Origin: Saccostrea echinata
Lineage: Eukaryota
Length of the DNA stretch: 64,000 bases
Direction: 5' to 3'
Assembly (NCBI RefSeq): GCF_033153115.1
Contig: NW_026889760.1
Span: 5,022,001-5,086,000 of the forward strand
The notes under the pieces were generated by a model. The model was not told the origin of the DNA, ran no database searches, and saw nothing but the letters and a program-made list of their open reading frames with translations. How positions within the stretch are numbered: the stretch's first letter is position 1; the number at the start of each line of letters is the position of its first letter. Shown here in pieces: positions 1 through 64,000 of this stretch. The position numbers and the translations under genes are program-made.

Positions 1-540
1 TTGGGGGGGGGGGGTGTCCAATTTAGTACCATTAAACCTGCTGAAGAGACTTCAATACAATAGCCAGGAACCTTGCTAATGCCCTTAAGTACAAAACAGT
101 AAAGCTGCAGTCTCATCAGACACTTCATTTTTTTTTTAAATACAGATGGAATTGCAGGTACATGTATTGAGATACATACATAATACGTTACCTTAGATTT
201 CTGTAACATGATTTTCACTTCTAATTTTACATACTCGGTAAATTAAAATGGTATCAGATAGCAAAACTTGCAAAACTTATTTGGGGGGGGGGGGGGTCCA
301 ATTTAGTACCATTAAACCTGCTGAAGAGACTTCAATACAATAGCCAGGAACCTTGCTAATGCCCTTAAGTACAAAACAGTAAAGCTGCAGTCCCATCAGA
401 CACTTCATTTTTTTTTTTAAATACAGATGGAATTGCAGGTACATGTATTGAGATACATACATAATACGTTACCTTAGATTTCTGTAACATGATTTTCACT
501 TCTAATTTTACATACTCGGTATATTAAAATGGTATCAGAT
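1..540. repeat. Near-identical ~280-bp tandem duplication
   Basis: 1-260 repeats at 281-540 with only a few substitutions and homopolymer-length differences. Confidence 0.9.
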
Positions 541-1152
541 AAAAATATACAAAACACAGTATCACTATATTTCATTTAACCGAAAGCCAAGGCTTGATGC
601 GCGAGTCAAAGACTCAAAGGAGGACGAAATGTGTGTGTAATCTCTTAATTTTTTTTGTCTTTACAAAATTCAGGAGGCAAAGACATGTTATGTAATTACT
701 TTTATTTAATTCGTTTTAGACTTTCCGATGAGGATGACAGTTATTAGAATAATAATAAATAACATGCAACTTCTGGAAATACAAGTACTGTAACCCCCCC
801 CCCCTTTTATTTTTGTTGAATGGGTTATTCAGTATAGGTCGACAAAATATTCTCATGGTGTTTTTGATAAATATTAAAATGATTCTTGAAAGAATCTAAC
901 TTGCGAAGAACATAATAAAACACTCGCGGCCAGCACCTAGACAGACCATTTGACAGACTATAGATTTATGAAAGTATCTTTTAGTGATCGAGTTTTCACT
1001 TGATAAAAAATATATATAAGCTTTTCTGAAACAAAAATCGTAAACAAAGATTTAAACTTCAAAATGTTTTTAATGTTATTTTTTAATGTAGAAGAACTGC
1101 TCTCTTAGACGATAGAAATTGAGCAATGGAAGTCATTTAAGTCATGAGTCTT

Positions 1153-2093
1153 TTAACGGAAATAAAAGCGCAGTACTTCCTTGAGCAGTGTTTGGTAACC
1201 CCCGCCCTTCTTTTCCTCGGCAATTCTGAGTGACATTTCCTTCACAGGTGGCCTGGCAGGGATAATAGTTCTAGTAAAACTGATGAGCATGTTATATCTC
1301 TATATTGCTATTCGTAATGAAATAGATATGTGTAGCACAAGAGTTTTGTTGGAAATGTGCTACATGTATTACACCGAATTCGTATATTTGAAGAATTTTT
1401 CCCCGTTAATGACAGATCTACTAGAAATTATAGGGAAAGAATGGAGCGACTAATAGTATATTCGGGGGATATCATACAAGTATTCAAAATACGTCGACAG
1501 TAACATGTACAACAAGAAGTTGTATACGTTCCTTCATGTCTTCAGCTAATTTTTGAATATGCATAGAGAGAGAGAGAGAGAGAGATTTGAGAAGCCAATT
1601 AAGGACAGACGATACGTTCCTCAATAACATATTTTTTTTTCTAAGATTTTGTCATTGAAGTATTGCTACTTTAACATGTTTACTCACAAAAAATTGAGGT
1701 ACCTTACCAGAAATTTGTGCAAGATACCAGAGGATGGTGTTTCCTATAAAATACTTTTGGTAAAAAACTAAAAACTTAATTAGCCAATATCACATTTTTT
1801 AGTGTTTCAATTTTTTAAAGACAATCAGAAATCAGTTTAGAAATCAGAAGATAATTAAAATTTTGAATATTTTCCGCGGAAATTTACAAAACAGATATTT
1901 TAGGAACGTATCGACTGACCTTAATAACTCATTTACAAAGAGTATATAACGCTTATGTTCCGAATATAAAAATAGAATTCTACATGTTGTCAGAAGTTAT
2001 AAGTTTTCTTGCCATTTTCATCTTTCATGTTATGCGTCTCGGTTTTGAAGTTGTTTGGTATAAGCTCTGATGTTGACAAATCATTCAAGGTGT
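1153..2093 (-). pseudogene. Candidate 3' exons of the EGF gene: stalk (2093 to 2013 or 1990), disrupted hydrophobic exon (from 1545), tail exon (1270-1153)
   Basis: Acceptor ttttcag then in-phase DTLNDLSTSELIPNNF...; next exon EDMKERIQLLVVHVTVDVF stops at TGA (1486-1484); last exon TIIPARPP..GGYQTLL..FR* carries a YxxL motif. Linkage is inferred. Confidence 0.35.
1603..1920. mobile_element. Kolobok-like MITE with TTAA target duplication
   Basis: ttaa|GGACAGACGATACGTTCCT ... AGGAACGTATCGACTGACC|ttaa (19-bp TIR, 2 mismatches). Confidence 0.75.
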
Positions 2094-2273
2094 CTGAAAA
2101 AAAAATATATTTTCTTAATTACAGCAGAAAAAAAATTAGAAATTGTGAAGTTGTACTTCAGCATTTTCCTCCGAAGATGTAATTGATTACACCATTAATT
2201 TCCTTAATTTTCAACTAAAAGGCAGCTGAGAATGAATATTCTTCGATTCAAAATTTTAAACAACCACATGATA

Positions 2274-2493
2274 CTGTAAACCAACTTTCATTCGCGACGA
2301 CTTTATCTCGCGATCTACCGGGAGTAAATTAGTTCCCGACAATTAATTTTCGCGATCAAGCCGTTTTTGCATCTGTTGTAAACAGACAGAGACTATAAGG
2401 ACCAGTTCGCGGCGAGAAATATTCACGATGCATGACGACGCTCTCGCGAACTTCGCGAAAATTTCTCGCTCGCGAGTAAAAGTTGGTTTACAA
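2274..2493. mobile_element. Tc1/mariner-type MITE with TA target duplication
   Basis: ta|CTGTAAACCAACTTTCATTCGCG ... CGCGAGTAAAAGTTGGTTTACAA|ta; internal TCGCGA motifs. Confidence 0.75.
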
Positions 2494-2804
2494 TATTACT
2501 TCTATTTTGTATGAATCAATGTGTATGAAAGTTTAAAATAAACAGAGGAAGCATTCTCTGTGATCTCTGTGATATTGTTAAGATATCTCTTATAAATACA
2601 TTTCCTTATTCTAGGCTTGAGAATTTAAAAAGTATCATATATATAGAACAAGAGGAAAACGAAGTAGGGACATGGCAAATGTAATACATGTAATGTTTTG
2701 TTAAATGATAAACACTATATATATAATGCATACATTATATTTTGATAAGCTGCAGAATCTGTAACATGGATAATAACATGATATTATATATGTGTATTTC
2801 AATT

Positions 2805-3215
2805 AAGAAAAAGGTCTCATGGGCCACAACGCTCACCCGATTCACCCAAACTCCTCTGCTTTATAAGTATTAGAGAGATTTCGTTTCTGTATTTTCGTGT
2901 GTGAATGGTTGATATCCCTAATATGGCTCTACCATACCCCTGGCTGCCATGATTAAAAAGAACGAATCTTGGGATAATTGCATATTAGAAGACTAATTGT
3001 GATCCATGAAAAGATTACGTTAAAGTTTCATCAACTTTTTTGGTTGTTCATAAAAATCTCCCTTTGAAAAGGGACATGGCCTTCCTTTGAGCAAAGTCCA
3101 ATACCCTTCACACATGTGTGCTTTATGGCATGTTTGGTTGAAATTACCCCGGTGGTACTGGAGAATACGTAGGTTTGTAAAAAGTAACAGTATCTACAGA
3201 CGACATAATTTAGAC
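2805..3215 (-). mobile_element. Degenerate short HINE (Helentron-associated) element
   Basis: Reverse complement of the HINE 3' end (GGTGAGCGTTGTGGCCCATG) plus a diverged core (ccctttgaaaagggacatggcc...tttggttgaaatt). Confidence 0.55.
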
Positions 3216-3647
3216 TTAAATTAAGGAATGAATTGGTTAGCTACCTAAGTTACTCTGTATAGACTGAGTTGGTTCAGTTTACGCTCTGCAAGCAGCAAAG
3301 CTGTTTCTATAAAAGCATAAACTGATCTTACCCAGGTTATGCAAGTACATGTGTAACTTATGTAGCTATAAAATCAATTTCTACTAGTTTAATTGTCCTT
3401 CATTTCGTACAAAAAAAAATGTCCCGTCAAAAATGACTTCAAATGCAATAGCATTCATTTAAGCGATTGATACGTTATGATACGAGTTTCATGTATGTTA
3501 TGCATCGTCATTAACGTTGAAAACACGGGTTATACAATATATAAACTAATTATGTTTTCTATCCAATCGCGTGTCGCGGTACAAGCAGAATTAGGTTATT
3601 TACAAAAGTAGCTTTAAATGCCCAAGAATGTCCTTTTATCTCTCGCG

Positions 3648-4043
3648 TTTTAGGTCACCTGAGTTACTCAGGTGACCTATTGCTATCTCTTTCTGTCGTC
3701 GTGAGGCGTGCGTCGTTCGTCGGTCGTAAACTTTTGAACATTTTCATCTTCTTCTCTAGAACCAGTGAACCAATTTCAACTAATTTTGGCATCTAATTAT
3801 AGCATCTACGAGTGAAGGGGAACAAACATTGTGAAATTCATGGCTCATGTCCCCCTGGGGCCTGAGGGGTGGGGCCAAAACCATCAAAATCAATGCAATC
3901 TTTAAAAATCTTCTTCTTTTCTACTGGTCATTAAGCAGTCAAACTGTTGGCATGATTGTAATAAGCATTGAGCCCTTTACCAAAATTGTGAAAGTCAGGG
4001 GTTCTGGTGTTAGGGCTGGGCTATATAGATCATATAGTGAAAG

Positions 4044-4078
<35 letters not shown>

Positions 4079-5571
4079 TGGGTATTATTGAAACAAATTA
4101 AATACATAGTTATGATAAGCAAAGTTGACTCTACCAAAATTGTGAAATTCATGGCTCCAGGGTCAGAGGTTCTGGAGCTAGGGCGGGGCTTTTTATACCT
4201 CATATAGTGAAAGTGCTTTATTTTTTTGAAAATCTTCTTCTCTACTCCTTGGTATTATTTAACAAATTAAATACATAGTTATGATAAGCAAGGGTGACTC
4301 TACCAAAATTGTGAAATACATGGCGCCAGGGTCAGGGGTTCTGGTGTTAGGGCGGGGCTCTATTGATTATAAAGTGAAAATGTTTTAATTCTTTAAAAAT
4401 CTTCTTCTCTCCACCTGGGTATTATTTAAACAAACTAAGTACATTGTTATGATAAGCAAGGATGCCTTTTCCCAAATTGTAAAATTCATGGCCCCGGGGA
4501 CAGAGGTTCTGGTGCTAGGGCGGGGCTATATAGATCCTATAGTGAAGGTGAATTATTTCTTTGAAAATCTTCTTCTCTGGCCCTGGGTATTATTTAAACA
4601 AACTAAGTACATTGTTATGATACCCAAGGATGCCTCTTCCAAAATTGTGAATTTCATGACCCCAGGTTCAAGGGTTCTGGTGAGAGGGGAGTGGGGGGGG
4701 GGGGGCTTCTATTGATTATAAAGTGAAAAAGCAAATTTTCTTTGAAAATATTCTTTAATGCTTCTAGTTAAAAAGCAAAGAAGCTAAGTGTATAGTTATG
4801 ATGAGCAAGAGTGCTTCTTCCAGAGTAGTGAATGGGTCAGATGTGCTGGTGTAAGGGTGGGGCTCTTGATAATACATGTATAGTGAAAATGCATTAATTC
4901 TATTAAATAATCCTGTCTGCTCCTTAGTGTAAAGCAAATAAACAAAGTAATTAGTTATGATGAGCAAACTTGTGGACTTATGGTCCCAGGGTCAGAGGCT
5001 CTGGTGTTTCTCGGTGGGGGGGGGATAATATAGATAATATTATATTCACTATATTATATTGATAATATAGTTGATAATATAGTGAATCTGTAGTAAAAAT
5101 GCATTAATTCTTTAAATATCTTCTCCGCACCTGAGCATATCAGAGGCAAACAGAGTAAAAGTTTTAAAAAGGAAGGGCATTTTTACCAGATTTATAAACA
5201 TCTGGACCATTTGGTCAAGTGTTTTGGTCCTGGCCAGGGCTCTATTAATTTGTATTTACTGAGAGGAGTTATTCCCCTTTGCCATTTACTTTTGATAATA
5301 GATAACTGTAAATAATGTACTTGAAAGCATTGATAATTTGTTAACATACTGAATGGTGATAGTGATAAATGGGGAACAGATTAGACCCTAATTTATGAAC
5401 TGTTAATGAATACTACATTTAAGACTAATTATTTTGTTGATCCTGGTCACCCTATTTTTCTTGCTTTTGGGCAACAAAGCTTCACCTTTCAGTTCATTTT
5501 ATACTCTATGCATCCTTTAATTTGTTGTATTATACTCAGGTGACTGTTAAGGCCCTTGGGCCTCTTGTTTT
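3648..5571 (+). mobile_element. HINE / non-autonomous Helentron with internal ~169-bp tandem repeats
   Basis: T-run then hairpin AGGTCACCTGAGttaCTCAGGTGACCT, GTC-rich microsatellite, repeated AAAATCTTCTTCTC units, 3' CTCAGGTGAC and hairpin AAGGCCCTTGGGCCT followed by cttgtttt. Confidence 0.85.
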
Positions 5572-5819
5572 CTGTAAATTTCGAAATAAACACGGTAGTT
5601 TTAATTTATTTTTTTGTGGAATTAATCCCATAGTGAGTAACGTTTTGAGATCACGAAACAAAGTACATGTATCTGTCACAAGGTCACAATTCTATAGAAT
5701 GAAAAAAATTGGCATTAGTACCCTTGTTATAAATTTTAGCACCGTTGAATTTAAACAACTCATATATAGTGTCTGAAATAAACTCATTGGTTTTTATTAA
5801 AAATATCATTAACGTTTAC

Positions 5820-6152
5820 CTGTTCTTTGCAGACAACCGCTGACATGATTGCAATCTGCTGAAGGACATGGGCATTTTGAACTACACAAAGATCCATACC
5901 ACCCGTCGGGGCATTTTCTGGAGCAGTTCTGTCCAAAATATCCAGCGGGACACTCTAGAGTAATATCAAAGTAATAATTAATGTCAAACTGAGATACCTT
6001 AATACACGGGTGCATACCAACCCCCACCCCATATTAATGAGCATTTTCAAACACATTTTACGACCAAAAAAATATGCAGTTGATTTAACCTACCTTTGCA
6101 GGTATTATTGACATGATAAAAACTGTAGCCGCAACTCGGTGTTCCATTCTTT
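5820..6152 (-). CDS. Two exons (6152-6094, 5954-5820) of a small EGF-repeat (MEGF10/SREC-like) gene
   Basis: Spliced frame KNGTPSCGYSFYHVNNTCK|ECPAGYFGQNCSRKCPDGWYGSLCSSKCPCPSADCNHVSGCLQRT; canonical AG/GT; phase-1 EGF exon; CPxGxxGxxC motifs. Confidence 0.75.
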
Positions 6153-6460
6153 CTGAATTTCAAGAAAACCTTTTGAATACACGCATTCTGATAAAAGATA
6201 CGAGAAATCAAAGATATTGAAATGTGTTACATGTACTTACTCAGTATAGGAAACATTTCCAGTTTTTGAATAAATAGATGCAATGTGAAACATGATAATA
6301 AAATGAATCATAATTTGTATTAGATGATAATGGTATGCACAGTTTTCAATAGCATTCTATATAGGTTTGCGGAAGTGAAAGCTAGTAATTTTTCTCTCGC
6401 CGGAAAATTATAAATTTCACAATTTCCGGTGTCATATGTATTCGATTATAACACTAAGTA

Positions 6461-6746
6461 CAGTGGCGGATTTAAGGGAGGGGTCGCACCCCCCACCCCC
6501 CTAAAGTTGTCAAAGTTAGAGTAAATCACATTTTTTGTCGAGAAAATGTAAAAATGTCTACTCGGTACACTTCATTTTTACCCTACAAAATCTCTAGAAT
6601 CCAGGAGTTCCGGGGGCTTCGCCCCCTAGGCCCCCACCTGGGCTTCGCCCTGGACCCACTGGGGCCTCAAGGCGGCCCCCAGTCCCCCTGCCTACTTATT
6701 GCGCCCCCCCCCCCCCGCCCAATTTCAATTCCTGGATCCGCGCCTG
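6461..6746. mobile_element. GC-rich MITE with 5-bp target duplication
   Basis: aagta|CAGTGGCGGATTTAAGG ... CCTGGATCCGCGCCTG|aagta. Confidence 0.75.
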
Positions 6747-8740
6747 AAGTAAGCATTAAATAGTGCATAGATTAATCTTTTTTCACATGGGTCTGGATGT
6801 GGGCTACTTTTTAAATCTATAAATCTATATATTAAAATTTCAAACTCAATTTCACGGATAGCTAATTAGGGTTTAGTTTCTCTAGATTTGCTGGCCTATT
6901 TCATACCAATTGTTAAACCTTGTTTTCCCACTAAATTTGACTACGGATTACCAGGTTGTTGTAGAGTAGTATTTCCTCCATAACCAGCTTTCCCAACCCC
7001 GAATCTGTACTCTAAAGTCGGATTTTCCCCCGAGGGGAAGTCTCACACTAGAGCCAAATTTCTCCTCTTTTTTCAATGCTAAAAACACATCGACAATATA
7101 CAAGAGTCAACTGCTTTTTAATATAGAAATGAGTGTTTTCGACTCAAGAATAGTTAAAATTTAGTATGAAATTTATAAATATATACTTTGAATTATTTCG
7201 TCTCAAACTCAAATTTTAACTCAGTGTAAAATTAGCTTCTTGAAAAATCCAAAGACTACAGTACCTGTTTGTTCACGAATTTAAATGAATTGTTTTTCAA
7301 ATACATGTATGATACGTTAGACTAATTATCCGACAGAAACACATTTTTCAGGCGTTTTCTGCTTAACCTAGAACTAATATTTACAGGTTTATATAGACAA
7401 TTTGATTTTATGTCCAGGGGTAAAATATGCTACTTCTCAAAATATAATGATACAAGTATTACATTTCCTAAAAAGCTTGTCTAACTTGAGCAAATTTATT
7501 TTTACGCGAAGAATCAAGGAAAGTTAAATCCAGTCTGCGTAAATGAAATGAATTCTTTTGCTAAGAAACAAGAAGAGTTCAATTCAGTGGAATCAACATA
7601 AATCTAAATTAAACTTGAATATGAATTTATTCTTTATACACTATATTACTTGTAATTTCTTTTTCTATGGACGTAGGAACCGGCCGGTGGGGGGGGGGGG
7701 GGGCGGGGTGACCCTATAATTATGCCGATTTATACATAACTATTTTATGCTTGTGTCCCCTAAATCATGTAAATATTTAACTTCTGATAACGTTTTTATG
7801 CTATATGAGGATTTTTTCCTTGATAGTGTCCACCTTAAACTGAAAATTTCTGAAATTTTTTCCAACGGGCCTGTTCATGGATACAAAGATATAACCAGTG
7901 CTTTTGAAAGAAAAAACTATGTACAACACATAAAAATCTTAACATCAATTAGAGAACAATTTTGATAATAAATTTAAAAAAAAAAATAAACGCGTTACAA
8001 AATGAGCTAACATCTTTGCATTTAGCAAAAGAATATTCAACATCTATCAATTACCTTGATATTTTTTAACTATGTATAAAACAAACGTCTGCAAGTTATG
8101 AATATAAATATATGTGTAAATTTATAAAAAAATTCTAAAGGTAGAGAGACTCAGTATGCATTGAAAATAAACATCCATTTGTTAATCTGATAAGAAAATC
8201 GACAAGAGTTGACCAGCTCATTCCTTCTGTTTTGCTGGACATGAATGATGTATTCGGGAATGGTCAAATGTTATGTAACCTGTAATGTATAATGTGATAA
8301 TAATGACATCAGCTCCAATGCTCTGGCTTGTTTGGGTGTTTAGCATGTTTCCTTTACTCCTCATTCTCTCCAATTGATAGTTAAGTTAGTATGAAGTTTC
8401 CAAGATCAAGTTATCACAAGAATTCTATTGAACAACTTGACCAACAAGCCTTGGCTAAATCTAGTACTGTCTGACGCCATGACGTCAGACAATTATCACT
8501 GTTGCAAGTATAAGACGTCTTTACGAATTACGAATTCCACTGCATGTTCGTGGTCTGTGTTCTAGTTGAGAATTAGTCGGTTGATCTCAACTCTGGTGTT
8601 GACAAGTCACTCTTGAAATATGTCTGAATTTTAAAGAAATATTTTGTTCAGGTCATTAATTTTATTTCGTTTGTAGTAACTACTGCTCTTATATGAATTT
8701 AATAAATAAAATATAAAATAAAATTTAAATATAAAATATA

Positions 8741-8784
<44 letters not shown>

Positions 8785-8834
8785 GTCTGTCGTCGTTGTT
8801 GTCGTCGTCGTCCTTGTTAACTTTTCACAATTTC

Positions 8835-8866
<32 letters not shown>

Positions 8867-10260
8867 GACCAAACTTGCCACAAAGCATTGTTCAAATGAA
8901 GGGCCACGCCCTCTTTCAAGGTTTGATAATTACGAAATAGTGAAAATTGGTGGCATGTTTTAAAAATCTTCTTCTCAAGAATCACTGGGCCAGGAAAGAT
9001 GAAAATTATATGGAAACATCTTTAGGTAGTGTAGATTCAAGTTTGTAAAAATCATGACCGCTGGGGGTAGGGCCAATATGGATGATCAAATTTTTACATA
9101 AGAATACATTATTACTAGTAAAATCTTTAAAAATCTTTTTCTCCAGAACCACTGTGCTAGGAAAGATGAAAGTTACGTGGAAACATTCTCATGTAGTGTA
9201 GATTCTAATTTGTTCAAACCATGACCCCGGGGGTAGGGCGGGGCCACAATGGATGATAGATCAAAGTTTTACATAGGAATACATTAGGAAAAATCTTTAA
9301 AAAATCTTCTTCTTCTTCTCCAGAACCACTAGGTCAGGAAAGATATGAAACTTACGTGGAAACATCCTCAGGTATAGTGTAGATTCAAGTTTGTTCAAAT
9401 CATGACCCCGGGTGTAGTGTGGGGCCACAATGGACGATCAAAGTTTTACATAGGAATACATAGGGAAAATCTTTTAATTAAAATCTTCTTCTCCAGAACC
9501 ACTGGGCAAGGAAAGATGAAACTTATGTGGAAACATTCTCGTGTAGTGCAGATTCAAATTTGTTCAAACCATGACCAAAGGGGTTGGGACGGGGACACAA
9601 TGGATGATCAAAGTTTTACATAAGAATACATAGGAAATATCTTTAAAAATCTTCTTCTCCAGAATCACTGGACCAGGAAAGATGAAACTTATGTGGAAAT
9701 ATCCTCAGGCAGTGTAGATTCAAGTTTGTTCAAATCATGACCCCCGGGTGTAGGGTGGGACCATAATGGATGATCAAATTTTTATGTAGGAAAAGATAGG
9801 AGAAATCTTTTAAAATCTTCTTCTCGAGAACAGCAGAGCCTTGATTAAACAAAAATGTATTTTATTTTATATGGAAGCATCCTCAGGTAGTGCAGATTTA
9901 AGTTTGTTCAAATCATGACCCCCAGGGGTAGGGTGGGTTACAATGGATGATCAAAGGTTTACATAGATATACATAGAAAAAAATATTTAAAAATCTTCTT
10001 CTCAAGAACAGCAAAGCCATGATTAGTCATATTTATATGGAAGCATCCTCAGGTAGTGTAGATTCAAGTTTCTTCAAATCATGGCCCCCAGGAGTAGGGT
10101 GGGGCCAGATATACATTGGAAAAATCTTTAAAAATCTCAAGAACAGCAAAGATTATGTCCCCTGGGGGTAGAGCGTTGACCTAATAGAAGATAAAACTTG
10201 TGGGAAATTTTTTTTAAAAATCTGTCAAAGAAATATGGAAGCATCCTGAGTTAGTGTAGA
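8741..10260 (+). mobile_element. HINE carrying a ~166-bp Cg170-like satellite array, 3'-truncated
   Basis: ttttAGCTCACCTGAGCCGAAGGCTCAAGTGAGCT start, (GTC)n, about 8 diverged monomers containing GTAGTGTAGATTCAAGTTTGTTCAAATCATGACCCC; no 3' hairpin. Confidence 0.85.
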
Positions 10261-10465
10261 CCCAGTTAGCACAACATTATTAAAACGTTATACTGAAAAA
10301 CGTTGTGAAAATGTTATAAAAACATCTTTTAAAACGTTATTACAACGTTATTTTGTGTGGTTTTTTAGCTCACCTGAGCCGAATGCTCAAGTGAGCTTTT
10401 CTGATCACTTTTTGTCCGTCGTCCGTCTGTCCGTCCGTCCGTCTGTCCGTCTGTAAACTTTTCAC

Positions 10466-10499
<34 letters not shown>

Positions 10500-10523
10500 A
10501 TTCAACCAAACTTGCCACAAAGT

Positions 10524-10573
<50 letters not shown>

Positions 10574-12233
10574 CTTTCAAGGGGAGATAATTAGGAATTA
10601 GTGAAAAAATAATGGCATCATTTAAAAATCTTCTTCTCAAGAACCACTGGGCCAGGAAAGATGAAACTTATGTGGAAACATCCTCAGGTAGTGTAGATTC
10701 AAGTTTGTTCAAATCATGACCCCCGGGGGTAGGGAGGGGCCACAATGGGGGATCAAAGTTTTACATAGAAATATATAAGAAAATATCTTTAAAAATCTTC
10801 TTCTTAAGAACAGCAAAGCCATGATTGGTCATAATTATATGGAAGCATCCTCAGGTAGTGTAGATTCAAGTTTGTTCAAATCATGACCCCCGGGGGTAGG
10901 GTGGGGCCACAATGGGGGATCAAAGTTTTACATAGAAATATATAGGAAAATATCTTTAAAAATCTTCTTCTTAAGAACAGCAAAGCCATGATTGGTCATA
11001 TTTATATAGAAGCATCCTCAGGTAGTGTAGATTCAAGTTTGTTCAAATCATGACCCCTGGGGATAGGGTGGGGCCACAATGGGGGATCAAACTTTTACAT
11101 AGAAATATACAGGAAAAAATCTTTTTCTGAGGAACAGAAAAGCCTGCATTAGTAAATTTGATATGGAGGCATCCTTGGGTAGTGTAGAATGAAATTTGTT
11201 CAAATCATGACCCCCGGGGGTAGGGTGGGGCCACAATGGGGGATCAAAGTTTTACATAGAAATATATAGGAAAATATTTTAAAAAATCTTCTTCTTAAGA
11301 ACAACACAGCCGTGATCGGTCATATTTATATGGAAGCATCCTCAGGTAGTGCAGATTCAAGTTTGTTCGAATCATGACCCCCGGGGGTAGGGTGCGGCCA
11401 CAATGGGGGATCAAAGTTTTAAATAGAAATATATAGGAAAATGTCTTTAAAAATCTTCTTCTTAAGAACAGCAAAGCCATGATTGGTCATATTTATATGG
11501 AGGCATCCTCAGGTAGTTTAGATTCAAGTTTGTTTAAATCATGACCCACGGGGATAGGGTGGGGCCACAATGGGGGATCAAAGTTTTACATAGAAATACA
11601 TAGGAAAATATCTTTAAAAATCTTCTTCTTAAGAACAGCAAAGCCATAATTAGTCATATATATATGGAAGCATCCTCAGGTAGTGTAGATTCAAGTTTGT
11701 TTAAATCATGATCCCTGGGGATAGGGTGGGCCACAATGGGGGATCAAAGTTTTAAATAGAAATATATAGGAAAATGTCTTTAAAAATCTTCTTCTTAAGA
11801 ACAGCAAAGCCATGATTGGTCATATTTATATGGAAGCATCCTCTGGTAGTGTAGATTCAAATTTGTTCAAATCATGACCCACGGGGGTAGGGTGGGGCCA
11901 CGATGGGGGATCAAAGTTTTACATAGAAATATACAGGAAAAAATCTTTTCCTCAAGAACAGAAAAGCCATGATTAGTAAAATTGATATGGAGGCATCCTT
12001 GGGTACTGTGGAATGAAATTTGTTCAAATGAGGGACCCCGGGGGTAGGGTGGGGCCAATGGGGGATCAAATTTTTACAAATGAATATATGGGAAAAAATC
12101 TTCTGCTCAAGAACAGCAATGCCATTTGTTATATTGATATGAAAGCATCATCAGGTAGTTTAAAATTCAACCCCCCCCCCGTTAACTTTTCAATACTTAA
12201 CTGATTTTTGCTTTTTTTTTCCTAGCCAATGTG

Positions 12234-12269
<36 letters not shown>

Positions 12270-12385
12270 AACGTTATTATAACGTTTTTCAAAAACATTG
12301 TACTTTTGTTTTGAAAACATTTTTATTTTTTTTTAAACGTTTTTGAAAACATTTCTAAAAACGTTTTTAAAACATTTAAAAAATC
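10261..12385. mobile_element. EnSpm/CACTA-like element end (CCCAGTTAGCACA, AACGTT subterminal repeats) split by a HINE insertion
   Basis: AAAACGTT-rich sequence at 10261-10360 resumes at 12269-12385 directly after the inserted HINE. Confidence 0.6.
10361..12268 (+). mobile_element. Complete HINE with about 9 homogeneous ~166-bp Cg170-like monomers
   Basis: ttttttAGCTCACCTGAGCC, (GTCC)n, monomer array, 3' CAGGTGAGCG plus palindrome GGCCCATGGGCC and tcttgtt. Confidence 0.9.
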
Positions 12386-12666
12386 AATTTTACAACATAA
12401 TAAACAAATATAATGATTGCATTTCTTACAATTTTAATACCGGGAAATTCAAACGCCAACACTATATACCAACCAACCAACCAACGTTGGCTCGATATAG
12501 TCTTGCTTTTTCAGAGATGAATTAACCAGTTAGTTTGTTATGTAAAGCATAAATTTAATTTTAATTAAGCCAGTCTGTAGTAAAACCATATTAGATTATT
12601 ATGTAAAATATTGGCGTAGTCAACAAAGCTATACTGATGGAAAATTAAGCACACAATGACATATAT

Positions 12667-12699
12667 CAGGGACCTATATACTTAGTATATAGGTCCCTG
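12667..12699. mobile_element. 33-bp P-like terminal-repeat remnant (probable excision footprint)
   Basis: catatat|CAGGGACCTATATACT TAGTATATAGGTCCCTG|catatat. Confidence 0.8.
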
Positions 12700-13122
12700 C
12701 ATATATATAGGTGCAACTCGAACAAAAGTGGGGTTATGAGAATTATTTACGTACTGTACTTTTGATCACAGAAGATCTCTATGCACATGATGTAAATTAA
12801 GATTTTCCTGTCAAAGGTTACAACAATTGAAGTGGTTACGTTTACCAACATCCCTAGAAAAAATCGCTTATGTGTAAAGAGTATACATGATGAAACTCAT
12901 TTTCTGAAATGAAGAATTTAATACGATCACCGAAGAAAAAGAATTTAAATGTTTCATTAATTAAAACCAAATTTCCAAAAATTTCAGCTTTAGATAATGA
13001 AAAAAAAATTGGGGGTAACTCGGTTCTGAAGACAAGGACACCGTCTAAATATAAGCTTATCGTTCATAACTGTTTGTACCGCAAAATGCGGGAAATATTT
13101 CCGTGGTTTAGCAGGTGCGTGA

Positions 13123-13261
13123 TCACGTGACACAAGTTTCCCTGACGAAGAATGACGATTCGGTTGTTTACAATATGGCGGATGCCATAGGCGGCAAACC
13201 CCAAAAGCTCTACTATAAATCGCAAACGTCTTTTTTGTTAAGGGTGTATCTCTTTTTGTAG
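13123..13261 (+). promoter_or_regulatory. Likely promoter and non-coding first exon of the giant gene
   Basis: Locally CpG-rich patch with TCACGTGAC (13123), X-box-like GTTTCCCTGACGAA (13136), TGTTTAC (13165) and YY1-type AATATGGCGG (13172), ending at a consensus donor G|gtaagt at 13262. Confidence 0.55.
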
Positions 13262-13710
13262 GTAAGTGTTGAATAACTTGTTATTTAATGTTTGAGAATT
13301 CTACCTTTTTCTGCCCTTTGCTTTTATACAGACGTCTAACGTCTAATATGTTCGAATTTCCTCTAAACACATGACAAAGTTTGATAACAACTTATTTTCA
13401 TCTTGATTTAGATATTAAAAGGACGATAGATAATGAAAAAAAGATATTTGTTTTATTCTGTTGTTGATTTTAAGAGATTGGCAATATATATTACTCGCAT
13501 TTATAGAAAATCCAGCTGATAGGCATGCACGTACTTTCATTTTTAGTTTTTCTCTCATTTTTAAACAGCAATGTTGTGAATATTTAATTATTTTGGGTTT
13601 GACACATTTTTTGGTATAATGGTTTTTGTGGTCATGTAGATTTGTTTAAGAAGATTGATATGGGTAAGTTTACTGAAAATGTTGAGGCTAAAACATGTCA
13701 TGTGTTTTTT

Positions 13711-14195
13711 CAGAAACCTATATACTAACGGGATAAGCAACTCCTTAAGCGCCATGTTTATTTACCCAAAACGGCACATACAACACTGCAAGTTTTTCAA
13801 ACTAAGTTTTTTCCCAGTAAAAAGCTTGTTCTCTGATTAATGTAATCTGTTCTTTTTGTGTATCAGAATGGATATTTAATAAATTTAAAAGCACATATTA
13901 TAAAATAATTTAGCTATTAAGTAAGCAACCACCAAAATCGGCGATTTCTCAGAAATACGGCCGATCAGGGGCACGCACTGATCAATAAACGTAATTACTA
14001 CTAAGATACGGAATAAAAACAGTGCTAATAACAAATCTTGAATAATTTTTTTGATAGATAAATTAAGATTTTATTCTGAAATATTTGATAACAAAAGAGA
14101 TATATTTAATTAAAATTGACTTACGAAATCCCGCAACTTATGAAATATCGCGAGACTTGCGAGAGTTGCCTATCCCATTAGTATATAGGTCTCTG
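13711..14195. mobile_element. P-superfamily-like MITE with 7-bp target duplication
   Basis: gtttttt|CAGAAACCTATATACTAACGGGATAAGCAACTC ... GAGTTGCCTATCCCATTAGTATATAGGTCTCTG|gtttttt (33-bp TIR, 3 mismatches). Confidence 0.8.
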
Positions 14196-17100
14196 GTTTT
14201 TTTAGTAAATGCTGAAATGATTTCAGTTGAATAAAAAGAACATACAGTAGCTAACGTAATGAAGTATTAAATTTCTACATCTAGTTGCTATATTTTCACA
14301 GAGCATTTTATTTATCAGGGCTGTTAGAAACAAAAAAAGTTACTTAAAGACCAACAATGTTGGCTTGTTTTACAATCTTGCCTACCAATTAAAACTGTTT
14401 AAAAATGCTTGTCGATATCAAAATATCTTTTCATATTCTTAGAAATATGAATATTGTACACCTTTTTTTAATTAATGCATAGATAACTCTAGTATTGATA
14501 AAACAATCGAGGGGTTTTTTTGTTGGGGGGGGGGGTCTTGAAAAGGCTGTATAATTATGTACGTAAATGAACAACTGTTACAAAAAATTTCAATTTATCA
14601 TAGTGACATCATTAGAGTTTATGCAAAAGGTTAAATGATAACAAGTTTTCATCTTTTTCACTATATCTTCTTAAATTTGTAACTTCATTTATTTAGCAAT
14701 TTTTTTTAAATATTTAGAATAAGGCAGAAGATAAAATAATTATAATATTTCCTTCTTAAAGAAAAAGTTTTACAAAACGAGTTTTATCTCATTTATCTGT
14801 TTTAGAGTAAAATTGCCAAATTAAATGTTAAATTTCACGCATGGAACAAATTGAACAAAATTACTTGACTTTATCACCTGCCTTTTTATAAATAGAGAGT
14901 ATGATGTGAATTTAGAATATATTGTCTTTGGGTGTTAAATAGTTCATTTGGTACAATTGATTGTGATATAAACCTGAAGTGCTTATAGTATTTGACAGAC
15001 TGATAGATTTCCAGCTCCCCCATGCATGTAAAGAGTGCCTATGTAAAATTACCATTGCAGCACCTTTTGTGTTTGACACTGTTATATTTCTTTTACTGTT
15101 TCAACAAGTTGTTGACTATACACATCTACAGCCTTCTGCCTATGAATAATTGATATCCTTCTTAATTAAAGTCCAGCTCAGCTTCAGCATCTGATAAATT
15201 TCCAACTTTTATTGTCGACCTATCTAAATTTCTCAACCACTTTTAAAAAAAACAACTGAAAACATAAAATTATGTTCCATTTGAAAAGCTTCTCCAGACA
15301 TTAAAGCATAAATATGATCCAGATTAGGTATAGTGTGGGCTGTATAAAATGCCAGTGTTGTATAATACCAGTGCTGTAAGCCATTGTCAATGAATTATTA
15401 AGTAGTGTAGTGTAACTTCATGGCTACCTTTCCCCAATGTTGCTCAGTTTGGAAAATCAATGAATTTTATTGCCGTTTAATTTCCATGGTTATGATATTT
15501 GTTTAAGTCTCAAGGACCATATGATTGACCTAACTATTTTATTGCTCCATATAAAGCCAGAGTTGCATGTACATATTTCCTTAAACAGATTCTGTATTCA
15601 GGACTTTTTCTCCAGTTGTATCTGAAGTTTTAAATGGATCATGTTGCATTGTACCCATCAGTTTTTGTTGTGATAATACATGATAGATTTGGGGATAGTG
15701 TGATGTAAATGAGTACAATTAGGAATCTTATGAGTGACTATTTCACTACTTCACAGTACTAATAATACACTGGTGAGTATTAGTAAAATGCATATGTATG
15801 ATTAATATGCATTATCCAAGGCTTAAAAGCTGTGCTTCTGTTTTGGAATTTTTAAAATTTTAGTTTTACCGATTACTTCTTGTATAGGATTTGTCTTGAT
15901 CCATTTTATATAATTATACATACTAGTAATTGAATCAGATGTGATACTGTATCTGATAATGAATAAATTGATTGTTGATTAATGTTAAAGAGAGGGAATT
16001 TAATCAGTATCCTTAATTGAAATTTCATTAGAACAGTAATCCCATTTGTAAAATGCAGATGAAGATGATTAATGAACTTTTTTTTTTCTATCGTAGTATC
16101 ACAGGTATTTTATGTTTTAACTTGTTTGACTCGATCTTTACTACAGAGTCTGTCAATGAAGGTTGCTACTGGTTGATTGTTTATGTAGCGTAAAGTTTAA
16201 AATCTTTGTTTACTGGATATGTTCTGATATACGTATAAAATGTCGATCTTATCTGAGGGGGGCTTTAAGGTAGATACCATTGGGGAGAGGAATGGAATCA
16301 TGGAGCTTTAGGTGATTTTGGGTTGGTATTTTAAATTGCATAAAACTTTGGCCTAAGTGTTTTATACTGTGTTAAATGTATAGCAATTGTTTTATGCTAA
16401 GTTTTCATACAAAAATGTAATTAAAATTTAATTGAGATTAAAATTCTTGACTATTCATTTTAAAATTTATGTAGCATTTTTTATTAATACTGTAGCATTT
16501 TTATTAATTACATTCAAAGTTAAAAAAAAATATTTCAAAGGAATTACTACAGTGAAAACATTATGAGCATGTTCTTGGTACCGGGTACATAAATTACTTG
16601 GATACATGTAAAGTTTTACATACATGTAATGGCAGTTCACATTTTCATCACCATGCGTTATACCTTTATAGTTAATCAATACATGTTTAAAGGAATATTA
16701 AGGTTGTTGGTACTCCTTCACTGTTTTACAACCTCCCAGAGAAATCATATAAAACACCTTGATTGAGGAATGTTGAGTAGCTGTTTTCATGGAGTACCAA
16801 ATTTGTGTATGTCAAGCTTGTATTGAAGCTTGGAAGTGACAAAATCCTATGTTTAATGTTGTTGTCTTGATCGAAATGCAACATTACAGTTTGCATCTCT
16901 GCTCAAATTGCTCAATTCTCATTCTTGGAGAAATCACCAGGTAAAGATCAGACCAGAAGCATTATATTATGCACAAGCACACAGGTAGCCATTGTTTAGA
17001 ATATACCTGCACTGAAACTTACCTGGGTAATATAATTTAAACCTAAACAAGGACAGGATTTTCTGTTAATAATCTCCCTGCTTGTTTGACTAGATATCAG

Positions 17101-17384
17101 GCTATTGATACATCAATCCAAAACCTGTCGCTATATCAAACACACTTTCAAATGAGTAGATCTGCAGTGCAAAGATTTCTCGGTAACATGGGTATAGGTG
17201 GAAGGATTGAAAGTTCCGATTTAAAATTTCCGTTTTCCTATCTCAGGCGACAATTTGATAGTGTTTCTAATGGCAGCAGCGTGCTTGTGTATCAATAAAG
17301 GTGAACGATTATAAGTTAAACTCATAAACATTGAAAACGTTTCATTAAGGATTTTTGTCATTAATATTTGTTGGAATTTAACAG

Positions 17385-17434
17385 GTTTTTAGAAATCTGG
17401 GATATAAGTATACAAAATATGGAAACTGTGCAAG
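17385..17434 (+). CDS. First coding exon (ATG at 17419, METVQ)
   Basis: Acceptor ttaacag| at 17384, then AATATGG start context and ATG GAA ACT GTG CAA G|gtattt. Phase 1 matches the next exon (G|AG = Glu). Confidence 0.65.
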
Positions 17435-20400
17435 GTATTTAAATGTTCATTGTAATATGCTATATAGAAATGTAAATTGTTCATATGTTCTGTAATGTTA
17501 TAAGCTTACATACATGTACAGTAAAACATGTTTATAACAAAGACAGAGTGCCAGGGAAGGAAAATTTTGATAAGTAGTTAAATATCCGTTAAGTTCATAT
17601 TATATTTTAAGGCCAGGCAGAATGAAAATCACTTACCTGTAAGCATCAATTCATTATAAGCTTGTTCGCTATAAGCATGTTTTACTGTATATTCATTATC
17701 ATCATGATAATAGCTAAATTATTTTTTGTGAACATTAATCTTATTTTAATTCATATGCTAGTTTAAAATGCATCTTTTTGGGAGACTTAATATTCATATC
17801 TGTGGGTTGGCACATTTTTCATACTAATTGTTAGGCCATTATTTACACACTGAATTTATGGATTTTTCTGCTTGCTCGATCATAACAAGGAACACATGGT
17901 TGGTGTGACTGGTTGACAGGGGATGCTTACTCCTGCATGGCAGCTGATCCCACCTCGGATGCTTTTAGAGATCGTGTTTGCTCTGCTCCCGATGTGTATA
18001 GTTTCAGTGGAGTTTTGAGCTTGATTACTGTTTGTTATGTCCGTATTTCATGTAAATCTCAAATAATGTGTTTTTCATATATTGCTTACTGATCAGGTCA
18101 GGGAGAATATGAGGGATATGAGATTGCAGAGTCCACAGTTTAGGTAGCAGCAAATCAAGGGTGCATAGAAAATTAAGCGCAACAAATTGATGATGTTGCT
18201 TTTCTCTGGTTGCTGCCCAGCATTTTGCTCTCTATTAATTGCTGTCACCCTCAATTGTTGCTGCCCTCTCTCACTTTTTCAGACTCGTGTTCTCAATCCT
18301 TCAATTGTTGCTCTTGTTTGTTTGCTCAGTTATATTTTTTCCCTAGTGTTTTCACTCCTGTATCTTAGGGATGAGGAAGAAAGTGGCCATATCAATACAC
18401 TATTGTATGTTCATATGGCTTGATACTGTTTCAGTACAATAGTATGATGCAGTAATGTTCAGTACATGTATTTTCAAATATTTACCCCTTTAAGTGATTA
18501 TTTTTTGAGGACAAATCCTTATTAATAAATACTTCCTAGGGCTGTGTATTGAGCAGAATTTTTTGATGCTACATGATATGATACAAAATTTTATAAAGCG
18601 ACATGCGATATATTGGATTCTTTAACAAGTCTATCAAAAAAATTCTTCTAAATCATTTAATGCATAAAGTTGATAAAAACTGAGTGTTTTATATGTTTAT
18701 GTTTTATAACCAAATTCGAAGTTCTTGTCTCACTATCATTACAAATTACACTTCAAATTCAAACTTTTAACGACTGTAAAACTAGCATGTTAAAATATAG
18801 TTGTCCATGTATTTTGTAGTAATTATATAAGATGTGCTATCTCCTTTAAATATTATCTTTGGTAATTGAAATTCCCAACTTTTTCACAGAATTATAAGGA
18901 AAACTGCCTGTCTGATACGTATTGTAAGTTATATTTTGGATATGATACATTCTGGAATATCAATACGTATCGATATATTGACAAAAGTCTGGTGTAAATT
19001 TTTTGCTTTATCAGAGAAAAATAAGAAAAATCATGCCTCATGCCTTCCTGATAATTAAACGTTTAATTTTTTGGGAAAATGCTTTTGTATTTAGATCCCT
19101 GTAGGTATTCACACACAAGTGTTTGAACATCAAAAAGATCTTCATATTTACTAGAGGTTTTAGCCAAATAATCATGTATCATCAATAAATATCAGATACC
19201 TGATCTGCAATGTTCTTAAAGAAATATTCAGACAACTATAGCTACATGTATATATTTTGTAGTATCAAAGAGCTACACTTATACTAAGTAACTCAGCTTT
19301 CAGCATGTTCAAAAACAGTTGAACTTCGGTATCTCGAACACGGATATCTCAAACACCATGGATATTTCAAAGTGATTTTGAAGTCCCACCTGCTTATTTC
19401 TTAAGTATTTTACCCTGGATATTTCGAATCCTCGGTTATCTCGAAGTATTTTCTCGTTTCCTTCAAGTTCGAGATAACGAGGTTTTACTGTATATTAACT
19501 GGACAGGTGCATTTTAAACACTTACAGGCTATAAATCTAACCAGTAATGATATAATCCATCAAAATGTCATGTTGTTATTTGTTTAGTATAAACTTGCAC
19601 TTAACTTGTAATAATGCAGATATTGCAAGAAAGTGTTCTATTTACTGTAGAATCTATAGAACATATATCATTATGAGAGCAAAATTCAGCAGTTTGATAG
19701 CGACGTCATCTTTTCAAGATATCAGCACAAGTTACCACGTTTTGCAGTATTGATTTAAGGCCAATATTATAGCTGCTATAGCTTCCTTTGAAATGCATAA
19801 TCAGTTAAAAGCTAGTTTTAAGTGCACATAAAAATTGAAATCACATAGAATGCCATTTTTACCCTAGCATGTATGCGTAGAGAAAACTGATTATAAGTAT
19901 TTAGTTAATAGTTGGGTTACCAAGAGGTTCATTTGTTTTGTTGACATTTTGCTTTATCTACATTTTAGGTATTTATTTCATGATAACAGAAAACACTTCA
20001 AGTGTATATAATTTATCTAATTGTATGCCCAAAATAAAATGTTTACTTTCACTTCAGTGAAATCCTTTGATGGCTACCAAACAATTGTTTAACTGTTGAG
20101 TTCCCTACACTTTAAACTCAGCTCTCTCTCAAAGAATATAAATTTGCTTATATCTATTAGTCATAGCAACAATGTTAAAACTTTACTGAATAGTCAGACA
20201 ATTGCTGCATCCCCCTTTTTTTAATCATGTTACAAATGAACATTGATGTAGTCTGGTTGATTAATAATTACTCTACTAGATTGCAACGTATAGTTGCTCA
20301 TGATGTAGAGTTTGAATGATAATCCCTCAAAAATGTAAATTTGAATATATGTGGATTTCAGATGTATAGAATACTGCTTGAATAGGACACTACAAGTAGT

Positions 20401-23400
20401 ACTGTACTTTGCTTTAACTAATTTAAAATGTAGGTTGGTGGCAATTGTAGAATTAGCTAATAAACCTGTAATAATTTTTCATATTCAAAATTTTCAGTTA
20501 GAGAGGAAAATAGAAAACTTTTGAATTTGTAAATTTTCCTTTTCTTTCGAAAGTTGAAGCAAAAGTTATTCAAGCACTGAAATTAGCGAGGCAATGAAAC
20601 CAGTTTTAGAGGACTTCATATTAAAATCAATGTCAATTTAAAAGTTTTGCTGAAATTCAAATTTATAAAATTGAGATGAGAAAGAGTTTACAATTGTATG
20701 ATCTATATTTTGTAGAGGAACCAGAAGAGACCCCTCCAACAAAAGTTGAGACTGGGACTAGTCCCATAAGACAAGAGGAGGAGGGTTCTACAAAAGTTGA
20801 AGCAGGGACCAACCCCCCAGACCAGGAACAGGAGGGACCAGCAAGAGTGGACACAGGGACTGACCCCCTTGAGCAAGTAGAGGAGGGTCCTTCCCAATCA
20901 ACCATGGAGGAACAGGCTAGTAAGCCAACAGACCTCAGTCAGAGGGGCTCCCGGAATCTGACACAGATAGATGGGGAGGAAGTGGATACCAGTAAAATGA
21001 AATATGTTGGTTAGTTAATGAAGTTTTTGTGTTTGACAGCATCATTTTATTTTCAGAAAAGTTTTTGCAATCCTCAAATTATTGTAGAGGTGGAAATGTA
21101 TAATCTTGTGAATCTGCCAGATTTTCTTCTAGAACAATGAAAAATATCAAGAACGGGATTACACTTTATTAAGCATCAACTGATTTGAATGAATTTTTAT
21201 AGCAAAATGTAAAAAGTAAAATGGAGAAATGCTGCTTTTTTACCTATTAGTAAAATGAAAGACATGTTTTGATTTTTATTTCAACAATAGAGGGAGTTCA
21301 ATGTGCTAGGGTGGATGTCATGGATACAGGGTTTGCAGTGCCAGAGGTCATCATTATGGAAGGTCAAGGAGTTTTGTTTGAAAAGGGAGGCAGAAAGACC
21401 CTGGAGATTGTTCAGGTTATAATTATTTCCACAAATTTAAATTATTTCGTTATTCTTTTTTTTTTTACAAGACCCTCTAAAATTTGCCATGAGATACTTT
21501 ACTGTTACATGTATTCATAAAGTCTGTGACTGATTTGGTTACCTAGGTGATCCATGATGGTGACAACCTAAGACCTGTGATTGGTGGATTTGGTTCCAAA
21601 GATGCCAAGGTCAAGGACAAAGATGATAACTATATACAACAATTCAACTTAGAAGGAGAATATAAATTTGCAGTGTAAGCTGAAGATAAAAGTCGCACTG
21701 TGATCTAGTTATAAACTAGCATTTTGAGAATTGAGGGTTCCATTCTGTGTACAACTTAATATTCATGTTTTCAGTGGGATCCATTCTGTGTACTCTACAA
21801 GTTAATGTTTTCAGCTTAGTTTTCAAAGTTTCTTTCTCTTTTAGGTCTAAGATACGTTGTACACCTCTGACTGTGATTGTAAGACGACGTCTGCCGTTGA
21901 GGGCAGGAGTGACAGACGATGGTTTTAACCCCCAGATCATTGCTGTTGACCAGGGGGACACGGTTGAGTGGTCATGGAAGGACTGTACTGTGCCCCACTC
22001 CGTACAGGAAGTGAATTATCTGTTTGACAAAGGAGTGTTTGTCAAAAGTCAGTGGGCAGATGGGGCAAGGTATGTGTTTTATGTATGAAGAAAATCTGTA
22101 AAGAATATACTTACAGTAAAACATGGTTTTGGCAAAGTGTCAGGTATTAAACAACTTGATTCATAATAAATGTAATTTGTTGTATATCTGTTAAATGCAT
22201 ATATAGTACTGGTATGTTTAAAACCTACAGGGAATATAAATCACTTTGCTGTAAGCATGAATTCATTATATTTCCATTGTTTCCAGTTTTATTGTAGTTA
22301 TTTATGATGAAAATTTCATTCTCAAAGACCAGTTTCTTTTGAAATTCTGATATAATTGTTAAAGACCTTTATCATATACTAAGTAGTAAATACACCGATT
22401 CTGCACTTTGCAATATGGGTGACGTCACAATACCCCATGTCAAGGACCGGTCCAAAAATCCATATCACGTGTAGGGTTGGATACCGGTACTCGGTACCAA
22501 AACCATACCGAATAGTTACTTCAAAAATACCGGTAAAATACCATTTCATTTAATATCGGTACTAATAACGGTACTATTTCTTAATCTTAGAAACATTTTA
22601 ATACATTCAAAATGATTTAAAACTCGCTAAAATAGAATTCTCTGCACATTGAAAGGGTAGGCTAATTAACGAAATGGATGCTTAGTATGACTATACGACA
22701 CTTGCTTTCGACTGCCAATATTCGAGGTAAATCAGTATGTATATCTCTTTTATTAAGATTAATCGTGTTTAACTTAATTAATAAAAACTGATAATAAATG
22801 TAAATTAAAAAGGCAAAATGTCGCAATAATATGATGTGCATTTCTATCCATCTTCTAATGTCTCGTTGTTTAGTGTGACCAAACAAAATGGGTCCTAGCA
22901 ACCATGGAAGTTGTGTATACTTGTGATTATGTATCTATTCAAGTTAATTTGTTTGAGATTTAATTTATTTGTTTTGTTGGTCATTTATTAAAAGGTTGAA
23001 ATATAAACATAGTTTATAAGCTCATTTTAGGTTATAACATTGAAAGGTTGATGATTGGTGAAAGCATATTTGTTATGAAATGAACCCTTATTCTCATTCA
23101 TCAAGGTATAGTACCATATCGTTAAAAATACCTCATCGTTTCAAAAATACTGGTATGGTATCGTACTGTTTCATTCTTAACGGTATCCAACCCTAATCGC
23201 GTGTCGGACCAGCGTGCAAAAATCCATATCAAACTGGAAGTAACGTTTGTATAAAATTTAAAAGTTAATTAACTTGATTTTATTTCAATATACATGTAAA
23301 ATAATTCTTTATGAACATTTGTGGACTAATTTGTTTTGAAAGATGTATTATTGGCGCTATTAGATTTTAAAGAAAAGGGTCATAGACATGCAGGAAACAT

Positions 23401-26400
23401 TCTTCAATGACTTTATGTTAACTCGCATATTAAGTATTTTAAATATATGATAAATAGAATACTACACACTGAAATCCATATCATATGTCATATCAGCCCT
23501 CAGGCCCCATATCAGCCCTCGGGCTGATATGGGGCCACTCGGGCTGATATGACACATGATATGGATCTTAGTATGTAATATTCTCTATATATTAAACTTA
23601 TTAAAGGTATCACTGTACACAGAAATTTCCTTCTAGTTTAATCAACTACATGTATTTATGATTTAAGACATGTAAATCTTTTAATCATGATTATCTTTTT
23701 TCAGTAATGTTGTAAGAACAATCACAGGACACTTCTCAAAAAAATTTCCGTAAGTCTGATTTACATTGTATATATATATATAACGACTTTATTATTAACT
23801 TTTTAGTAGAGGTAATAATTGTACATGGTGCATTTTGAATAGGAGAAATTATGCATCAAAAAAATTTACAAGAAAACATTTTTCTTTTTATCAGGCGTCC
23901 AGGAATATACTTTTTTCAGACAGAGAGTTCCGAGCTTCATAAACAACATTTCTGTGTTGTGAGAGTCCGGCAAAGCATCAGGTATTAAAGAGAGTTATCT
24001 ATTGAGAAAGAATTAACATTAAGGAATGTTTCCTAAGTGGATCTTCATGATAGTTAATAACAATTTCAATTTAATATTCCTTTTGTGTGCCTAGTTACCT
24101 AAATGTATGGCAGTACGTGCCATATGCCATTTCTTGGAAGTACAGGATGATATTGAAAAGTGCTCTTCTTAAATATAGTCTAGTTTTAAAGGTTTGCCTA
24201 TTAAAAAGTACGGGAAATATTAACATTAAGTTCCCTAACTTTTGCTTAAGACTTGACGATGTTGAATTGCTTTACTGTAAATACATTTGATGACCGTAGG
24301 GAGTACAAAGTGGAGATATCAGACCGTGCCTACCACCCCCCTGTGTTACTGATAGAGACAGGGGACAGAGTCTGGTGGTACTGGGACAAATTCAAGGTAG
24401 AGATTTGAACTCTCAAAGTTTTTAAAACTCTGAGCAAATTTATTAAAAATTATAAAAAAAGAAGTTTTAGATAAATAAATAAAAGCAGTACCGGTAGCTT
24501 TTGTTTTATTTTGTATTAATTTAAGAGGACATGAATAGACAGAGGTCAGATTTTTAAAAAAATAATTGCTTTTAAAAAAGAGGCCATCATTATTCTAGAT
24601 TATACAATTTTAGGTAATAACCCTGACATTTTTTTTGTGTGTTCACAGTGCAAGAAACACCATTGTGTATATCAGATAGAGGCCCCGACCTTGAACCAGG
24701 ATGATGAGGAACCATATCAACCGGTTCAGAATGGCTTCAGGTGGAGTCAACCAAGGTAGGGGAGATAATCAATTCTCCTGTTAGTTTATTTATTTAAACA
24801 TAACCACTGGTTTTCATTGAATTGTTATGTTATATGATGGTAAACTGGGTGCTATCTGGACTTCTATATAGTTTACTGTTAAATATTGCCACTTCCTAAA
24901 TAATTAGACCTATTGCAACTGATTCACTTAGCCTATTTTATGTTAAGTTACAGTTTATGTGATATAGCTTTGTTAAATTTGTGCCATATAAAATTTACTA
25001 ACTATTGAAGGTGACAACGAAAAAAAAATATTTGAAAGGGGGGTCCACAATATGTCACAAGAGAAAAGACTTATCAATAAGTTGATAAATGAAGTGGTTT
25101 GATTTTTGCTCACAAACAGGAGGCATGTATTAAGTGATTGACATAATCTGTTTTACAGTAAGCAGGGTCTGCTGTCTCATGTGTTCACAGAACCTGGAGT
25201 GTTCTATTACTCGGACCAAAACTTCCAGGAGGCAGCTGAGTACATTGGTACTGTGATAGTCAAACCTAAACCAAAGGAACACAGGGTAATGATCAAGGAG
25301 GACGGTTTTGAACCAGGTAACCTCATAGCACAGGACAATACAAATGAAAAGTTATGATTGGTGTAATAAATTTCAGTATCATACTAATCATTTTTTATTT
25401 TTTGCCTTTTAATCTGAACAGATGTAGTACGAATCAGAACAGGAGAGAGAATCTGGTTCTGGTGGAACCCCATTCTGTTTTCAAAGAAAAATATTCCAGT
25501 TTTACTGAGGGAGGTAGAAAAATGTCTGAACCCAGCAACGAAGCGACCTTCCACACCAGAGGATGAATGTAAGTCAGGAAGGTGGTCTTAAACACAGTCT
25601 TAAAATTCCATAAACTGCAAAGTTTCAAAACTGCAATCTCTAAAGCATAATGTACATGTAGATCAATGTATTGCTATATTTGCATTCATTGTGGAGGATA
25701 AATTTACAGTTCAGAACTACAAATAAGTTTTGTTGTAAAACTAACTTTAGTGAATAATAAATCTTATGGAGAAAGGAAAAAATTTAAAGATTGTGGAATT
25801 GCAATAATTAGAAATAAAGAGAACTTTGTTTTTTTATCTGCAGCTAAATACCAGCACCCAGATGAGGAGACTGTAAAACTGATCACAGATGTGGGATTTG
25901 CAACAGTTTTTTATTCCACAACTGGAGTGTACCATTACAGGGTACGGAACTCGACTGTGTGTTCTGTGATAGTCAGCCCAGGAGAAAAGGTCAGTGATGT
26001 TGTAGTTATTTCCCTTGTATATGGACAATGTATAAATTGCAGTTTGCATTATTTGGGTTTTAAAATAGCTTTCATTTGTTTGAAAAAGAAAATTCAAAAT
26101 ATAATATTATCTGGCAAAAGGGAACTTACAGAAATATTACAAGCAAAAAAATTTTGCTTGTTTGGATATAAGTCCTTGAAAATCTTTTTTCATATTTAAA
26201 CATGAAAATTTTTTTCTTGTTTCTGTTTTTCTCAGAATCACACAATCCACCTGACAGACAGCGGTCCAGAACAGAAGGTCATCATGTCGGTCCGACCCAA
26301 TGACCGGGTCTGGTGGGTGTGGCAGAGCACCAAGAAGCAGCATAATGTCATACAGGTGTCCCATCAAGGTGATCCCATCCCTGGGGGATTCTGCAGCGGT

Positions 26401-29400
26401 ATGCCTCGGGACTCACCCTCAGCTTTCGTACACACCTTCGAATTTCCAGGAGTATTTTACTATAAAAGGTAAAATTAGGTTGATTTGTGTGCTAGGTTGT
26501 AGGTAATTGATTTTTCAAGATTTACTAGTTTTTTTTGTTTTGTTTTTTTAAATCAATTTTGAATTTTACCATCTGAGTAAGTTACAACATATGAAATATG
26601 CAAACTTGTAACATAAGAAAATTTTACTTTCTAGTCAAAGTTTACCAAAGATATTTGGAGCAGTGGTTGTGACCACACAGCCAGTGGTTCACGAGGTGGA
26701 AGTAGGACCCATCATACGTCCTGACCCCATCTCTGTCAAAGTTCACGACATTGTGTGCTGGATCTTTAGCAAACCACAAAAAGAGAATGTAGTCGAAATC
26801 ACCCATCCTGACCAAGTTACAGAAGATCTACAGTGTGAAGAAGTCAGTGCAAGGTCAGTTTTTATTGTCTGTCTGTCTAGCTGTACATCTGTCTGCTTTG
26901 TATGTCTGTCTGTCTGTATGTCTTTCTCTAAGGCTGTCAGTTTGTCTAGCTGTAAATCTGCTCATGGTCTTACCACTGTCTAACTTTGTAATGGCTTCAC
27001 ATATCACTTAGTGCCATGTAGAGAACTGTCAAAGCATTGCTCATTAAGTTTTTACTGTTTTAATTTTATGATTGATTTATTTTTAGGTCTTGTTTGAGCA
27101 AGGCTATAGACAAAACAGGAGTGATGCATTTCTACAGCAAGTCCTTCAACAAACAAAAGAAAAATGTCGAAAATGTAAGCTTTACAATAGATCTTGCAAA
27201 TTCCACATGAATTGTAATTTGTTTTAATCACAAATATTTTTTTCTTTGACACATGTTTTAATTCACTGAAATATAAAATGTTTACATTTCCAATGTCTTT
27301 GTGTGAGATAAAATTTCAAATAGTAAAAAAAACTTTATTTCTACATAAATCTACTGGTTCATTGATAGGCGTGTTGAAAAAAAATCACGAGCGGGGCGGG
27401 ACGAATAGAGACAGAAGCGGGGGCTTGTAGCATGTGAATTTGCAGAATTAAGAGCATGTACATATAAGGAATAACTGTCAGATTTTGGGGTTTCATGACG
27501 ATGATCAGTCGATTGGCTTGCGTGATAATTTTATGCATAAACGCCTTCGGCGTTTATGCAAATTATCACGCAAGCCACTCGATTGATCACATCATGAAAC
27601 CAAAAAATTAGACAGTTATTCCTTAAGTGCATCCACAAGTGTATATGATGACCACTGTTTCTTGACTTTAAAATTTCTTAGCATATGCATCTATAGTGAA
27701 ATTAAAACTCCATTATTTTTTCACCTATTGAGCTAATTTTTCACAAAATTTATCTACAGTACCAAATTGAAAATACTGTATAAGGCATTATAACAGTATA
27801 ATTATTCTTGATTTGTGAGATGATTTGTTTCTTCAGTACCTGGAGGATGTGAGATTTAGCAGTGTGATCAGTGATGAGCGCTATGACAACACAGTCATCA
27901 AAGTCGACCAGCAGGGATTTCATCCACATTTTGTATATGTACAGAAGGTATGGACAGACTCTATAATTATAGTATTTAAAACTGGTTTAAGACTGTCTTT
28001 TTGATCAAAGTATATATACAGTAAAAATTGCTTATTAGGAATTTCTTGAGATATAAATTTTTAGTTCCTTGTAACCAAAGTACTTAATATCCATATACAG
28101 TAAAACTTGATTATAGCCAAGTTCTAGGAACCTGTGAATTTACTTTGAACACTATTTCCATATTTGGTTATATCCATATAACGAATTAGTTAAAGTATAT
28201 ACATGTATAAAAAATTCGCAATATGCATTTTTTCCTTCAAATGTGACTACCAAATATGTACTGGGTGGTATTAAATACAAAATTTTCCCTAAAGTTTCTA
28301 AAGATTTCTGATGAATTGAATTTCAGATATTAATACTAATGATAAATAATGCCACATAAATATTTGAGTTTTAAGATACCGAAAATTCATTATAAAAGAT
28401 GTAATTTCGTTATTTTTAACCTCTACGGGACACAAAAACAGTTCGCTATATCCAGAAATTTGCTATATCAGAGTTACTTATAATCGTTATATTTTCCTAG
28501 GATTTGTTTAGAATTTTGCGTGGGATAAAAAAAAATTCACTATATCCGTGAATTTGCTATATCCATGTTCATACTAAATGAGTTTCACTGTAAGAACATA
28601 TTATGATATGAGAGATGGGGAATTCTTCTTATCATAACTGAGAATTACTAATATCAGAGTTCCTTATAAGCGAGTTTTACTGTATAGAAACTGACATTTT
28701 ATCAGTTAGTAACTGACTTCAGATTGTCCTTCGAAGTGTTTTAGTCTTTTTAAAGGGAGGTAACTTTTAACAGGCAACAATTTCAGAAGTACAATGAGAA
28801 ATGTTTAAGAATACTTGTAAACTTTGATTCGGTTTTTAATTATTAGGGAGAAAGTGTCAGATGGACCTGGATCAACACGGATGAGGAACACAATATCATC
28901 CATGTCACCTCTCCAGATAGCAAGGTACTAAACACTGGTATTACAAAAGATGTAAAAAAAATTGTAGTGATTCATTATTTAATTTAATGGAATTCTATTC
29001 ATGAAAGATGTAGTTAGAATAGATTTACTTAATTGTTTTGCATTATCCTTTAATCAAGGACCGTTTTGGAAGAATGAACCCTCAAGTGAGTCCTGTCTGT
29101 GATAATTATTCATGGTCATACTATCATTTATCCTATTATCCACCACTCTTCCAAAGGAAAACCAGTATCTAGCATTAAAATTTATGTAGTATTAACTTTC
29201 ATAAAAATATGTTACCCTACATTGGCCAAGTTTAAGGGAAAATTTCGTATTAGATTAATTCACTGTTTCTTACTGTTATATAATTGTTTAATCTGGTAAT
29301 ATGTATGGTTGCTGGAATTTGAAATAGTCTTGACTGAATCATTTAATACTGAGTCAAATTTTAGCCTTTGCATTTGCTACATGCATATTTTTCTCTGATG

Positions 29401-32400
29401 AAATGGTGCTAAATGTTTAAAATGACATGTATTTGTCAAATAACCTATAATTTTGAAAAAAGAAGAATTGTTTTGTATGACATGAATCTTACCATTTCCT
29501 CCCCTTACAGATATGAATAAAAACTAACTAGTCTAGAAAGTATTTAGTATTTTCTGAACTCTTGTCATTATTTATACTGTCTCATAAAATTTTGTAATTT
29601 TTCGAAGCCTTTCTGAGTACTTTTTCCTCTCCACATAAGAGAACATGTGGTACTTTTCCTACTTCTCCTAAATACTAATGGGACTTTACTAGTAGTAAAA
29701 CATTAAAAAATCTGTTCAACATTTCAATGAAAATAACAGTTCAATTGATTTTTTTTTAAAGGAATTCAATTTGATTCATTTATTTATGTTTGTATGTCAA
29801 ACAGCAATGAAACTGTTTTTTTAAACCAGAGCAAATATATAAAATTTTTAAATTGCTTTACAGAGTTAATGGTGCCTTTCCAGGATTGTTTGTATACATT
29901 GTATTAAATGCTTATTTCTGGCCAACAGGAACCCCTTAATGTAGTTGGTGGTGTAAAATCATTTAACAGTGGCAAACAGGTAAAAAACAACAGCTTCCTC
30001 TACACATTTGACGAGCTCGGTAGTTTCACTGTGGCTTCCCAAGGTGCACCTGGATATTCCTGTACGGTTCACGTCATAACATCAGGTAAAAATCATATTA
30101 AAATGATGATTAAATTCTTTCATATTATCTCATTAGGTTCCAATCAAGGAAAAAATTGTCACTGGAATCCGAGGTTTTCGGAGCGGCATGTTGGAGAAAA
30201 ATCGAGAGTTTTTACACACATTTGATAGGATCGGACAGTATTTTATCATGTCTGAGGGGGCGCCAGATGAAATCTGTACTGTTTTTGTGGTGGATGGTAA
30301 GAGAGGCGTGAAATTTTGCATACTTGGGAGCTTTTTGATAGCTAACATGCATCTAGAGTAATGCCAAAAAAGCTGGAACGTTGCCTTAAGGGAAAAGGCA
30401 GAGTGATCGATGTGCTTTTAATGTGCATTTTTTAGGGAAAGATTGAGCATATATGGAGCTTGATTTATTAGCATGCATGGTAAACATTTAATATGTATTA
30501 AAAGTGTCTGAAGTTGGTGCATTGAATTAATTGATTGTGGAGTGTAATAATAACATTTGAAGTGTTTTTACTTGTTTTATGAAATAGATTTAAATATTAA
30601 AGCCAAAAGTTGCTTACTTTGTGCATGTTCTTCTTCAGGGCAGTAGAGATCTTGGGCCATAATAGTCCTCAAAGCTTATGTGTAAAGTAGTTTGTAAAAT
30701 ATTTCTATATTTTGTAACCTTCAGATGACCAGTTGCTATCTGTGTTCTTGTCTCTCACTGTAAGACGTGTGAAAACTTTCAACAATTTGAGCTTCTTTTA
30801 AACAGCTGGACTAATTTCAGCCAAATACTAGGATTCATATATTAAACATATTTGCTATAATTGGATTAGAAAGGGGGGGGGAGTACATTATGATCCTATC
30901 TTTACTTGTGATGAGGTAAAAACTGTCATATTTAAAAGATTTTTTTCTTCACTCTTGGACACACAGCAGGTAAACTGTTTAGCAAAAAAGTTAATTATTT
31001 AAGGATTCTGAATTCTTGTGTGAGTCGTTATGTTATATGTAAATGTAGAGATTATAAAGGTTCTTACAGGTCTGTAGCATTTCTGACCAGAAGAGATATC
31101 ATGTTCATATGTCAACATTAATGTTCCATGATCAGGGGATGTTAAATGTTGAAAATTTTTCAGTGTTCTTCACTGCATTATCTGCCTTTCCTTGATTTTA
31201 GTGTGCCCTATCAGGGTATACTTTGAATTCCTGCCTTCTTTGAGGGTTTTTAGGGGATTTTATTTTTTACCTCATTGGGATAGCTCTAGTTTTGGAAAGA
31301 TTGAGAAATATAATATCCATTGTCTTTATGGTAAATAGAAGATTGATTTGTGAGCTACATTTTTCACCTTTTTCAGCTGATCATGTAAAGGAACCTTCGG
31401 TAGCTCCAAACTCCTTGAATGGAGGAACTGTTGATCAATTCAGCAAGATAGAACTGGTCTGTGAAACACTCGGATCCAAAATTTTCTACACCACTGATGG
31501 ATCCCCACCTGAACTTCACATTGAATCAGCAAAGGTAAAACTTGCATTGATTAAATTTCTTATCAATAGATAGGTCAAAGATTAAATAAGATAAGTCATT
31601 TGTTACATTTTGCAAAAATTGATCATGATTAAGATTTTCTTACGTGGAAAAGTGATAGGTGATATTATACAACAATCAATGACTAAAGAACTCTCCAGGA
31701 AAGAAGAGAGATTTGCTTGGCAATGGCAGACATGAAGACTTGCCTTTAAGATTTATAATCCTAGCAAATCTAGGCCCTGAAAGATAAAATTTTAAATGTT
31801 TTCTGTTTCTTGATTTTTTTTTCTCTAGCTATACAACCCAGAGAAAGGTGTCATTCTTAAGAAACATGGACTGTGTTTTATAAGAGCTATGGCAGTAAAG
31901 GAAGGACTCCTCAATAGTTCCATTTTTACCTCTAAGTAAGTAACTTGGGTTAAGACAAAGCATGTATTTTAAATATACAGTTAAACTTTGATTGGTGTCT
32001 CAAACATCATTATTTCGATTATCATGCACATGTGCAAGTCAGCTTAAAGTCCTTAATATATCTCAATCTCTTGGACATCTTGAAGTTTTTCTTGGTCCCA
32101 TTGAGTTTGAAATATTGAGGTATGACTGTATAATGTTAATTGGAATTGAATTTTTATGAATTACAAAATTCATTTTCAACAAAATTTAATCCCATGGTAT
32201 TATCATTTCTCTTCAAAAGATGTAGATATGCTTATGTTAATTATCTTTTTAAAATTTGGATAATGAGTTGTACATCATATTGTACATTGTACACTGTAAT
32301 TTTGAAGAAAATCATAGAAGACTCATACATGACTCCCAATTCTGTTAGCTAATTAACTTATAATTTACCCTAAGATTCTAGTATTTTATCATTCAAATAA

Positions 32401-35400
32401 GACATGTTAGAAATCACTTACAAATTTTTTCGTCTTTTTTTTTTTTGATAAGCACATATTCCTTTATTTTACCTGAACTTTAGGACCATATATGCACCAT
32501 TTCATTATAAATATTGTAGGCGATACTGGGTTTTGGCCAAAGAGGGTACGGTGGAGGAAAGTTCCTCAGAAACAGAGACATCTGGTGACCAGAAGGAGGA
32601 GAAGCGACAGACTCCGCAGGTAAAAATCCTCTTAATTGTAAAAGAAAAATTAAAGTTTTGCATATTGAGGGGAAAAGTTTTCAGTATAATATCCAAGAAA
32701 CCCTGCAATTTCTGAGACATGTTCTCTCCCCTTTTTTATGTAGAAAAATGATAATTGGGACTGGTGGAGTTGTGCGCCGACCGTCAAAGCGTGCTTTACT
32801 GACCCCGGGGTCATGGAGGTTTTCTGGGAGGAGCCTAATGCTATCCAGAAAAAACTCATCAAAGGGTACCAGGTAAACGGTCTTTTCTTTGTTTTTGATT
32901 ACCTTGTCATGCATTTCAGATGAAGCTGTGCATAGTTTACTTAGTTTGAAGGACATTTTAGTTGTAGTGTACACTTAACCCAGCTTTGACCTAGCTAGCT
33001 AAAAGTACATGTACTTGTATATGCCTTCTTGCAGTGAAATTTGCAGAACCAAACCAATTTTATAAAGATGCTTATGAATGCGTTATCCTAGAGAAATTCC
33101 AGCATTTAAGATAATATTGAAAAAATTGAAATTTTATTGTGATTGTTAATTTTTTTTTTTTTTTTTTTTATCAGATTTTCCTGAATGGAGTGAGGTACTG
33201 TGAAATGTTCCCTCCCAATAATAATAGTCTTAACATCACTGGACTGGCAGGAAATCGGATATACGAGGTTTATGTAGAGGTCTATTCTCTGGATAAAAAA
33301 CTCAACCCTCAGACCTCAAACAAACTGGTGAGTTGTCAGTTTATCAATAAAACAGCTGCTTCAATGCTTAAACTATCCCCATCCACTCCTAAATTAGGCC
33401 AGTAAAGCACATTTATTAACAAAACACAATTTAAGATTATACACAATTGTTGAAATATTACTTTGTCATATTGTTTATCACTGAAGTCATATGCACACTG
33501 CAAAATCCTTACAAAGGCCAGGTAATTCAATTTACCTTGCATATTTTCATAATCTCAACCCCTTCTATGAATTCTTGTTGTTTTCCCATGATCTTGTAAA
33601 CAGTGTGAAAATAAAAATAGTTAAATAGCTTAAAAGATTGTTATTCTGGGCTCCATTTTACAAAAAAATTACGACTATGACCATGATGTAATTCTGTGAA
33701 AATTAATTTTCTTTTTAACATTAATCTCAAGGTGGTTTTAATCTTTTTTTTTAAAAGAATTTAGAAACTTTAAGGTATTTTTATGCAAGCAGTTTTTAAG
33801 AGAATCATATCAGAAAATTTTACAATTAACTTAAGTTTTGATCTTAGTTGTAAAAGGCCCCTAGCTGAGATGTCAACAACAAAGAAAATGTATATATGAA
33901 CTTCACCTTAGTATTAAAATTGAAGAAACTTGGATAAATGCACTAATCTAAGTTGAATATTGATATGTGTCATTTTTATCTCTTCAGACAATGAAGGTGC
34001 CTCTGATGACAAAGGAGGGTGGACCAGTAATCTCCCTTGAGCGGGCTAACAAGCAGGATGCCCTGGTTGTGGTATGGATGTCTATCGACACCACTGAGTA
34101 CCCCATCAAGGGCTACCTCGTGTTCCTAAATGATCAGCAGTGTGGAGCTATGGTGAGTCTCATTTTTCTAAATTGTTTAATTTGAAATCCTGTATAGAAT
34201 GAACTTGCAAGGAATTTAGTAATTGGACAGAGAGTATGCGTTGATGTTAATGACTTTTGGGTGCTTTAAATTGGTTTTCTCAGACTATTGCAGCATTGTT
34301 AATGGGGAGGGGGAAACTGAAAACTTTAAGTTAACTCATTGTTAGGTTTATGAATATAGCATTTGATGAAAAGTTTAAAGTAAGAATTTGGAATAACTTT
34401 TTGTACACAAAGGAAATAAGTACCACAATATTATGAGATGCCAGTATATATTGATTCTAGTTTTTTATGAATTCATTGCATCATTATCCAATTTCTTTTC
34501 ATTCATTTCGTTTTTCTTTGGTGCTTATACTTCCTTGCTATGATTTGATCTTCTTTCTAATGTTATAATATGTCTAGAGTTATGAACTATTAAATATTTT
34601 GATTGAAAGGGTTTAAATCCCACTGCTTGCAGAAAAGAATACATTATATAACATTTTGAATTAATAAATCTGCCCCCCCCCCTTTTTTTTGTGGGGGGGG
34701 GGGGGGGGTGTCTTTTATTTTCTGAGACAAATATTCAAAATGGTAAAAGTTAATATTAAAGACAACTCATAACTTATTTCCACAAGTTAGTAGGATTAAG
34801 CCATATCAACAGGTACATCAAAAAATTTATGAACAGGTTGAGGAATGATTTAGTACTACATGAAAAATTTAAATCCCTTGACATGGTTTTGTGATTAATC
34901 CATTTGGAACTTGAATAGCCTTTACGTTTGATTAGAAGGCTCGTATTATTAGCTACATGACTTTAAATGTCTGGTATATGTTGTTTAACCTGACCTGTGG
35001 TTACTAGTGAGTGGTGTATATTAAGTACATTTAAAGTACAAATCATCAAAATTCTGAATAACTTCTCTTTTGTGAATGTACATATAAAGTTCTATATGTC
35101 TCTGGACATTGCATGGATAAGGAAATCTCTGATTTCAGGTAAAATTTTGATTTAAGAGCTGAGTCAATTTGCAAAACCAATCTTTGGATTGATGATGCGT
35201 GTTATATTGTCTGCATACTAATGTATAAATGCATGTATATATTAGTTTTACAATATAGGTATAAAATAGGTATATTTAATTAATACCACCCTTAAACTTG
35301 AGCATTGTTTTTTGTTTGTTTGTTTTTTTTTAATTAAAATTAGTTACTACTATAGGTACATTTTAAGTGCTATCATGACTATCATCTTAAACTTTAATTA

Positions 35401-38400
35401 ACATGGCAATTATATTGTAAATCTTTTTGAATTTCAACAGCTTCTATGAAAAATTATTGTAAAATAAGTTATCTTTTTTTTTTTAAATTATATACTTATT
35501 AAGTGAGGTCTGAGCTACGGTTATTGCAATTGTTCATAAAGGTTGCATGCCATATACTGAAATGGTATAATTTCTTCTTTGTGCTTTGGACTGTACAATA
35601 TCTGGCATGTAGAAGGGAGGGAATAATACATTATCCCATACTCAATCACCTTGTTATTTACACTCCCATCGAACAATTGATTTAAATTTTTCAGAGCACT
35701 GAGACACCATTTTATATGTTGGAAGAAGCTTTTCACAAAGAATTTGTTTATTTTCACATACCCAATATTTAAACAGTGCTTAATGCTTCCAAAAGCCATT
35801 ATTGATTAGCGACAGTTTCCTCATTATTCAAAGTCTGTTTTTAATTTTTTTTTCTTCTAACACAAGCTTTATTTATTTTTTAATATCCATCTCTGGAGAG
35901 GAAATTAATTCTTGGTCAATAATTAGGTATTCCTGAACACCTCAAGTGTATTTACTTGTTTTGTTTATTGTTACAGGTAGAGAGAGCATTCTCAATTATT
36001 CATGATAACATTATCAACTTTCATCTGTGATCTTTAGTACTCTTGACTATATTGGAGTTTCCTATAGCAACCTTGTTATATTTTTTAGCTTGTGCCTGAT
36101 CCAGACAAGAACCGATGTAAGGTTTTCATTGGTGGATGTGAGCTGAATAAGGAGCATAGGATCTATGTTGTTGCTCTACCAAAAGGTAAGTGTCAAAAAC
36201 CAATAACTTTTCAGGACTAAATTTTAAGTGTTTGTATTGCAGGGATTTCTATTCACACTTCAGTCAAATCCTGTAATACAAATCTTTTTCTTTTTTCAAA
36301 GTCATGCATCTTTGTTTGATATTTTACAAATACTATGAATATGCTTTTGTGTAATTCTGGATTAGGAGAGAGAGCAGGAAAACAGAGATGAAGACTTTGT
36401 GGAAACATTAAATAATTATTAAATTAATTATAGCTAGACAGTTGCATAATTGTAAGGTGTCAAAGAAAAAATGATATATCATATATCCACAATCAGCCAC
36501 ATTTCCAAACTGTCAACAATCTATGAATGTAAATTTACTGTAAACTATGTATTGTGGTGTCATATGTTATCAGAATCATTTTTATGGTATTTTATCAGTC
36601 AGTTCTATGACCTTTTGCTCTGAAATCTTATTTTCTCGTTGATATATTTGTCAGATGGTACAAATGGTGAGTTTACATTCAATTGAACACAGAGCTTCTT
36701 TTCTATAGTTTCGGAGTTCTATCTCTGCATATTTGCTTCAGTGGCTTACCAAGCCTAGAAAATAGAGAAGGATAAAAATTTAACTTTTCATTGGAAATAG
36801 TGATGAATTTATTTATTTATTACCAGTAGTATGAATCTCATTCATCACATCATATCAGTAGTATATTAAGCACAGTTAAAGGCTTTCAGTCTAGGTTTAG
36901 TAAAGTGGTGTTAATGGAGATTAAAAGTTCATTTTGAAAGCTGTATATTTGATATATGTACGAAGTCTAACTTGTATTTACTTTTGGAGGAAAGTTTTCA
37001 AAAGAATATTATCTACAAGTAGTAGCAATTATTAGACGATCGAACCAGCTGTTGTATATATGCATCAGATGTATAATTCTGTACTATTCAGAGTCTAGTT
37101 GCCTTAATGTTAGAATCTATTAAAGAAAGAGTGTGTTAGTACACTACCTTTGTGGAAAAGGATTAAACTGCATACATTTTGACATTTTTTTTATTTTTTA
37201 CTTTGCACAAGATGATGCCTGTTAGATTAGATTTAGCAAAATTTCTTTCTGAATATAAATATGGAAACAGAGAGGTTTTTTTTCTTGGTATCAGGAATGT
37301 TACTAACTCTTTATTCATGCATGAGAGATACTCAAGTAAATTAAAGGAACATAAAATACCATTTACTGGTTCATCTCAAGTTATGAATGTTGCATTTGCA
37401 AAAATCGTTTACATAAATGTCAAAAGACACGTTGAAGTTTTCATGTGAAATAACTCTCTAGTGATTTGTTTAACAGACAATGTTGAAGATGGGCGTATGT
37501 CCAATGTGATAGAGGTGGTCCTCCCACTGGATACCTCACAGATTGTACTTCCTGACGAGGACGAGAGACTGGACCAAGAGGAACTCTACCAGGAGTACAT
37601 CTCTATACAGGAAGGAAGTGGATATCTGGCAGCCATGGATGGTAGGCACTTCCTGTTGGTGATCTTAGATGTTGTGTGCTGGGTTTTTCTTCTTTAACTT
37701 GCTGTTTTGATTTATCTGTGATGGTGTTTTAGAGCTTTTTTTGTAGTGTTGTGTTGTAAGGCAACATCTGATTCATCATAGACTTAATAGATTGTTTTAA
37801 AGCAATGATAATTTTATATTCATGTGAATCAAGTTTAATATTTTACACTTTAAATATTATTTTTTTTTTTTTTTTTGGAAAAAATTGAGATATGTAGGCT
37901 TTTGATTAGTGATTCAGTAATAATAATTTGAATTTTAGGTGCTTGAAGGCAGTTCTTTGATATAACTGTTCAGATCAAGATATATTTCTTGCATTAATTT
38001 TCGTTTCATCTCTGTAGCCCAAACACTTTTATTAATATTCGTATTTCATTCTACAGTTATCCAAGTGTTTCATCAAATACACGTTCTTGCATGATCACCT
38101 GTTCAAAGGGTTCTTTTAAAATTAAAAAAATTTCAATTAAACTTTAAAAACTTTAAAAAATGTTCTTTTAAAAAATTATCAATACTTAAATCTTTTTTTT
38201 TTAAAATTTTTAACATATTAAAATTGAAAATTTGAATAGGGAGAATATTCTAAAAAAAAAAAAAAGTTCTTTTAAAATTGTCGATACTTGAATTTTTTAA
38301 CATATATTATATTGAAAATATGAATTTTGAATCAAGAGAATATTTTGTTCACACATTGTGATTCTTTATTGGTTACATTTTAATTTAGCTAGTTAATGTT

Positions 38401-41400
38401 TCATTATGGTGATTTCTTCCTTGTATTGAGGACACACTTGAATAAATTTGTTTGGTGTTGTGTGTTTGAAGTGCTTTGTATTTTTGCTTGAGCTTTTCGT
38501 ATTTCACATCATTCTTCAGCAAAACGTCATCACATTGAAACTAACAACGTACCACCTCTCACTACCAGCTACCAGTATACATCAAGTAAACAACCCACGG
38601 GTAAATATGTCGGTTAAAAAATCTATTGTAGTCAGTTCTGGCATTTTTGTCAGCCATTTGCCTTTTTATCTTTAAGAAACTTGAAATAAACTGATAAATT
38701 GTCGTCATGAAAAAATAAATAGTCTGCATGCTTATTTACCTCCTCTTTTTTTTACAGCACTGATGTACAAGTAATGGATATATTCAAAAACTAAATTTGT
38801 ATAGTTTTATAGGGAAGTTTTCATGATAAATACATGGAATCTGTTTTTAATCATACTTAAGAAAAAAATTAATTTCCTCAAATTTTAATTAAGTTATTAA
38901 ATAAGAATTTTGTTGAAGTTGCCAAACAACATATGGAATAAGGGTGGATTTTCCATGGACTGACATCAGTTTAATTAAAACAGGATCCTAAATTGCTATA
39001 TAATTAATATAGAGGTTATTTCCCAAATATATGATAAAATCTATAGTCATTAATCAGAGAGTGTTTGTGAAATTCTATGATTCTGAATAATTATTCTTAA
39101 ATTTAAAGTAATAATGGTTGATTTATAAGCAACATATTGATTTCAAATTCTTAAATAATTTGTAAATATTAATTTTTAAATTTTTTTTTACTCCAAAAAT
39201 ACCATTGTGAGAACAATGACTTTTTCCCTAAAATATAAGAACTATCAATGAATACAACATTAATTTTATTGATGAACTAAAATAAAATAATGACCCATTT
39301 AGATAGTAAGTATAAAACACACTTATAATATCAGTATGTATATTGTGTAGTTTTATATATGGAATTCTGTCAGATCCATAGCAAAAATGTATCACTTTTG
39401 AAATGCCACTTTCAAAAAATGAAGCTCTCAGAAATAAAAACGTTGGCTTAAAAGTAGGTGATTTATGAATGTGAAGTAGCAATGTATTTCTTACAGAAAG
39501 CAAATTTTATTGAAAATGTTTTAAACTTATTAAAATTTCGAAAACCATATAGTACATATTTCTACAAATTGTACATTGTGTAATTTTTTGTCACTTCCAC
39601 TGGAATTCCCTGTGATTATAGATCAAAAAGCTAAAAATCAGCTACATTTACTGGAATGTGTTGAATCCTAAAATTACTCTCATGAGAAAAGATTCCAGAT
39701 ATATAATTGGGGAATTTGATTTGATTCTTAAACTGATCAACTTGTCAGAGTTGTCCAATTGATCCTTAATCATGTATGCCATTTCCATTGTGAATTCACT
39801 CCAATCCAGGGTTTTTATCAATAATTTGACTATATGTATAGGTATTACACATTAACAAGTCCACTCTACAGAGAGAATGGCCTCATCAAATCAGAATAGA
39901 ATGCCTTGTATGTAGATTATGAACTTGTCATAAACATGTTAACGTAATGTGGATGCACAATGCTGATTTTGTGTAGTCATTTGGTAGAGATTTTTGTTAC
40001 ATTTGCTAGGAATTTCTCATATATTCATAACAAATGGATAATTTTGATTATAGTTACCTAACAAAGCCATAGCTGATTTGCATTAACATGATATATATTG
40101 AAGTTTCTTGCACACTTAACAGCTTTTATTGATATTTTATGCTTTACTCTGTTTTCTGTTTCAGACAGAAGATCGGGAGCACCGGCTGTGGTAGAAGTGG
40201 AAGATCCCAGATACAGAGGTAAATAATGGTCAAAATTACCAGTCAAATATCAAACTTCTTCCTTTCTGAAACTCTAGCATCTATCATTATACATCAGAAA
40301 TACCATTATTTTTTTCAAAAATTGATAGAGATAATGCTGACTCCTTTATATTTTCAATCTTTCTTGATCTTCATTTATGCATCTTTCATTCATGGAACAT
40401 TTAAAAACTAATAGGAGTGAAACCACTGAAAAAGAAAACAACTTTACAATCAAAGACTCCGGACTTAACTTCCTCTAATGCATCCCACAATGCATCTCAT
40501 CCAGTGTCTGCTTCTGATCCACATCAGAAGTTATCCATGCCGCTTCCGGATGGCATGCTTTCACATGGATATGCCACACCGGCTCTTGAACAATCAAGAC
40601 CCCAATCTCTTGTTCAATCACTGGCCGACAGAATCTCTGATCGCCAACGACAAAGAAGTATTGAACTTGTAAATGAATGTTTGAATTCCCGAGCAAATAG
40701 TCAAGCCAACAGTGAATATTTTGGTGGAGACCCACTTTCTAGAGATCTAAGCAGACGGTCATCCCAGAAGAGCTTTTTCCAACAGCAGGTTAATTCTCCC
40801 AGTGTAGCTGATCAGTATTTAGAGATGAACCCTATGATTCAAAGAAGATTATCTCTTAGTTCTAATAGACAAGGAATAGACCAACATGTTATGCCATCAT
40901 CTTCCCAATCAGTGCATCACATGCCTGTCTTGCAAGCTCCGCCACAACTTAATGTGGAGGAACCTCAAAGACATCACCACATTTCATCCAGATCAGCTGG
41001 AACTGTAGCAAAACTTAGTCAACCTCAGCCTGTGAATCTTCAACTACAGAAGCTTAAGTACCCAATAACATTCAAGATGGTGGCAAAAGCTGTGAAAAAC
41101 TTCATTACTCAACAGAATATTGTCATGACAGCGATAGCTCCAGGGAGGGTGAAGAAAAGGTTCAGGTTTGACTGGGCACGGTTCAGAACTTGGATCAATG
41201 TAACCAAGCCATTTGAGAAGGAGAAAGATGCAGGGGTGATGTATCAGCTTCAGGCACCTACCCCATCCATCGCACCCCAGGAAGAGGACAGGACGACTTC
41301 AGAATTTGTTTTTAATCAGCATCAAACTGATCATTTGCGAGAGAGACACCTTAACTTTATGCGACAACAGCTTGACCCAGATCTCTATCCTGAACATACT

Positions 41401-44400
41401 GGTGGGCAGCACAGATCACCAAGACATGATTATTATTCTCATGAACCTCCAAGAAGTTCTAGAAGTTCAAGGTTTGGGCATAACTTGGATGTAGGTAGAC
41501 AAGAGAGGTCTACCTATCATGGAAGGTCATTTGATCATGCCAGTCCTGACAGAAGTAGAAGGAGTCCAAGATTTGAGTTTTATGGACCAGAGGAAAGACA
41601 CTCTCCTTACAGAAGAGAAAGTAAGTCAAGATCACATTCTCGTTCTCAGGAGAGGAGGCAAGACATGGGTCCCCATGATGACTGGTTTGAGTATCAAGGC
41701 AGAGAAAGGTCTGGCCCACAGAGAAGTGCAAGAGACTATGACAGTGGATTTGAAAGAAATTCTCATGATGAGAGACATTCCAGAGACCATGGCTTCTATG
41801 AGAGTGAATCAGACTATGATGAAGAATATGAGGATTTCAATGTCTCTTCTGATGAGTATGAGAGTCCTCCATATTATGCACAGGAGAGCAGAAGATACAG
41901 AGAACAGCCACATCATCAAAGAGGTGGACCTAGAGGTCTTCCACCAAGACACAAAAGACGTTTGGCAAGTTATGAGAAAGAGGATGTAAGAAGTCACAGG
42001 AAAAGAAGCCCAGACCATAAACAGAAGCAGAAAATAAAAGCAAGAGGTTTTGACACAGACTTTGGAATTTATGGTGGACCAGGATCTAAGCCCCCACCAT
42101 TAACTCTAAAGGAGTACAATGAGTCACAACGGAAGTCCAAGAGAAAGAAGAGGAAGAGACCAAAGAGACATTCAGCCCTGTATAACATGTTGGACCAGGA
42201 TGTAGAGTATCCCTCAGAGCTCCCTCCAGCTCTCAAAACCCTGGCCACTTACGGGAAGATGTTTCATGGACAGCTGCTCCAGGATGCCATTCAGATGGAC
42301 CATGAAGGTAGAGGAAGATATCTGCATGGATGACAAATTCACTGATGAGAATGAATCACTGTAGTGCAGAATGAGGCACTCCTCTTGCAGAGAGATAACT
42401 GCATGACCACTGACATTGTTACATGAACACTTTAAATGGAATGGATCACTTCATTGATTTTTTTTATGATTTCTGAATGTTTTAGTACCAAATTTTCTTT
42501 TTGTTTGGAATGATTATTTGATATTTATAGAAAGATTTCTTTTGATATTGCTTCTTTGACAGCTTGATTTGATGTAAGATGCTTGTGTACATTTATTTTT
42601 AAGTTTTAATCCAGGTTTATATTGTGTATAGCATCTAATGCTAGCTGAATTTACTGTATTCATTTTCTGTAAATTCTGACAATTCCAGATAGATTTACAT
42701 ATGAAGATTTCTTTAAATCAGCATTATTTATATCGTTCATACAGTCATTCAATGCCATCTGACAAAATGTTTACAGATTTTGAATTTGATTTCAGAATCC
42801 TCTGATGGTAAGTTAGGGAACCAGTTTCAGATGTGACTGTCACAGAACCAGTTTACTAACATTTTTACCTTTTCTAGTGTCAGATTTCATGTTCAACTTG
42901 GTGTTTTATTCATTGTGTAAAGACATTTAAAGATTACATCATTTTGCTAAAACATTTACTTCAAAAGGACATTGGCTTAAGGTCTTCATCTCCAAACTAA
43001 AATGTCACATCTTGTGCCAGGACAGTGAGTTTTAATTGGGCTTGATTGAAATATATTTGAACTTCTTTACATTAACCAGGGGCTTTATTTGAAAACTTAA
43101 CTTTGACAAGAGTACAAAGCATTCATTGATGCTTCAAATACTTCTTTGATTTTTGTACCTATCCCAATGAGTTTGCCAAATGTACCCAACTGAATAACTG
43201 ATGGTACATTTTTATATAAATACTATACATTCCTATCGTATACATTTAGATATTATCTAATATAAGCCAAAGGTACATTGATTTTTGTTTATTATACATA
43301 TTCCTGCTTTGTTTTCCTTCATTAATTTTCCCTCCATACTATAGATAAACCTTCCCTATTTAACTCACTTGTCACACCCTCTAAATGTTCTTGATGCTTA
43401 TTGTATTTAAAGGAACACTTGTACAAGTTTTGCATTTTGTCTTCACAATTTGATTTTGCATAAAACTTTGTTTTTTACATGTTTTTCAATTCCGTAATAG
43501 TCTTAAGAAATATTGACTTCATGAGGTCTTAAGAAGTCTTGAATTAATGGGGGTTTTTTTGTTTTTTTTAAATCCTTGTTATGTCTACATAAAAAGTTGT
43601 TCTTTCTTCAGTAAAATATATATGTTTTGAATTCTTTTGCAGATCAGAGTATGATGACAGATGACAACTATGAGAAGGGAACACAAACACCAAGGGGCAA
43701 ATCTCGAGTGAAAAATCTCAGAGATAGCTATGGCTCAGGTGACTTCTCAGAGGAGCGAGCTCAATCTCGGCGAGCACAAATTTCTGACTCGGAGAGTGAG
43801 ACTGAGTCTGAGACTGGCTCATCAGAAAGTGAAACTGAAAGTGAGACTGCCTCAGAAGGAACTAGATTATCTAACGAAGGAAGTGTTATGGTGGTCAGCA
43901 TGAAGGATGCAAAGTATGCTCCAAAGGTCATGAGAGAGGTCAAGCAACAGAGCAGACCCAGGAGCAGTTACATTGCTAGAGATGACAAAACTGACACTGG
44001 GACACAGTCGGACATCACTCCGAGACCCCCTTCTGCTAGGCGGTATCGAGATACTCATAGTGCTTGCTCAGACATAAGTCCTCCTCGGTTAGCTCGAAGG
44101 GCACTCATTGAAGTAGAGGAGACAGCCTCAATTGATTTGAATGAAGACCACATGATGAAGAGTGTTGTTGTGTCCAAGGAAAGAGGAAGTAGACGCCGCC
44201 AAGTAGAGGAAGGGGAGGTAAATGAGGAAAATTTAAGATTTCATTGATTAAAGTATTTTTCAATAAAATTATGCTAATTTTAGCTACAAAATATTGTTAT
44301 TTACAATTGGTGTGTAATGTTTAAATTTTTACACACATTTTCTTATTTTCAGCCTGTATATAACCCTGCCAATGACGCACAAGTGGGTGTGCCTGCTCCA

Positions 44401-47400
44401 ACTATCAAAGTATCCAGTATGGGTAAATCAGGGTTGATTGTGGAGTGGTACATTGACAATCGTATTGACTCAGAGTATGAAGTCCAGCAGTATATCGTCA
44501 ACATTGTGGGCCGAGACTTCAGTGTCAAGGATGTCAACAGTCATATCAGGTACTGAACACACTAACACTAAATTTCAGGTAGAACTGTGAATTTTTAAAA
44601 AATTATATACATGTATATAAGGATTTTAAGTATATGTGATATTTTCATTTTTAGTTTTGAATGTAACCTTGTGGATAACAAAGGTCACAGTGTTAGAGGT
44701 ACCCAGCATTGCTGGACTCTGGATGGAAACAAACGTAAAATCAACATCAGGGGTCTGTACCCTGACAACACGTACAGGTGGGTGCTAAAGATTGGGCTAT
44801 ATATATACAGTACATATGTTACCTCAAGACAACTATCTACATGTATGTTATCTGCAGTTTTATTTTTAAATACATATATTTTTCAGTATTGAAACATGAA
44901 AGACGTATATATTGACATATTTATTCAGGGTGTTTGTGGTGGCAAATTATGGTTTCCGTGACGATGAGGAGGAACAAAAGCCTATAGAGGTCCAGGCTAC
45001 ATCTCCTGTGATTTACTACACCACAATAGGACCCCCTCTCCCTCCATTTGTCAGGGTTCTCAATGTTGGATTATATCAGGTACAGGTTACACTCAGTGAT
45101 TTTATAGATATTTAGTCATAAAATGTGTTCTTTGTATATCTTGTGTGAGAAAATCATGTGAAGATGTGTATATTAAAATAAAATATTTTTTTATTTATCC
45201 ATCATGCAGAATTAAATTCATATAATGATACAGTATGTTTTCTTTATTATGAGAAAAAACTCAATTAGAATTCATGGAGAGTTTATCATTGTGCAGGAAT
45301 AAGAAATCAAGAAAATCAAATGATGCTATAAATTTGGCAATAACTACTGGGTTATTATAAAGTGAAACTTTTTTTCTGTATAGACCACAGTTCAATGGGA
45401 TCCTCCAAGACTACAGAGTGGGCTGGAGTTATTGGGTTATAAAATCTATGTAGATAACAAGGTTCTACAAGGTCTTCAGAGAAAAGACACACGACAATTG
45501 GTGATTAATGACCTGGTGCCAGGTAAGAGTTATCTCCCTTAAAAAGCAATCTTGTATATTACCTCTGGTTAAAACTGTCATTTTGATCTGGTTTTTGAAG
45601 TATCTATCCTAGTTTTTCTTTTCAAGTACTTGTAGCATATTTCATGCTTTTTTTCCAGGAGTCTATTATTTTCTAAGCAAATTGAATATTTATTAATTTG
45701 AGTAATTAAGTCCAATAAAATTTTCACTTAACAGTAGGTATCTGTATAAAGAGTCTTCTATTCCCTTTTCAACCAAGTGTTTACTACATAGTTTACCTTT
45801 GACAAATTTCATACAAAAACTGTATATTGTGCTTTCAATTTCTCATTTCCTCATGTAGGAAAAACAATCGGTGTATCGGTGGTAGCAGTCCTGAGACAAA
45901 GTGGTATAGAGAGTGAACCCTCCCGACAGATACACATCACCTGTCCTAAGAGGCCTCCTCCCCCTCATATCAGCCAGCAGCCCCTCCACAAACACGGCAG
46001 TGTATTAGTGGCCTGGGACAAGCCAGGAGGGGTCAGGAGAGCCGTGGCTCAGGAGGGAATCACCAGCTACAGGTACCCCAAACTTTCCTTGCGTATACCA
46101 GACCTGTTTACTCATTTCGCGGTATTTTGCACGGATTTTAAGTCCAAATTATAATTCACATTTTGCTCTAATTATGAAAATATGGAAATCAGAAATCCAT
46201 TCATTTGGTTTTTAGCAGTTAGATTTCGTTATGATCTGTCTCAGTTTGACGCTTTTTAATCGCTTAAAAAAGAGGTAGATTTCAAACACTTAAATGATGT
46301 CAGGTTGCCAAAACGCGGTGGTTTAAAAAATGACAGAAACCCCTCAAAAGAAAGGAAGGTATGATGTTTTTCTTAAACTATGTTTTGGTAATCAGAAATG
46401 TAGTTGTTCTCTAGTAATATATGTCAAATCGATGGAAAGTAAAATATTATGGAAAAATGCCAAATCTCACTGACAAATCTAATAAAAAATACTGAGAGAC
46501 AACAGTATAGGTAAACAGGTCTGGTATGCTTGTTTGTTTCTCATCTTCAATCTAAATGTATTTCATTTCAGTGCAGACATGGAATTTGTTAAAACATTAA
46601 ATTTTTTTTACAGATATTATTTGTATCCTGTGTTAACTCATTAACTAAGATTTTATACCAGTAGTTACACTTGCATATGGTAGGTTTGCATGTTATGATA
46701 TGAGATATCATAAGAAGATTCATAGAAGAGGAACAGAGTTTGGAAAGTTAGCTATTCAGTTGTGGAGTTTTAAGTATCTGTTTTTATTTTGTAGGATATA
46801 TGTCAATGATAAATACTTTGGGAAGATAGATGCCTCCCCCAAAATGGATCGCCAAGGTTACCAGTATGTGATCACTGGCCTTAACCCTGAGGAAAGCTAT
46901 GATGTCAAGGTCAAGGTATGGTGTATACTAGTTGTGTTGTCAAATTATGATTTTGAGTCCTTAAATTTTTTGTATGTGATTCTGTGTAAATTGTACAAAA
47001 TAACCCTTTTAAGAGCAATTGTTGACATTATGCTAGGGAATCGTTATATAAGTGTTTACAAAAGAATTACTTCAGAAATGAAACAGAATATTTCCTTGGT
47101 AACAAGGATTAAAAGCTGGGCGAAATGTATGGACAATTTGAAAATAAGATTTTAGTGGCCTTACAAGTTTTTAGAGAAAATTATTCAGGGATAAGGCTGT
47201 TGAGCACCTATGCACATAAGAACTTTTTTTTTCTCAATTCTTATTTCTACTTTTCACAGAGTATGGCTGGTCAGAAACATGTCGATCCCGACCAGAACCA
47301 CATTTTCTGTATCAGTGAGAGTGCTTTCTCTAACACTATCCCTGTCCAAGCTCCAGCGGCTCCTAAATCTCCAGAGCTCAGGCTAGAGAGCATGACCCCC

Positions 47401-50400
47401 CAGGGAATCAGGGTCACATGGCTAGCACCTCAGCAGTACGGGGAGGCAGAAATTTCTGTGAGTTGCATAAGAAAAAAATTTCTTTGAAGAAAAAGTGTCT
47501 CTTAAATGTCTACATTTAATAACTTAAAATTTTTTCTCTTTATTTTATTAGAAACAAATACTGTATGAATATCACAATTATAGCTATATACTTTGTGAGT
47601 TACTTCCCTTTAATTACTAAATATTATTAGTTCTGTTTATCTTTAATTAAAACATGAATGGTTTGGGAGAAAAAAGTAGAATGTCAAATTAATGGTATTG
47701 TCAGAAGAAGATAGTGAATAAGACAATCTCATAAAAGAATTTGAAATATACTTTCATGGAGACTTATTTATTTCCATAAAATCACAGGGTTACCGTCTGC
47801 TGAAGAATGGTAAACTGTATGGACACGTCATGGGACCTGACGTTAACGCTGTAGATATTACTGGGATCTCCCTCGGTGACAAGGTTGTCCTTCAGCTGGT
47901 GGCCTTGACAAATCATCCAGTAGGGAAACTTGAGCGAGCTCTTATGGAGCTCGAGAGAGATGAATCATCACCACAACAACAAGGTAGATAAGTTTGTAAC
48001 TCATTTCTTCTTCAATTTTTCATTTCAAAATTAAACGTTTGAAAGTATGTGGACAATAGCTCTCTTTGTTGCAGTAATTTTTTTTTGTGGATTGCTTTAG
48101 AATGGTTTGAACAATTATTTGCACAACTCATGACATTGATTGTGTTTCAATTAATCTTCACTCACTTTGAAAGTAACAGGAAGGCATAACAGATGACAAG
48201 TCCATTTGATCTAATGTTGGTGAATTTGTAAATTTTCAGTTTTCAGAAGTGCACAAAAAATACTGTTGTACTCTTCAATTTGGCTTTCTTTCTTACTTTG
48301 GCTAAATGTCTGTACATGAAGTATTGTTATGGAAGGGATGTTGTGATCATCTCAACAGCAGTGTGTGTACTATTATGCCTTCAGTAAAGTTACACATCTT
48401 ACACCATTAGTTTTTGATGTTGATTTTGCACTAGCACAACTCACTGGTAGTGATCAGAAAGTGTTCACTCTGACAGAGGGAGTGAAAACCAAGGGCTGGA
48501 CTAAAACCGAGTCTACTAACAAACTGGAGGGTAACTAACTAGATCCTAACTAACTATAAACTCATTGTATGCTTAAAGTGAAGCTAGAGGGTAACTAACT
48601 AGATCCTTACTAACTCTTAATTCCTTGTATTCTTAAAGCTACATAGCAGAATAAAGCTAGAGGGTAACTAACTAGATTCTAACTAACTCCTAACTCATTG
48701 TATTATGCTTAAAGCTATATAAAGTAGTAGATTGAAGCTAGCAACAAAGTAGACCTTAACTTTGTATGCTTAAAGCTCATTTTGTGCTTAAAGCTACATA
48801 GTAGATTGAAGCTAGAAGGTAATTAACTAGATTCTAACTAATGCTTAACTCATATATCCTAACTAATGCTTAACTCATTGTAAGCTTAGAGCTACATGTA
48901 CATAACAGATTGAGCTTGAGGGTAACTAACCAGATTGAAGCTAGGAATGACATTCTTATGTTTGAACTGTAATCTATGCCAGAGCATCTGTCTGCATTTC
49001 TATTCCAAGTAACTGCTGCCTAATTAGATGCTGTTTTTAACTCATCTTGGTGCTGATTTGCTAGATTTTCATGGACTTAGCAAATAGCTTTAGCTTATGG
49101 CTGGCATATGTATGTATAAAGGAAATGCATGTTTAAAAAAACTTCAATCATGGATATATTGTAGCACCACAGGAATTGAATTAAATGAACATTTTCTGCC
49201 CAAGAAAGAAAATTGATTAAACAGTTACCGTTATGATTGTAGAAAAACCTTGTAAATTTTGAATCTTTTAAAGCATGTTCAGTGCTTAAAGTGTTGGCGC
49301 TTAAATATTTGTATACTATATCAAGCTTTATAGTTTGAAGAATTATTTTTGAAAGAAAAAAAAGTTGTTTTTTGATTAACACTATCATAGATAAAGATCA
49401 GTTATGTGCATTGTTTGTTTTATTTACGTCAATGTTTGTTTCACTGATTGACACTGTATACTTCACACATAGACATACAGGCTACATAGTGCTTTGTCAC
49501 CGATTTAAAACAATGTGCAGTTTTTACACATCACTGAACTCCAAATGTATTGTTCATTATTTACAGACAAAAATAAATCCAATTTTATTTATAGAGGCAT
49601 TTTATCACTGTGTACCATTAAGATTTTCAATATGTGATCCAAGCATATTTGTATTAAGGTGATCTTTACAATCATGCACATGCTTCATTCAACCCTCAAC
49701 CTTACAAAGCCTCTCCATATGATTTTCTCTGAAATTTTGCTTGTATAATACTGTGCTTACTACTGATTTTTCAAATAGTTCATTTATAATGAAATATCCC
49801 CCACTATTTTTAATCGGCATTTTTATTCATTAAATTTATTTCACTGCATTTTTAGGGGATTTTTTTTTTAAAAAATACTCATTTTTTACAAGAACTTTCA
49901 TAAAATCTCACTTTCTCTTGTCATTACTTACAGATATGTTGCTTGGAGAGAAATATGCAGGTTGTCGTCCAGGCCCCAAACTGACCGTTCACTACACAGG
50001 CCTCGTCAGGGGTCCGGACGATGTGTGGCTAGAGCAGGTGACTGGACACTCAGCACTTGTGGTCTGGAAAAAAGGTAGGTGTAACTAGTACACCTGTACT
50101 ATTGACCTGATTGCAAATTTTGAAATACAAGAACTTACAGTGCAAGTTTAAAATCATTCATTTAGATTGTATTTACACATACAATGTTTTAATCGACTTC
50201 CAATTTGGGAAAGTATGGAAATGTACTATAATAAGTGTTTCAACACATTGCTCCAAAATCTGTTTTAAACTTGGAGGTTTGATTTTCTTAATAAACAAAT
50301 AGCTAAAAAAAAAAAAAAAAAGAATTCATCATTCCTGATGAACAGGTATAGGTTTCAGACTGTATTAGGCTGGATATTTGATAAAGAATATTTTGGGTGT

Positions 50401-53400
50401 TAATGGAGGTCATAGTAGTGTTACAAGAAGCTGATTGAAATGTTAAAAATGAGGAAACCTAACTTAAATTGGTTCTTAACGAAGAATCTGTCTTTAATGA
50501 TACATGTATTTACATCACAACTAGGTCTTATTCTAAACTGAAATTTATTCAAGCTTGTTTTGTAATTGTCAATAGATCATAAATCATCTTTAAATGACAC
50601 AAATATTGAAATTATTTGAAATCTACACAGTCCATAGAATGAAGAGATAATACATTTTAAAAGCCTGTTTATTGATTTGACATAACTGAAAACAGCTTCA
50701 AAACTGTTTGAAGCAAAAGTTGCATAATGTCTGGTTAAAGGATGATTTTAAATGTGATAAAGTATGGGCCATTTTTCCATCAGTCCATCCCATATATCAA
50801 TAAGAAAAGAGACATTTATGCACGCTTAAGCCTAGCAGCTCATAATTATATTCACATATTGAAGGCTATTAGGACAAGAATTTTATTTGGAATTTTAAAA
50901 TAGCTCTGCGGCCTTGCGGGTATACAAGATTTAGGTATGATGACATCAAAATTGTTGCAGTTTATTCCAATATTCCTAAAAGCTACATATTGAAAGGGTT
51001 GGTTTAACGGAGCCACTAGGGTCAGATAAAAATTAGAAGATCATAATGTCCCATACAATCGGTAATTTAACCATGGTTTAGGATCTGATAGAAGATGTGT
51101 ACCCAAGTTAAGAACAATGGCTAGCACGAGGGTCCTCTCATCGCAGTGCGAAAGATATGCCCTTTAAAAATCATGGTCTGCTAGACTCTTGAGTAAATGG
51201 TAGATCATCAAGAGATTCAAGTTGACTATAAAATGCTTATGCAGTTTATCAGATCATCAATCTTATCTTGTACATCAGGAGGCTTTTTGTATGGTCGTCC
51301 GTCATTTGTAAAAATTATTGGAGATGCATGCTTAGTAATACGCTATATCCCTACTGTTTGTATTTAAATATTGAGTACGTAACATTTAGAACTATAGAAC
51401 ACTAATTAAAAGAGATTGTATTGAAGAAGTTAAACCATGGCAAGATAAGATAGAGTTTTTTCAGACCATGTAGAAAAGTGTTTCAAAATTATAAAGTCAA
51501 ATGGAACTTGAATAATATTGGTGCACTTTTAATTAATATGTTATTAAATCAAGAGACACTTTTCTTCAAAGTTTGCTTGTTTGTTTTTGTTTGTTTTTGT
51601 TTATTTGTGTCTCTTATATATTATTGTTTATGCCCATCTCATAATATTTTCCAACCTTTTTATTTATTTATTTTTTGTAACTAAATATGTTTTATTAAAT
51701 TTTAAATGTTTGACATTTCCACCATAAATAAACATTTATACAAAATCAATGAAATTCCATTGTATCCCGTGGTTGCTATATCATCATGAGTCTTGGACAA
51801 GCATTCTCAGATCAATTAATTCTTTACATGCGGCACCAAAACTTATTCATTCCACATTATTATGGTCAATAATTTTAAACTACACATATTTTCGTCCGTT
51901 TTAAACATCCAAGATACCCATAAAAGCTTTTTTCAGTGGAGTTTTGTTGCCTTTGTTTTAAATTAAAGGGTGTGAGCTATACATGATCCCCTGTACTCTT
52001 TGTATATCTCTGTGTTTAGTAGTGGGAGTTAAGAAGGAATTACAAAGTTTGTTGTTGCTTCTCTTTACGAGCCTTTTTCCGTATCGTTACTATGAGAAGA
52101 GGAAGATCAATGGGATATAAGTGTACTTCTAACCAATTGATCGGAATAATTGAACATTGATTTTTTTTTCCCTTTTTTTATTTTATTCATTGGATAAGAA
52201 AGTCCTATGTGTGATCAGTATTGCAGAATGACATTTAAATGGTGCATGTTTACACGTCTTTTAAAATGACTTAAATATTCATTGGCTCTCAAAGTGTGAG
52301 AATCTTTCATTCTGTGTTGAGGAATATTTCTTTTATCTTTTAACAGTAAGTTTACTTTGTCTTTTCTATTAAAGTTCAAGTGTTTATAATGTTATCATTT
52401 TGAAGAATGTATCTCATTTCTTTTTAAAAATTAATTAAATGATATTCTGTTTTTGATTTAAATTCCTTTTGTCTATTTAAGGAAATAAAAAACACTGCTT
52501 TGCCTCTGTCAACAATGGTTTTTGTAGGATAACAATTTCACATTGTACCCTAAAAAATGTCATATTTTTATATAAATGTTGTAAAAAAGTATTTTTGATT
52601 ATATCTAAAAGGAGTTTACATTCACTAATTGTTGTCCAAAAACAAAAAGATACAATTGAAGCCAAAAAGCTCTTAGGTACATTTTTTATGAATTTTAAAA
52701 TATTTGTCTCCATGCAAATTTTGAATGACATATGTTTAATTCAATCTGCAAAAGGGATATTCTTCAAGTTTTTTAGGCACCAATGTAAATGAAATTATAA
52801 TCAATATGTTAAAAAAAAAACTTTATTTCACTTATACATCCCTACTTGTATACACAGCACTTTAAAAATTGTTTGAATAAATATTTTTTATGTAAATTCC
52901 ATAAAAGCACTGAAGAGCTGGGCCCGGGTTATCATTGCCACCATGATCTGAATTAGGAATCTAATATCCTTTCCAAACATGGAAAGTGTCAGATTTGTGA
53001 AATCAAACATTTACACCCGGCCCATACAAAAAAAAGGTACATATAGGCATGCCTTTTTTGTGCTTATTCAGTACCTAAAGTGTGCCTACTAATATAGGTA
53101 CAGAAAAGGCATACCTATTCTGTGCCAATAATGAACTTAATTTTTTTCCAATGTACCTAAAATGTACCTACTTTGGACTTTGTCATTTTTCAGTGTGCCT
53201 GAAATGTACCTACATTGAACTTTGTCATTTTTCAGTGTGCCTGAAATGTACCTATATTGGACTTAAATATTTTCCACTGTACCTAAAATATACCTACATT
53301 GGACTTAGTCATTTTCTAGTGTGCCTGAAATGTACCTACATTGGACTTTGTCATTTTTCAATGTGCCTGATTAGTACCTATAAAAGACTTAGTCATTTCA

Positions 53401-53798
53401 CAGTATTTTCGTCTACTTACCCATACCAAAAATATTAACATTTCCATATATCTTTTCTTTAAATTTTGTACCTTGAGGATGAGTAAACTTTTAGAATATA
53501 CAACTTTTTGTACCTAAAATTGACAGTCATGTTTGAATTTAACTAAAACTTAATTCAAGACTTTGTCATTTTTCAATGTTACTTCTAAACTAAATTGGAC
53601 TGTCACATTTATTGCTTCTTTGTAACTTAAAACTGATTTTTTCAACATGGGCACCTATTTGTGATAATATTTAAATAGAATCATGTTTTTCAATCAGAGA
53701 AAAATGAAAACTCAAACAAGTTCAATAATTAATAACAATTGAAATTATAGTTTTATAGTAATACAATTATATCATGACATTTAGGATGTGTGATTTGT

Positions 53799-53829
<31 letters not shown>

Positions 53830-54296
53830 GGAGTAATAAAAGCCACTTTTTATCCACCATTTCTTTTTCTTTTTTTTTATAATTATTATTCAACTATTTT
53901 TGTTCATTTGATTATTAATTATATTATACTTAAGATTTCAGTTCATTAATGCAAGCATAATGTCTACTGTGTTGGGGGAAGAAAAAAAAGGGGGGGGGGG
54001 GTATCTTGTTAATCAAATGCCAAAAATATATATATAATTATCAATTCAATTCAATTAAATTTTTTATGGCAAATAAAAGATCCATTTTTGATCTTTAAAA
54101 CCCCCCTCTACCCTACAGGGTTCTTAGTAATTTTGTTTTACAGGTTATGAGACAAAGGAGGGTGGGTGTCTTATAAACACAGTATAATTATAAATACCAA
54201 TATTTTGACCATCTGAATTGCCCAGTTTAACAGAAAAAAGTGTATTAAAATCATTAATACCTTGTGTTACAGTCTATTAAATGATATCCAAATTAG

Positions 54297-54342
<46 letters not shown>

Positions 54343-57300
54343 GAAATACAGAAATGTTAGGGATGTTTAAATTTACTTATATAGAGAGTGAGAATTTATT
54401 TATATCCAGTATTCCAGTGATATTTTAAAATAGACTTCGTTTTTCTTTGTATGCAAAACGATGTTGATTTCCAGTGTTCTTCAGTGACACAGGTGTTTGT
54501 ACTAGGTGACCTTTATAGCTTGCAGAAATTTTGGCTCGTGTATCACGTGCAGTTCTTCAATCACGAAGGGCTGATTTGAAGTCTACAGCTCAATCATAAT
54601 AGGTAAATAAACAAAAGAAAAAATAATAAAAATGAAATAAAAACAAGATATTTATGAAATTTGTTTTAAACTATAACTGATAGTAAAGTAGTAGCAGTAA
54701 AGAATAGTGTCACATTTACAATTGATCAGGCTTGAAATTTAATATAAATAATAGCCTTCAAGGTGTTCAAAAGACCTGTCCTTATTGTTTAATTTACCAT
54801 ACACATAGTATGTAAACATGATGTGTATAATTTACAGGGTTCATGTAGTGACACTTCATTTCGATGTTTGGGAATGTACGTAGAGTGCCAGTTACATTAA
54901 GATTTTAGCTGAGGTCTAGTACATAAAGAATTTGTTGTAAATCAATAAATTTAATCAATTTCACATGTAATTTAAAAAAAAAAAGAAGTTATGTGAAATC
55001 AGAATGGCGACCCCGATTATAACACAAAATGGCGTCCAAAATGGCGGTCCCGATTAATTACCCAATTAGGGACGCTATATTTCAAGGAATTCATACTAAT
55101 CGGCTTTTTAATAAAGTTGACGCCATGTAACAGTTGTTAAATATGCATTGTTATAATTTTTTATTGTTTACACGAACTATTTCATGAATAATTTAACAAA
55201 CGTTTTTAAAATCACGTGACTCCTGCGAAGTCTACGATTGGTCAGCGACAGCGCGGATATTTCAGAGACGATTTGAAAATTTGCTGTGATGAAAATTTCA
55301 AGAAGAAATCAGATACTTATTAGTCGGTGAGTCTTTATTTCAGTTTAAATTTTGATGCTGCTTGTTGTAAATGCATTTATCCACTTAGAGAATGCATTAG
55401 AATATGAATATCAAGTGTAGATTTCGCGATATTCTTGGTATTTGTATCGTAGATTTCTGGTTTGTTTTGATTCAAGATGGCAGTGCTACACATGAAGTAA
55501 ATGTACTTAAACATAATCTCTTTGTTTAACATTATGTATCACAAGACTTTTGTAAAAAAAAAAAATGTGTTTTAGAGTCTTTTCTTAAAATATAAAGATT
55601 TGAAATGTGTCAATATCTGGGAACAGTTACTTAGAGTAGCCTCTGCATGAGCATGACGATAATAACAAATGAAATCCAAATGAACTGTGTGAGATAAAAT
55701 TATTGTAATAGGGTCTTTGAAATACAAGATAAAGATCTTTGTTTTAAAAAGGGGGGGGGGTCAAATTTTTTTAATGAATCAAGCAAAATTTACAACCTTT
55801 ATCCAGCATAATAAAACATAATAAATTTTATATTTATATAAGTTGTGCATAAATTTCTGATCATCTAATCCCCAAGCTCTCCACTTCCATACCTGGGGGG
55901 GGGGGGGGGGGGGGGGGTGTTAATATGAGACACATTATCATTTAATTCAGAGTGTAATGTTTCAATAATTCAAACATAGTGTGTGCATGTGTGTTGGTCA
56001 TTATTAATGCCAGATAATTTCATGAACAAACATATTCTTTTTTTTCAACAGAATACTTGTCTCCTGTGGTCATTTAAATTCCAAGCTGGAGGGAAATGCA
56101 TTAAAACTATAACTTTATCAGTAAGTATAAGATCTAATCTGATTTTTGTAAAAAATGAGTAAATGTATAAGAATATAACAAGGCACTGCTCATCAAACTC
56201 CAATGCAAACTATAGGGATTTCATCTACTAAATATGTTTAAAAATATTTCAGCATAAAATGTAACTAAGTAAGTGAAGACAGGGACCTATATACTAGGTC
56301 CCTGGTGAAGAGCAACATAATAATAATTGAACTTTTTCAGAATTGAAAGAAAATGACATGAAACTGAAAGCCGAAATTGCGTAGCATATTCAAATGGAGG
56401 ATCAGTGTTTTTAAAGAGTCCAGATGGAAACCGCAACTGTAAAGCAATGAAGACTAACAAGGTGTGCTGGTAGAAAATTCTGTGATGGATAGGAACTCTA
56501 TAAAGATAATGAAGATTACATGAACTACAATTGAACAATTCATGGGGAAAAAAAAATTGACATGAAATGGAGTATACTTTTGACTTTGTGTATTTAAATT
56601 AACTTATGTATATGCCTAAAAAGGTATGTCTATTTATTTCTTTCATTTTTTCTTATTAAGAAAGTTTAAAATATCATTATCTTGATGTCATTAACCATAT
56701 TAATCTAAATTAATTAAATGTTAGGGATTTGATTAATTAAATATTTGGGATTTCTTAGGTATAGATTGTATTTATAGAGATGACTTTTTTAAAGAAGTGT
56801 TTTTCATATATTTTCATGTACTATCATGCAATAAATTTTTATTTTTTCCATAATTATTATTGTTTAAATCAATTTTTCTTTTACATAGGCCTGCCTCAAA
56901 CGTGCCTATTTGATAGGTACATTATAGGCATACCTTAAGTATACTTTTGGCACAGACTCTTGAGTACCAAATTGGTAGGCATACTTTAGGTAGACTTGTA
57001 GGTACATTTTAGGTATACCTAAAAGGTACTCATCTGAATGTTTGAGGTGTGTACCAATATTGTGCTTTTTTGGTACCTAAACTGTAGGTATACTTTAGGT
57101 ATACTTTTGGCACATTCTTGAATGTTTGAGATGTGTGCCAATATTGTGCTTTTTTGGTACCTAAACTGTAGGCATACTTTAGGTATACTTTTGGCACATT
57201 CTTGATGGTACCTTTTAGGTATATTTATAGGCACATTTTAGGTATGCCTAGAAGGTACCTATCTGATCGTGTGCCAATATTGTGCATTTTTGATACCTAA

Positions 57301-60300
57301 AGTGTGCCTATTAATAAATATAGGTATACTTTAGGTATGCCTATTTTGTATCAATTTGCTACCTATACTTGAACAAGTGGTTCCAAACTTGCATACCTTA
57401 GGCATGCTTTTTTTGTACCTATTTTTACCCAAGATAGGCATGCCTAATCTGTACTTTTTTTTGGTATGGGCGATATCGACATTTCTTTTTAGTGCAGGTA
57501 TCACTTTCACGACACTATTAACTTGAAGAATGCGTGAAAGACAATATATAACAAGCATTATTTGCTTTTCGGAGCTGTCGAGCACATTTTAAACTTGTAC
57601 AAGTTTACTTTAAGGGCAATATGATGGACAAAACAAACACAATATAATTCCATGTTTATGCAGTAGCCTGAAATTTGGTGTGCTAGTTACTATGGACAGA
57701 AATGTATTTGTCCAGGTAATATTGAACCCACTGCACTGTTTAATTAAAGAACAATGCTAGCGAAGCCCTGAAATTGAGAGTTTGAAATAATGTTACAGTA
57801 TTTAATTGTCAGTTTTACATCGTCACCAATGATTTTTTTATAAAACATAAGATGATTTAAAAGCATAACTGAATACAACTAATTTTCTTAAATTCTCAAA
57901 TATTCCTCAATGCACCCTTTATTAATTCATTCATTTCAATAAACAGTACATACCATATTTGCTGTAGACCTATAGGGTCTAGGGAAAAAATAAGATGTTA
58001 TAACAGATTTATCATTAACTGTCTTGATCATTGTTCTTGAAATGTGGTCCTTGGGAGTCATCTCCCTTGATATATTATATTTGTTAACATGAAGCCTTTA
58101 ATTTTTTCATATTGATAAACATTGATTTTTATTGCAGTAGTTTTAGAAAATGGCTAAATTCAACAAAGGTTAACCTTAATAATTACAGGGTGTAAAGAAA
58201 TTCAATTAAAATCAGAACCCTATAGCCTTGAATGTCAAAGACAAATTGAAATTTTACAAAGTCTAAAGCATATATGCCATAGTATTTGACAATTTTTGAC
58301 ACATATATTTGTATGACTTCTGCCAGAAAGGGAATAAAAAAGAAGACAATTAATTCTTGCAAGTTGTATATTTTCCATAGACTCTGGCTGGTATACAAGG
58401 CATGCTCTGTTCAGATAAATATACCATGCTATATGCATACATTGAACATGTTTGGTCAATTAACTGAGTTTAAACAGACAATTATATAATTGTAGCATTA
58501 TTTGTTTCTTCAGAAAATATGTCGTGGCTTTTTTGGCCCCTCTCTATAATGACTTCATTGCAAAATCTCTCAAGACTGTCAACTATAAAGCAAAAGAAAA
58601 ATATTGGGTTTGAATATTTAACCAGCACAAATACAGCGTAATAGTGTCAGATTTTTACATGTACCAGTATTGCCACTTGTATGTAAAGTTGCTAACCATT
58701 TGGTAAGTGCTTTCCTTTTTTGACTGTATAATTGCAATTTGGATTCCATATTGTTTTGCTGAGGCAGTAAATTTCCCTTTGATCCATTTCCCCATTAAGT
58801 TAACACTAAATGGTACATGGCATTATTGTGGACAGATTAATTGTGTATTTGAATTTTTTTCTGATAATCCATTTCCTCTTGGTGGCATGTTAATTTACAT
58901 GTTTAGAATTTTCTGTGTATACCCAACGGTTGTTGTGAATTGTTTTATCTTAAGCCAGTTTGCATTTATTATTAGTCCCTGACTATTTTTAGTCACCAGT
59001 TAACTTTTATTTGAACAAAATAATATGAAGGATGCATCGAAATCAGAAAAATTGATTAGTGTTTTGTTGAAAAGGTATTGAGTGTTCTTTTTTTTCTTTT
59101 ATAAAGATTATATTTTGATTAATAAATGGAGTTTTTTCAAGTATGGAAACCTTAGCAATCAACTGCTTTTGGGCTAAAATTGTTATTCATATCATTAAAA
59201 TTTTCACAGTTGATGGCATCAAAGCACATAATATTTCAGTTAATTTTACTGTCAGTGGATTCATTTTCTTGTTCATTATTCTCACACTGAAGAATATATA
59301 GAATGCATAATTTCAAATTTGAAAAAAATGAACATGAGGATGAAAAACTTTGTCATAGCTGGTAGAATATGCAGATGTATGTGATTAATCAAAACTTTTA
59401 ATTATGTAATGAATTACTGGGAGAAATGAATTCATCAACAACATTTTAACAAAATGGCAGTTGTGTGAGAGATACAGAAGAAATACTGTTTGTCTCTGTT
59501 ACTTTTATTTCCAGATTCAAAAAAAAATGATTTTAAATTGCATTTACATTTTAGAGTTTCTTACTTTTGATTTTTTTTATAGATGATATTTTTGAACTTA
59601 ACCAATATCTCCATGAGCAAGATAAGCTGAAATTACCTATCCCAGGTGAACCTGATGATCGAATGCTTTGTGTTTTAGTTTTATATTCACTAATATGGAA
59701 GCTTGTTTTGAATGAGCTTTAATTGTTTTCATCATTGTAAACTTATACTTCTTTTAAGGATCAGCTTACATTGTTAATTCAATATGAACAGTTATGAAAT
59801 ATGCTTTATTTTTTATTCATGCTTGTCAATAACTTGCAATTTGCTGCCAAAGGTTGCCAACGGAACTTTGTCATTGGTGAAAATAGTTTTTCTGCATTTT
59901 ATTTGCCATTTTATTCTCTGACCATACATTGACAATTTCAATCATATTTCATCATTGTGTGTGTGTCAAGAATACTTGGATTTTGCCCTAACTTACAAGC
60001 TGCTTGAAGATCTTTTTATCTATCATTTATATTCAGAGAGCACTTGAAGATTTGGTACTGTTTAAGATAAGCGGTTACAGTACTATGATTAATACTTTAT
60101 GTATTTGATGTGTTCTGGGTGTGAGGTTAATGTTTATGAATTTTTGTATATGATGTCCGTGTATTGAAACAAAATGTAATTTGTATTTGCTTAATATAAA
60201 TAACCTTTAATTATTGAAATTGATGGATTGAACTTTAGTTACTTTGTTCAGGACAAGTTGAGGCTTTTTTCATAGTTAATTATAATGTTTTTGATTACCT

Positions 60301-62945
60301 TTTATTTTTAGAGGACAAGCTACATGGCCACTTTGTTCGTCCTGACCATTATGTAGTGACCTGGTGGTGTGGCGATAAAAACGATGTCCAGAGTGAAGAG
60401 ACTAAAGGTAGGAGGAATTCAATTTGATGATTTTTATTAAAAAAAAAAAAATAATAAATAAATAAGTGAACACAACATATGTTGTTAATGTACTGTTTTT
60501 TTGATTTTCAGAGGATCATATTCTGATCACTGGGCTCCATCCAGCAACAACATACACCATAGTCGTTGAGGCGCGTCGTATGGAGAATTACAAGGTCGAA
60601 GGTCAGTATCAGTTAATTCTTGTCGAGAATTTCTTGAATAAGTGAATTTGATTAAAAATCAATCATTTCAAGCAATTACATTCAAAATGATTTTTCAGAA
60701 TTAATATTTTTGTAAATTCAAGTTAATATTATTAAGTAGTAAAGATTTTGATGTATACATGTAAAAAAATTTTTCTGTTTTGAAGGAGAAGAAAATGACA
60801 CCACCAACAAGTTTATCCTAACCGCCCAATCAGAACCTCTGACTCTGAGAACGGCCCGCCCACCTGACCCGCCCAGTAATCTGTCGATAGCTGCCTCAAC
60901 ATGTAATGCCCTCAGACTTGTCTGGGATCCACCTGTAGAACATGGAGTGGAAATAATAGGTGTGTAGATGTTTGAAAATAAATTGCAAAATGCCACCTTT
61001 GCAGACATCAAAACTCAGAAAATTGTGGAACATTCATTTTGTGATTGAAGCATATAATTGAATTATGGGTCTGATAAGAGTCAAAAGTTTAAAAAAAAAA
61101 AAAAAAAAAAAAAAGCCTCAACATAATTTTTTAAGAAACAAGTTTTCTGTCTTTTGTCAATATGGCACATGTTTCAGAAATTGTAATTAAAAAGGCTTTT
61201 GGCAAATAATATGGACATTACGAATAAGAGCAAACAACAAGCTAATCTTTTTTCTACTTAGTACTAGCTAGTAAAAAGTGAATAATTACATGGATATATC
61301 AAATTTTGGACATACTGAGACAATTTCAGCTGCCCTTGAGTAATCGCTATGACCATATTTTACTGTACAATCTAACTGTGACAAAATATATAAGAATTGA
61401 TTTTCTAAATGCACAAGCACATTTTATTTTACAGCTATCCGTATTGATGCCCAGTCTATAAATACCAGTGACCCTCATCATGTGTCAGTAGAAGTACGAC
61501 CAGATGAATGCAAGGCCGACATTGAAGGTCTGCGAGAAAAGACAGACTATGTTCTACGAGTCACAGCAGTTACTGATGAATATTTCGACAGACTTCCAGA
61601 GAGGCACAAGCTAAAGAAAGTCCGTTCCATTCCCAGAGACAGAATGGTTGCTGCTGATGATTCAATATGGCTGCCAAACACGTACACCATGGCCAAAACT
61701 GCTGGCACAGAGCCCCCGGCTAATCTGAAGATTGTTGAGTCTTCAACTTCAGGACTTTCAGTGACCTGGCTTTTACCAATTGTGTATGGATCTAATAAGT
61801 TAATTGGACAAGTTCTGAGATGGTCTGATGTGAAAAATTCCAAGAAAGGTGATAGTGAATGGTATGTGGCCAGCCATATCAACCTTGACCCTGCAGATAA
61901 TAATGTGACCATTGAAGACCTGACCCCTGGGGCACAATATAAGATTGTAGTAGAAGCAGTGGTCAGCATCAAAACCTCCCTAGAATCTGCTGAAAACGAC
62001 AAAGATATACAACGATACCGCAGAACTGCCAACGTGATGTCAAAACCTTTGTTCACAAGAACCAGGGCTCCAACAGAGCCCCCCAGGGTGTACATTACAG
62101 GTTACACCCAAACCACTGCCCAGCTGTATTGGGAAAAACCGCCCCTGGTGTCGGTCATTGGCAAGGAGAATGATGGACGACCTAAATATCTTAGGAGGTA
62201 CTTAGAGGGGTATAAACTGGAAATTAATGACAGGCTTCATTCCTGTTTGGGACCCAATGCCCAGAGTTGTCAGCTGACCAAGTGTAAACCAGGCAAAAAG
62301 TACCGAGTGGTGCTGGTGGCACTGACTTGTACTGACCAAGGAAAGAAAGACCGCAAGAAGAAGGTACTGGTACAATTTGTACAGTATTGTCCAGAATCAA
62401 GATTGCTTTCAATGGAAAATAATTATTTTAGAAATTGAATCAATTTCCAGATAAAAATTGATCTGCATTTAGTGTATTTAGTAAACTACAGGTATCAGGG
62501 TAATTGTATTTGAAAGAGATAATAAAAAAAGTGATAGAACACTGTCTGGTACATTTAAATTTTTTATTTGAATAGAATTGATGCTCTGTGTGTGATACAA
62601 TGTAATGTATTGATTTTCTATCTTGTGTTAAATTAGGAAATGATGAATTGCTGAAATGTCTCTTTGACAGTATTTAATGCAGCTTAAAAAATCCCCCCTC
62701 CAAAAAAAAATATATATTAAAAGATCAACATTGATTGATTTCTTCTCTAGTACAAGGGAGTATACAGAAATGTCAGTCTCCAGACAGTAGACTACTCGGC
62801 TCTACTCCAGGATGAGGATAACCTTGACCCTTCACCTTCAGAACCTCTGGAAGTTGTCCTCCCCAGGGACCAAGATGGTAAGTTGTTGGCTTAAACAATC
62901 TCTCTCAGTAAAAGTTTCATACCATACTGATTACTATGAGAAGTT

Positions 62946-62991
<46 letters not shown>

Positions 62992-63311
62992 ATTATGCCT
63001 TGTTGTAGAAGCCTTTTTGATGTGCAACACTTAGAAACCACAATAAAATACCCTCAGACAAAAAAATGTACAATTGTCCTTCCAGGTTACATCAAGAGTT
63101 TAGAGTGCACATTCAAGCATGATGAGGATAGAGATAACAGTACATTTGGTGACATTGAACTTCGCTGGGAAACACAAGGGGAGAGAAGTGATGTCATCAC
63201 TCACGTCAAACAGTTTAACGTTATCTGGTCCAACACTGAGGAGAGACAGGTCCAGACAAGAGTTGTCACTCCTGATGCCAGGAAAACTCTGATACCGGTC
63301 ACAAGGTTAAA
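17419..63311 (+). CDS. Giant multi-exon uncharacterised protein (cupredoxin-like x7, CHB_HEX_C/Fn3-associated, FN3 x2, disordered region, FN3 x9 or more); 3' end beyond window
   Basis: 47 coding exons with GT-AG boundaries and matching phases join into one frame (9,368 nt): 17419-17434, 20716-21009, 21291-21415, 21547-21674, 21845-22069, 23705-23749, 23895-23981, 24300-24396, 24649-24755, 25159-25316, 25422-25568, 25844-25989, 26236-26468, 26635-26853, 27087-27174, 27837-27947, 28847-28924, 29929-30085, 31377-31534, 31829-31935, 32520-32619, 32744-32872, 33175-33327, 33988-34152, 36089-36185, 37477-37641, 38520-38600, 40165-40218, 40415-42307, 42796-42807, 43643-44217, 44353-44549, 44655-44777, 44929-45079, 45384-45522, 45859-46072, 46795-46915, 47260-47457, 47788-47983, 48435-48530, 49934-50074, 60312-60407, 60512-60601, 60786-60959, 61435-62363, 62751-62877, 63086-63311. 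Many coincide with ORF-track fragments. Exons 38520, 42796 and 48435 are the least certain. Confidence 0.88.
17519..17687. mobile_element. pogo/Tigger-like MITE (TA target duplication)
   Basis: ta|CAGTAAAACATGTTTATA ... TATAAGCATGTTTTACTG|ta; a more decayed relative starts near 22114. Confidence 0.75.
17850..18050 (+). repeat. Fragment of a common bivalve interspersed repeat
   Basis: GGTGTGACTGGTTGACAGGGGATGCTTACTCCT..CTGATCCCACCTC resembles a frequent oyster repeat end (recalled, family not assigned). Confidence 0.45.
19316..19490. mobile_element. pogo-like MITE
   Basis: CAGTTGAACTTCGGTATCTCGAAC ... GTTCGAGATAACGAGGTTTTACTG|ta; degraded relative at about 31978-32128. Confidence 0.7.
20716..21009 (+). 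CDS. Acidic N-terminal exon with three 17-aa repeats
   Basis: tttgtag| acceptor; TKVETGTSPIRQEEEG / TKVEAGTNPPDQEQEG / ARVDTGTDPLEQVEEG; donor G|gttagt (an alternative phase-1 donor follows 20991). Confidence 0.8.
21291..30085 (+). CDS. 16 exons encoding seven tandem cupredoxin/plastocyanin-like beta-sandwich domains
   Basis: Recurrent plastocyanin-like pattern F-x-P...G-D-x-V-x-W-x-W...H-N-V...F-x-x-P-G-x-Y/F-x-Y/F, e.g. GFNPQIIAVDQGDTVEWSW..PHSV..FPRPGIYFF; YHPPVLLIETGDRVWWYW..FTEPGVFYY; VRPNDRVWWVW..QHNV..FEFPGVFYY; GFHPHFVYVQKGESVRWTW..EHNI..SFNSG..YTFDELGSF. Confidence 0.8.
22472..23195. mobile_element. hAT-type MITE with 8-bp target duplication, nested in an older element
   Basis: atcacgtg|TAGGGTTGGATACCG ... 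CGGTATCCAACCCTA|atcgcgtg. Confidence 0.85.
23455..23588. repeat. Long palindrome, probable end of a Crypton-like non-autonomous element (host from about 22360)
   Basis: ..ATCCATATCATATGTCATATCAGCCC..CATATCAGCCC-tc-GGGCTGATATG..GGGCTGATATGACACATGATATGGAT..; the AATCCATATC motif recurs near 22458 and 23221. Confidence 0.6.
27465..27625. repeat. ~160-bp near-perfect palindrome (Crypton-like hairpin element)
   Basis: TAAGGAATAACTGTC..GCATAAACGCC-TTC-GGCGTTTATGC..GACAGTTATTCCTTA. Confidence 0.8.
28019..28682. mobile_element. Two nested pogo-like MITEs (inner 28098-28590)
   Basis: Outer ta|CAGTAAAAATTGCTTAT..ATAAGCGAGTTTTACTG|ta; inner ta|CAGTAAAACTTG..GAGTTTCACTG|ta. Confidence 0.7.
31377..31935 (+). 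CDS. Two exons encoding a chitobiase/beta-hexosaminidase C-terminal-like (CHB_HEX_C_1 / Fn3-associated) domain
   Basis: Signature IELVCETLGSKIFYTTDGSPP...LYNPEKGVIL...IRAMAVKEGLLNSSI. Confidence 0.8.
32520..37641 (+). CDS. Acidic linker plus first two fibronectin type III-like domains (6 exons)
   Basis: MEVFWEEP..IKGYQIFLNG..LNITGLAGNRIYEVYVEV and LVVVWMS..PIKGYLVFLND..GCELNKEHRIYVVAL..SNVIEV match FN3 strand patterns. Confidence 0.8.
33648..33861. mobile_element. Degenerate PIF/Harbinger-like MITE
   Basis: GGGCTCCATTTTACAA ... TTGTAAAAGGCCCC imperfect TIRs. Confidence 0.4.
38520..38600 (+). CDS. Probable 81-nt cassette exon (phase 1-1)
   Basis: cttcag| ... G|gtaaat; open in the gene frame (AKRHHIETNNVPPLTTSYQYTSSKQPT); TGCATG downstream at 38725. 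Confidence 0.55.
40165..40218 (+). CDS. 54-nt exon (phase 1-1)
   Basis: Strong pyrimidine tract then tttcag|, reads DRRSGAPAVVEVEDPRYR, donor G|gtaaat. Confidence 0.7.
40415..42307 (+). CDS. 1,893-nt exon encoding a low-complexity Q/S/R/H-rich disordered segment
   Basis: 638-codon ORF 40417-42333; acceptor aatag| at 40414, donor G|gtagag at 42308; length divisible by 3, phase 1-1. Confidence 0.85.
42796..42807 (+). CDS. Candidate 12-nt microexon (ESSD)
   Basis: atttcag|AATCCTCTGATG|gtaagt; consensus donor; frame-preserving phase 1-1. Confidence 0.45.
43643..44217 (+). CDS. Ser/Glu/Thr-rich disordered exon
   Basis: 206-aa ORF; ttttgcag| ... GAG|gtaaat; SESETESET repeats and a KGTQT motif. 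Confidence 0.85.
44353..50074 (+). CDS. Ten exons encoding tandem FN3 domains
   Basis: LIVEWY..YIVNI..NIRGLYPDNTYRVFVVA; TTVQWDPP..LLGYKIYVDN..VINDLVPG; VLVAWDKP..ITSYRIYVND..VITGLNPEESYDVKVK; IRVTWLAP..ISGYRLLKNG. Confidence 0.85.
46098..46524. mobile_element. MITE with perfect 14-bp TIR and TA flanks
   Basis: ta|CCAGACCTGTTTAC ... GTAAACAGGTCTGG|ta. Confidence 0.8.
48527..48945 (+). repeat. Diverged tandem repeat (units about 60-150 bp) re-copying the exon 5' splice site
   Basis: GAGG|GTAACTAACTAGAT-like motif with GT at 48531, 48591, 48664, 48819 and 48922. Confidence 0.8.
54301..54339. repeat. (TC)n microsatellite
   Basis: Direct observation; similar tracts at 62951-62987 and (GA)n at 1565-1585. 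Confidence 0.95.
56280..56304. mobile_element. 25-bp P-like terminal-repeat remnant (probable excision footprint)
   Basis: gtgaaga|CAGGGACCTATATACTAGGTCCCTG|gtgaaga. Confidence 0.8.
60312..63311 (+). CDS. Six exons encoding further FN3 domains; gene continues past window end
   Basis: ILITGLHPATTYTIVVEA; PPDPPSNLSI..LRLVWDPP; IEGLREKTDYVLRVTA; PPANLKIV..LSVTW..IEDLTPGAQYKIVVEA; LYWEKP..LEGYKLEIN; includes the 318-aa ORF. Confidence 0.88.
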
Positions 63312-63563
63312 GTAAGTAGCAAAGCAGTTCTGACTTAAATTATAACATTGTGTGTCAATTATACTCAAATACTCCCAGGATTATGGATGCAGAGTGGTAC
63401 ATGTTAAAAAAAAATTTAAATTAACACTTTCATTGAAATTGAAGTTTATATAATAAGAGTTTTACCCCTTTTAATAAATATTCCTTTATGAAGAAAAGAA
63501 GTGCTTTAATTTCTGTCTCTTATACTATAAATAAATTGAGTTGTGATGTCAATATTTCATATA

Positions 63564-64000
63564 TTTTTATGCCCCGGGATCGAAAGATCCCGGGGGTATA
63601 TTGTTTTTGTCCTGTCTGTCTGTTTGTCTGTTTGTTTGTCTGTCTGTCTGTTGTCAACTTTAACCTTGCCCATAACTTTTGATTGGTTGGAGCTATGACT
63701 TTCATATTTCACATGTGTATTCCTTGTGACAAGACCTTTCTTTGGGTACCATCATATTTGACCTTTTGACCTTGACCTTGGAGTTTGACCCACTTTTGCA
63801 AAATTTTATGAGACTTTAACCTTGGCCATAACTTCTGAACAGTTGGAGCCTGGGGTTTCAAACTTCACATGTGTATTCTTTGTGACAAGACCTTCTTTTG
63901 GATACCAACCACTTTGACCTTGACCTTGGACTTTGACCTACTTTTGAAAAACTTTAACCTTGGCCATAACTTTTGAACAGTTGGTGCTTAGGGTTTCAAA
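63564..64000 (+). mobile_element. 5' part of another HINE family with ~140-155-bp internal repeats (runs off window)
   Basis: tttttATGCCCCGGGATCGAAAGATCCCGGGGG hairpin, (GTCT)n, repeated ACTTTAACCTTG(G/C)CCATAACTT and TTTGACCTTGACCTTGG. Confidence 0.8.

What the first reader, a model, noticed from the sequence alone, without database searches (positions are those of the whole stretch)
12660..12706. 33-bp palindrome with 7-bp target duplication: candidate P-element excision footprint (16+17 nt of terminal repeat)
Seen: CATATAT flanks both sides of CAGGGACCTATATACT + TAGTATATAGGTCCCTG. These halves are the first 16 and last 17 nt of the TIR family of the intact MITE at 13711-14195, which also has a 7-bp duplication. 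Established: Drosophila P transposase makes a staggered cut leaving 17-nt 3' extensions of terminal repeat on the donor, and end-joining leaves scars with about 15-17 nt from each end. Inference: a molluscan P-superfamily transposase uses the same 17-nt stagger and this is a fossil excision scar, too short to be a normal MITE.
Basis: partly seen in the sequence, partly recalled or inferred. Interest (0 to 1): 0.8.

Follow-up and report, generated by a model that had tools for sequence, protein, structure and literature searches.

The report
Fossil P-type transposon excision scar
This 33-base palindrome is the scar left when a small cut-and-paste transposon jumped out; hundreds of such scars in this oyster-like genome show that the enzyme cuts 19 bases inside each transposon end, not 17 as in the fruit-fly P element.

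Summary
Window 12660-12706 reads CATATAT | 16-nt arm, T, 16-nt arm | CATATAT. The arms are the outer end of the 33-bp terminal repeat of a ~488-bp MITE family, one copy of which lies at 13711-14195.

It is not a one-off. The genome holds 649 short remnants (18-48 bp) with both termini of this repeat, against 0 for a reversed control. One more is in the window, at 56280-56304. In 32 sites read in full:
- 26 have perfect 7-bp duplications.
- Flanks are unique.
- Junctions are diverse, with microhomology or fillers copied from the arms.

Retained repeat per side stops sharply at 19 nt. Ends keeping at least 19, 20 and 21 nt number 164, 39 and 2. A second family gives the same stop (31, then 2 at 20 nt). 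Its terminus is that of an element encoding a bona fide P-type transposase.

So the excision-scar reading is well supported. The "same 17-nt stagger" is not: the cap is 19 nt. The P-superfamily link is indirect, because no autonomous partner with exactly these repeats was shown.

First-stage notes s1-805433 and s1-806614 flagged the same kind of scar elsewhere in this genome. Both are first-reader notes without follow-up.

The parts
12660..12666 (.). left copy of the 7-bp target-site duplication (CATATAT)
   Evidence: identical to 12700-12706
12667..12682 (+). left remnant: first 16 nt of the terminal inverted repeat (CAGGGACCTATATACT)
   Evidence: identical to the family consensus seen in L062/L063
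12683..12699 (-). right remnant: last 17 nt of the terminal inverted repeat (TAGTATATAGGTCCCTG); base 12683 could belong to either side
   Evidence: apparent retention L16/R18, 1 nt ambiguous
12700..12706 (.). right copy of the 7-bp target-site duplication (CATATAT)
13704..13710 (.). target-site duplication (GTTTTTT) left of the intact MITE
13711..14195 (+). intact but older non-autonomous element (485 bp) of the same family; its repeats carry point changes (CAGAAACC / CAGAGACC, AAT at 17-19)
14196..14202 (.). target-site duplication (GTTTTTT) right of the intact MITE
56273..56279 (.). target-site duplication (GTGAAGA) left of a second scar
56280..56304 (.). second excision scar of the same family, 25 bp (17 + 10 nt of the repeat joined at a 2-nt TA overlap); a recurrent form in the genome
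   Evidence: same 25-bp sequence printed for C1:13362143
56305..56311 (.). target-site duplication (GTGAAGA) right of the second scar

Best explanation
The 33-bp palindrome is a germline excision footprint. A ~488-bp non-autonomous cut-and-paste element with 33-bp terminal inverted repeats once inserted here and duplicated the 7-bp target CATATAT. It was later cut out by its transposase. That enzyme frees the 3' end of each transposon strand exactly at the element boundary. It cuts the other, non-transferred strand 19 nt inside the repeat. Each donor flank therefore keeps a 19-nt 3' single-stranded tail of repeat sequence. End joining trimmed the tails by 0-3 nt (here to 16 and 17) and ligated them, leaving duplication + remnant + remnant + duplication. 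This is the mechanism known for the Drosophila P element, but with a 19-nt instead of a 17-nt stagger.

Shown here: the anatomy, the genome-wide population of such scars, the 19-nt cap in two families, the junction spectrum and the target motif. Inferred: the polarity of the overhang (from DDE transposase chemistry), the end-joining pathway (from microhomology and templated fillers), and the P-superfamily identity of the enzyme acting on this particular family.
For: (1) The population is real. The pattern CAGRGACCT N{0,30} AGGTCYCTG finds 649 sites; the reversed control finds 0.

(2) Sizes are bimodal. With 16-nt ends, gaps of 0-12 nt give 225 sites, 13-43 nt give 16, and 44-74 nt give 1. Intact copies are mostly ~488 bp (pairs).

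(3) These are insertion sites. Of 32 sites read in full, 26 have perfect 7-bp duplications and 3 more match at 6 of 7 positions. Flanks are unrelated. The only pairs with an identical complex filler (L021/L022, L023/L026) have homologous flanks, so they are duplicated DNA, not re-transposition.

(4) The cap is sharp. Ends of short remnants keeping at least k nt of the repeat: k=9: 1298; 16: 778; 17: 652; 18: 318; 19: 164; 20: 39; 21: 2. About 26 of the 39 are 19+19 joins (AAC|GTT), which merely read as 20. The rest fit chance at 16% G. One of the two at 21 nt is L030, an internal deletion keeping 38+16 nt. The repeat itself is 33 bp, so the cap is not the end of the repeat.

(5) The cap is replicated. 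The terminus of an element encoding a transposase with P-type RNase H N, GTP-binding insertion and RNase H C domains (L061) has 97 short remnants, against 0 for the control. Ends keeping at least 17, 19 and 20 nt number 46, 31 and 2.

(6) The junctions look like Drosophila P excision repair products (tables in PMC2895639). They show blunt or 1-2-nt microhomology joins, or fillers. In 7 of 14 cases the filler contains stretches of 8-17 nt copied from the arms (P<0.05 against shuffles).

(7) The target motif is symmetric: T at position 2 and A at position 6 of the duplication, each 72%. This matches the 7-bp GTANTAC target of Galileo, a P-superfamily element (PMC4168063).

(8) The MITE repeat matches the P-type element's terminus at 22 of 40 positions without gaps. 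That ties for best of ~20,000 positions in L061 and falls exactly at the boundary defined independently by BLAST.

(9) Scars cluster. On contig C1 there are 3 neighbour gaps under 5 kb among 41 sites (P=0.0005). This is as expected from local hopping.

(10) Scars hold 56% of all perfect 16-nt termini in the genome (778 of 1385).
Against: No allele or orthologue with the full element at this site was seen. No sequencing run was listed, so excision at this locus is inferred and not observed.

No autonomous element bounded by exactly this repeat was found. None of 30 P-type transposase loci has it within reach. One lead remains unproven: an exact repeat at C25:7113645, 7.2 kb upstream of a decayed P-type gene in the right orientation.

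Two forms are recurrent: 48 copies of the 32-mer and 35 of the window's 33-mer. On its own, that would also fit amplification of a tiny element.

The pattern searches required exact matches, so older, mutated scars and elements are under-counted. Apparent retention lengths are inflated by up to 1-2 nt where the two arms overlap.
Confidence: 0.8

Rival explanations
1. The 32-40-bp palindromes are a self-amplifying 'micro-MITE': a unit made only of two repeat tips, which is itself cut out and re-inserted and makes a new 7-bp duplication each time.
For: Every copy has its own 7-bp duplication at a unique site. The two commonest forms occur 48 and 35 times with identical sequence.
Against: The two commonest forms are only 13% of 649 remnants. 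The rest differ at the centre, by length and filler, while the arms stay perfect. That is the signature of junction formation, not of descent with mutation. Complex fillers recur only in duplicated DNA with homologous flanks. This model offers no reason for a stop at 19 nt in two families. With a 19-nt stagger, a unit shorter than 38 bp would fall apart into two non-overlapping single strands on cleavage (inference).
Confidence: 0.06
2. The remnants arise without transposase. The two repeats of a MITE pair as a hairpin or cruciform during replication, and the loop plus part of the stem is deleted by slippage or nuclease cleavage.
For: The products are near-palindromes that keep both duplications. 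Long inverted repeats are known to be unstable (general knowledge).
Against: The stem is 33 bp, yet retention stops at 19 nt, with 2 of 1298 ends beyond 20. The two sides are often unequal (16+19, 17+10). Fillers copied from the arms point to end joining of free ends. Intermediate sizes are almost absent.
Confidence: 0.03
3. These are true excision scars, but the enzyme that moves this family is not a P-type transposase. It could be, for example, a hAT-like or still unclassified DDE enzyme with a long stagger.
For: CAGGG termini and a T...A target pattern also occur in hAT elements (own knowledge). No autonomous partner with this exact repeat was found.
Against: The duplication is 7 bp, not 8. 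hAT excision makes hairpins on the flanks and leaves no repeat sequence (established knowledge). The terminus of an element that does encode a P-type transposase leaves the same scars with the same 19-nt cap, and it resembles this repeat. A long stagger is so far known only for P (PMC7776569).
Confidence: 0.1

Closest known systems
Drosophila melanogaster P-element excision footprints (17-nt staggered cleavage; end-joining junctions after P{wa} excision, PMC2895639; review PMC7776569)
   Same: The architecture is duplication + up to N nt of left repeat + optional templated filler + up to N nt of right repeat + duplication. Joins are blunt or use short microhomology. Fillers are copied from the tails. 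The terminal repeats are about 31-33 bp, and in both cases 14 bp lie inside the cut (31-17 and 33-19).
   Different: N is 19 here, not 17. The duplication is 7 bp, not 8. The scars here are fossil germline events fixed in a mollusc genome (at least 649 + 97 sites), not products of a laboratory cross. The transposases found here show no THAP domain by Pfam.
Galileo and 1360 (P superfamily, Drosophila)
   Same: Both have a 7-bp target duplication with a palindromic target motif. Galileo's is GTANTAC (PMC4168063). Here T at position 2 and A at position 6 each reach 72%.
   Different: Galileo has very long, internally repetitive repeats. I know of no report of its cleavage stagger or of genomic footprints. 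The sequences are unrelated.
Tc1/mariner excision footprints
   Same: The principle is the same: the non-transferred strand is cut inside the element, so a few transposon nucleotides stay at the donor site between two copies of the duplication.
   Different: The stagger is 2-3 nt and the duplication is TA, so those scars are only a few bases long and carry little information. Here they are 19 nt per side and can be recognised family by family.
hAT elements (e.g. Ac/Ds)
   Same: Termini begin CAGGG, and the target motif has T near the start and A near the end (own knowledge).
   Different: hAT elements have an 8-bp duplication. Their excision goes through hairpins on the flanking DNA, so footprints alter the flanks and keep no repeat sequence.

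Membership tests
P-superfamily cut-and-paste transposon (non-autonomous member) and its excision footprint | Target-site duplication of 7-8 bp | tested here: met
   7 bp: 26 of 32 sites perfect and 3 more 6 of 7. The window sites are CATATAT, GTGAAGA and GTTTTTT.
P-superfamily cut-and-paste transposon (non-autonomous member) and its excision footprint | Long staggered cleavage that leaves repeat nucleotides on the donor flanks (17 nt in Drosophila) | tested here: met
   Met in kind but with a different number. Retained repeat per side is capped at 19 nt (164, 39 and 2 ends for at least 19, 20 and 21 nt). The second family gives 31 then 2. This is inferred from scars, not from a cleavage assay.
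P-superfamily cut-and-paste transposon (non-autonomous member) and its excision footprint | Mobilised by a transposase with RNase H fold interrupted by a GTP-binding insertion domain, encoded by an autonomous element with the same termini | tested here: inconclusive
   There are 33 matches to PF21787 in the genome. The L061 ORF has PF21787 + PF21788 + PF21789. That element's terminus resembles the MITE repeat (22 of 40) and leaves the same scars. No element with exactly this repeat around a P-type gene was shown.
P-superfamily cut-and-paste transposon (non-autonomous member) and its excision footprint | Palindromic target-site motif centred on the duplication | tested here: met
   Symmetrised counts from 25 sites give T at position 2 in 36 of 50 and A at position 6 in 36 of 50. 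Compare Galileo GTANTAC.
P-superfamily cut-and-paste transposon (non-autonomous member) and its excision footprint | GTP requirement and THAP DNA-binding domain of the transposase | not testable with these tools
   The GTP requirement needs biochemistry. Pfam finds no THAP domain in the 894-aa ORF of L061, but that is not the proven partner of this family.
hAT superfamily | 8-bp target duplication and footprints without repeat sequence (flank hairpin mechanism) | tested here: not met
   The duplication is 7 bp. The scars keep up to 19 nt of repeat on each side.
MITE as a mobile unit (applied to the 33-bp palindrome itself) | Copies descend from one another by transposition of the whole unit | tested here: not met
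   The centres are highly diverse while the arms are perfect. The window's exact form makes up 35 of 649. Identical complex forms occur only in duplicated flanks.

The most novel reading that the evidence does not exclude
Oyster P-type transposases cut the non-transferred strand 19 nt inside the terminal repeat, two more than in Drosophila, while keeping the same 14 bp of repeat inside the cut. Because the scars are long enough to be assigned to families, this genome carries a readable fossil record of many hundreds of germline excisions and their end-joining repair. That record is in effect a natural double-strand-break repair assay for a mollusc. It shows that in a long-lived cut-and-paste family the scars can outnumber the surviving elements.
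Probability: 0.6. Interest if true: 0.7.

Novelty: new variant of a known kind. Interest (0 to 1): 0.6.

Why it matters
The length of the P-element stagger has been measured only for the Drosophila enzyme, and it is regarded as an oddity of that system. Here the cleavage geometry of distant, molluscan P-type transposases can be read directly from genomic scars, and it comes out as 19 nt in two families. That gives a concrete prediction for biochemistry and structure.

The scars also give three further things:
- A large natural sample of germline end-joining products in a bivalve, with microhomology use and templated insertions.
- A way to count past excisions, which are normally invisible.
- A caution for repeat annotation: hundreds of 22-48-bp palindromes with 7-bp duplications are scars, not tiny MITEs.

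Tried and rejected
(1) Autonomous partner by position. I scanned 30 P-type transposase loci (±1.5 kb) and one 10-kb locus for the repeat and found none. Two mid-size elements with perfect ends (1.8 and 1.3 kb) have no coding capacity.

(2) Lead at C25. An exact repeat lies at C25:7113645(+), 7.2 kb upstream of a decayed P-type gene (L058). The second and third copies of that gene family show no exact repeat nearby in the listed hits. The leader of the L061 element does not match that interval. The lead is unproven either way.

(3) Fetching more of the genome. From then on, most matches were shown as coordinates only. I did not work around this, so later results are counts and lengths.

(5) Reads. 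The look-up of sequencing runs listed none, so read laying was not used and no allele comparison was possible.

(6) Left end of the L061 element. No inverted copy of its right terminus was found, so that family's duplication length is unknown.

(7) Window 35104 (TATATGTCTCTG) looked like a family-2 end, but the similarity does not extend and it is a chance match.

(8) Process note. I did not repeat this in later scripts.

Full report
**1. The observation**

The window reads ...aatga CATATAT CAGGGACCTATATACT T AGTATATAGGTCCCTG CATATAT atagg... at 12660-12706. The two 16-nt arms are perfectly complementary, with one base between them. The element at 13711-14195 begins CAGAAACCTATATACTAACGGGATAAGCAACTC and ends ...AGTATATAGGTCTCTG. 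It sits between two copies of GTTTTTT. The 16-mer, allowing 3 mismatches, occurs 6 times in the window against 0.41 expected.

It lies at 56280-56304 and reads CAGGGACCTATATACTAGGTCCCTG, 25 bp, between two copies of GTGAAGA. The description is therefore correct. The split can be read as 16+17 or 15+18, because the junction is nearly palindromic.

**2. It is one of many**

In the window's own assembly (923 Mb, 425 contigs), the pattern with 16-nt ends and 0-12 nt between them finds 225 sites. Gaps of 13-43 nt give 16 sites, and gaps of 44-74 nt give 1. That last site is a composite. With only 9-nt ends and 0-30 nt between them there are 649 sites. The reversed control pattern gives 0 throughout.

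Intact copies, defined by an exact 25-nt end, give only 126 ends. Where these pair up they are mostly ~488 bp apart, with a range of 414-1844. Two mid-size copies have no coding capacity. Of all 1385 perfect 16-nt termini in the genome, 778 (56%) lie in short remnants. The size distribution is thus bimodal: ~488 bp, or below about 50 bp, with almost nothing between.

**3. Each remnant marks a real insertion site**

I read 32 sites in full: 30 fetched loci plus the 2 window sites. Of these, 26 have perfect 7-bp duplications, 3 have one mismatch and 3 are poor. The flanks are unrelated to each other.

Only two pairs share an identical complex centre, L021/L022 and L023/L026. Both pairs have homologous flanks, so they are duplicated DNA and not re-transposition.

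I rebuilt 25 empty sites from the flanks. They give a symmetric target motif with T at position 2 and A at position 6 of the duplication, each 72%, against a background of 33%. This matches the 7-bp GTANTAC target of Galileo, a member of the P superfamily (PMC4168063; 7-bp duplications also in PMC3573991).

**4. The centres are junctions, not diverged copies**

Among the first 50 strict sites there are about 30 different centres, while the arms are perfect. The centres fall into three types:
- direct joins such as 16+16, 17+19 and 19+19;
- joins with 1-2 nt of overlap;
- fillers of 1-37 nt.

In 7 of 14 fillers of 5 nt or more, stretches of 8-17 nt are copies of the arms (P<0.05 against shuffles). 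This is the picture tabulated for end joining after P{wa} excision in Drosophila: 8-bp duplication, up to 17 nt of repeat, templated insert, up to 17 nt of repeat, duplication (PMC2895639).

The window's exact 33-mer occurs at 35 sites (20 in one orientation, 15 in the other). The perfect 32-mer palindrome occurs at 48 sites. Together they are 13% of the 649. I read them as the most likely repair outcomes, as is also seen in flies.

**5. The cap**

I counted the ends of short remnants (other end at least 9 nt, gap up to 30 nt) that keep at least k nt of the repeat.

| k (nt retained) | 9 | 16 | 17 | 18 | 19 | 20 | 21 |
|---|---|---|---|---|---|---|---|
| ends | 1298 | 778 | 652 | 318 | 164 | 39 | 2 |

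- Of the 39 at k=20, about 26 come from 38-bp sites that are 19+19 joins (AAC|GTT). The first base of the other arm mimics position 20.
- The remaining ~13 of ~138 fit chance, given a G content of 16%.
- Of the two at k=21, one is L030. It keeps 38+16 nt and is an internal deletion of a different kind.

The repeat is 33 bp long: the left and right ends of L062 and L063 are identical for 33 nt. The stop at 19 is therefore not the end of the repeat. A defined cut between nt 19 and 20 of the non-transferred strand explains it.

All DDE transposases must free the 3' end at the exact element boundary. Any repeat left on the donor must therefore be a 3' tail of the other strand. This step is inference from established chemistry. 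The Drosophila value is 17 nt (PMC7776569; PMC10983969).

**6. Replication in a family tied to a P-type transposase**

The genome has 33 matches to the P-type RNase H domain PF21787. One element lies in L061. Its 894-aa ORF carries PF21787, the GTP-binding insertion domain PF21788, and PF21789.

Two other copies of this element end at L061 position 9373 to 9376. Read inward, its terminus is CAGAGACATATAAAAACCAGAGATTCGCAAC.... This matches the MITE repeat at 22 of 40 positions without gaps. That ties for the best of ~20,000 positions in L061, and it falls exactly at the BLAST-defined boundary.

This second terminus also has short remnants: 97 sites of 22-43 bp, with 0 for the control. Ends keeping at least 17, 19 and 20 nt number 46, 31 and 2. 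In this family a 19+19 join cannot mimic position 20. The same 19-nt cap therefore appears in an independent family whose terminus belongs to a P-type element.

A third related repeat (CAGGGACGT...) has a 34-bp scar with duplication ATTGTAT in L029:1693-1726.

**7. What is not shown**

I could not show an autonomous element bounded by exactly the window's repeat.
- One exact repeat lies at C25:7113645(+). It is 7.2 kb upstream of a decayed P-type gene on the same strand (L058). That gene is 97% identical in DNA to a second copy and about 60-65% identical in protein to the L061 family.
- A chance neighbour of this kind has a probability of roughly 0.02-0.09 by my estimate.
- The leader of the L061 element does not match the interval.
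- No sequencing run was listed, so there is no allele-level evidence of a full or empty state at this site.

**8. Rivals**

- **A self-amplifying 33-bp micro-MITE.** This fits the duplications and the recurrent identical forms. It does not fit the diversity of centres, the cap, or the fact that complex centres recur only in duplicated DNA. With a 19-nt stagger, a unit shorter than 38 bp could not leave as a duplex (inference).
- **Transposase-independent hairpin deletion.** This does not predict a stop at 19 in a 33-bp stem, the unequal sides, or the templated fillers.
- **A non-P enzyme.** This remains possible for this particular family. It is disfavoured by the 7-bp duplication, the repeat-retaining scars and the replicated cap in the P-linked family.

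**9. Further support and context**

Scars cluster. On contig C1, 3 of 40 neighbour gaps are under 5 kb (388 bp, 2.2 kb, 3.3 kb; P=0.0005 by simulation). Members of each pair differ in length, so they are separate events. This is what local hopping would leave. In the window, a scar and an intact copy lie 1 kb apart.

Along one lineage each jump adds a scar, while the copy number need not rise. Scars outnumbering elements is therefore expected for an old cut-and-paste family (inference).

Earlier scan notes s1-805433 and s1-806614 flagged the same kind of scar on other DNA of this genome. Both are first-reader notes without follow-up, and I did not use them as evidence. Other notes call the organism an oyster, Saccostrea echinata. 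The only check I have is a 92% identical protein from Saccostrea cucullata.

**10. Verdict**

The stagger is 19 nt, not 17. P-superfamily membership is likely but indirect. I found no paper describing genomic fossil footprints of P-type elements or a stagger other than 17 nt, but the library searched is incomplete.

Noticed in passing
window 56273-56311: A second scar of the same family: 25 bp, 17+10 nt joined at a TA overlap, with duplication GTGAAGA. The same 25-bp form recurs elsewhere in the genome.
   Followed up: yes
L019:1440-1620 (G000:C19:1036048-1036128): A composite site. A 45-bp scar is flanked by 16-nt perfectly inverted (not direct) flanks, and a further left repeat end lies 36 nt upstream. 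This looks like an aberrant or hybrid-end event or a foldback repair.
   Followed up: partly
L029:1693-1726: A 34-bp scar of a third, related repeat family (CAGGGACGTTTATACT.../...AGTATGTACGTCCCTG) with 7-bp duplication ATTGTAT. It lies about 150 bp from a family-1 scar.
   Followed up: no
G000:C1 (e.g. 15913088/15913476, 28200869/28204218, 31926365/31928607); window 12667 vs 13711: Scars lie closer together than chance allows (P=0.0005 on C1), and neighbours differ in length. This suggests trails of local hopping.
   Followed up: partly
L062, L063 (repeat ends) compared with Drosophila P: Repeat length minus stagger is 14 bp in both systems (33-19 here, 31-17 in Drosophila). This may reflect a conserved geometry, or it may be coincidence.
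   Followed up: no
L024 (G000:C40:159415-159488) and G000:C83:1435761-1435834: Two identical 74-bp remnants whose 37-nt centre matches neither the arms nor the MITE. The duplication is poor. This may be captured filler DNA or a different deletion derivative.
   Followed up: no
L061:375-916, 1171-1346, 3101-3404: An unrelated high-copy element of about 1 kb (dozens of 98% identical copies) sits next to the P-type element. It is split in L061 by a 1.7-kb nested insertion with long inverted repeats.
   Followed up: no
L061:4027-6711 (minus strand); L031: The P-type transposases of this clade have about 440 N-terminal residues without any Pfam match and no detectable THAP domain.
   Followed up: no

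Follow-up and report, generated by a model that had tools for sequence, protein, structure and literature searches.

The 64,000-nucleotide stretch of Saccostrea echinata DNA analysed here (the window) carries part of a giant gene that, judging from sequence comparison, belongs to an unnamed protein family extending from sponges to acorn worms. Modelling and alignment support seven cupredoxin folds in which the copper-binding cysteine is missing; these are followed by CHB_HEX_C and FN3 domains and, beyond the window, by a thioredoxin-fold domain and a tail rich in kinase-type motifs. The protein is very probably a cytoplasmic, membrane-tethered scaffold of some kind, and the chance that it works at the cilium or basal body is slightly less than even.

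Gene structure and transcript support

The full gene comprises 62 coding exons, with GT-AG borders and compatible phases at every intron, and encodes 3,465 aa, or 4,096 aa when an optional 631-aa exon is included. Within the window, 47 coding exons run from 17419 to 63311 on the forward strand, as do all gene features given below, with 46 of 46 introns GT-AG and a stop-free frame. This portion encodes 2,512 aa (3,143 aa with the optional exon), which bears out the single spliced frame of more than 3,100 aa proposed in the preliminary description. Past the window, 15 further exons lead to the stop codon at extended coordinate 73543, about 9.5 kb on; the size and architecture given previously hold inside the window, and the C-terminal 950 aa lay outside its view. 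Over its whole length the model aligns with its counterparts in C. gigas (LOC105321045, 88%) and O. edulis (LOC125654190, 90%).

The transcript evidence consists of contigs of one sample (X1/X2) that are only presumed to be RNA. Among the joints listed, at least 13 of the 46 in-window introns are matched exactly by contig joints; at least four joints fall in the cupredoxin region (21296..30085) and at least 11 in 44389..63311. Two of those listed skip exons. The X2 joint 47983->49934 skips an optional 96-nt exon (48435..48530) that is present in both oyster models, and the X1 joint 50074->60312, spanning 10.2 kb, skips a 63-nt exon inside FN3 unit 7 (59583..59645) that is present in the C. gigas model and missing from that of O. 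edulis. The comparison of joints excluded 17419-20500 and 40450-43500, and most of 24.8-43.5 kb, having no contig cover, is uninformative.

It is very unlikely that two or more genes, one for the cupredoxin half and one for the FN3/thioredoxin half, were fused by gene predictors. Several database models are partial, those of Littorina and Lingula and an old Nematostella model starting near FN3 unit 7; the central linker, with its sparse contig cover, has no RNA joint; and the 10-kb joint comes from a single contig whose shorter arm is 30 letters, one fewer than the threshold of 31. However, 26 proteins of 2,961-4,008 aa combine both halves, as do the sponge and anemone models, all intron phases are compatible, and the 10-kb intron divides FN3 unit 7 itself, between strand B at 50065 and strand C at 60347. 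The transcripts do not split the locus, although the central linker is unbridged by RNA.

A promoter-like transcript in this long intron, which could have marked a second gene, belongs to a transposon. The 4.45-kb DNA-transposon-like insertion (53018..57470, no strand assigned) is separate from the gene and polymorphic, being missing from the second haplotype; it has a terminal inverted repeat of ~41 bp, and at least eight more full-length copies of its 1.67-kb core, 97-98% identical, occur among 40 candidates scored. Its own spliced transcript is marked by the X2 joints 55326->56052 and 56120->56341. The CpG-rich segment at 55.0-55.3 kb was rejected as the internal promoter of a short isoform because it sits within this insertion; an internal promoter elsewhere may still yield a shorter isoform. 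Upstream of the gene, a candidate non-coding first exon or CpG-rich promoter region (13100..13261), its start not fixed, ends in an AG/GTAAGT donor and is 99% conserved in the second haplotype. A scan of 12000-17500 for X-boxes returned nothing beyond one loose match.

Domain architecture

The start-codon exon (17419-17434) is supported by the O. edulis model, whose first four residues are identical and whose alignment starts at residue 1; together with an acidic N-terminal exon (20716-21009) it encodes aa 1-104. Neither a signal peptide nor a membrane span was detected in the protein, the highest 19-residue Kyte-Doolittle mean being 1.52, and the earlier claim that both are absent extends to the full model. 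No signal-peptide exon was found upstream, and signal peptides are absent from all family models, a hydrophobic start occurring only in a truncated Plakobranchus model.

The seven cupredoxin-fold repeats lie in tandem (aa ~106-820; exons 3-18; 21296..30085) and were delineated from a predicted model, fold matches and RNA joints. For the Patella orthologue, an AlphaFold model (pLDDT 80, pTM 0.77) includes six of the repeats and the first part of the seventh. Its best structural match is the cupredoxin 5fc9 (Z 14.8, rmsd 1.2 Å over 87 residues), followed by plastocyanins (Z 11.9) and including the EfeO and FtrB cupredoxins (Z 10.4). The fold-match rows span residues 160-574 (repeats 2-5), and repeats 1, 6 and 7 were assigned from the sequence pattern and Pfam Cupredoxin_1 stretches. 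For this region, the ESM Atlas gave no usable match and a PDB sequence search gave chance matches only. The second half of repeat 7 is encoded by either of two exons, A (29929-30085) or B (30137..30296), each with entry phase 0 and exit phase 1, with ~50 nt between them. On this point the preliminary description needs correcting: by their phases the two exons are mutually exclusive alternatives; C. gigas model P0178 has exon B, and C. gigas P0201 and O. edulis have exon A.

The type-1 ligand set used for comparison, His...Cys-x-x-His-x(4)-Met, has the spacing of plastocyanin. It is absent from the repeats: of the 140 cells in the ligand column, 2 hold Cys, neither of them in the S. echinata protein, and the second ligand His is found in at most one of 20 sequences per repeat. 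The first His is kept in repeats 3, 5 and 7 (19/20, 18/20 and 20/20) and in repeat 2 (28/34). Repeat 3 has Asp at the Cys position (18/20) and Glu at the Met position (14/20), neither of which is retained in the sponge or the anemone. Among multicopper-oxidase features, no HxH pair was seen among the conserved His, no signal and no multicopper-oxidase Pfam match. The fold is thus shared with 5fc9 (the N. maritimus purple cupredoxin), plastocyanin and amicyanin, with the first His and the following Asn often kept, whereas the small blue-copper proteins do not stand seven in tandem in a 4,000-aa protein and do not lack the Cys and second His. Ceruloplasmin, factor V and factor VIII also carry multiple cupredoxin domains per chain and are top Foldseek matches, but they are secreted, and the conserved multicopper ligands are not seen in the family; whole-model TM-scores of 0.10-0.12 with rmsd of ~30 Å indicate that the domain arrangement differs.

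The CHB_HEX_C / Fn3_assoc domain (aa ~822-912; 31377..32529) scores above the Pfam PF13290 cut-off in the window exon, and also in Mytilus, the sponge, the anemone, Intoshia, Ptychodera and Macrostomum. FN3 units 1 and 2 (aa ~953-1140; 32744..37641), whose conserved strand-B Trp residues are aa 970 and aa 1066, precede a low-complexity linker (aa ~1150-1430; 37554..44385) with 5-14% identity to distant orthologues. Its small exons include 38520-38600, 40165-40218 and a 12-nt micro-exon (42796-42807) whose residues are found in the C. gigas model. The optional 631-aa exon of this linker (40415..42307; phase 1-1), rich in Arg, Ser and His, starts at the most 5' of several fitting acceptors. It is open in both haplotypes, which differ in it at 27 synonymous and 28 non-synonymous codons. 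Mytilus aa 1324-2011 match it (E 2e-23), and the C. gigas and O. edulis models leave it out. FN3 units 3-11 (44389..63311) are defined by strand-B Trp, RNA joints, a fold search and a predicted model of the C-terminus; conserved strand-B Trp residues, 16 in all and 11 within the window, mark the 16 FN3 units. Pfam, the predicted model and alignment together recover every element of the architecture first described, cupredoxin x7 / CHB_HEX_C / FN3.

The strand GY-x-[IV]-[YF]-[VL]-[ND], reported previously from several FN3 units, occurs five times in the protein, three of them inside the window. The FN3 units are not especially close to those of the RIM-binding proteins with which this strand was compared: RIM-BP ranks 35th of 85 PDB matches, behind titin (the best sequence match, E 6e-11) and fibronectin. 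The Ig_RIMBP2 profile, summed over whole proteins, reaches 36-71 bits, above cut-off, with generic fn3 scoring about three times higher or more. RIMBP1-3 share with the family cytoplasmic FN3 units and this weak match, but have three FN3 and three SH3 domains as against 16 FN3 and, in the 10 family proteins scanned, no SH3. The genome has its true RIM-BP gene on different contigs (C54/C16), with three SH3 exons and 89 bits on one exon, and the present locus is not among the 11 matches; identity as RIM-BP was rejected on the missing SH3 and this separate gene. A RIM-BP-like presynaptic scaffold with channel-binding FN3 units is likewise highly improbable: two RIMBP2-annotated genes share a gonad cell cluster with the C. 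gigas orthologue (male cluster 8, see below), but the family occurs in a sponge, and the gene is not listed in nerve-like clusters. Ig, kinase, ASH and TPR domains were not detected in the family. Titin and the central-apparatus chains 9ijj/7sqc have comparable long Ig-like spacer arrays, a generic likeness (TM ~0.1).

Beyond the window (extended coordinates 64780-73543) lie FN3 units 12-16, a helical hairpin, a CxxS thioredoxin-fold domain and an RPxS tail. In the predicted model, the C-terminal domain matches SdbA 5um7 (Z 14.6, rmsd 2.5 Å over 140 residues), and the conserved G-V-P-T (cis-Pro) loop is present. The fold is that of TlpA/ResA/DsbE-type proteins, but here it ends a giant scaffold, and almost every row has C-x-x-S as its active site, two have C-x-x-A and none has CxxC; the usual internal disulfide could not form. 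Of the 28 rows with this domain, 26 retain the Cys, and so does the sponge. Atlas look-alikes (0.91-0.92) are short eukaryotic FN3 + Thioredoxin_8 proteins and provide only a lead.

This conserved Cys, together with the first His of repeats 2, 3, 5 and 7, the Asp and Glu of repeat 3 and the EfeO and FtrB matches, would suit a metal or redox sensor in which some repeats hold a non-type-1 metal, the CxxS site reads redox state and scaffolding is secondary. We consider such a sensor quite unlikely, as no repeat has a second His, the repeat-3 acidic residues are not retained in sponge and anemone, and the conserved His may be structural. Far less probable still is a secreted or matrix protein exported by a non-classical route. 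Cupredoxin, CHB_HEX_C, FN3 and TlpA-like folds are all frequent outside cells, and factor VIII, ceruloplasmin and fibronectin head the whole-model Foldseek search; however, these whole-chain matches have TM-scores near 0.1, no model has a signal, and the myristoyl and kinase motifs described below are kept from sponge or anemone to hemichordates.

Family distribution, terminal motifs and expression

The S. echinata gene is the orthologue of C. gigas LOC105321045, an entry annotated as uncharacterised. The same architecture is found in a sponge, a sea anemone, spiralians, hemichordates and a crinoid, and the domain order is unchanged in C. gigas, O. edulis, Mytilus LOC143080052, Nematostella LOC116611762 and Oscarella XP_065826119. 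Identity to the S. echinata model is 88-90% in oysters, 58-60% in Mytilus and 27-30% in Nematostella. The sources searched give these orthologues neither a name nor a described function, and the labels they carry in databases are 'uncharacterized/hypothetical' or generic FN names. All named orthologues come from groups with ciliated epithelia, the reduced parasite Intoshia included. Vertebrate, arthropod and nematode names are absent among the named matches (searches limited by wording or with mostly unnamed matches; 23 hit clusters checked by name). Literature searches, whose coverage left out most subscription papers, returned no publication on the gene, its orthologues or the domain combination, and LOC105321045 is not in the supplements of PMC12551290 (2 files), PMC9351233 (9 files) and PMC12722230 (11 of 12 files). 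The earlier view that this combination matches no named gene agrees with these labels and the empty literature search, and none of the orthologues found is a characterised protein.

An MGxxxS sequence opens 22 of the 36 family models, with small or medium residues at positions 3-5 in these 22, and is internal to an N-terminally extended model in another eight; the six without it are two oysters, Intoshia and three truncated models. The S. echinata protein, like both other oysters, lacks this start, and no family-type MGxxxS exon was found in 1-21400 or in the 20 kb upstream of the window. The Met of the oyster acidic exon was considered as a degenerate MGxxxS, which the alignment does not support. 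According to PMC6179904, small or medium residues at 3-5 after MG form the 'UNC119A specific cargo' pattern of cystin, NPHP3 and GNAT1, and UNC119-type motifs serve non-ciliary sites as well. The family start, though not that of oysters, resembles these myristoylated cargos and is likely a myristoylation/UNC119 ciliary-cargo pattern, with myristoylation and traffic as predictions.

The motif RPX[S/T][A/G/P/S] is the CDKL5 motif with its wider last position. According to PMC6293279, the CDKL5 motif is RPXSA, the kinase is linked to cilia, and its substrates include non-ciliary microtubule proteins. Across 26 sequences, the final 150 aa contain RPx[ST][AGPS] 67 times, as against 1.6 in shuffles, counts in which the relatives are not independent. 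It is found in 25 of the 26 tails, with four copies in that of the S. echinata model, and its density is 0.97 per 1,000 aa in the family versus 0.10 in 21 unrelated FN3 proteins. The tail thus carries conserved CDKL5-type motifs and is a candidate substrate. Three features, the MG start, the Cys of CxxS and the RPxS tail, are missing from Intoshia.

In the C. gigas gonad single-nucleus table (PMC10987912, supplement 3), LOC105321045 is a marker of two clusters: male cluster 8 (0.51, p 5e-5), together with DNAH7, DNAH3, SPAG17, CFAP70, HYDIN and Cdkl5, and female cluster 13 (1.46, p 1e-19), together with DNAH3/5/6, CEP128, ODF2 and CEP104. Cluster 13 is dominated by mitotic, cell-cycle and DNA-repair genes. 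The gene is not among the markers of female cluster 9, the strongest for dynein/HYDIN, or of the nerve-like gonad clusters. Because dynein markers are spread over many gonad clusters and cluster 9 does not list the gene, its overlap with dynein clusters is weak.

These data leave room for a non-ciliary cytoplasmic scaffold, a myristoyl-tethered link from the cortex or junctions to microtubules or centrosomes in dividing or polarised epithelial cells, which is possible though on balance unlikely. Membrane and microtubule motifs fit it equally well, the CDKL5 substrates of PMC6293279 include microtubule proteins outside cilia, and the strongest marker signal comes from a cycling cluster, with the most ciliated female cluster unlisted. 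On the other hand, both listing clusters express axonemal dyneins and basal-body genes, and the small-residue myristoyl start suits ciliary cargo as described in PMC6179904.

Proposed role and significance

The preliminary description had suggested an uncharacterised intracellular scaffold, in keeping with the absent signal and membrane span, the myristoylation start of the orthologues, the kinase-motif tail, the generic names and the empty literature. Of the cytoskeletal, ciliary or synaptic roles it offered, the ciliary one is best supported, by the motifs and the weak single-nucleus evidence, and the synaptic one least. We propose, with not quite even confidence, that this giant protein is a cytoplasmic scaffold tethered to the membrane, within motile cilia or at their base. 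The N-terminal Gly would be myristoylated in most animals, and the small residues at 3-5 would allow carriage by UNC119 and release by ARL3 at the cilium; since oysters lack the MGxxxS start, their version would be anchored by protein partners. The copper-less cupredoxin array may form a compact protein-binding head near the membrane, and the FN3 array a spacer interrupted once by the long flexible, alternatively spliced linker. The CxxS domain may act as a monothiol/glutathionylation switch or a binding module. Microtubules would be contacted by the basic tail, with CDKL5 or a related ciliary kinase in control. Against a ciliary site stand the oyster start, the three features lacking in Intoshia, the weak overlap, with cluster 9 unlisted, the mitotic character of cluster 13, the non-ciliary sites that UNC119-type motifs also serve (PMC6179904) and the single loose X-box match. 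Vertebrates, which have motile cilia, gave no named orthologue in the searches (23 hit clusters checked by name), so that the protein cannot be part of the core axoneme, weak as such an absence is.

Taken furthest, and as a speculation that we think more apt to fail than to hold, the family would be an undescribed membrane-to-microtubule linker of motile cilia that dates back to the ancestry shared by sponges and other animals and was lost in vertebrates and moulting animals. Its plastocyanin-fold head would be copper-less, repeat 3 perhaps holding a His/Asp/Glu metal, and CxxS redox chemistry and CDKL5-type phosphorylation would be coupled to ciliary structure or beat.

New here are the MGxxxS pattern, the CxxS thioredoxin-fold end and the RPxS tail. 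A protein of ~400 kDa whose domain order is conserved from sponge to hemichordate probably belongs to a basic cell structure missed by vertebrate-, fly- and worm-centred work. Tandem cupredoxin folds are mainly known in secreted copper proteins, and a copper-less array in the cytoplasm would put the fold to a new use. Should the protein prove ciliary, it would offer a handle on what sets invertebrate ciliated epithelia apart, bivalve gills and larval bands among them, as well as a candidate for an ancient CDKL5-type kinase substrate.

Exon chain, haplotypes and intronic insertion

The exon chain of the Saccostrea echinata gene (17419..63311, plus strand, for the coding part inside the window), built with fetched homologues as guides, comprises 62 coding exons, 47 of them in the window. 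All introns are GT-AG, and the single stop codon lies ~9.5 kb beyond the window end, for a product of 3,465 aa. With an optional exon of 631 aa (40415-42307), the window encodes 3,143 aa of a protein of 4,096 aa; once this exon is counted, the size of more than 3,100 aa given in the preliminary description holds. As that description also stated for the part inside the window, the protein of the full chain has neither a signal peptide nor a membrane span; that it is secreted is scarcely credible. The optional exon reads open in both haplotypes and matches a counterpart stretch in the Mytilus protein; the haplotypes differ in it by 27 synonymous and 28 non-synonymous codons, compared with 27 and 2, respectively, in the large FN3 exon.

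Contigs classed by a tool as RNA-like, all from one sample, confirm 13 of the 46 in-window introns and contain two exon-skipping joints, one of which bridges a 10.2-kb intron with 30 letters on its short side. No joint bridging the central linker was seen in these contigs, which were aligned to part of the linker. Tandem duplicated, mutually exclusive exons (29929-30296) encode the second half of cupredoxin repeat 7; the Pinctada model gets its better score with version B, so this duplication may predate oysters. One further, colinear gene copy, 97-100% alike, lies on contig C84 and is read as the second haplotype. Almost all cupredoxin exons agree to 100% between the haplotypes (12000-46100), against 93-98% for many FN3 and thioredoxin exons (46500-76000); either divergence steps up within the gene, or the assembly is collapsed locally.

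Several database models start or end close to FN3 unit 7, and a spliced transcript from contig set X2 lies within the long intron, as if separate genes had been merged into one model. However, this transcript belongs to a 4.45-kb insertion absent in the other haplotype, a single FN3 unit has its strands B and C on opposite sides of the long intron, and the two halves occur together in 26 long proteins. A split is thus very unlikely, and the single continuous gene originally proposed stands; a short isoform may exist. The insertion (53018-57470) is polymorphic and resembles a non-autonomous DNA transposon; its terminal inverted repeats are ~41 bp long, and its core occurs in at least nine copies in the genome, 97-100% alike; an internal promoter of the gene was therefore rejected as the source of the transcript. 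Subterminal tandem repeats (42 and 84 bp) also occur in the element, together with a CpG-rich stretch that resembles a promoter and the apparently non-coding transcript itself (joints 55326->56052 and 56120->56341).

In X1 and X2, contigs are also deep over further repeats in introns, at 46099-46523, 27326-27626 and 22368-23500; the one at 46.1-46.5 kb is absent in the second haplotype. Upstream of the gene are 166-168-bp satellite-like repeat arrays (3994-4682, 8959-12159) and, from another gene on the minus strand, a cysteine-rich EGF-like exon (5812-6033) with no Pfam match at E 0.01. The downstream neighbour, ~16 kb past the window end on the plus strand, encodes an RD3 family protein (7047-7700 of the further stretch L004; Pfam PF14473, E 3e-33).

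Domain order and relatives

All three domain types of the initial architecture, cupredoxin x7, CHB_HEX_C and FN3, are present, with CHB_HEX_C after the cupredoxin repeats and before the FN3 units. For the predicted cupredoxin folds, an AlphaFold model of a 725-aa Patella fragment (34 aligned family sequences; pLDDT 80, pTM 0.77) matched best the cupredoxin of N. maritimus (Z 14.8, rmsd 1.2 A, 87 residues), with plastocyanins next. Across the repeats, the type-1 Cys column holds Cys in 2 of 140 cells; the second His ligand is lost, and the first is retained in repeats 2, 3, 5 and 7. Repeat 3 has Asp at the Cys column (18 of 20 sequences) and Glu at the Met column (14 of 20), residues not kept in the sponge or the anemone.

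Counted by the conserved strand-B Trp, there are 16 FN3 units, 11 inside the window; a variable linker separates two units from the following 14, and a helical hairpin is inserted into the last unit. The C-terminal part has a predicted TlpA/ResA-like thioredoxin fold (fold search, Z 14.6), with C-x-x-S where CxxC would be. A primary role in metal or redox sensing appears improbable. The basic disordered tail carries RPx[ST][AGPS] motifs in 25 of 26 sequences (67 observed versus 1.6 in shuffles, a ratio that is not a probability, the sequences being related). According to one paper, RPXSA is the CDKL5 motif, and CDKL5 is linked to cilia (PMC6293279).

The protein is identical, end to end, at 88% of positions to C. 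gigas LOC105321045 and at 90% to O. edulis LOC125654190. Searched with the first 1,096 aa of the 4,228-aa Mytilus orthologue, 3,733 candidate proteins of 2,325-7,399 aa gave 26 matches, from molluscs, annelids, one nemertean, hemichordates and one crinoid. Cluster look-ups added Nematostella, Intoshia, Saccoglossus, Dimorphilus and the sponge Oscarella, a search among shorter proteins added Macrostomum, and a separate search Lingula. The full domain order is retained in the Oscarella and Nematostella proteins. Databases list all of these proteins as 'uncharacterized' or 'hypothetical' or under generic labels assigned automatically. The named matches include no vertebrate or ecdysozoan member, which is weak evidence, since the look-ups covered some of the clusters and the number of proteins that passed E 0.001 was 158. 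Each fold is already known, and the family sequences are in databases; the literature searched, which excluded most subscription journals, described neither the domain combination nor a probably cytoplasmic cupredoxin array without copper ligands nor conservation from sponges to hemichordates.

Candidate cellular role

The preliminary description likened several FN3 units to those of RIM-binding proteins and suggested a cytoskeletal, ciliary or synaptic scaffold. The likeness is not especially strong: RIM-BP ranks 35th of 85 PDB sequences under the family profile, the locus is absent among the 11 Ig_RIMBP2 matches in the genome, and the Ig_RIMBP2 scores of the family are a sum of weak FN3 matches. 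The best Ig_RIMBP2 exons, flanked by SH3 exons, lie on contigs C54 and C16, and RIM-BP identity was rejected. The true RIM-binding protein gene, at 32.67-32.69 Mb of C54 (stretches L024-L025) and on C16, has SH3 exons and an Ig_RIMBP2 exon. The synaptic part of the suggestion thus has very little probability left.

MGxxxS stands at residue 1 in 22 of 36 family models, is internal in 8 and absent in 6; residues 3-5 are small or medium in all 22, the pattern of high-affinity UNC119 binding in PMC6179904. An acidic start replaces it in all three oyster proteins, and a search upstream of the S. echinata gene found no MGxxxS-type exon.

In the available part of a gonad study (PMC10987912), LOC105321045 marks female cluster 13 (1.46, p 1e-19), labelled follicular by its authors, which lists DNAH3/5/6, CEP128, ODF2 and CEP104 amid many cell-cycle genes, and male cluster 8 (0.51, p 5e-5), given no name there, which lists DNAH7, DNAH3, SPAG17, CFAP70, HYDIN and Cdkl5. 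Taking both clusters as ciliated is our reading, not the authors' label. In the same part, LOC105321045 is missing from the markers of female cluster 9, where dynein and HYDIN marking is strongest, and from those of the germline, nerve-like and myoepithelial clusters. Many clusters have dynein markers (22 of the 49 places in that part), so the overlap lends modest ciliary support.

On these motifs and cluster markers, we tentatively prefer the ciliary form of the scaffold, although oysters and Intoshia lack the lipid start, and vertebrates seem to do without the protein; a cortical or centrosomal, non-ciliary scaffold is less likely. The S. echinata protein would belong, broadly, to the giant beta-sandwich scaffolds. 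As a ciliary scaffold, it would be cytoplasmic and ancestrally myristoylated, joining membrane to microtubules, most likely at cilia or basal bodies: an N-terminal lipid anchor would be delivered by UNC119/ARL3, the copper-less cupredoxin array would form the head, the FN3 array with its alternatively spliced flexible linker a spacer and the thioredoxin-fold domain a monothiol module, and the basic tail may be controlled by a kinase.

Follow-up and report, generated by a model that had tools for sequence, protein, structure and literature searches.

The 39 bases at positions 56273–56311 of the window, the 64,000-nucleotide stretch of Saccostrea echinata DNA analysed here, are very probably an end-joining scar left by the excision of a P-type cut-and-paste element from a GTGAAGA target, now carried as a passenger in a multi-copy host. 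A single scar of this kind is ordinary, and the interest lies in its family. From that family, we consider it probable that P-type transposases do not all cut with a stagger of 17 nt: in this animal, a clade that is THAP-less and has two genes and a 7-bp target would cut 19 nt inside both ends, and approximately 700 recognisable scars, outnumbering intact elements several-fold, would form a natural germline record of end joining with polymerase-theta-like inserts, spread by other transposons.

Read exactly from the window sequence, the 39 bases form a palindrome in which a 25-bp core, CAGGGACCTATATACTAGGTCCCTG (56280–56304), is enclosed by two plus-strand copies of GTGAAGA (56273–56279 and 56305–56311), a 7-bp target-site duplication of the length that is the norm in the family. 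The core consists of the two termini of a resident transposon family, fused to each other. Its left part (56280–56296, plus strand) is a 17-nt remnant that matches positions 1–17 of the terminal inverted repeat of the family's MITEs and of an 8,424-bp parent element (L046), and its right part is a 10-nt remnant of the opposite repeat on the minus strand (56295–56304). The TA at 56295–56296 is common to both remnants, corresponding to positions 16–17 of one tail and 9–10 of the other, so that the description in the original prediction, a 17-nt and a 10-nt end overlapping at TA, agrees with the parent terminal repeat. Two tails can be joined without insertion in 58 different ways, 9 of which overlap by at least 2 nt; the 25-mer at 56280 is one of these nine. 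A pattern made of 10 nt from each end matched the window twice (12667 and 56280), compared with no match in 100 shuffles.

The source family was traced with a 22-nt end pattern, which gave 129 matches in the genome. Twenty-four of these places were examined; 21 held paired whole elements, mostly 488-bp MITEs, and three held one end only by this pattern. The 7-bp duplication was exact in 17 of the 21 whole elements. The parent element L046 shares its ends and 7-bp duplication with the MITEs and has a 35-bp terminal repeat. A minus-strand frame in this element matched PF21787, PF21788, and PF21789 above the Pfam cut-off (E values of 4.5e-24, 3.1e-19, and 1.8e-06, respectively), which are the P-type transposase domains comprising the RNase H core and the GTP-binding insertion, and its best solved match was the Drosophila P transposase 6P5A (E value of 1.3e-15). 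The first D, the D-x2-H motif, and the E align with the fly P transposase, while the second D was read from the frame outside the alignment. The gene is split over two frames and a 97% copy on contig C7 carries stops; with both close copies broken, no intact transposase source was found for the parent family. The THAP domain (PF05485) had no match in the 12 frames scanned, including a 904-aa frame of a sister family, although a small spliced exon could be missed by such a scan. Terminal inverted repeats and a 7-bp target duplication, both features of the P superfamily, are present; because the catalytic core, ends, and duplication come with no detected THAP domain, the element was filed as P-type and not as a full member of the superfamily. 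A second, apparently spliced gene (L046:646-2224, plus strand) faces the transposase and has homologues in L107, L109, and L110. This second gene of the long P-type elements shows 34–56% identity between families and has no Pfam match.

When up to 25 bases were allowed between the two 10-nt ends, the pattern was found at 534 sites in the 923-Mb genome and at none in a reversed control. This result supports both the interpretation of the stretch as an excision scar and the expectation that such scars would be abundant genome-wide; the 534 sites include passengers and duplicated contigs (record groups of 11, 24, and 36), and independent events are thus fewer. A sample of 50 sites was taken from contig C1 and part of C2, and 48 of them had distinct flanks under a strict test, one further pair merging under a later grouping. 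The 48 sites hold 38 distinct cores of 22–44 bp. Of the 48, 33 carry an exact 7-bp duplication and 40 have one with no more than a single mismatch; an exact 8-bp duplication occurred in none. The junction variants, collected and tested for microhomology-guided joins as had been suggested, fell into 14 overlapping joins, 5 flush joins, and 29 joins with extra or changed bases, a variety that bears out the view that this scar and the one at 12667 were repaired independently. Eleven cores occur at two or more independent sites; eight of them are insertion-free joins and three contain 1–3 extra bases. Each longer insert was seen once. The cores that stand unaltered at unrelated sites include the 25-mer (2 sites), a 32-mer (7), a 36-mer (8), and a 37-mer (8). 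The targets of scars and of whole elements share a bias toward T at position 2 and A at position 6 (0.80 and 0.64; 48 scars and 14 elements). Empty homologous sites were recovered for 4 of 100 scar records when these were compared with 588 kb of genome sequence (78–94% identity). No site was seen as a whole element in one copy and as a scar in another, which is the main gap.

Scars are also found inside other multi-copy repeats. A young element (L232-L270; e.g., L233:580 and 1651) bears two family scars approximately 0.5–1.1 kb apart and has 40 scored copies at 92–100% identity among 153 candidates. A second host with a 35-bp scar was considered as a set of separate events, and this was rejected, its 39 copies being variants of one event. 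Scars and MITEs of the parent and sister families often lie 0.4–2 kb apart (L007:1501 and 1889, L128/L016, and L181), a proximity that would fit local hopping.

The host of the 56273 scar is a 4,450-bp element (53021–57470) with CCC...GGG ends and subterminal tandem repeats close to both ends; no long coding frame was found in it. CCC ends are present in every complete copy, and the target duplication is exactly 2 bp in four of the seven complete copies. This host may resemble the animal CACTA/EnSpm elements, whose features are C-M-C ends, a 2–3-bp duplication, and subterminal repeats. The scar had been placed inside a larger foldback element; it does lie inside the 4,450-bp repeat, but the term foldback fits the shape only, given the CCC ends and mostly 2-bp duplications.

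A DNA search recovered 13 host copies that span the scar site. The core is present in 12 of them (three exact, seven with one common first-base change, and two with other changes), whereas in the remaining copy CTG alone separates the duplications. A flank-pattern search for the GTGAAGA site gave 12 matches. Neither an empty nor a whole-element state of this site was found in the 13 spanning copies or by the flank-pattern search, and the alignment of host copies did not yield the empty single GTGAAGA site that was to be looked for. Repair at the 56273 locus itself is not borne out, since 12 of the 13 host copies share the scar, which was copied there inside the host. The original prediction had held that an identical 25-bp core at an unrelated site, or the lack of both an empty and a full-length state, would count against it. 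One such unrelated site exists, and neither state appeared in the 13 host copies; the reading nevertheless stands, because simple joins recur and the host copies all trace back to one that had the scar already. The unrelated target with the identical core is in turn part of a different host, which has at least 28 copies. As for the CTG variant, it groups with a core-bearing copy (support of 0.92 in a 900-bp alignment whose outgroup placement is unreliable); independent repair is thereby disfavoured, and later loss of the hairpin is more likely. In L119, a relative with 61–74% identity, the alignment at the GTGAAGA site was too poor for any call.

A near-identical copy of the region on contig C84 is without the host, which indicates that the host arrived in the window recently and brought the scar along. 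The target at the empty C84 site is CG, and two extra bases are present at the left host junction. The C84 copy is also without approximately 430 bp near window positions 46098–46524. The region is repeated between C84 and the window at 88–99.7% identity (L200 and L220-L222), and the C84 region may be a second haplotype, in which case the genome counts include duplicates.

Two other members of the family are found in the window, and both are unchanged in the C84 copy. The second scar (12660–12706) consists of a 33-bp core (12667–12699) with the same ends as the 56280 core, between two copies of CATATAT. It is independent of the 56273 scar and lies in a high-copy repeat, in which six other aligned copies, at lower identity, lack it. 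A diverged whole MITE of 485 bp (13711–14195), 91–94% identical to five other copies, is flanked by GTTTTTT at 13704–13710 and 14196–14202; it also surfaced in an inverted-repeat scan, with ends related to the scar ends. Elsewhere in the window, positions 7712–7846 correspond (92%) to a sister-family scar site (C4:3785727) in its empty form, positions 3994–4832 and 8815–12170 contain arrays of a 166–168-bp satellite, with an inverted match between 3060–3170 and 10473–10583, and two small hairpin elements, nested or long, with arms of 30–60 nt are located at 27465–27625 and 23440–23600.

The retained ends have a sharp upper limit. In an unbiased sample of 96 ends, 17 nt were kept in 29, 18 nt in 16, 19 nt in 9, and an apparent 20 nt in 5, with none longer; genome-wide, 19 nt were kept in 141 strand-matches of the parent family. 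The terminal repeat is 33–35 bp long and thus offers 14–16 more bases past position 19. A 21-nt pattern, with a gap of as many as 90 bases allowed, gave three matches only, two of which follow the true repeat: one of the three departs from the repeat at base 19, one adds GG and then filler, and one keeps 39 nt. Since ends are kept up to 19 nt, the 17 nt at 56280 are what is left of a trimmed end, which was joined through a TA inside it; the 17-nt left end described originally is present, but 17 nt is not the family limit. Flank grouping of a sample deliberately enriched for long ends gave 101 groups, in which 69 ends reach 19 nt (67 if L154 is merged with the group it had in the 48-site comparison). 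At position 20, these 69 ends are followed by T 43 times, by A 12 times, and by G 14 times; in nine of the 14 cases the G opens the mirrored end, and three more look like mutated 19+19 joins. In the parent family alone, 19 and 20 nt are not separable, because base 20 (G) also opens the mirrored 19-nt end. Some of the 19-nt ends could also be 17 nt plus a duplicated ACTA, and many of them are followed by TA, which such a duplication would give too. Separately, two MITEs (L225 and L226) have one end trimmed to about 13–15 nt.

The same limit was found in a sister family whose transposase is 59–62% identical to that of the parent family. Its 8,346-bp element (L109) has a homologous repeat and a 7-bp duplication. 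The sister end pattern matched 167 genome sites, a number that includes further subfamilies, against one in the control. Thirty-seven sister matches reach 19 nt, and their next base is T in 31, A in 3, G in 2, and C in 1; the repeat itself has G and then A, and a GA continuation past 19 nt was found in none of the 37. Among 56 sister ends from 28 sites (7 drawn automatically and the others picked for canonical ends), 12 were at 19 nt, none at 18 nt, and 3 at 17 nt. The sister transposase frame (L108:4327-7041, minus strand) encodes 904 aa without stops; only one terminal repeat of this element was found in 17.5 kb. Other subfamilies of scars (C9:4308383 and C9:32082584 among them) begin with the same 10 bases as the sister repeat and then differ. 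Two additional P-like elements (L125:2700-9758 and L126:767-8308) have inverted repeats of more than 170 bp and 7- or 8-bp duplications, and a single short scar belonging to the latter shows an 8-bp duplication. The P-like family with the 8-bp target gave three scar matches, two of which are one duplicated site, too few for a retention limit.

In Drosophila P, the longest retained end, 17 nt, equals the length of the tail (PMC2895639 Table 1 and the available part of PMC7776569), and by the same logic the tail here would be 19 nt. By this analogy, the transposase likely makes a staggered cut approximately 19 nt inside the ends and not 17 nt as in the fly. The scars would thus lend indirect support to a long stagger, although not to one of 17 nt, as they stop at 19.

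An alternative that accepts the excision scar is that the cut lies at the Drosophila position of 17 nt, or at 20 nt, with bases 18–19 arising by templated re-priming on the tail. We regard this as unlikely. A 17-nt cut would fit the commonest kept length in the parent family (29 of 96 ends), an ACTA duplication yields AC at positions 18–19, and fly junctions in the available part of PMC2895639 carry an added A or AC past the full tail. However, 12 of the 56 sampled sister ends are at 19 nt, none at 18, and 3 at 17, their bases 18–19 (CA) do not copy the preceding bases, and 19+19, 19+18, and 19+1+19 joins recur at unrelated parent-family sites. A 20-nt cut is compatible with the parent family alone, but the missing GA continuation in the sister family speaks against it.

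A very unlikely explanation is that the cores are internal deletions of MITEs in which transposase tails played no part, arising when the repeats folded back and replication slipped across them or when gap repair was aborted. The ends do have an AT-rich, self-complementary sequence, hairpin deletion does occur, as the host copy with GTGAAGA-CTG-GTGAAGA apparently lost its hairpin later, and one product of this type was found: the 39-nt match (L223:272-325; C56:15996571) fuses 39 nt from one end with 15 nt from the opposite end and has an intact 7-bp duplication around it, which is what aborted gap repair would give. In contrast, retention stops at 19 nt in two families of unlike sequence even though the repeat runs on for 14–16 bases, and many 19-nt ends are joined without overlap or with filler; the limit at 19 nt has already largely refuted this explanation. 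It is highly improbable that the 25-bp core moves on its own as a mini-element: identical cores do recur at unrelated sites and the whole-element state was seen at no scar site, but 48 sites hold 38 distinct cores, a mobile unit would lack the bias of the recurrent cores (8 of 11 insertion-free, 3 of 11 with 1–3 extra bases, and longer inserts once each), the high-copy cores trace to host amplification, and the 25-mer has none of the internal transposase sites on which P ends depend (PMC7776569, Fig. 4 legend).

For the favoured reading as an excision scar, the following course of events is proposed. A family element would have inserted at GTGAAGA and duplicated the 7 bp; the duplication is observed, whereas the inserted state at this site was not seen. 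The transposase would then have made a long staggered cut at both ends, so that each donor end kept a single-stranded terminal-repeat tail of approximately 19 nt, a length suggested by the retention limit; the tails would be 3'-ended, a polarity borrowed from the Drosophila P element. Pairing of the tails at TA (positions 16–17 of one and 9–10 of the other), a pathway suggested by the observed overlap, would have been followed by flap trimming, gap filling, and ligation to give the 25-bp core. The scarred host subsequently multiplied, as the scar in 12 of its 13 copies shows, and one copy landed in the window, the C84 copy of the region being without it.

A stagger of 17 nt is characteristic of P transposition and, in the literature compared, is reported for the fly enzyme only. 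With scars, the stagger of P relatives that are still uncharacterised can be read directly from genome sequence; in the present case the scars point to a definite value, 19, for a transposase that has been identified, the stop-free sister frame of 904 aa included. It is also misleading to count tiny palindromes as mini-elements or as separate events, some having been amplified inside other transposons. In the open-access literature searched, no report of a 19-nt P-type stagger or of a natural genome-wide set of P-type scars was found.

The scars closely resemble the Drosophila P junctions of PMC2895639, at least those in its Table 1: both target copies surround two truncated terminal repeats, the classes match (short overlaps, blunt joins, and small and templated-looking inserts), and some joins recur, single junctions having been recovered 14 and 5 times after P(wa) excision. 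A transposase with an RNase H core and a GTP-binding insertion is likewise shared with Drosophila P. As far as the accessible sources describe the fly element, the terminal repeat is 33–35 bp here and 31 bp there, the duplication is 7 bp instead of 8 bp, the retention limit is 19 nt instead of 17 nt, and the scars are hundreds of natural ones, fixed or segregating, and not laboratory isolates; moreover, no THAP domain was found here, and the long element carries a second convergent gene. Galileo, another member of the P superfamily, has a 7-bp duplication (occasionally 8 bp), a palindromic target with T at position 2 and A at position 6 (GTATTAC), and DDE and D(2)H motifs, all as here, whereas the long foldback-like repeats and the THAP domain are found in Galileo only (available text of PMC4168063, where neither a cleavage stagger nor scars are mentioned). 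Zebrafish THAP9 and Pdre2 provide a P-type transposase outside flies that excises elements, and differ, in the part of PMC10983969 available, in 13-bp repeats, an 8-bp duplication, and the larger flanking deletions from the excision assay, with no stagger length given there. Overall, the parent family is filed as a P-type variant with a Galileo-like 7-bp target, an apparent 19-nt stagger, and no detected THAP domain.
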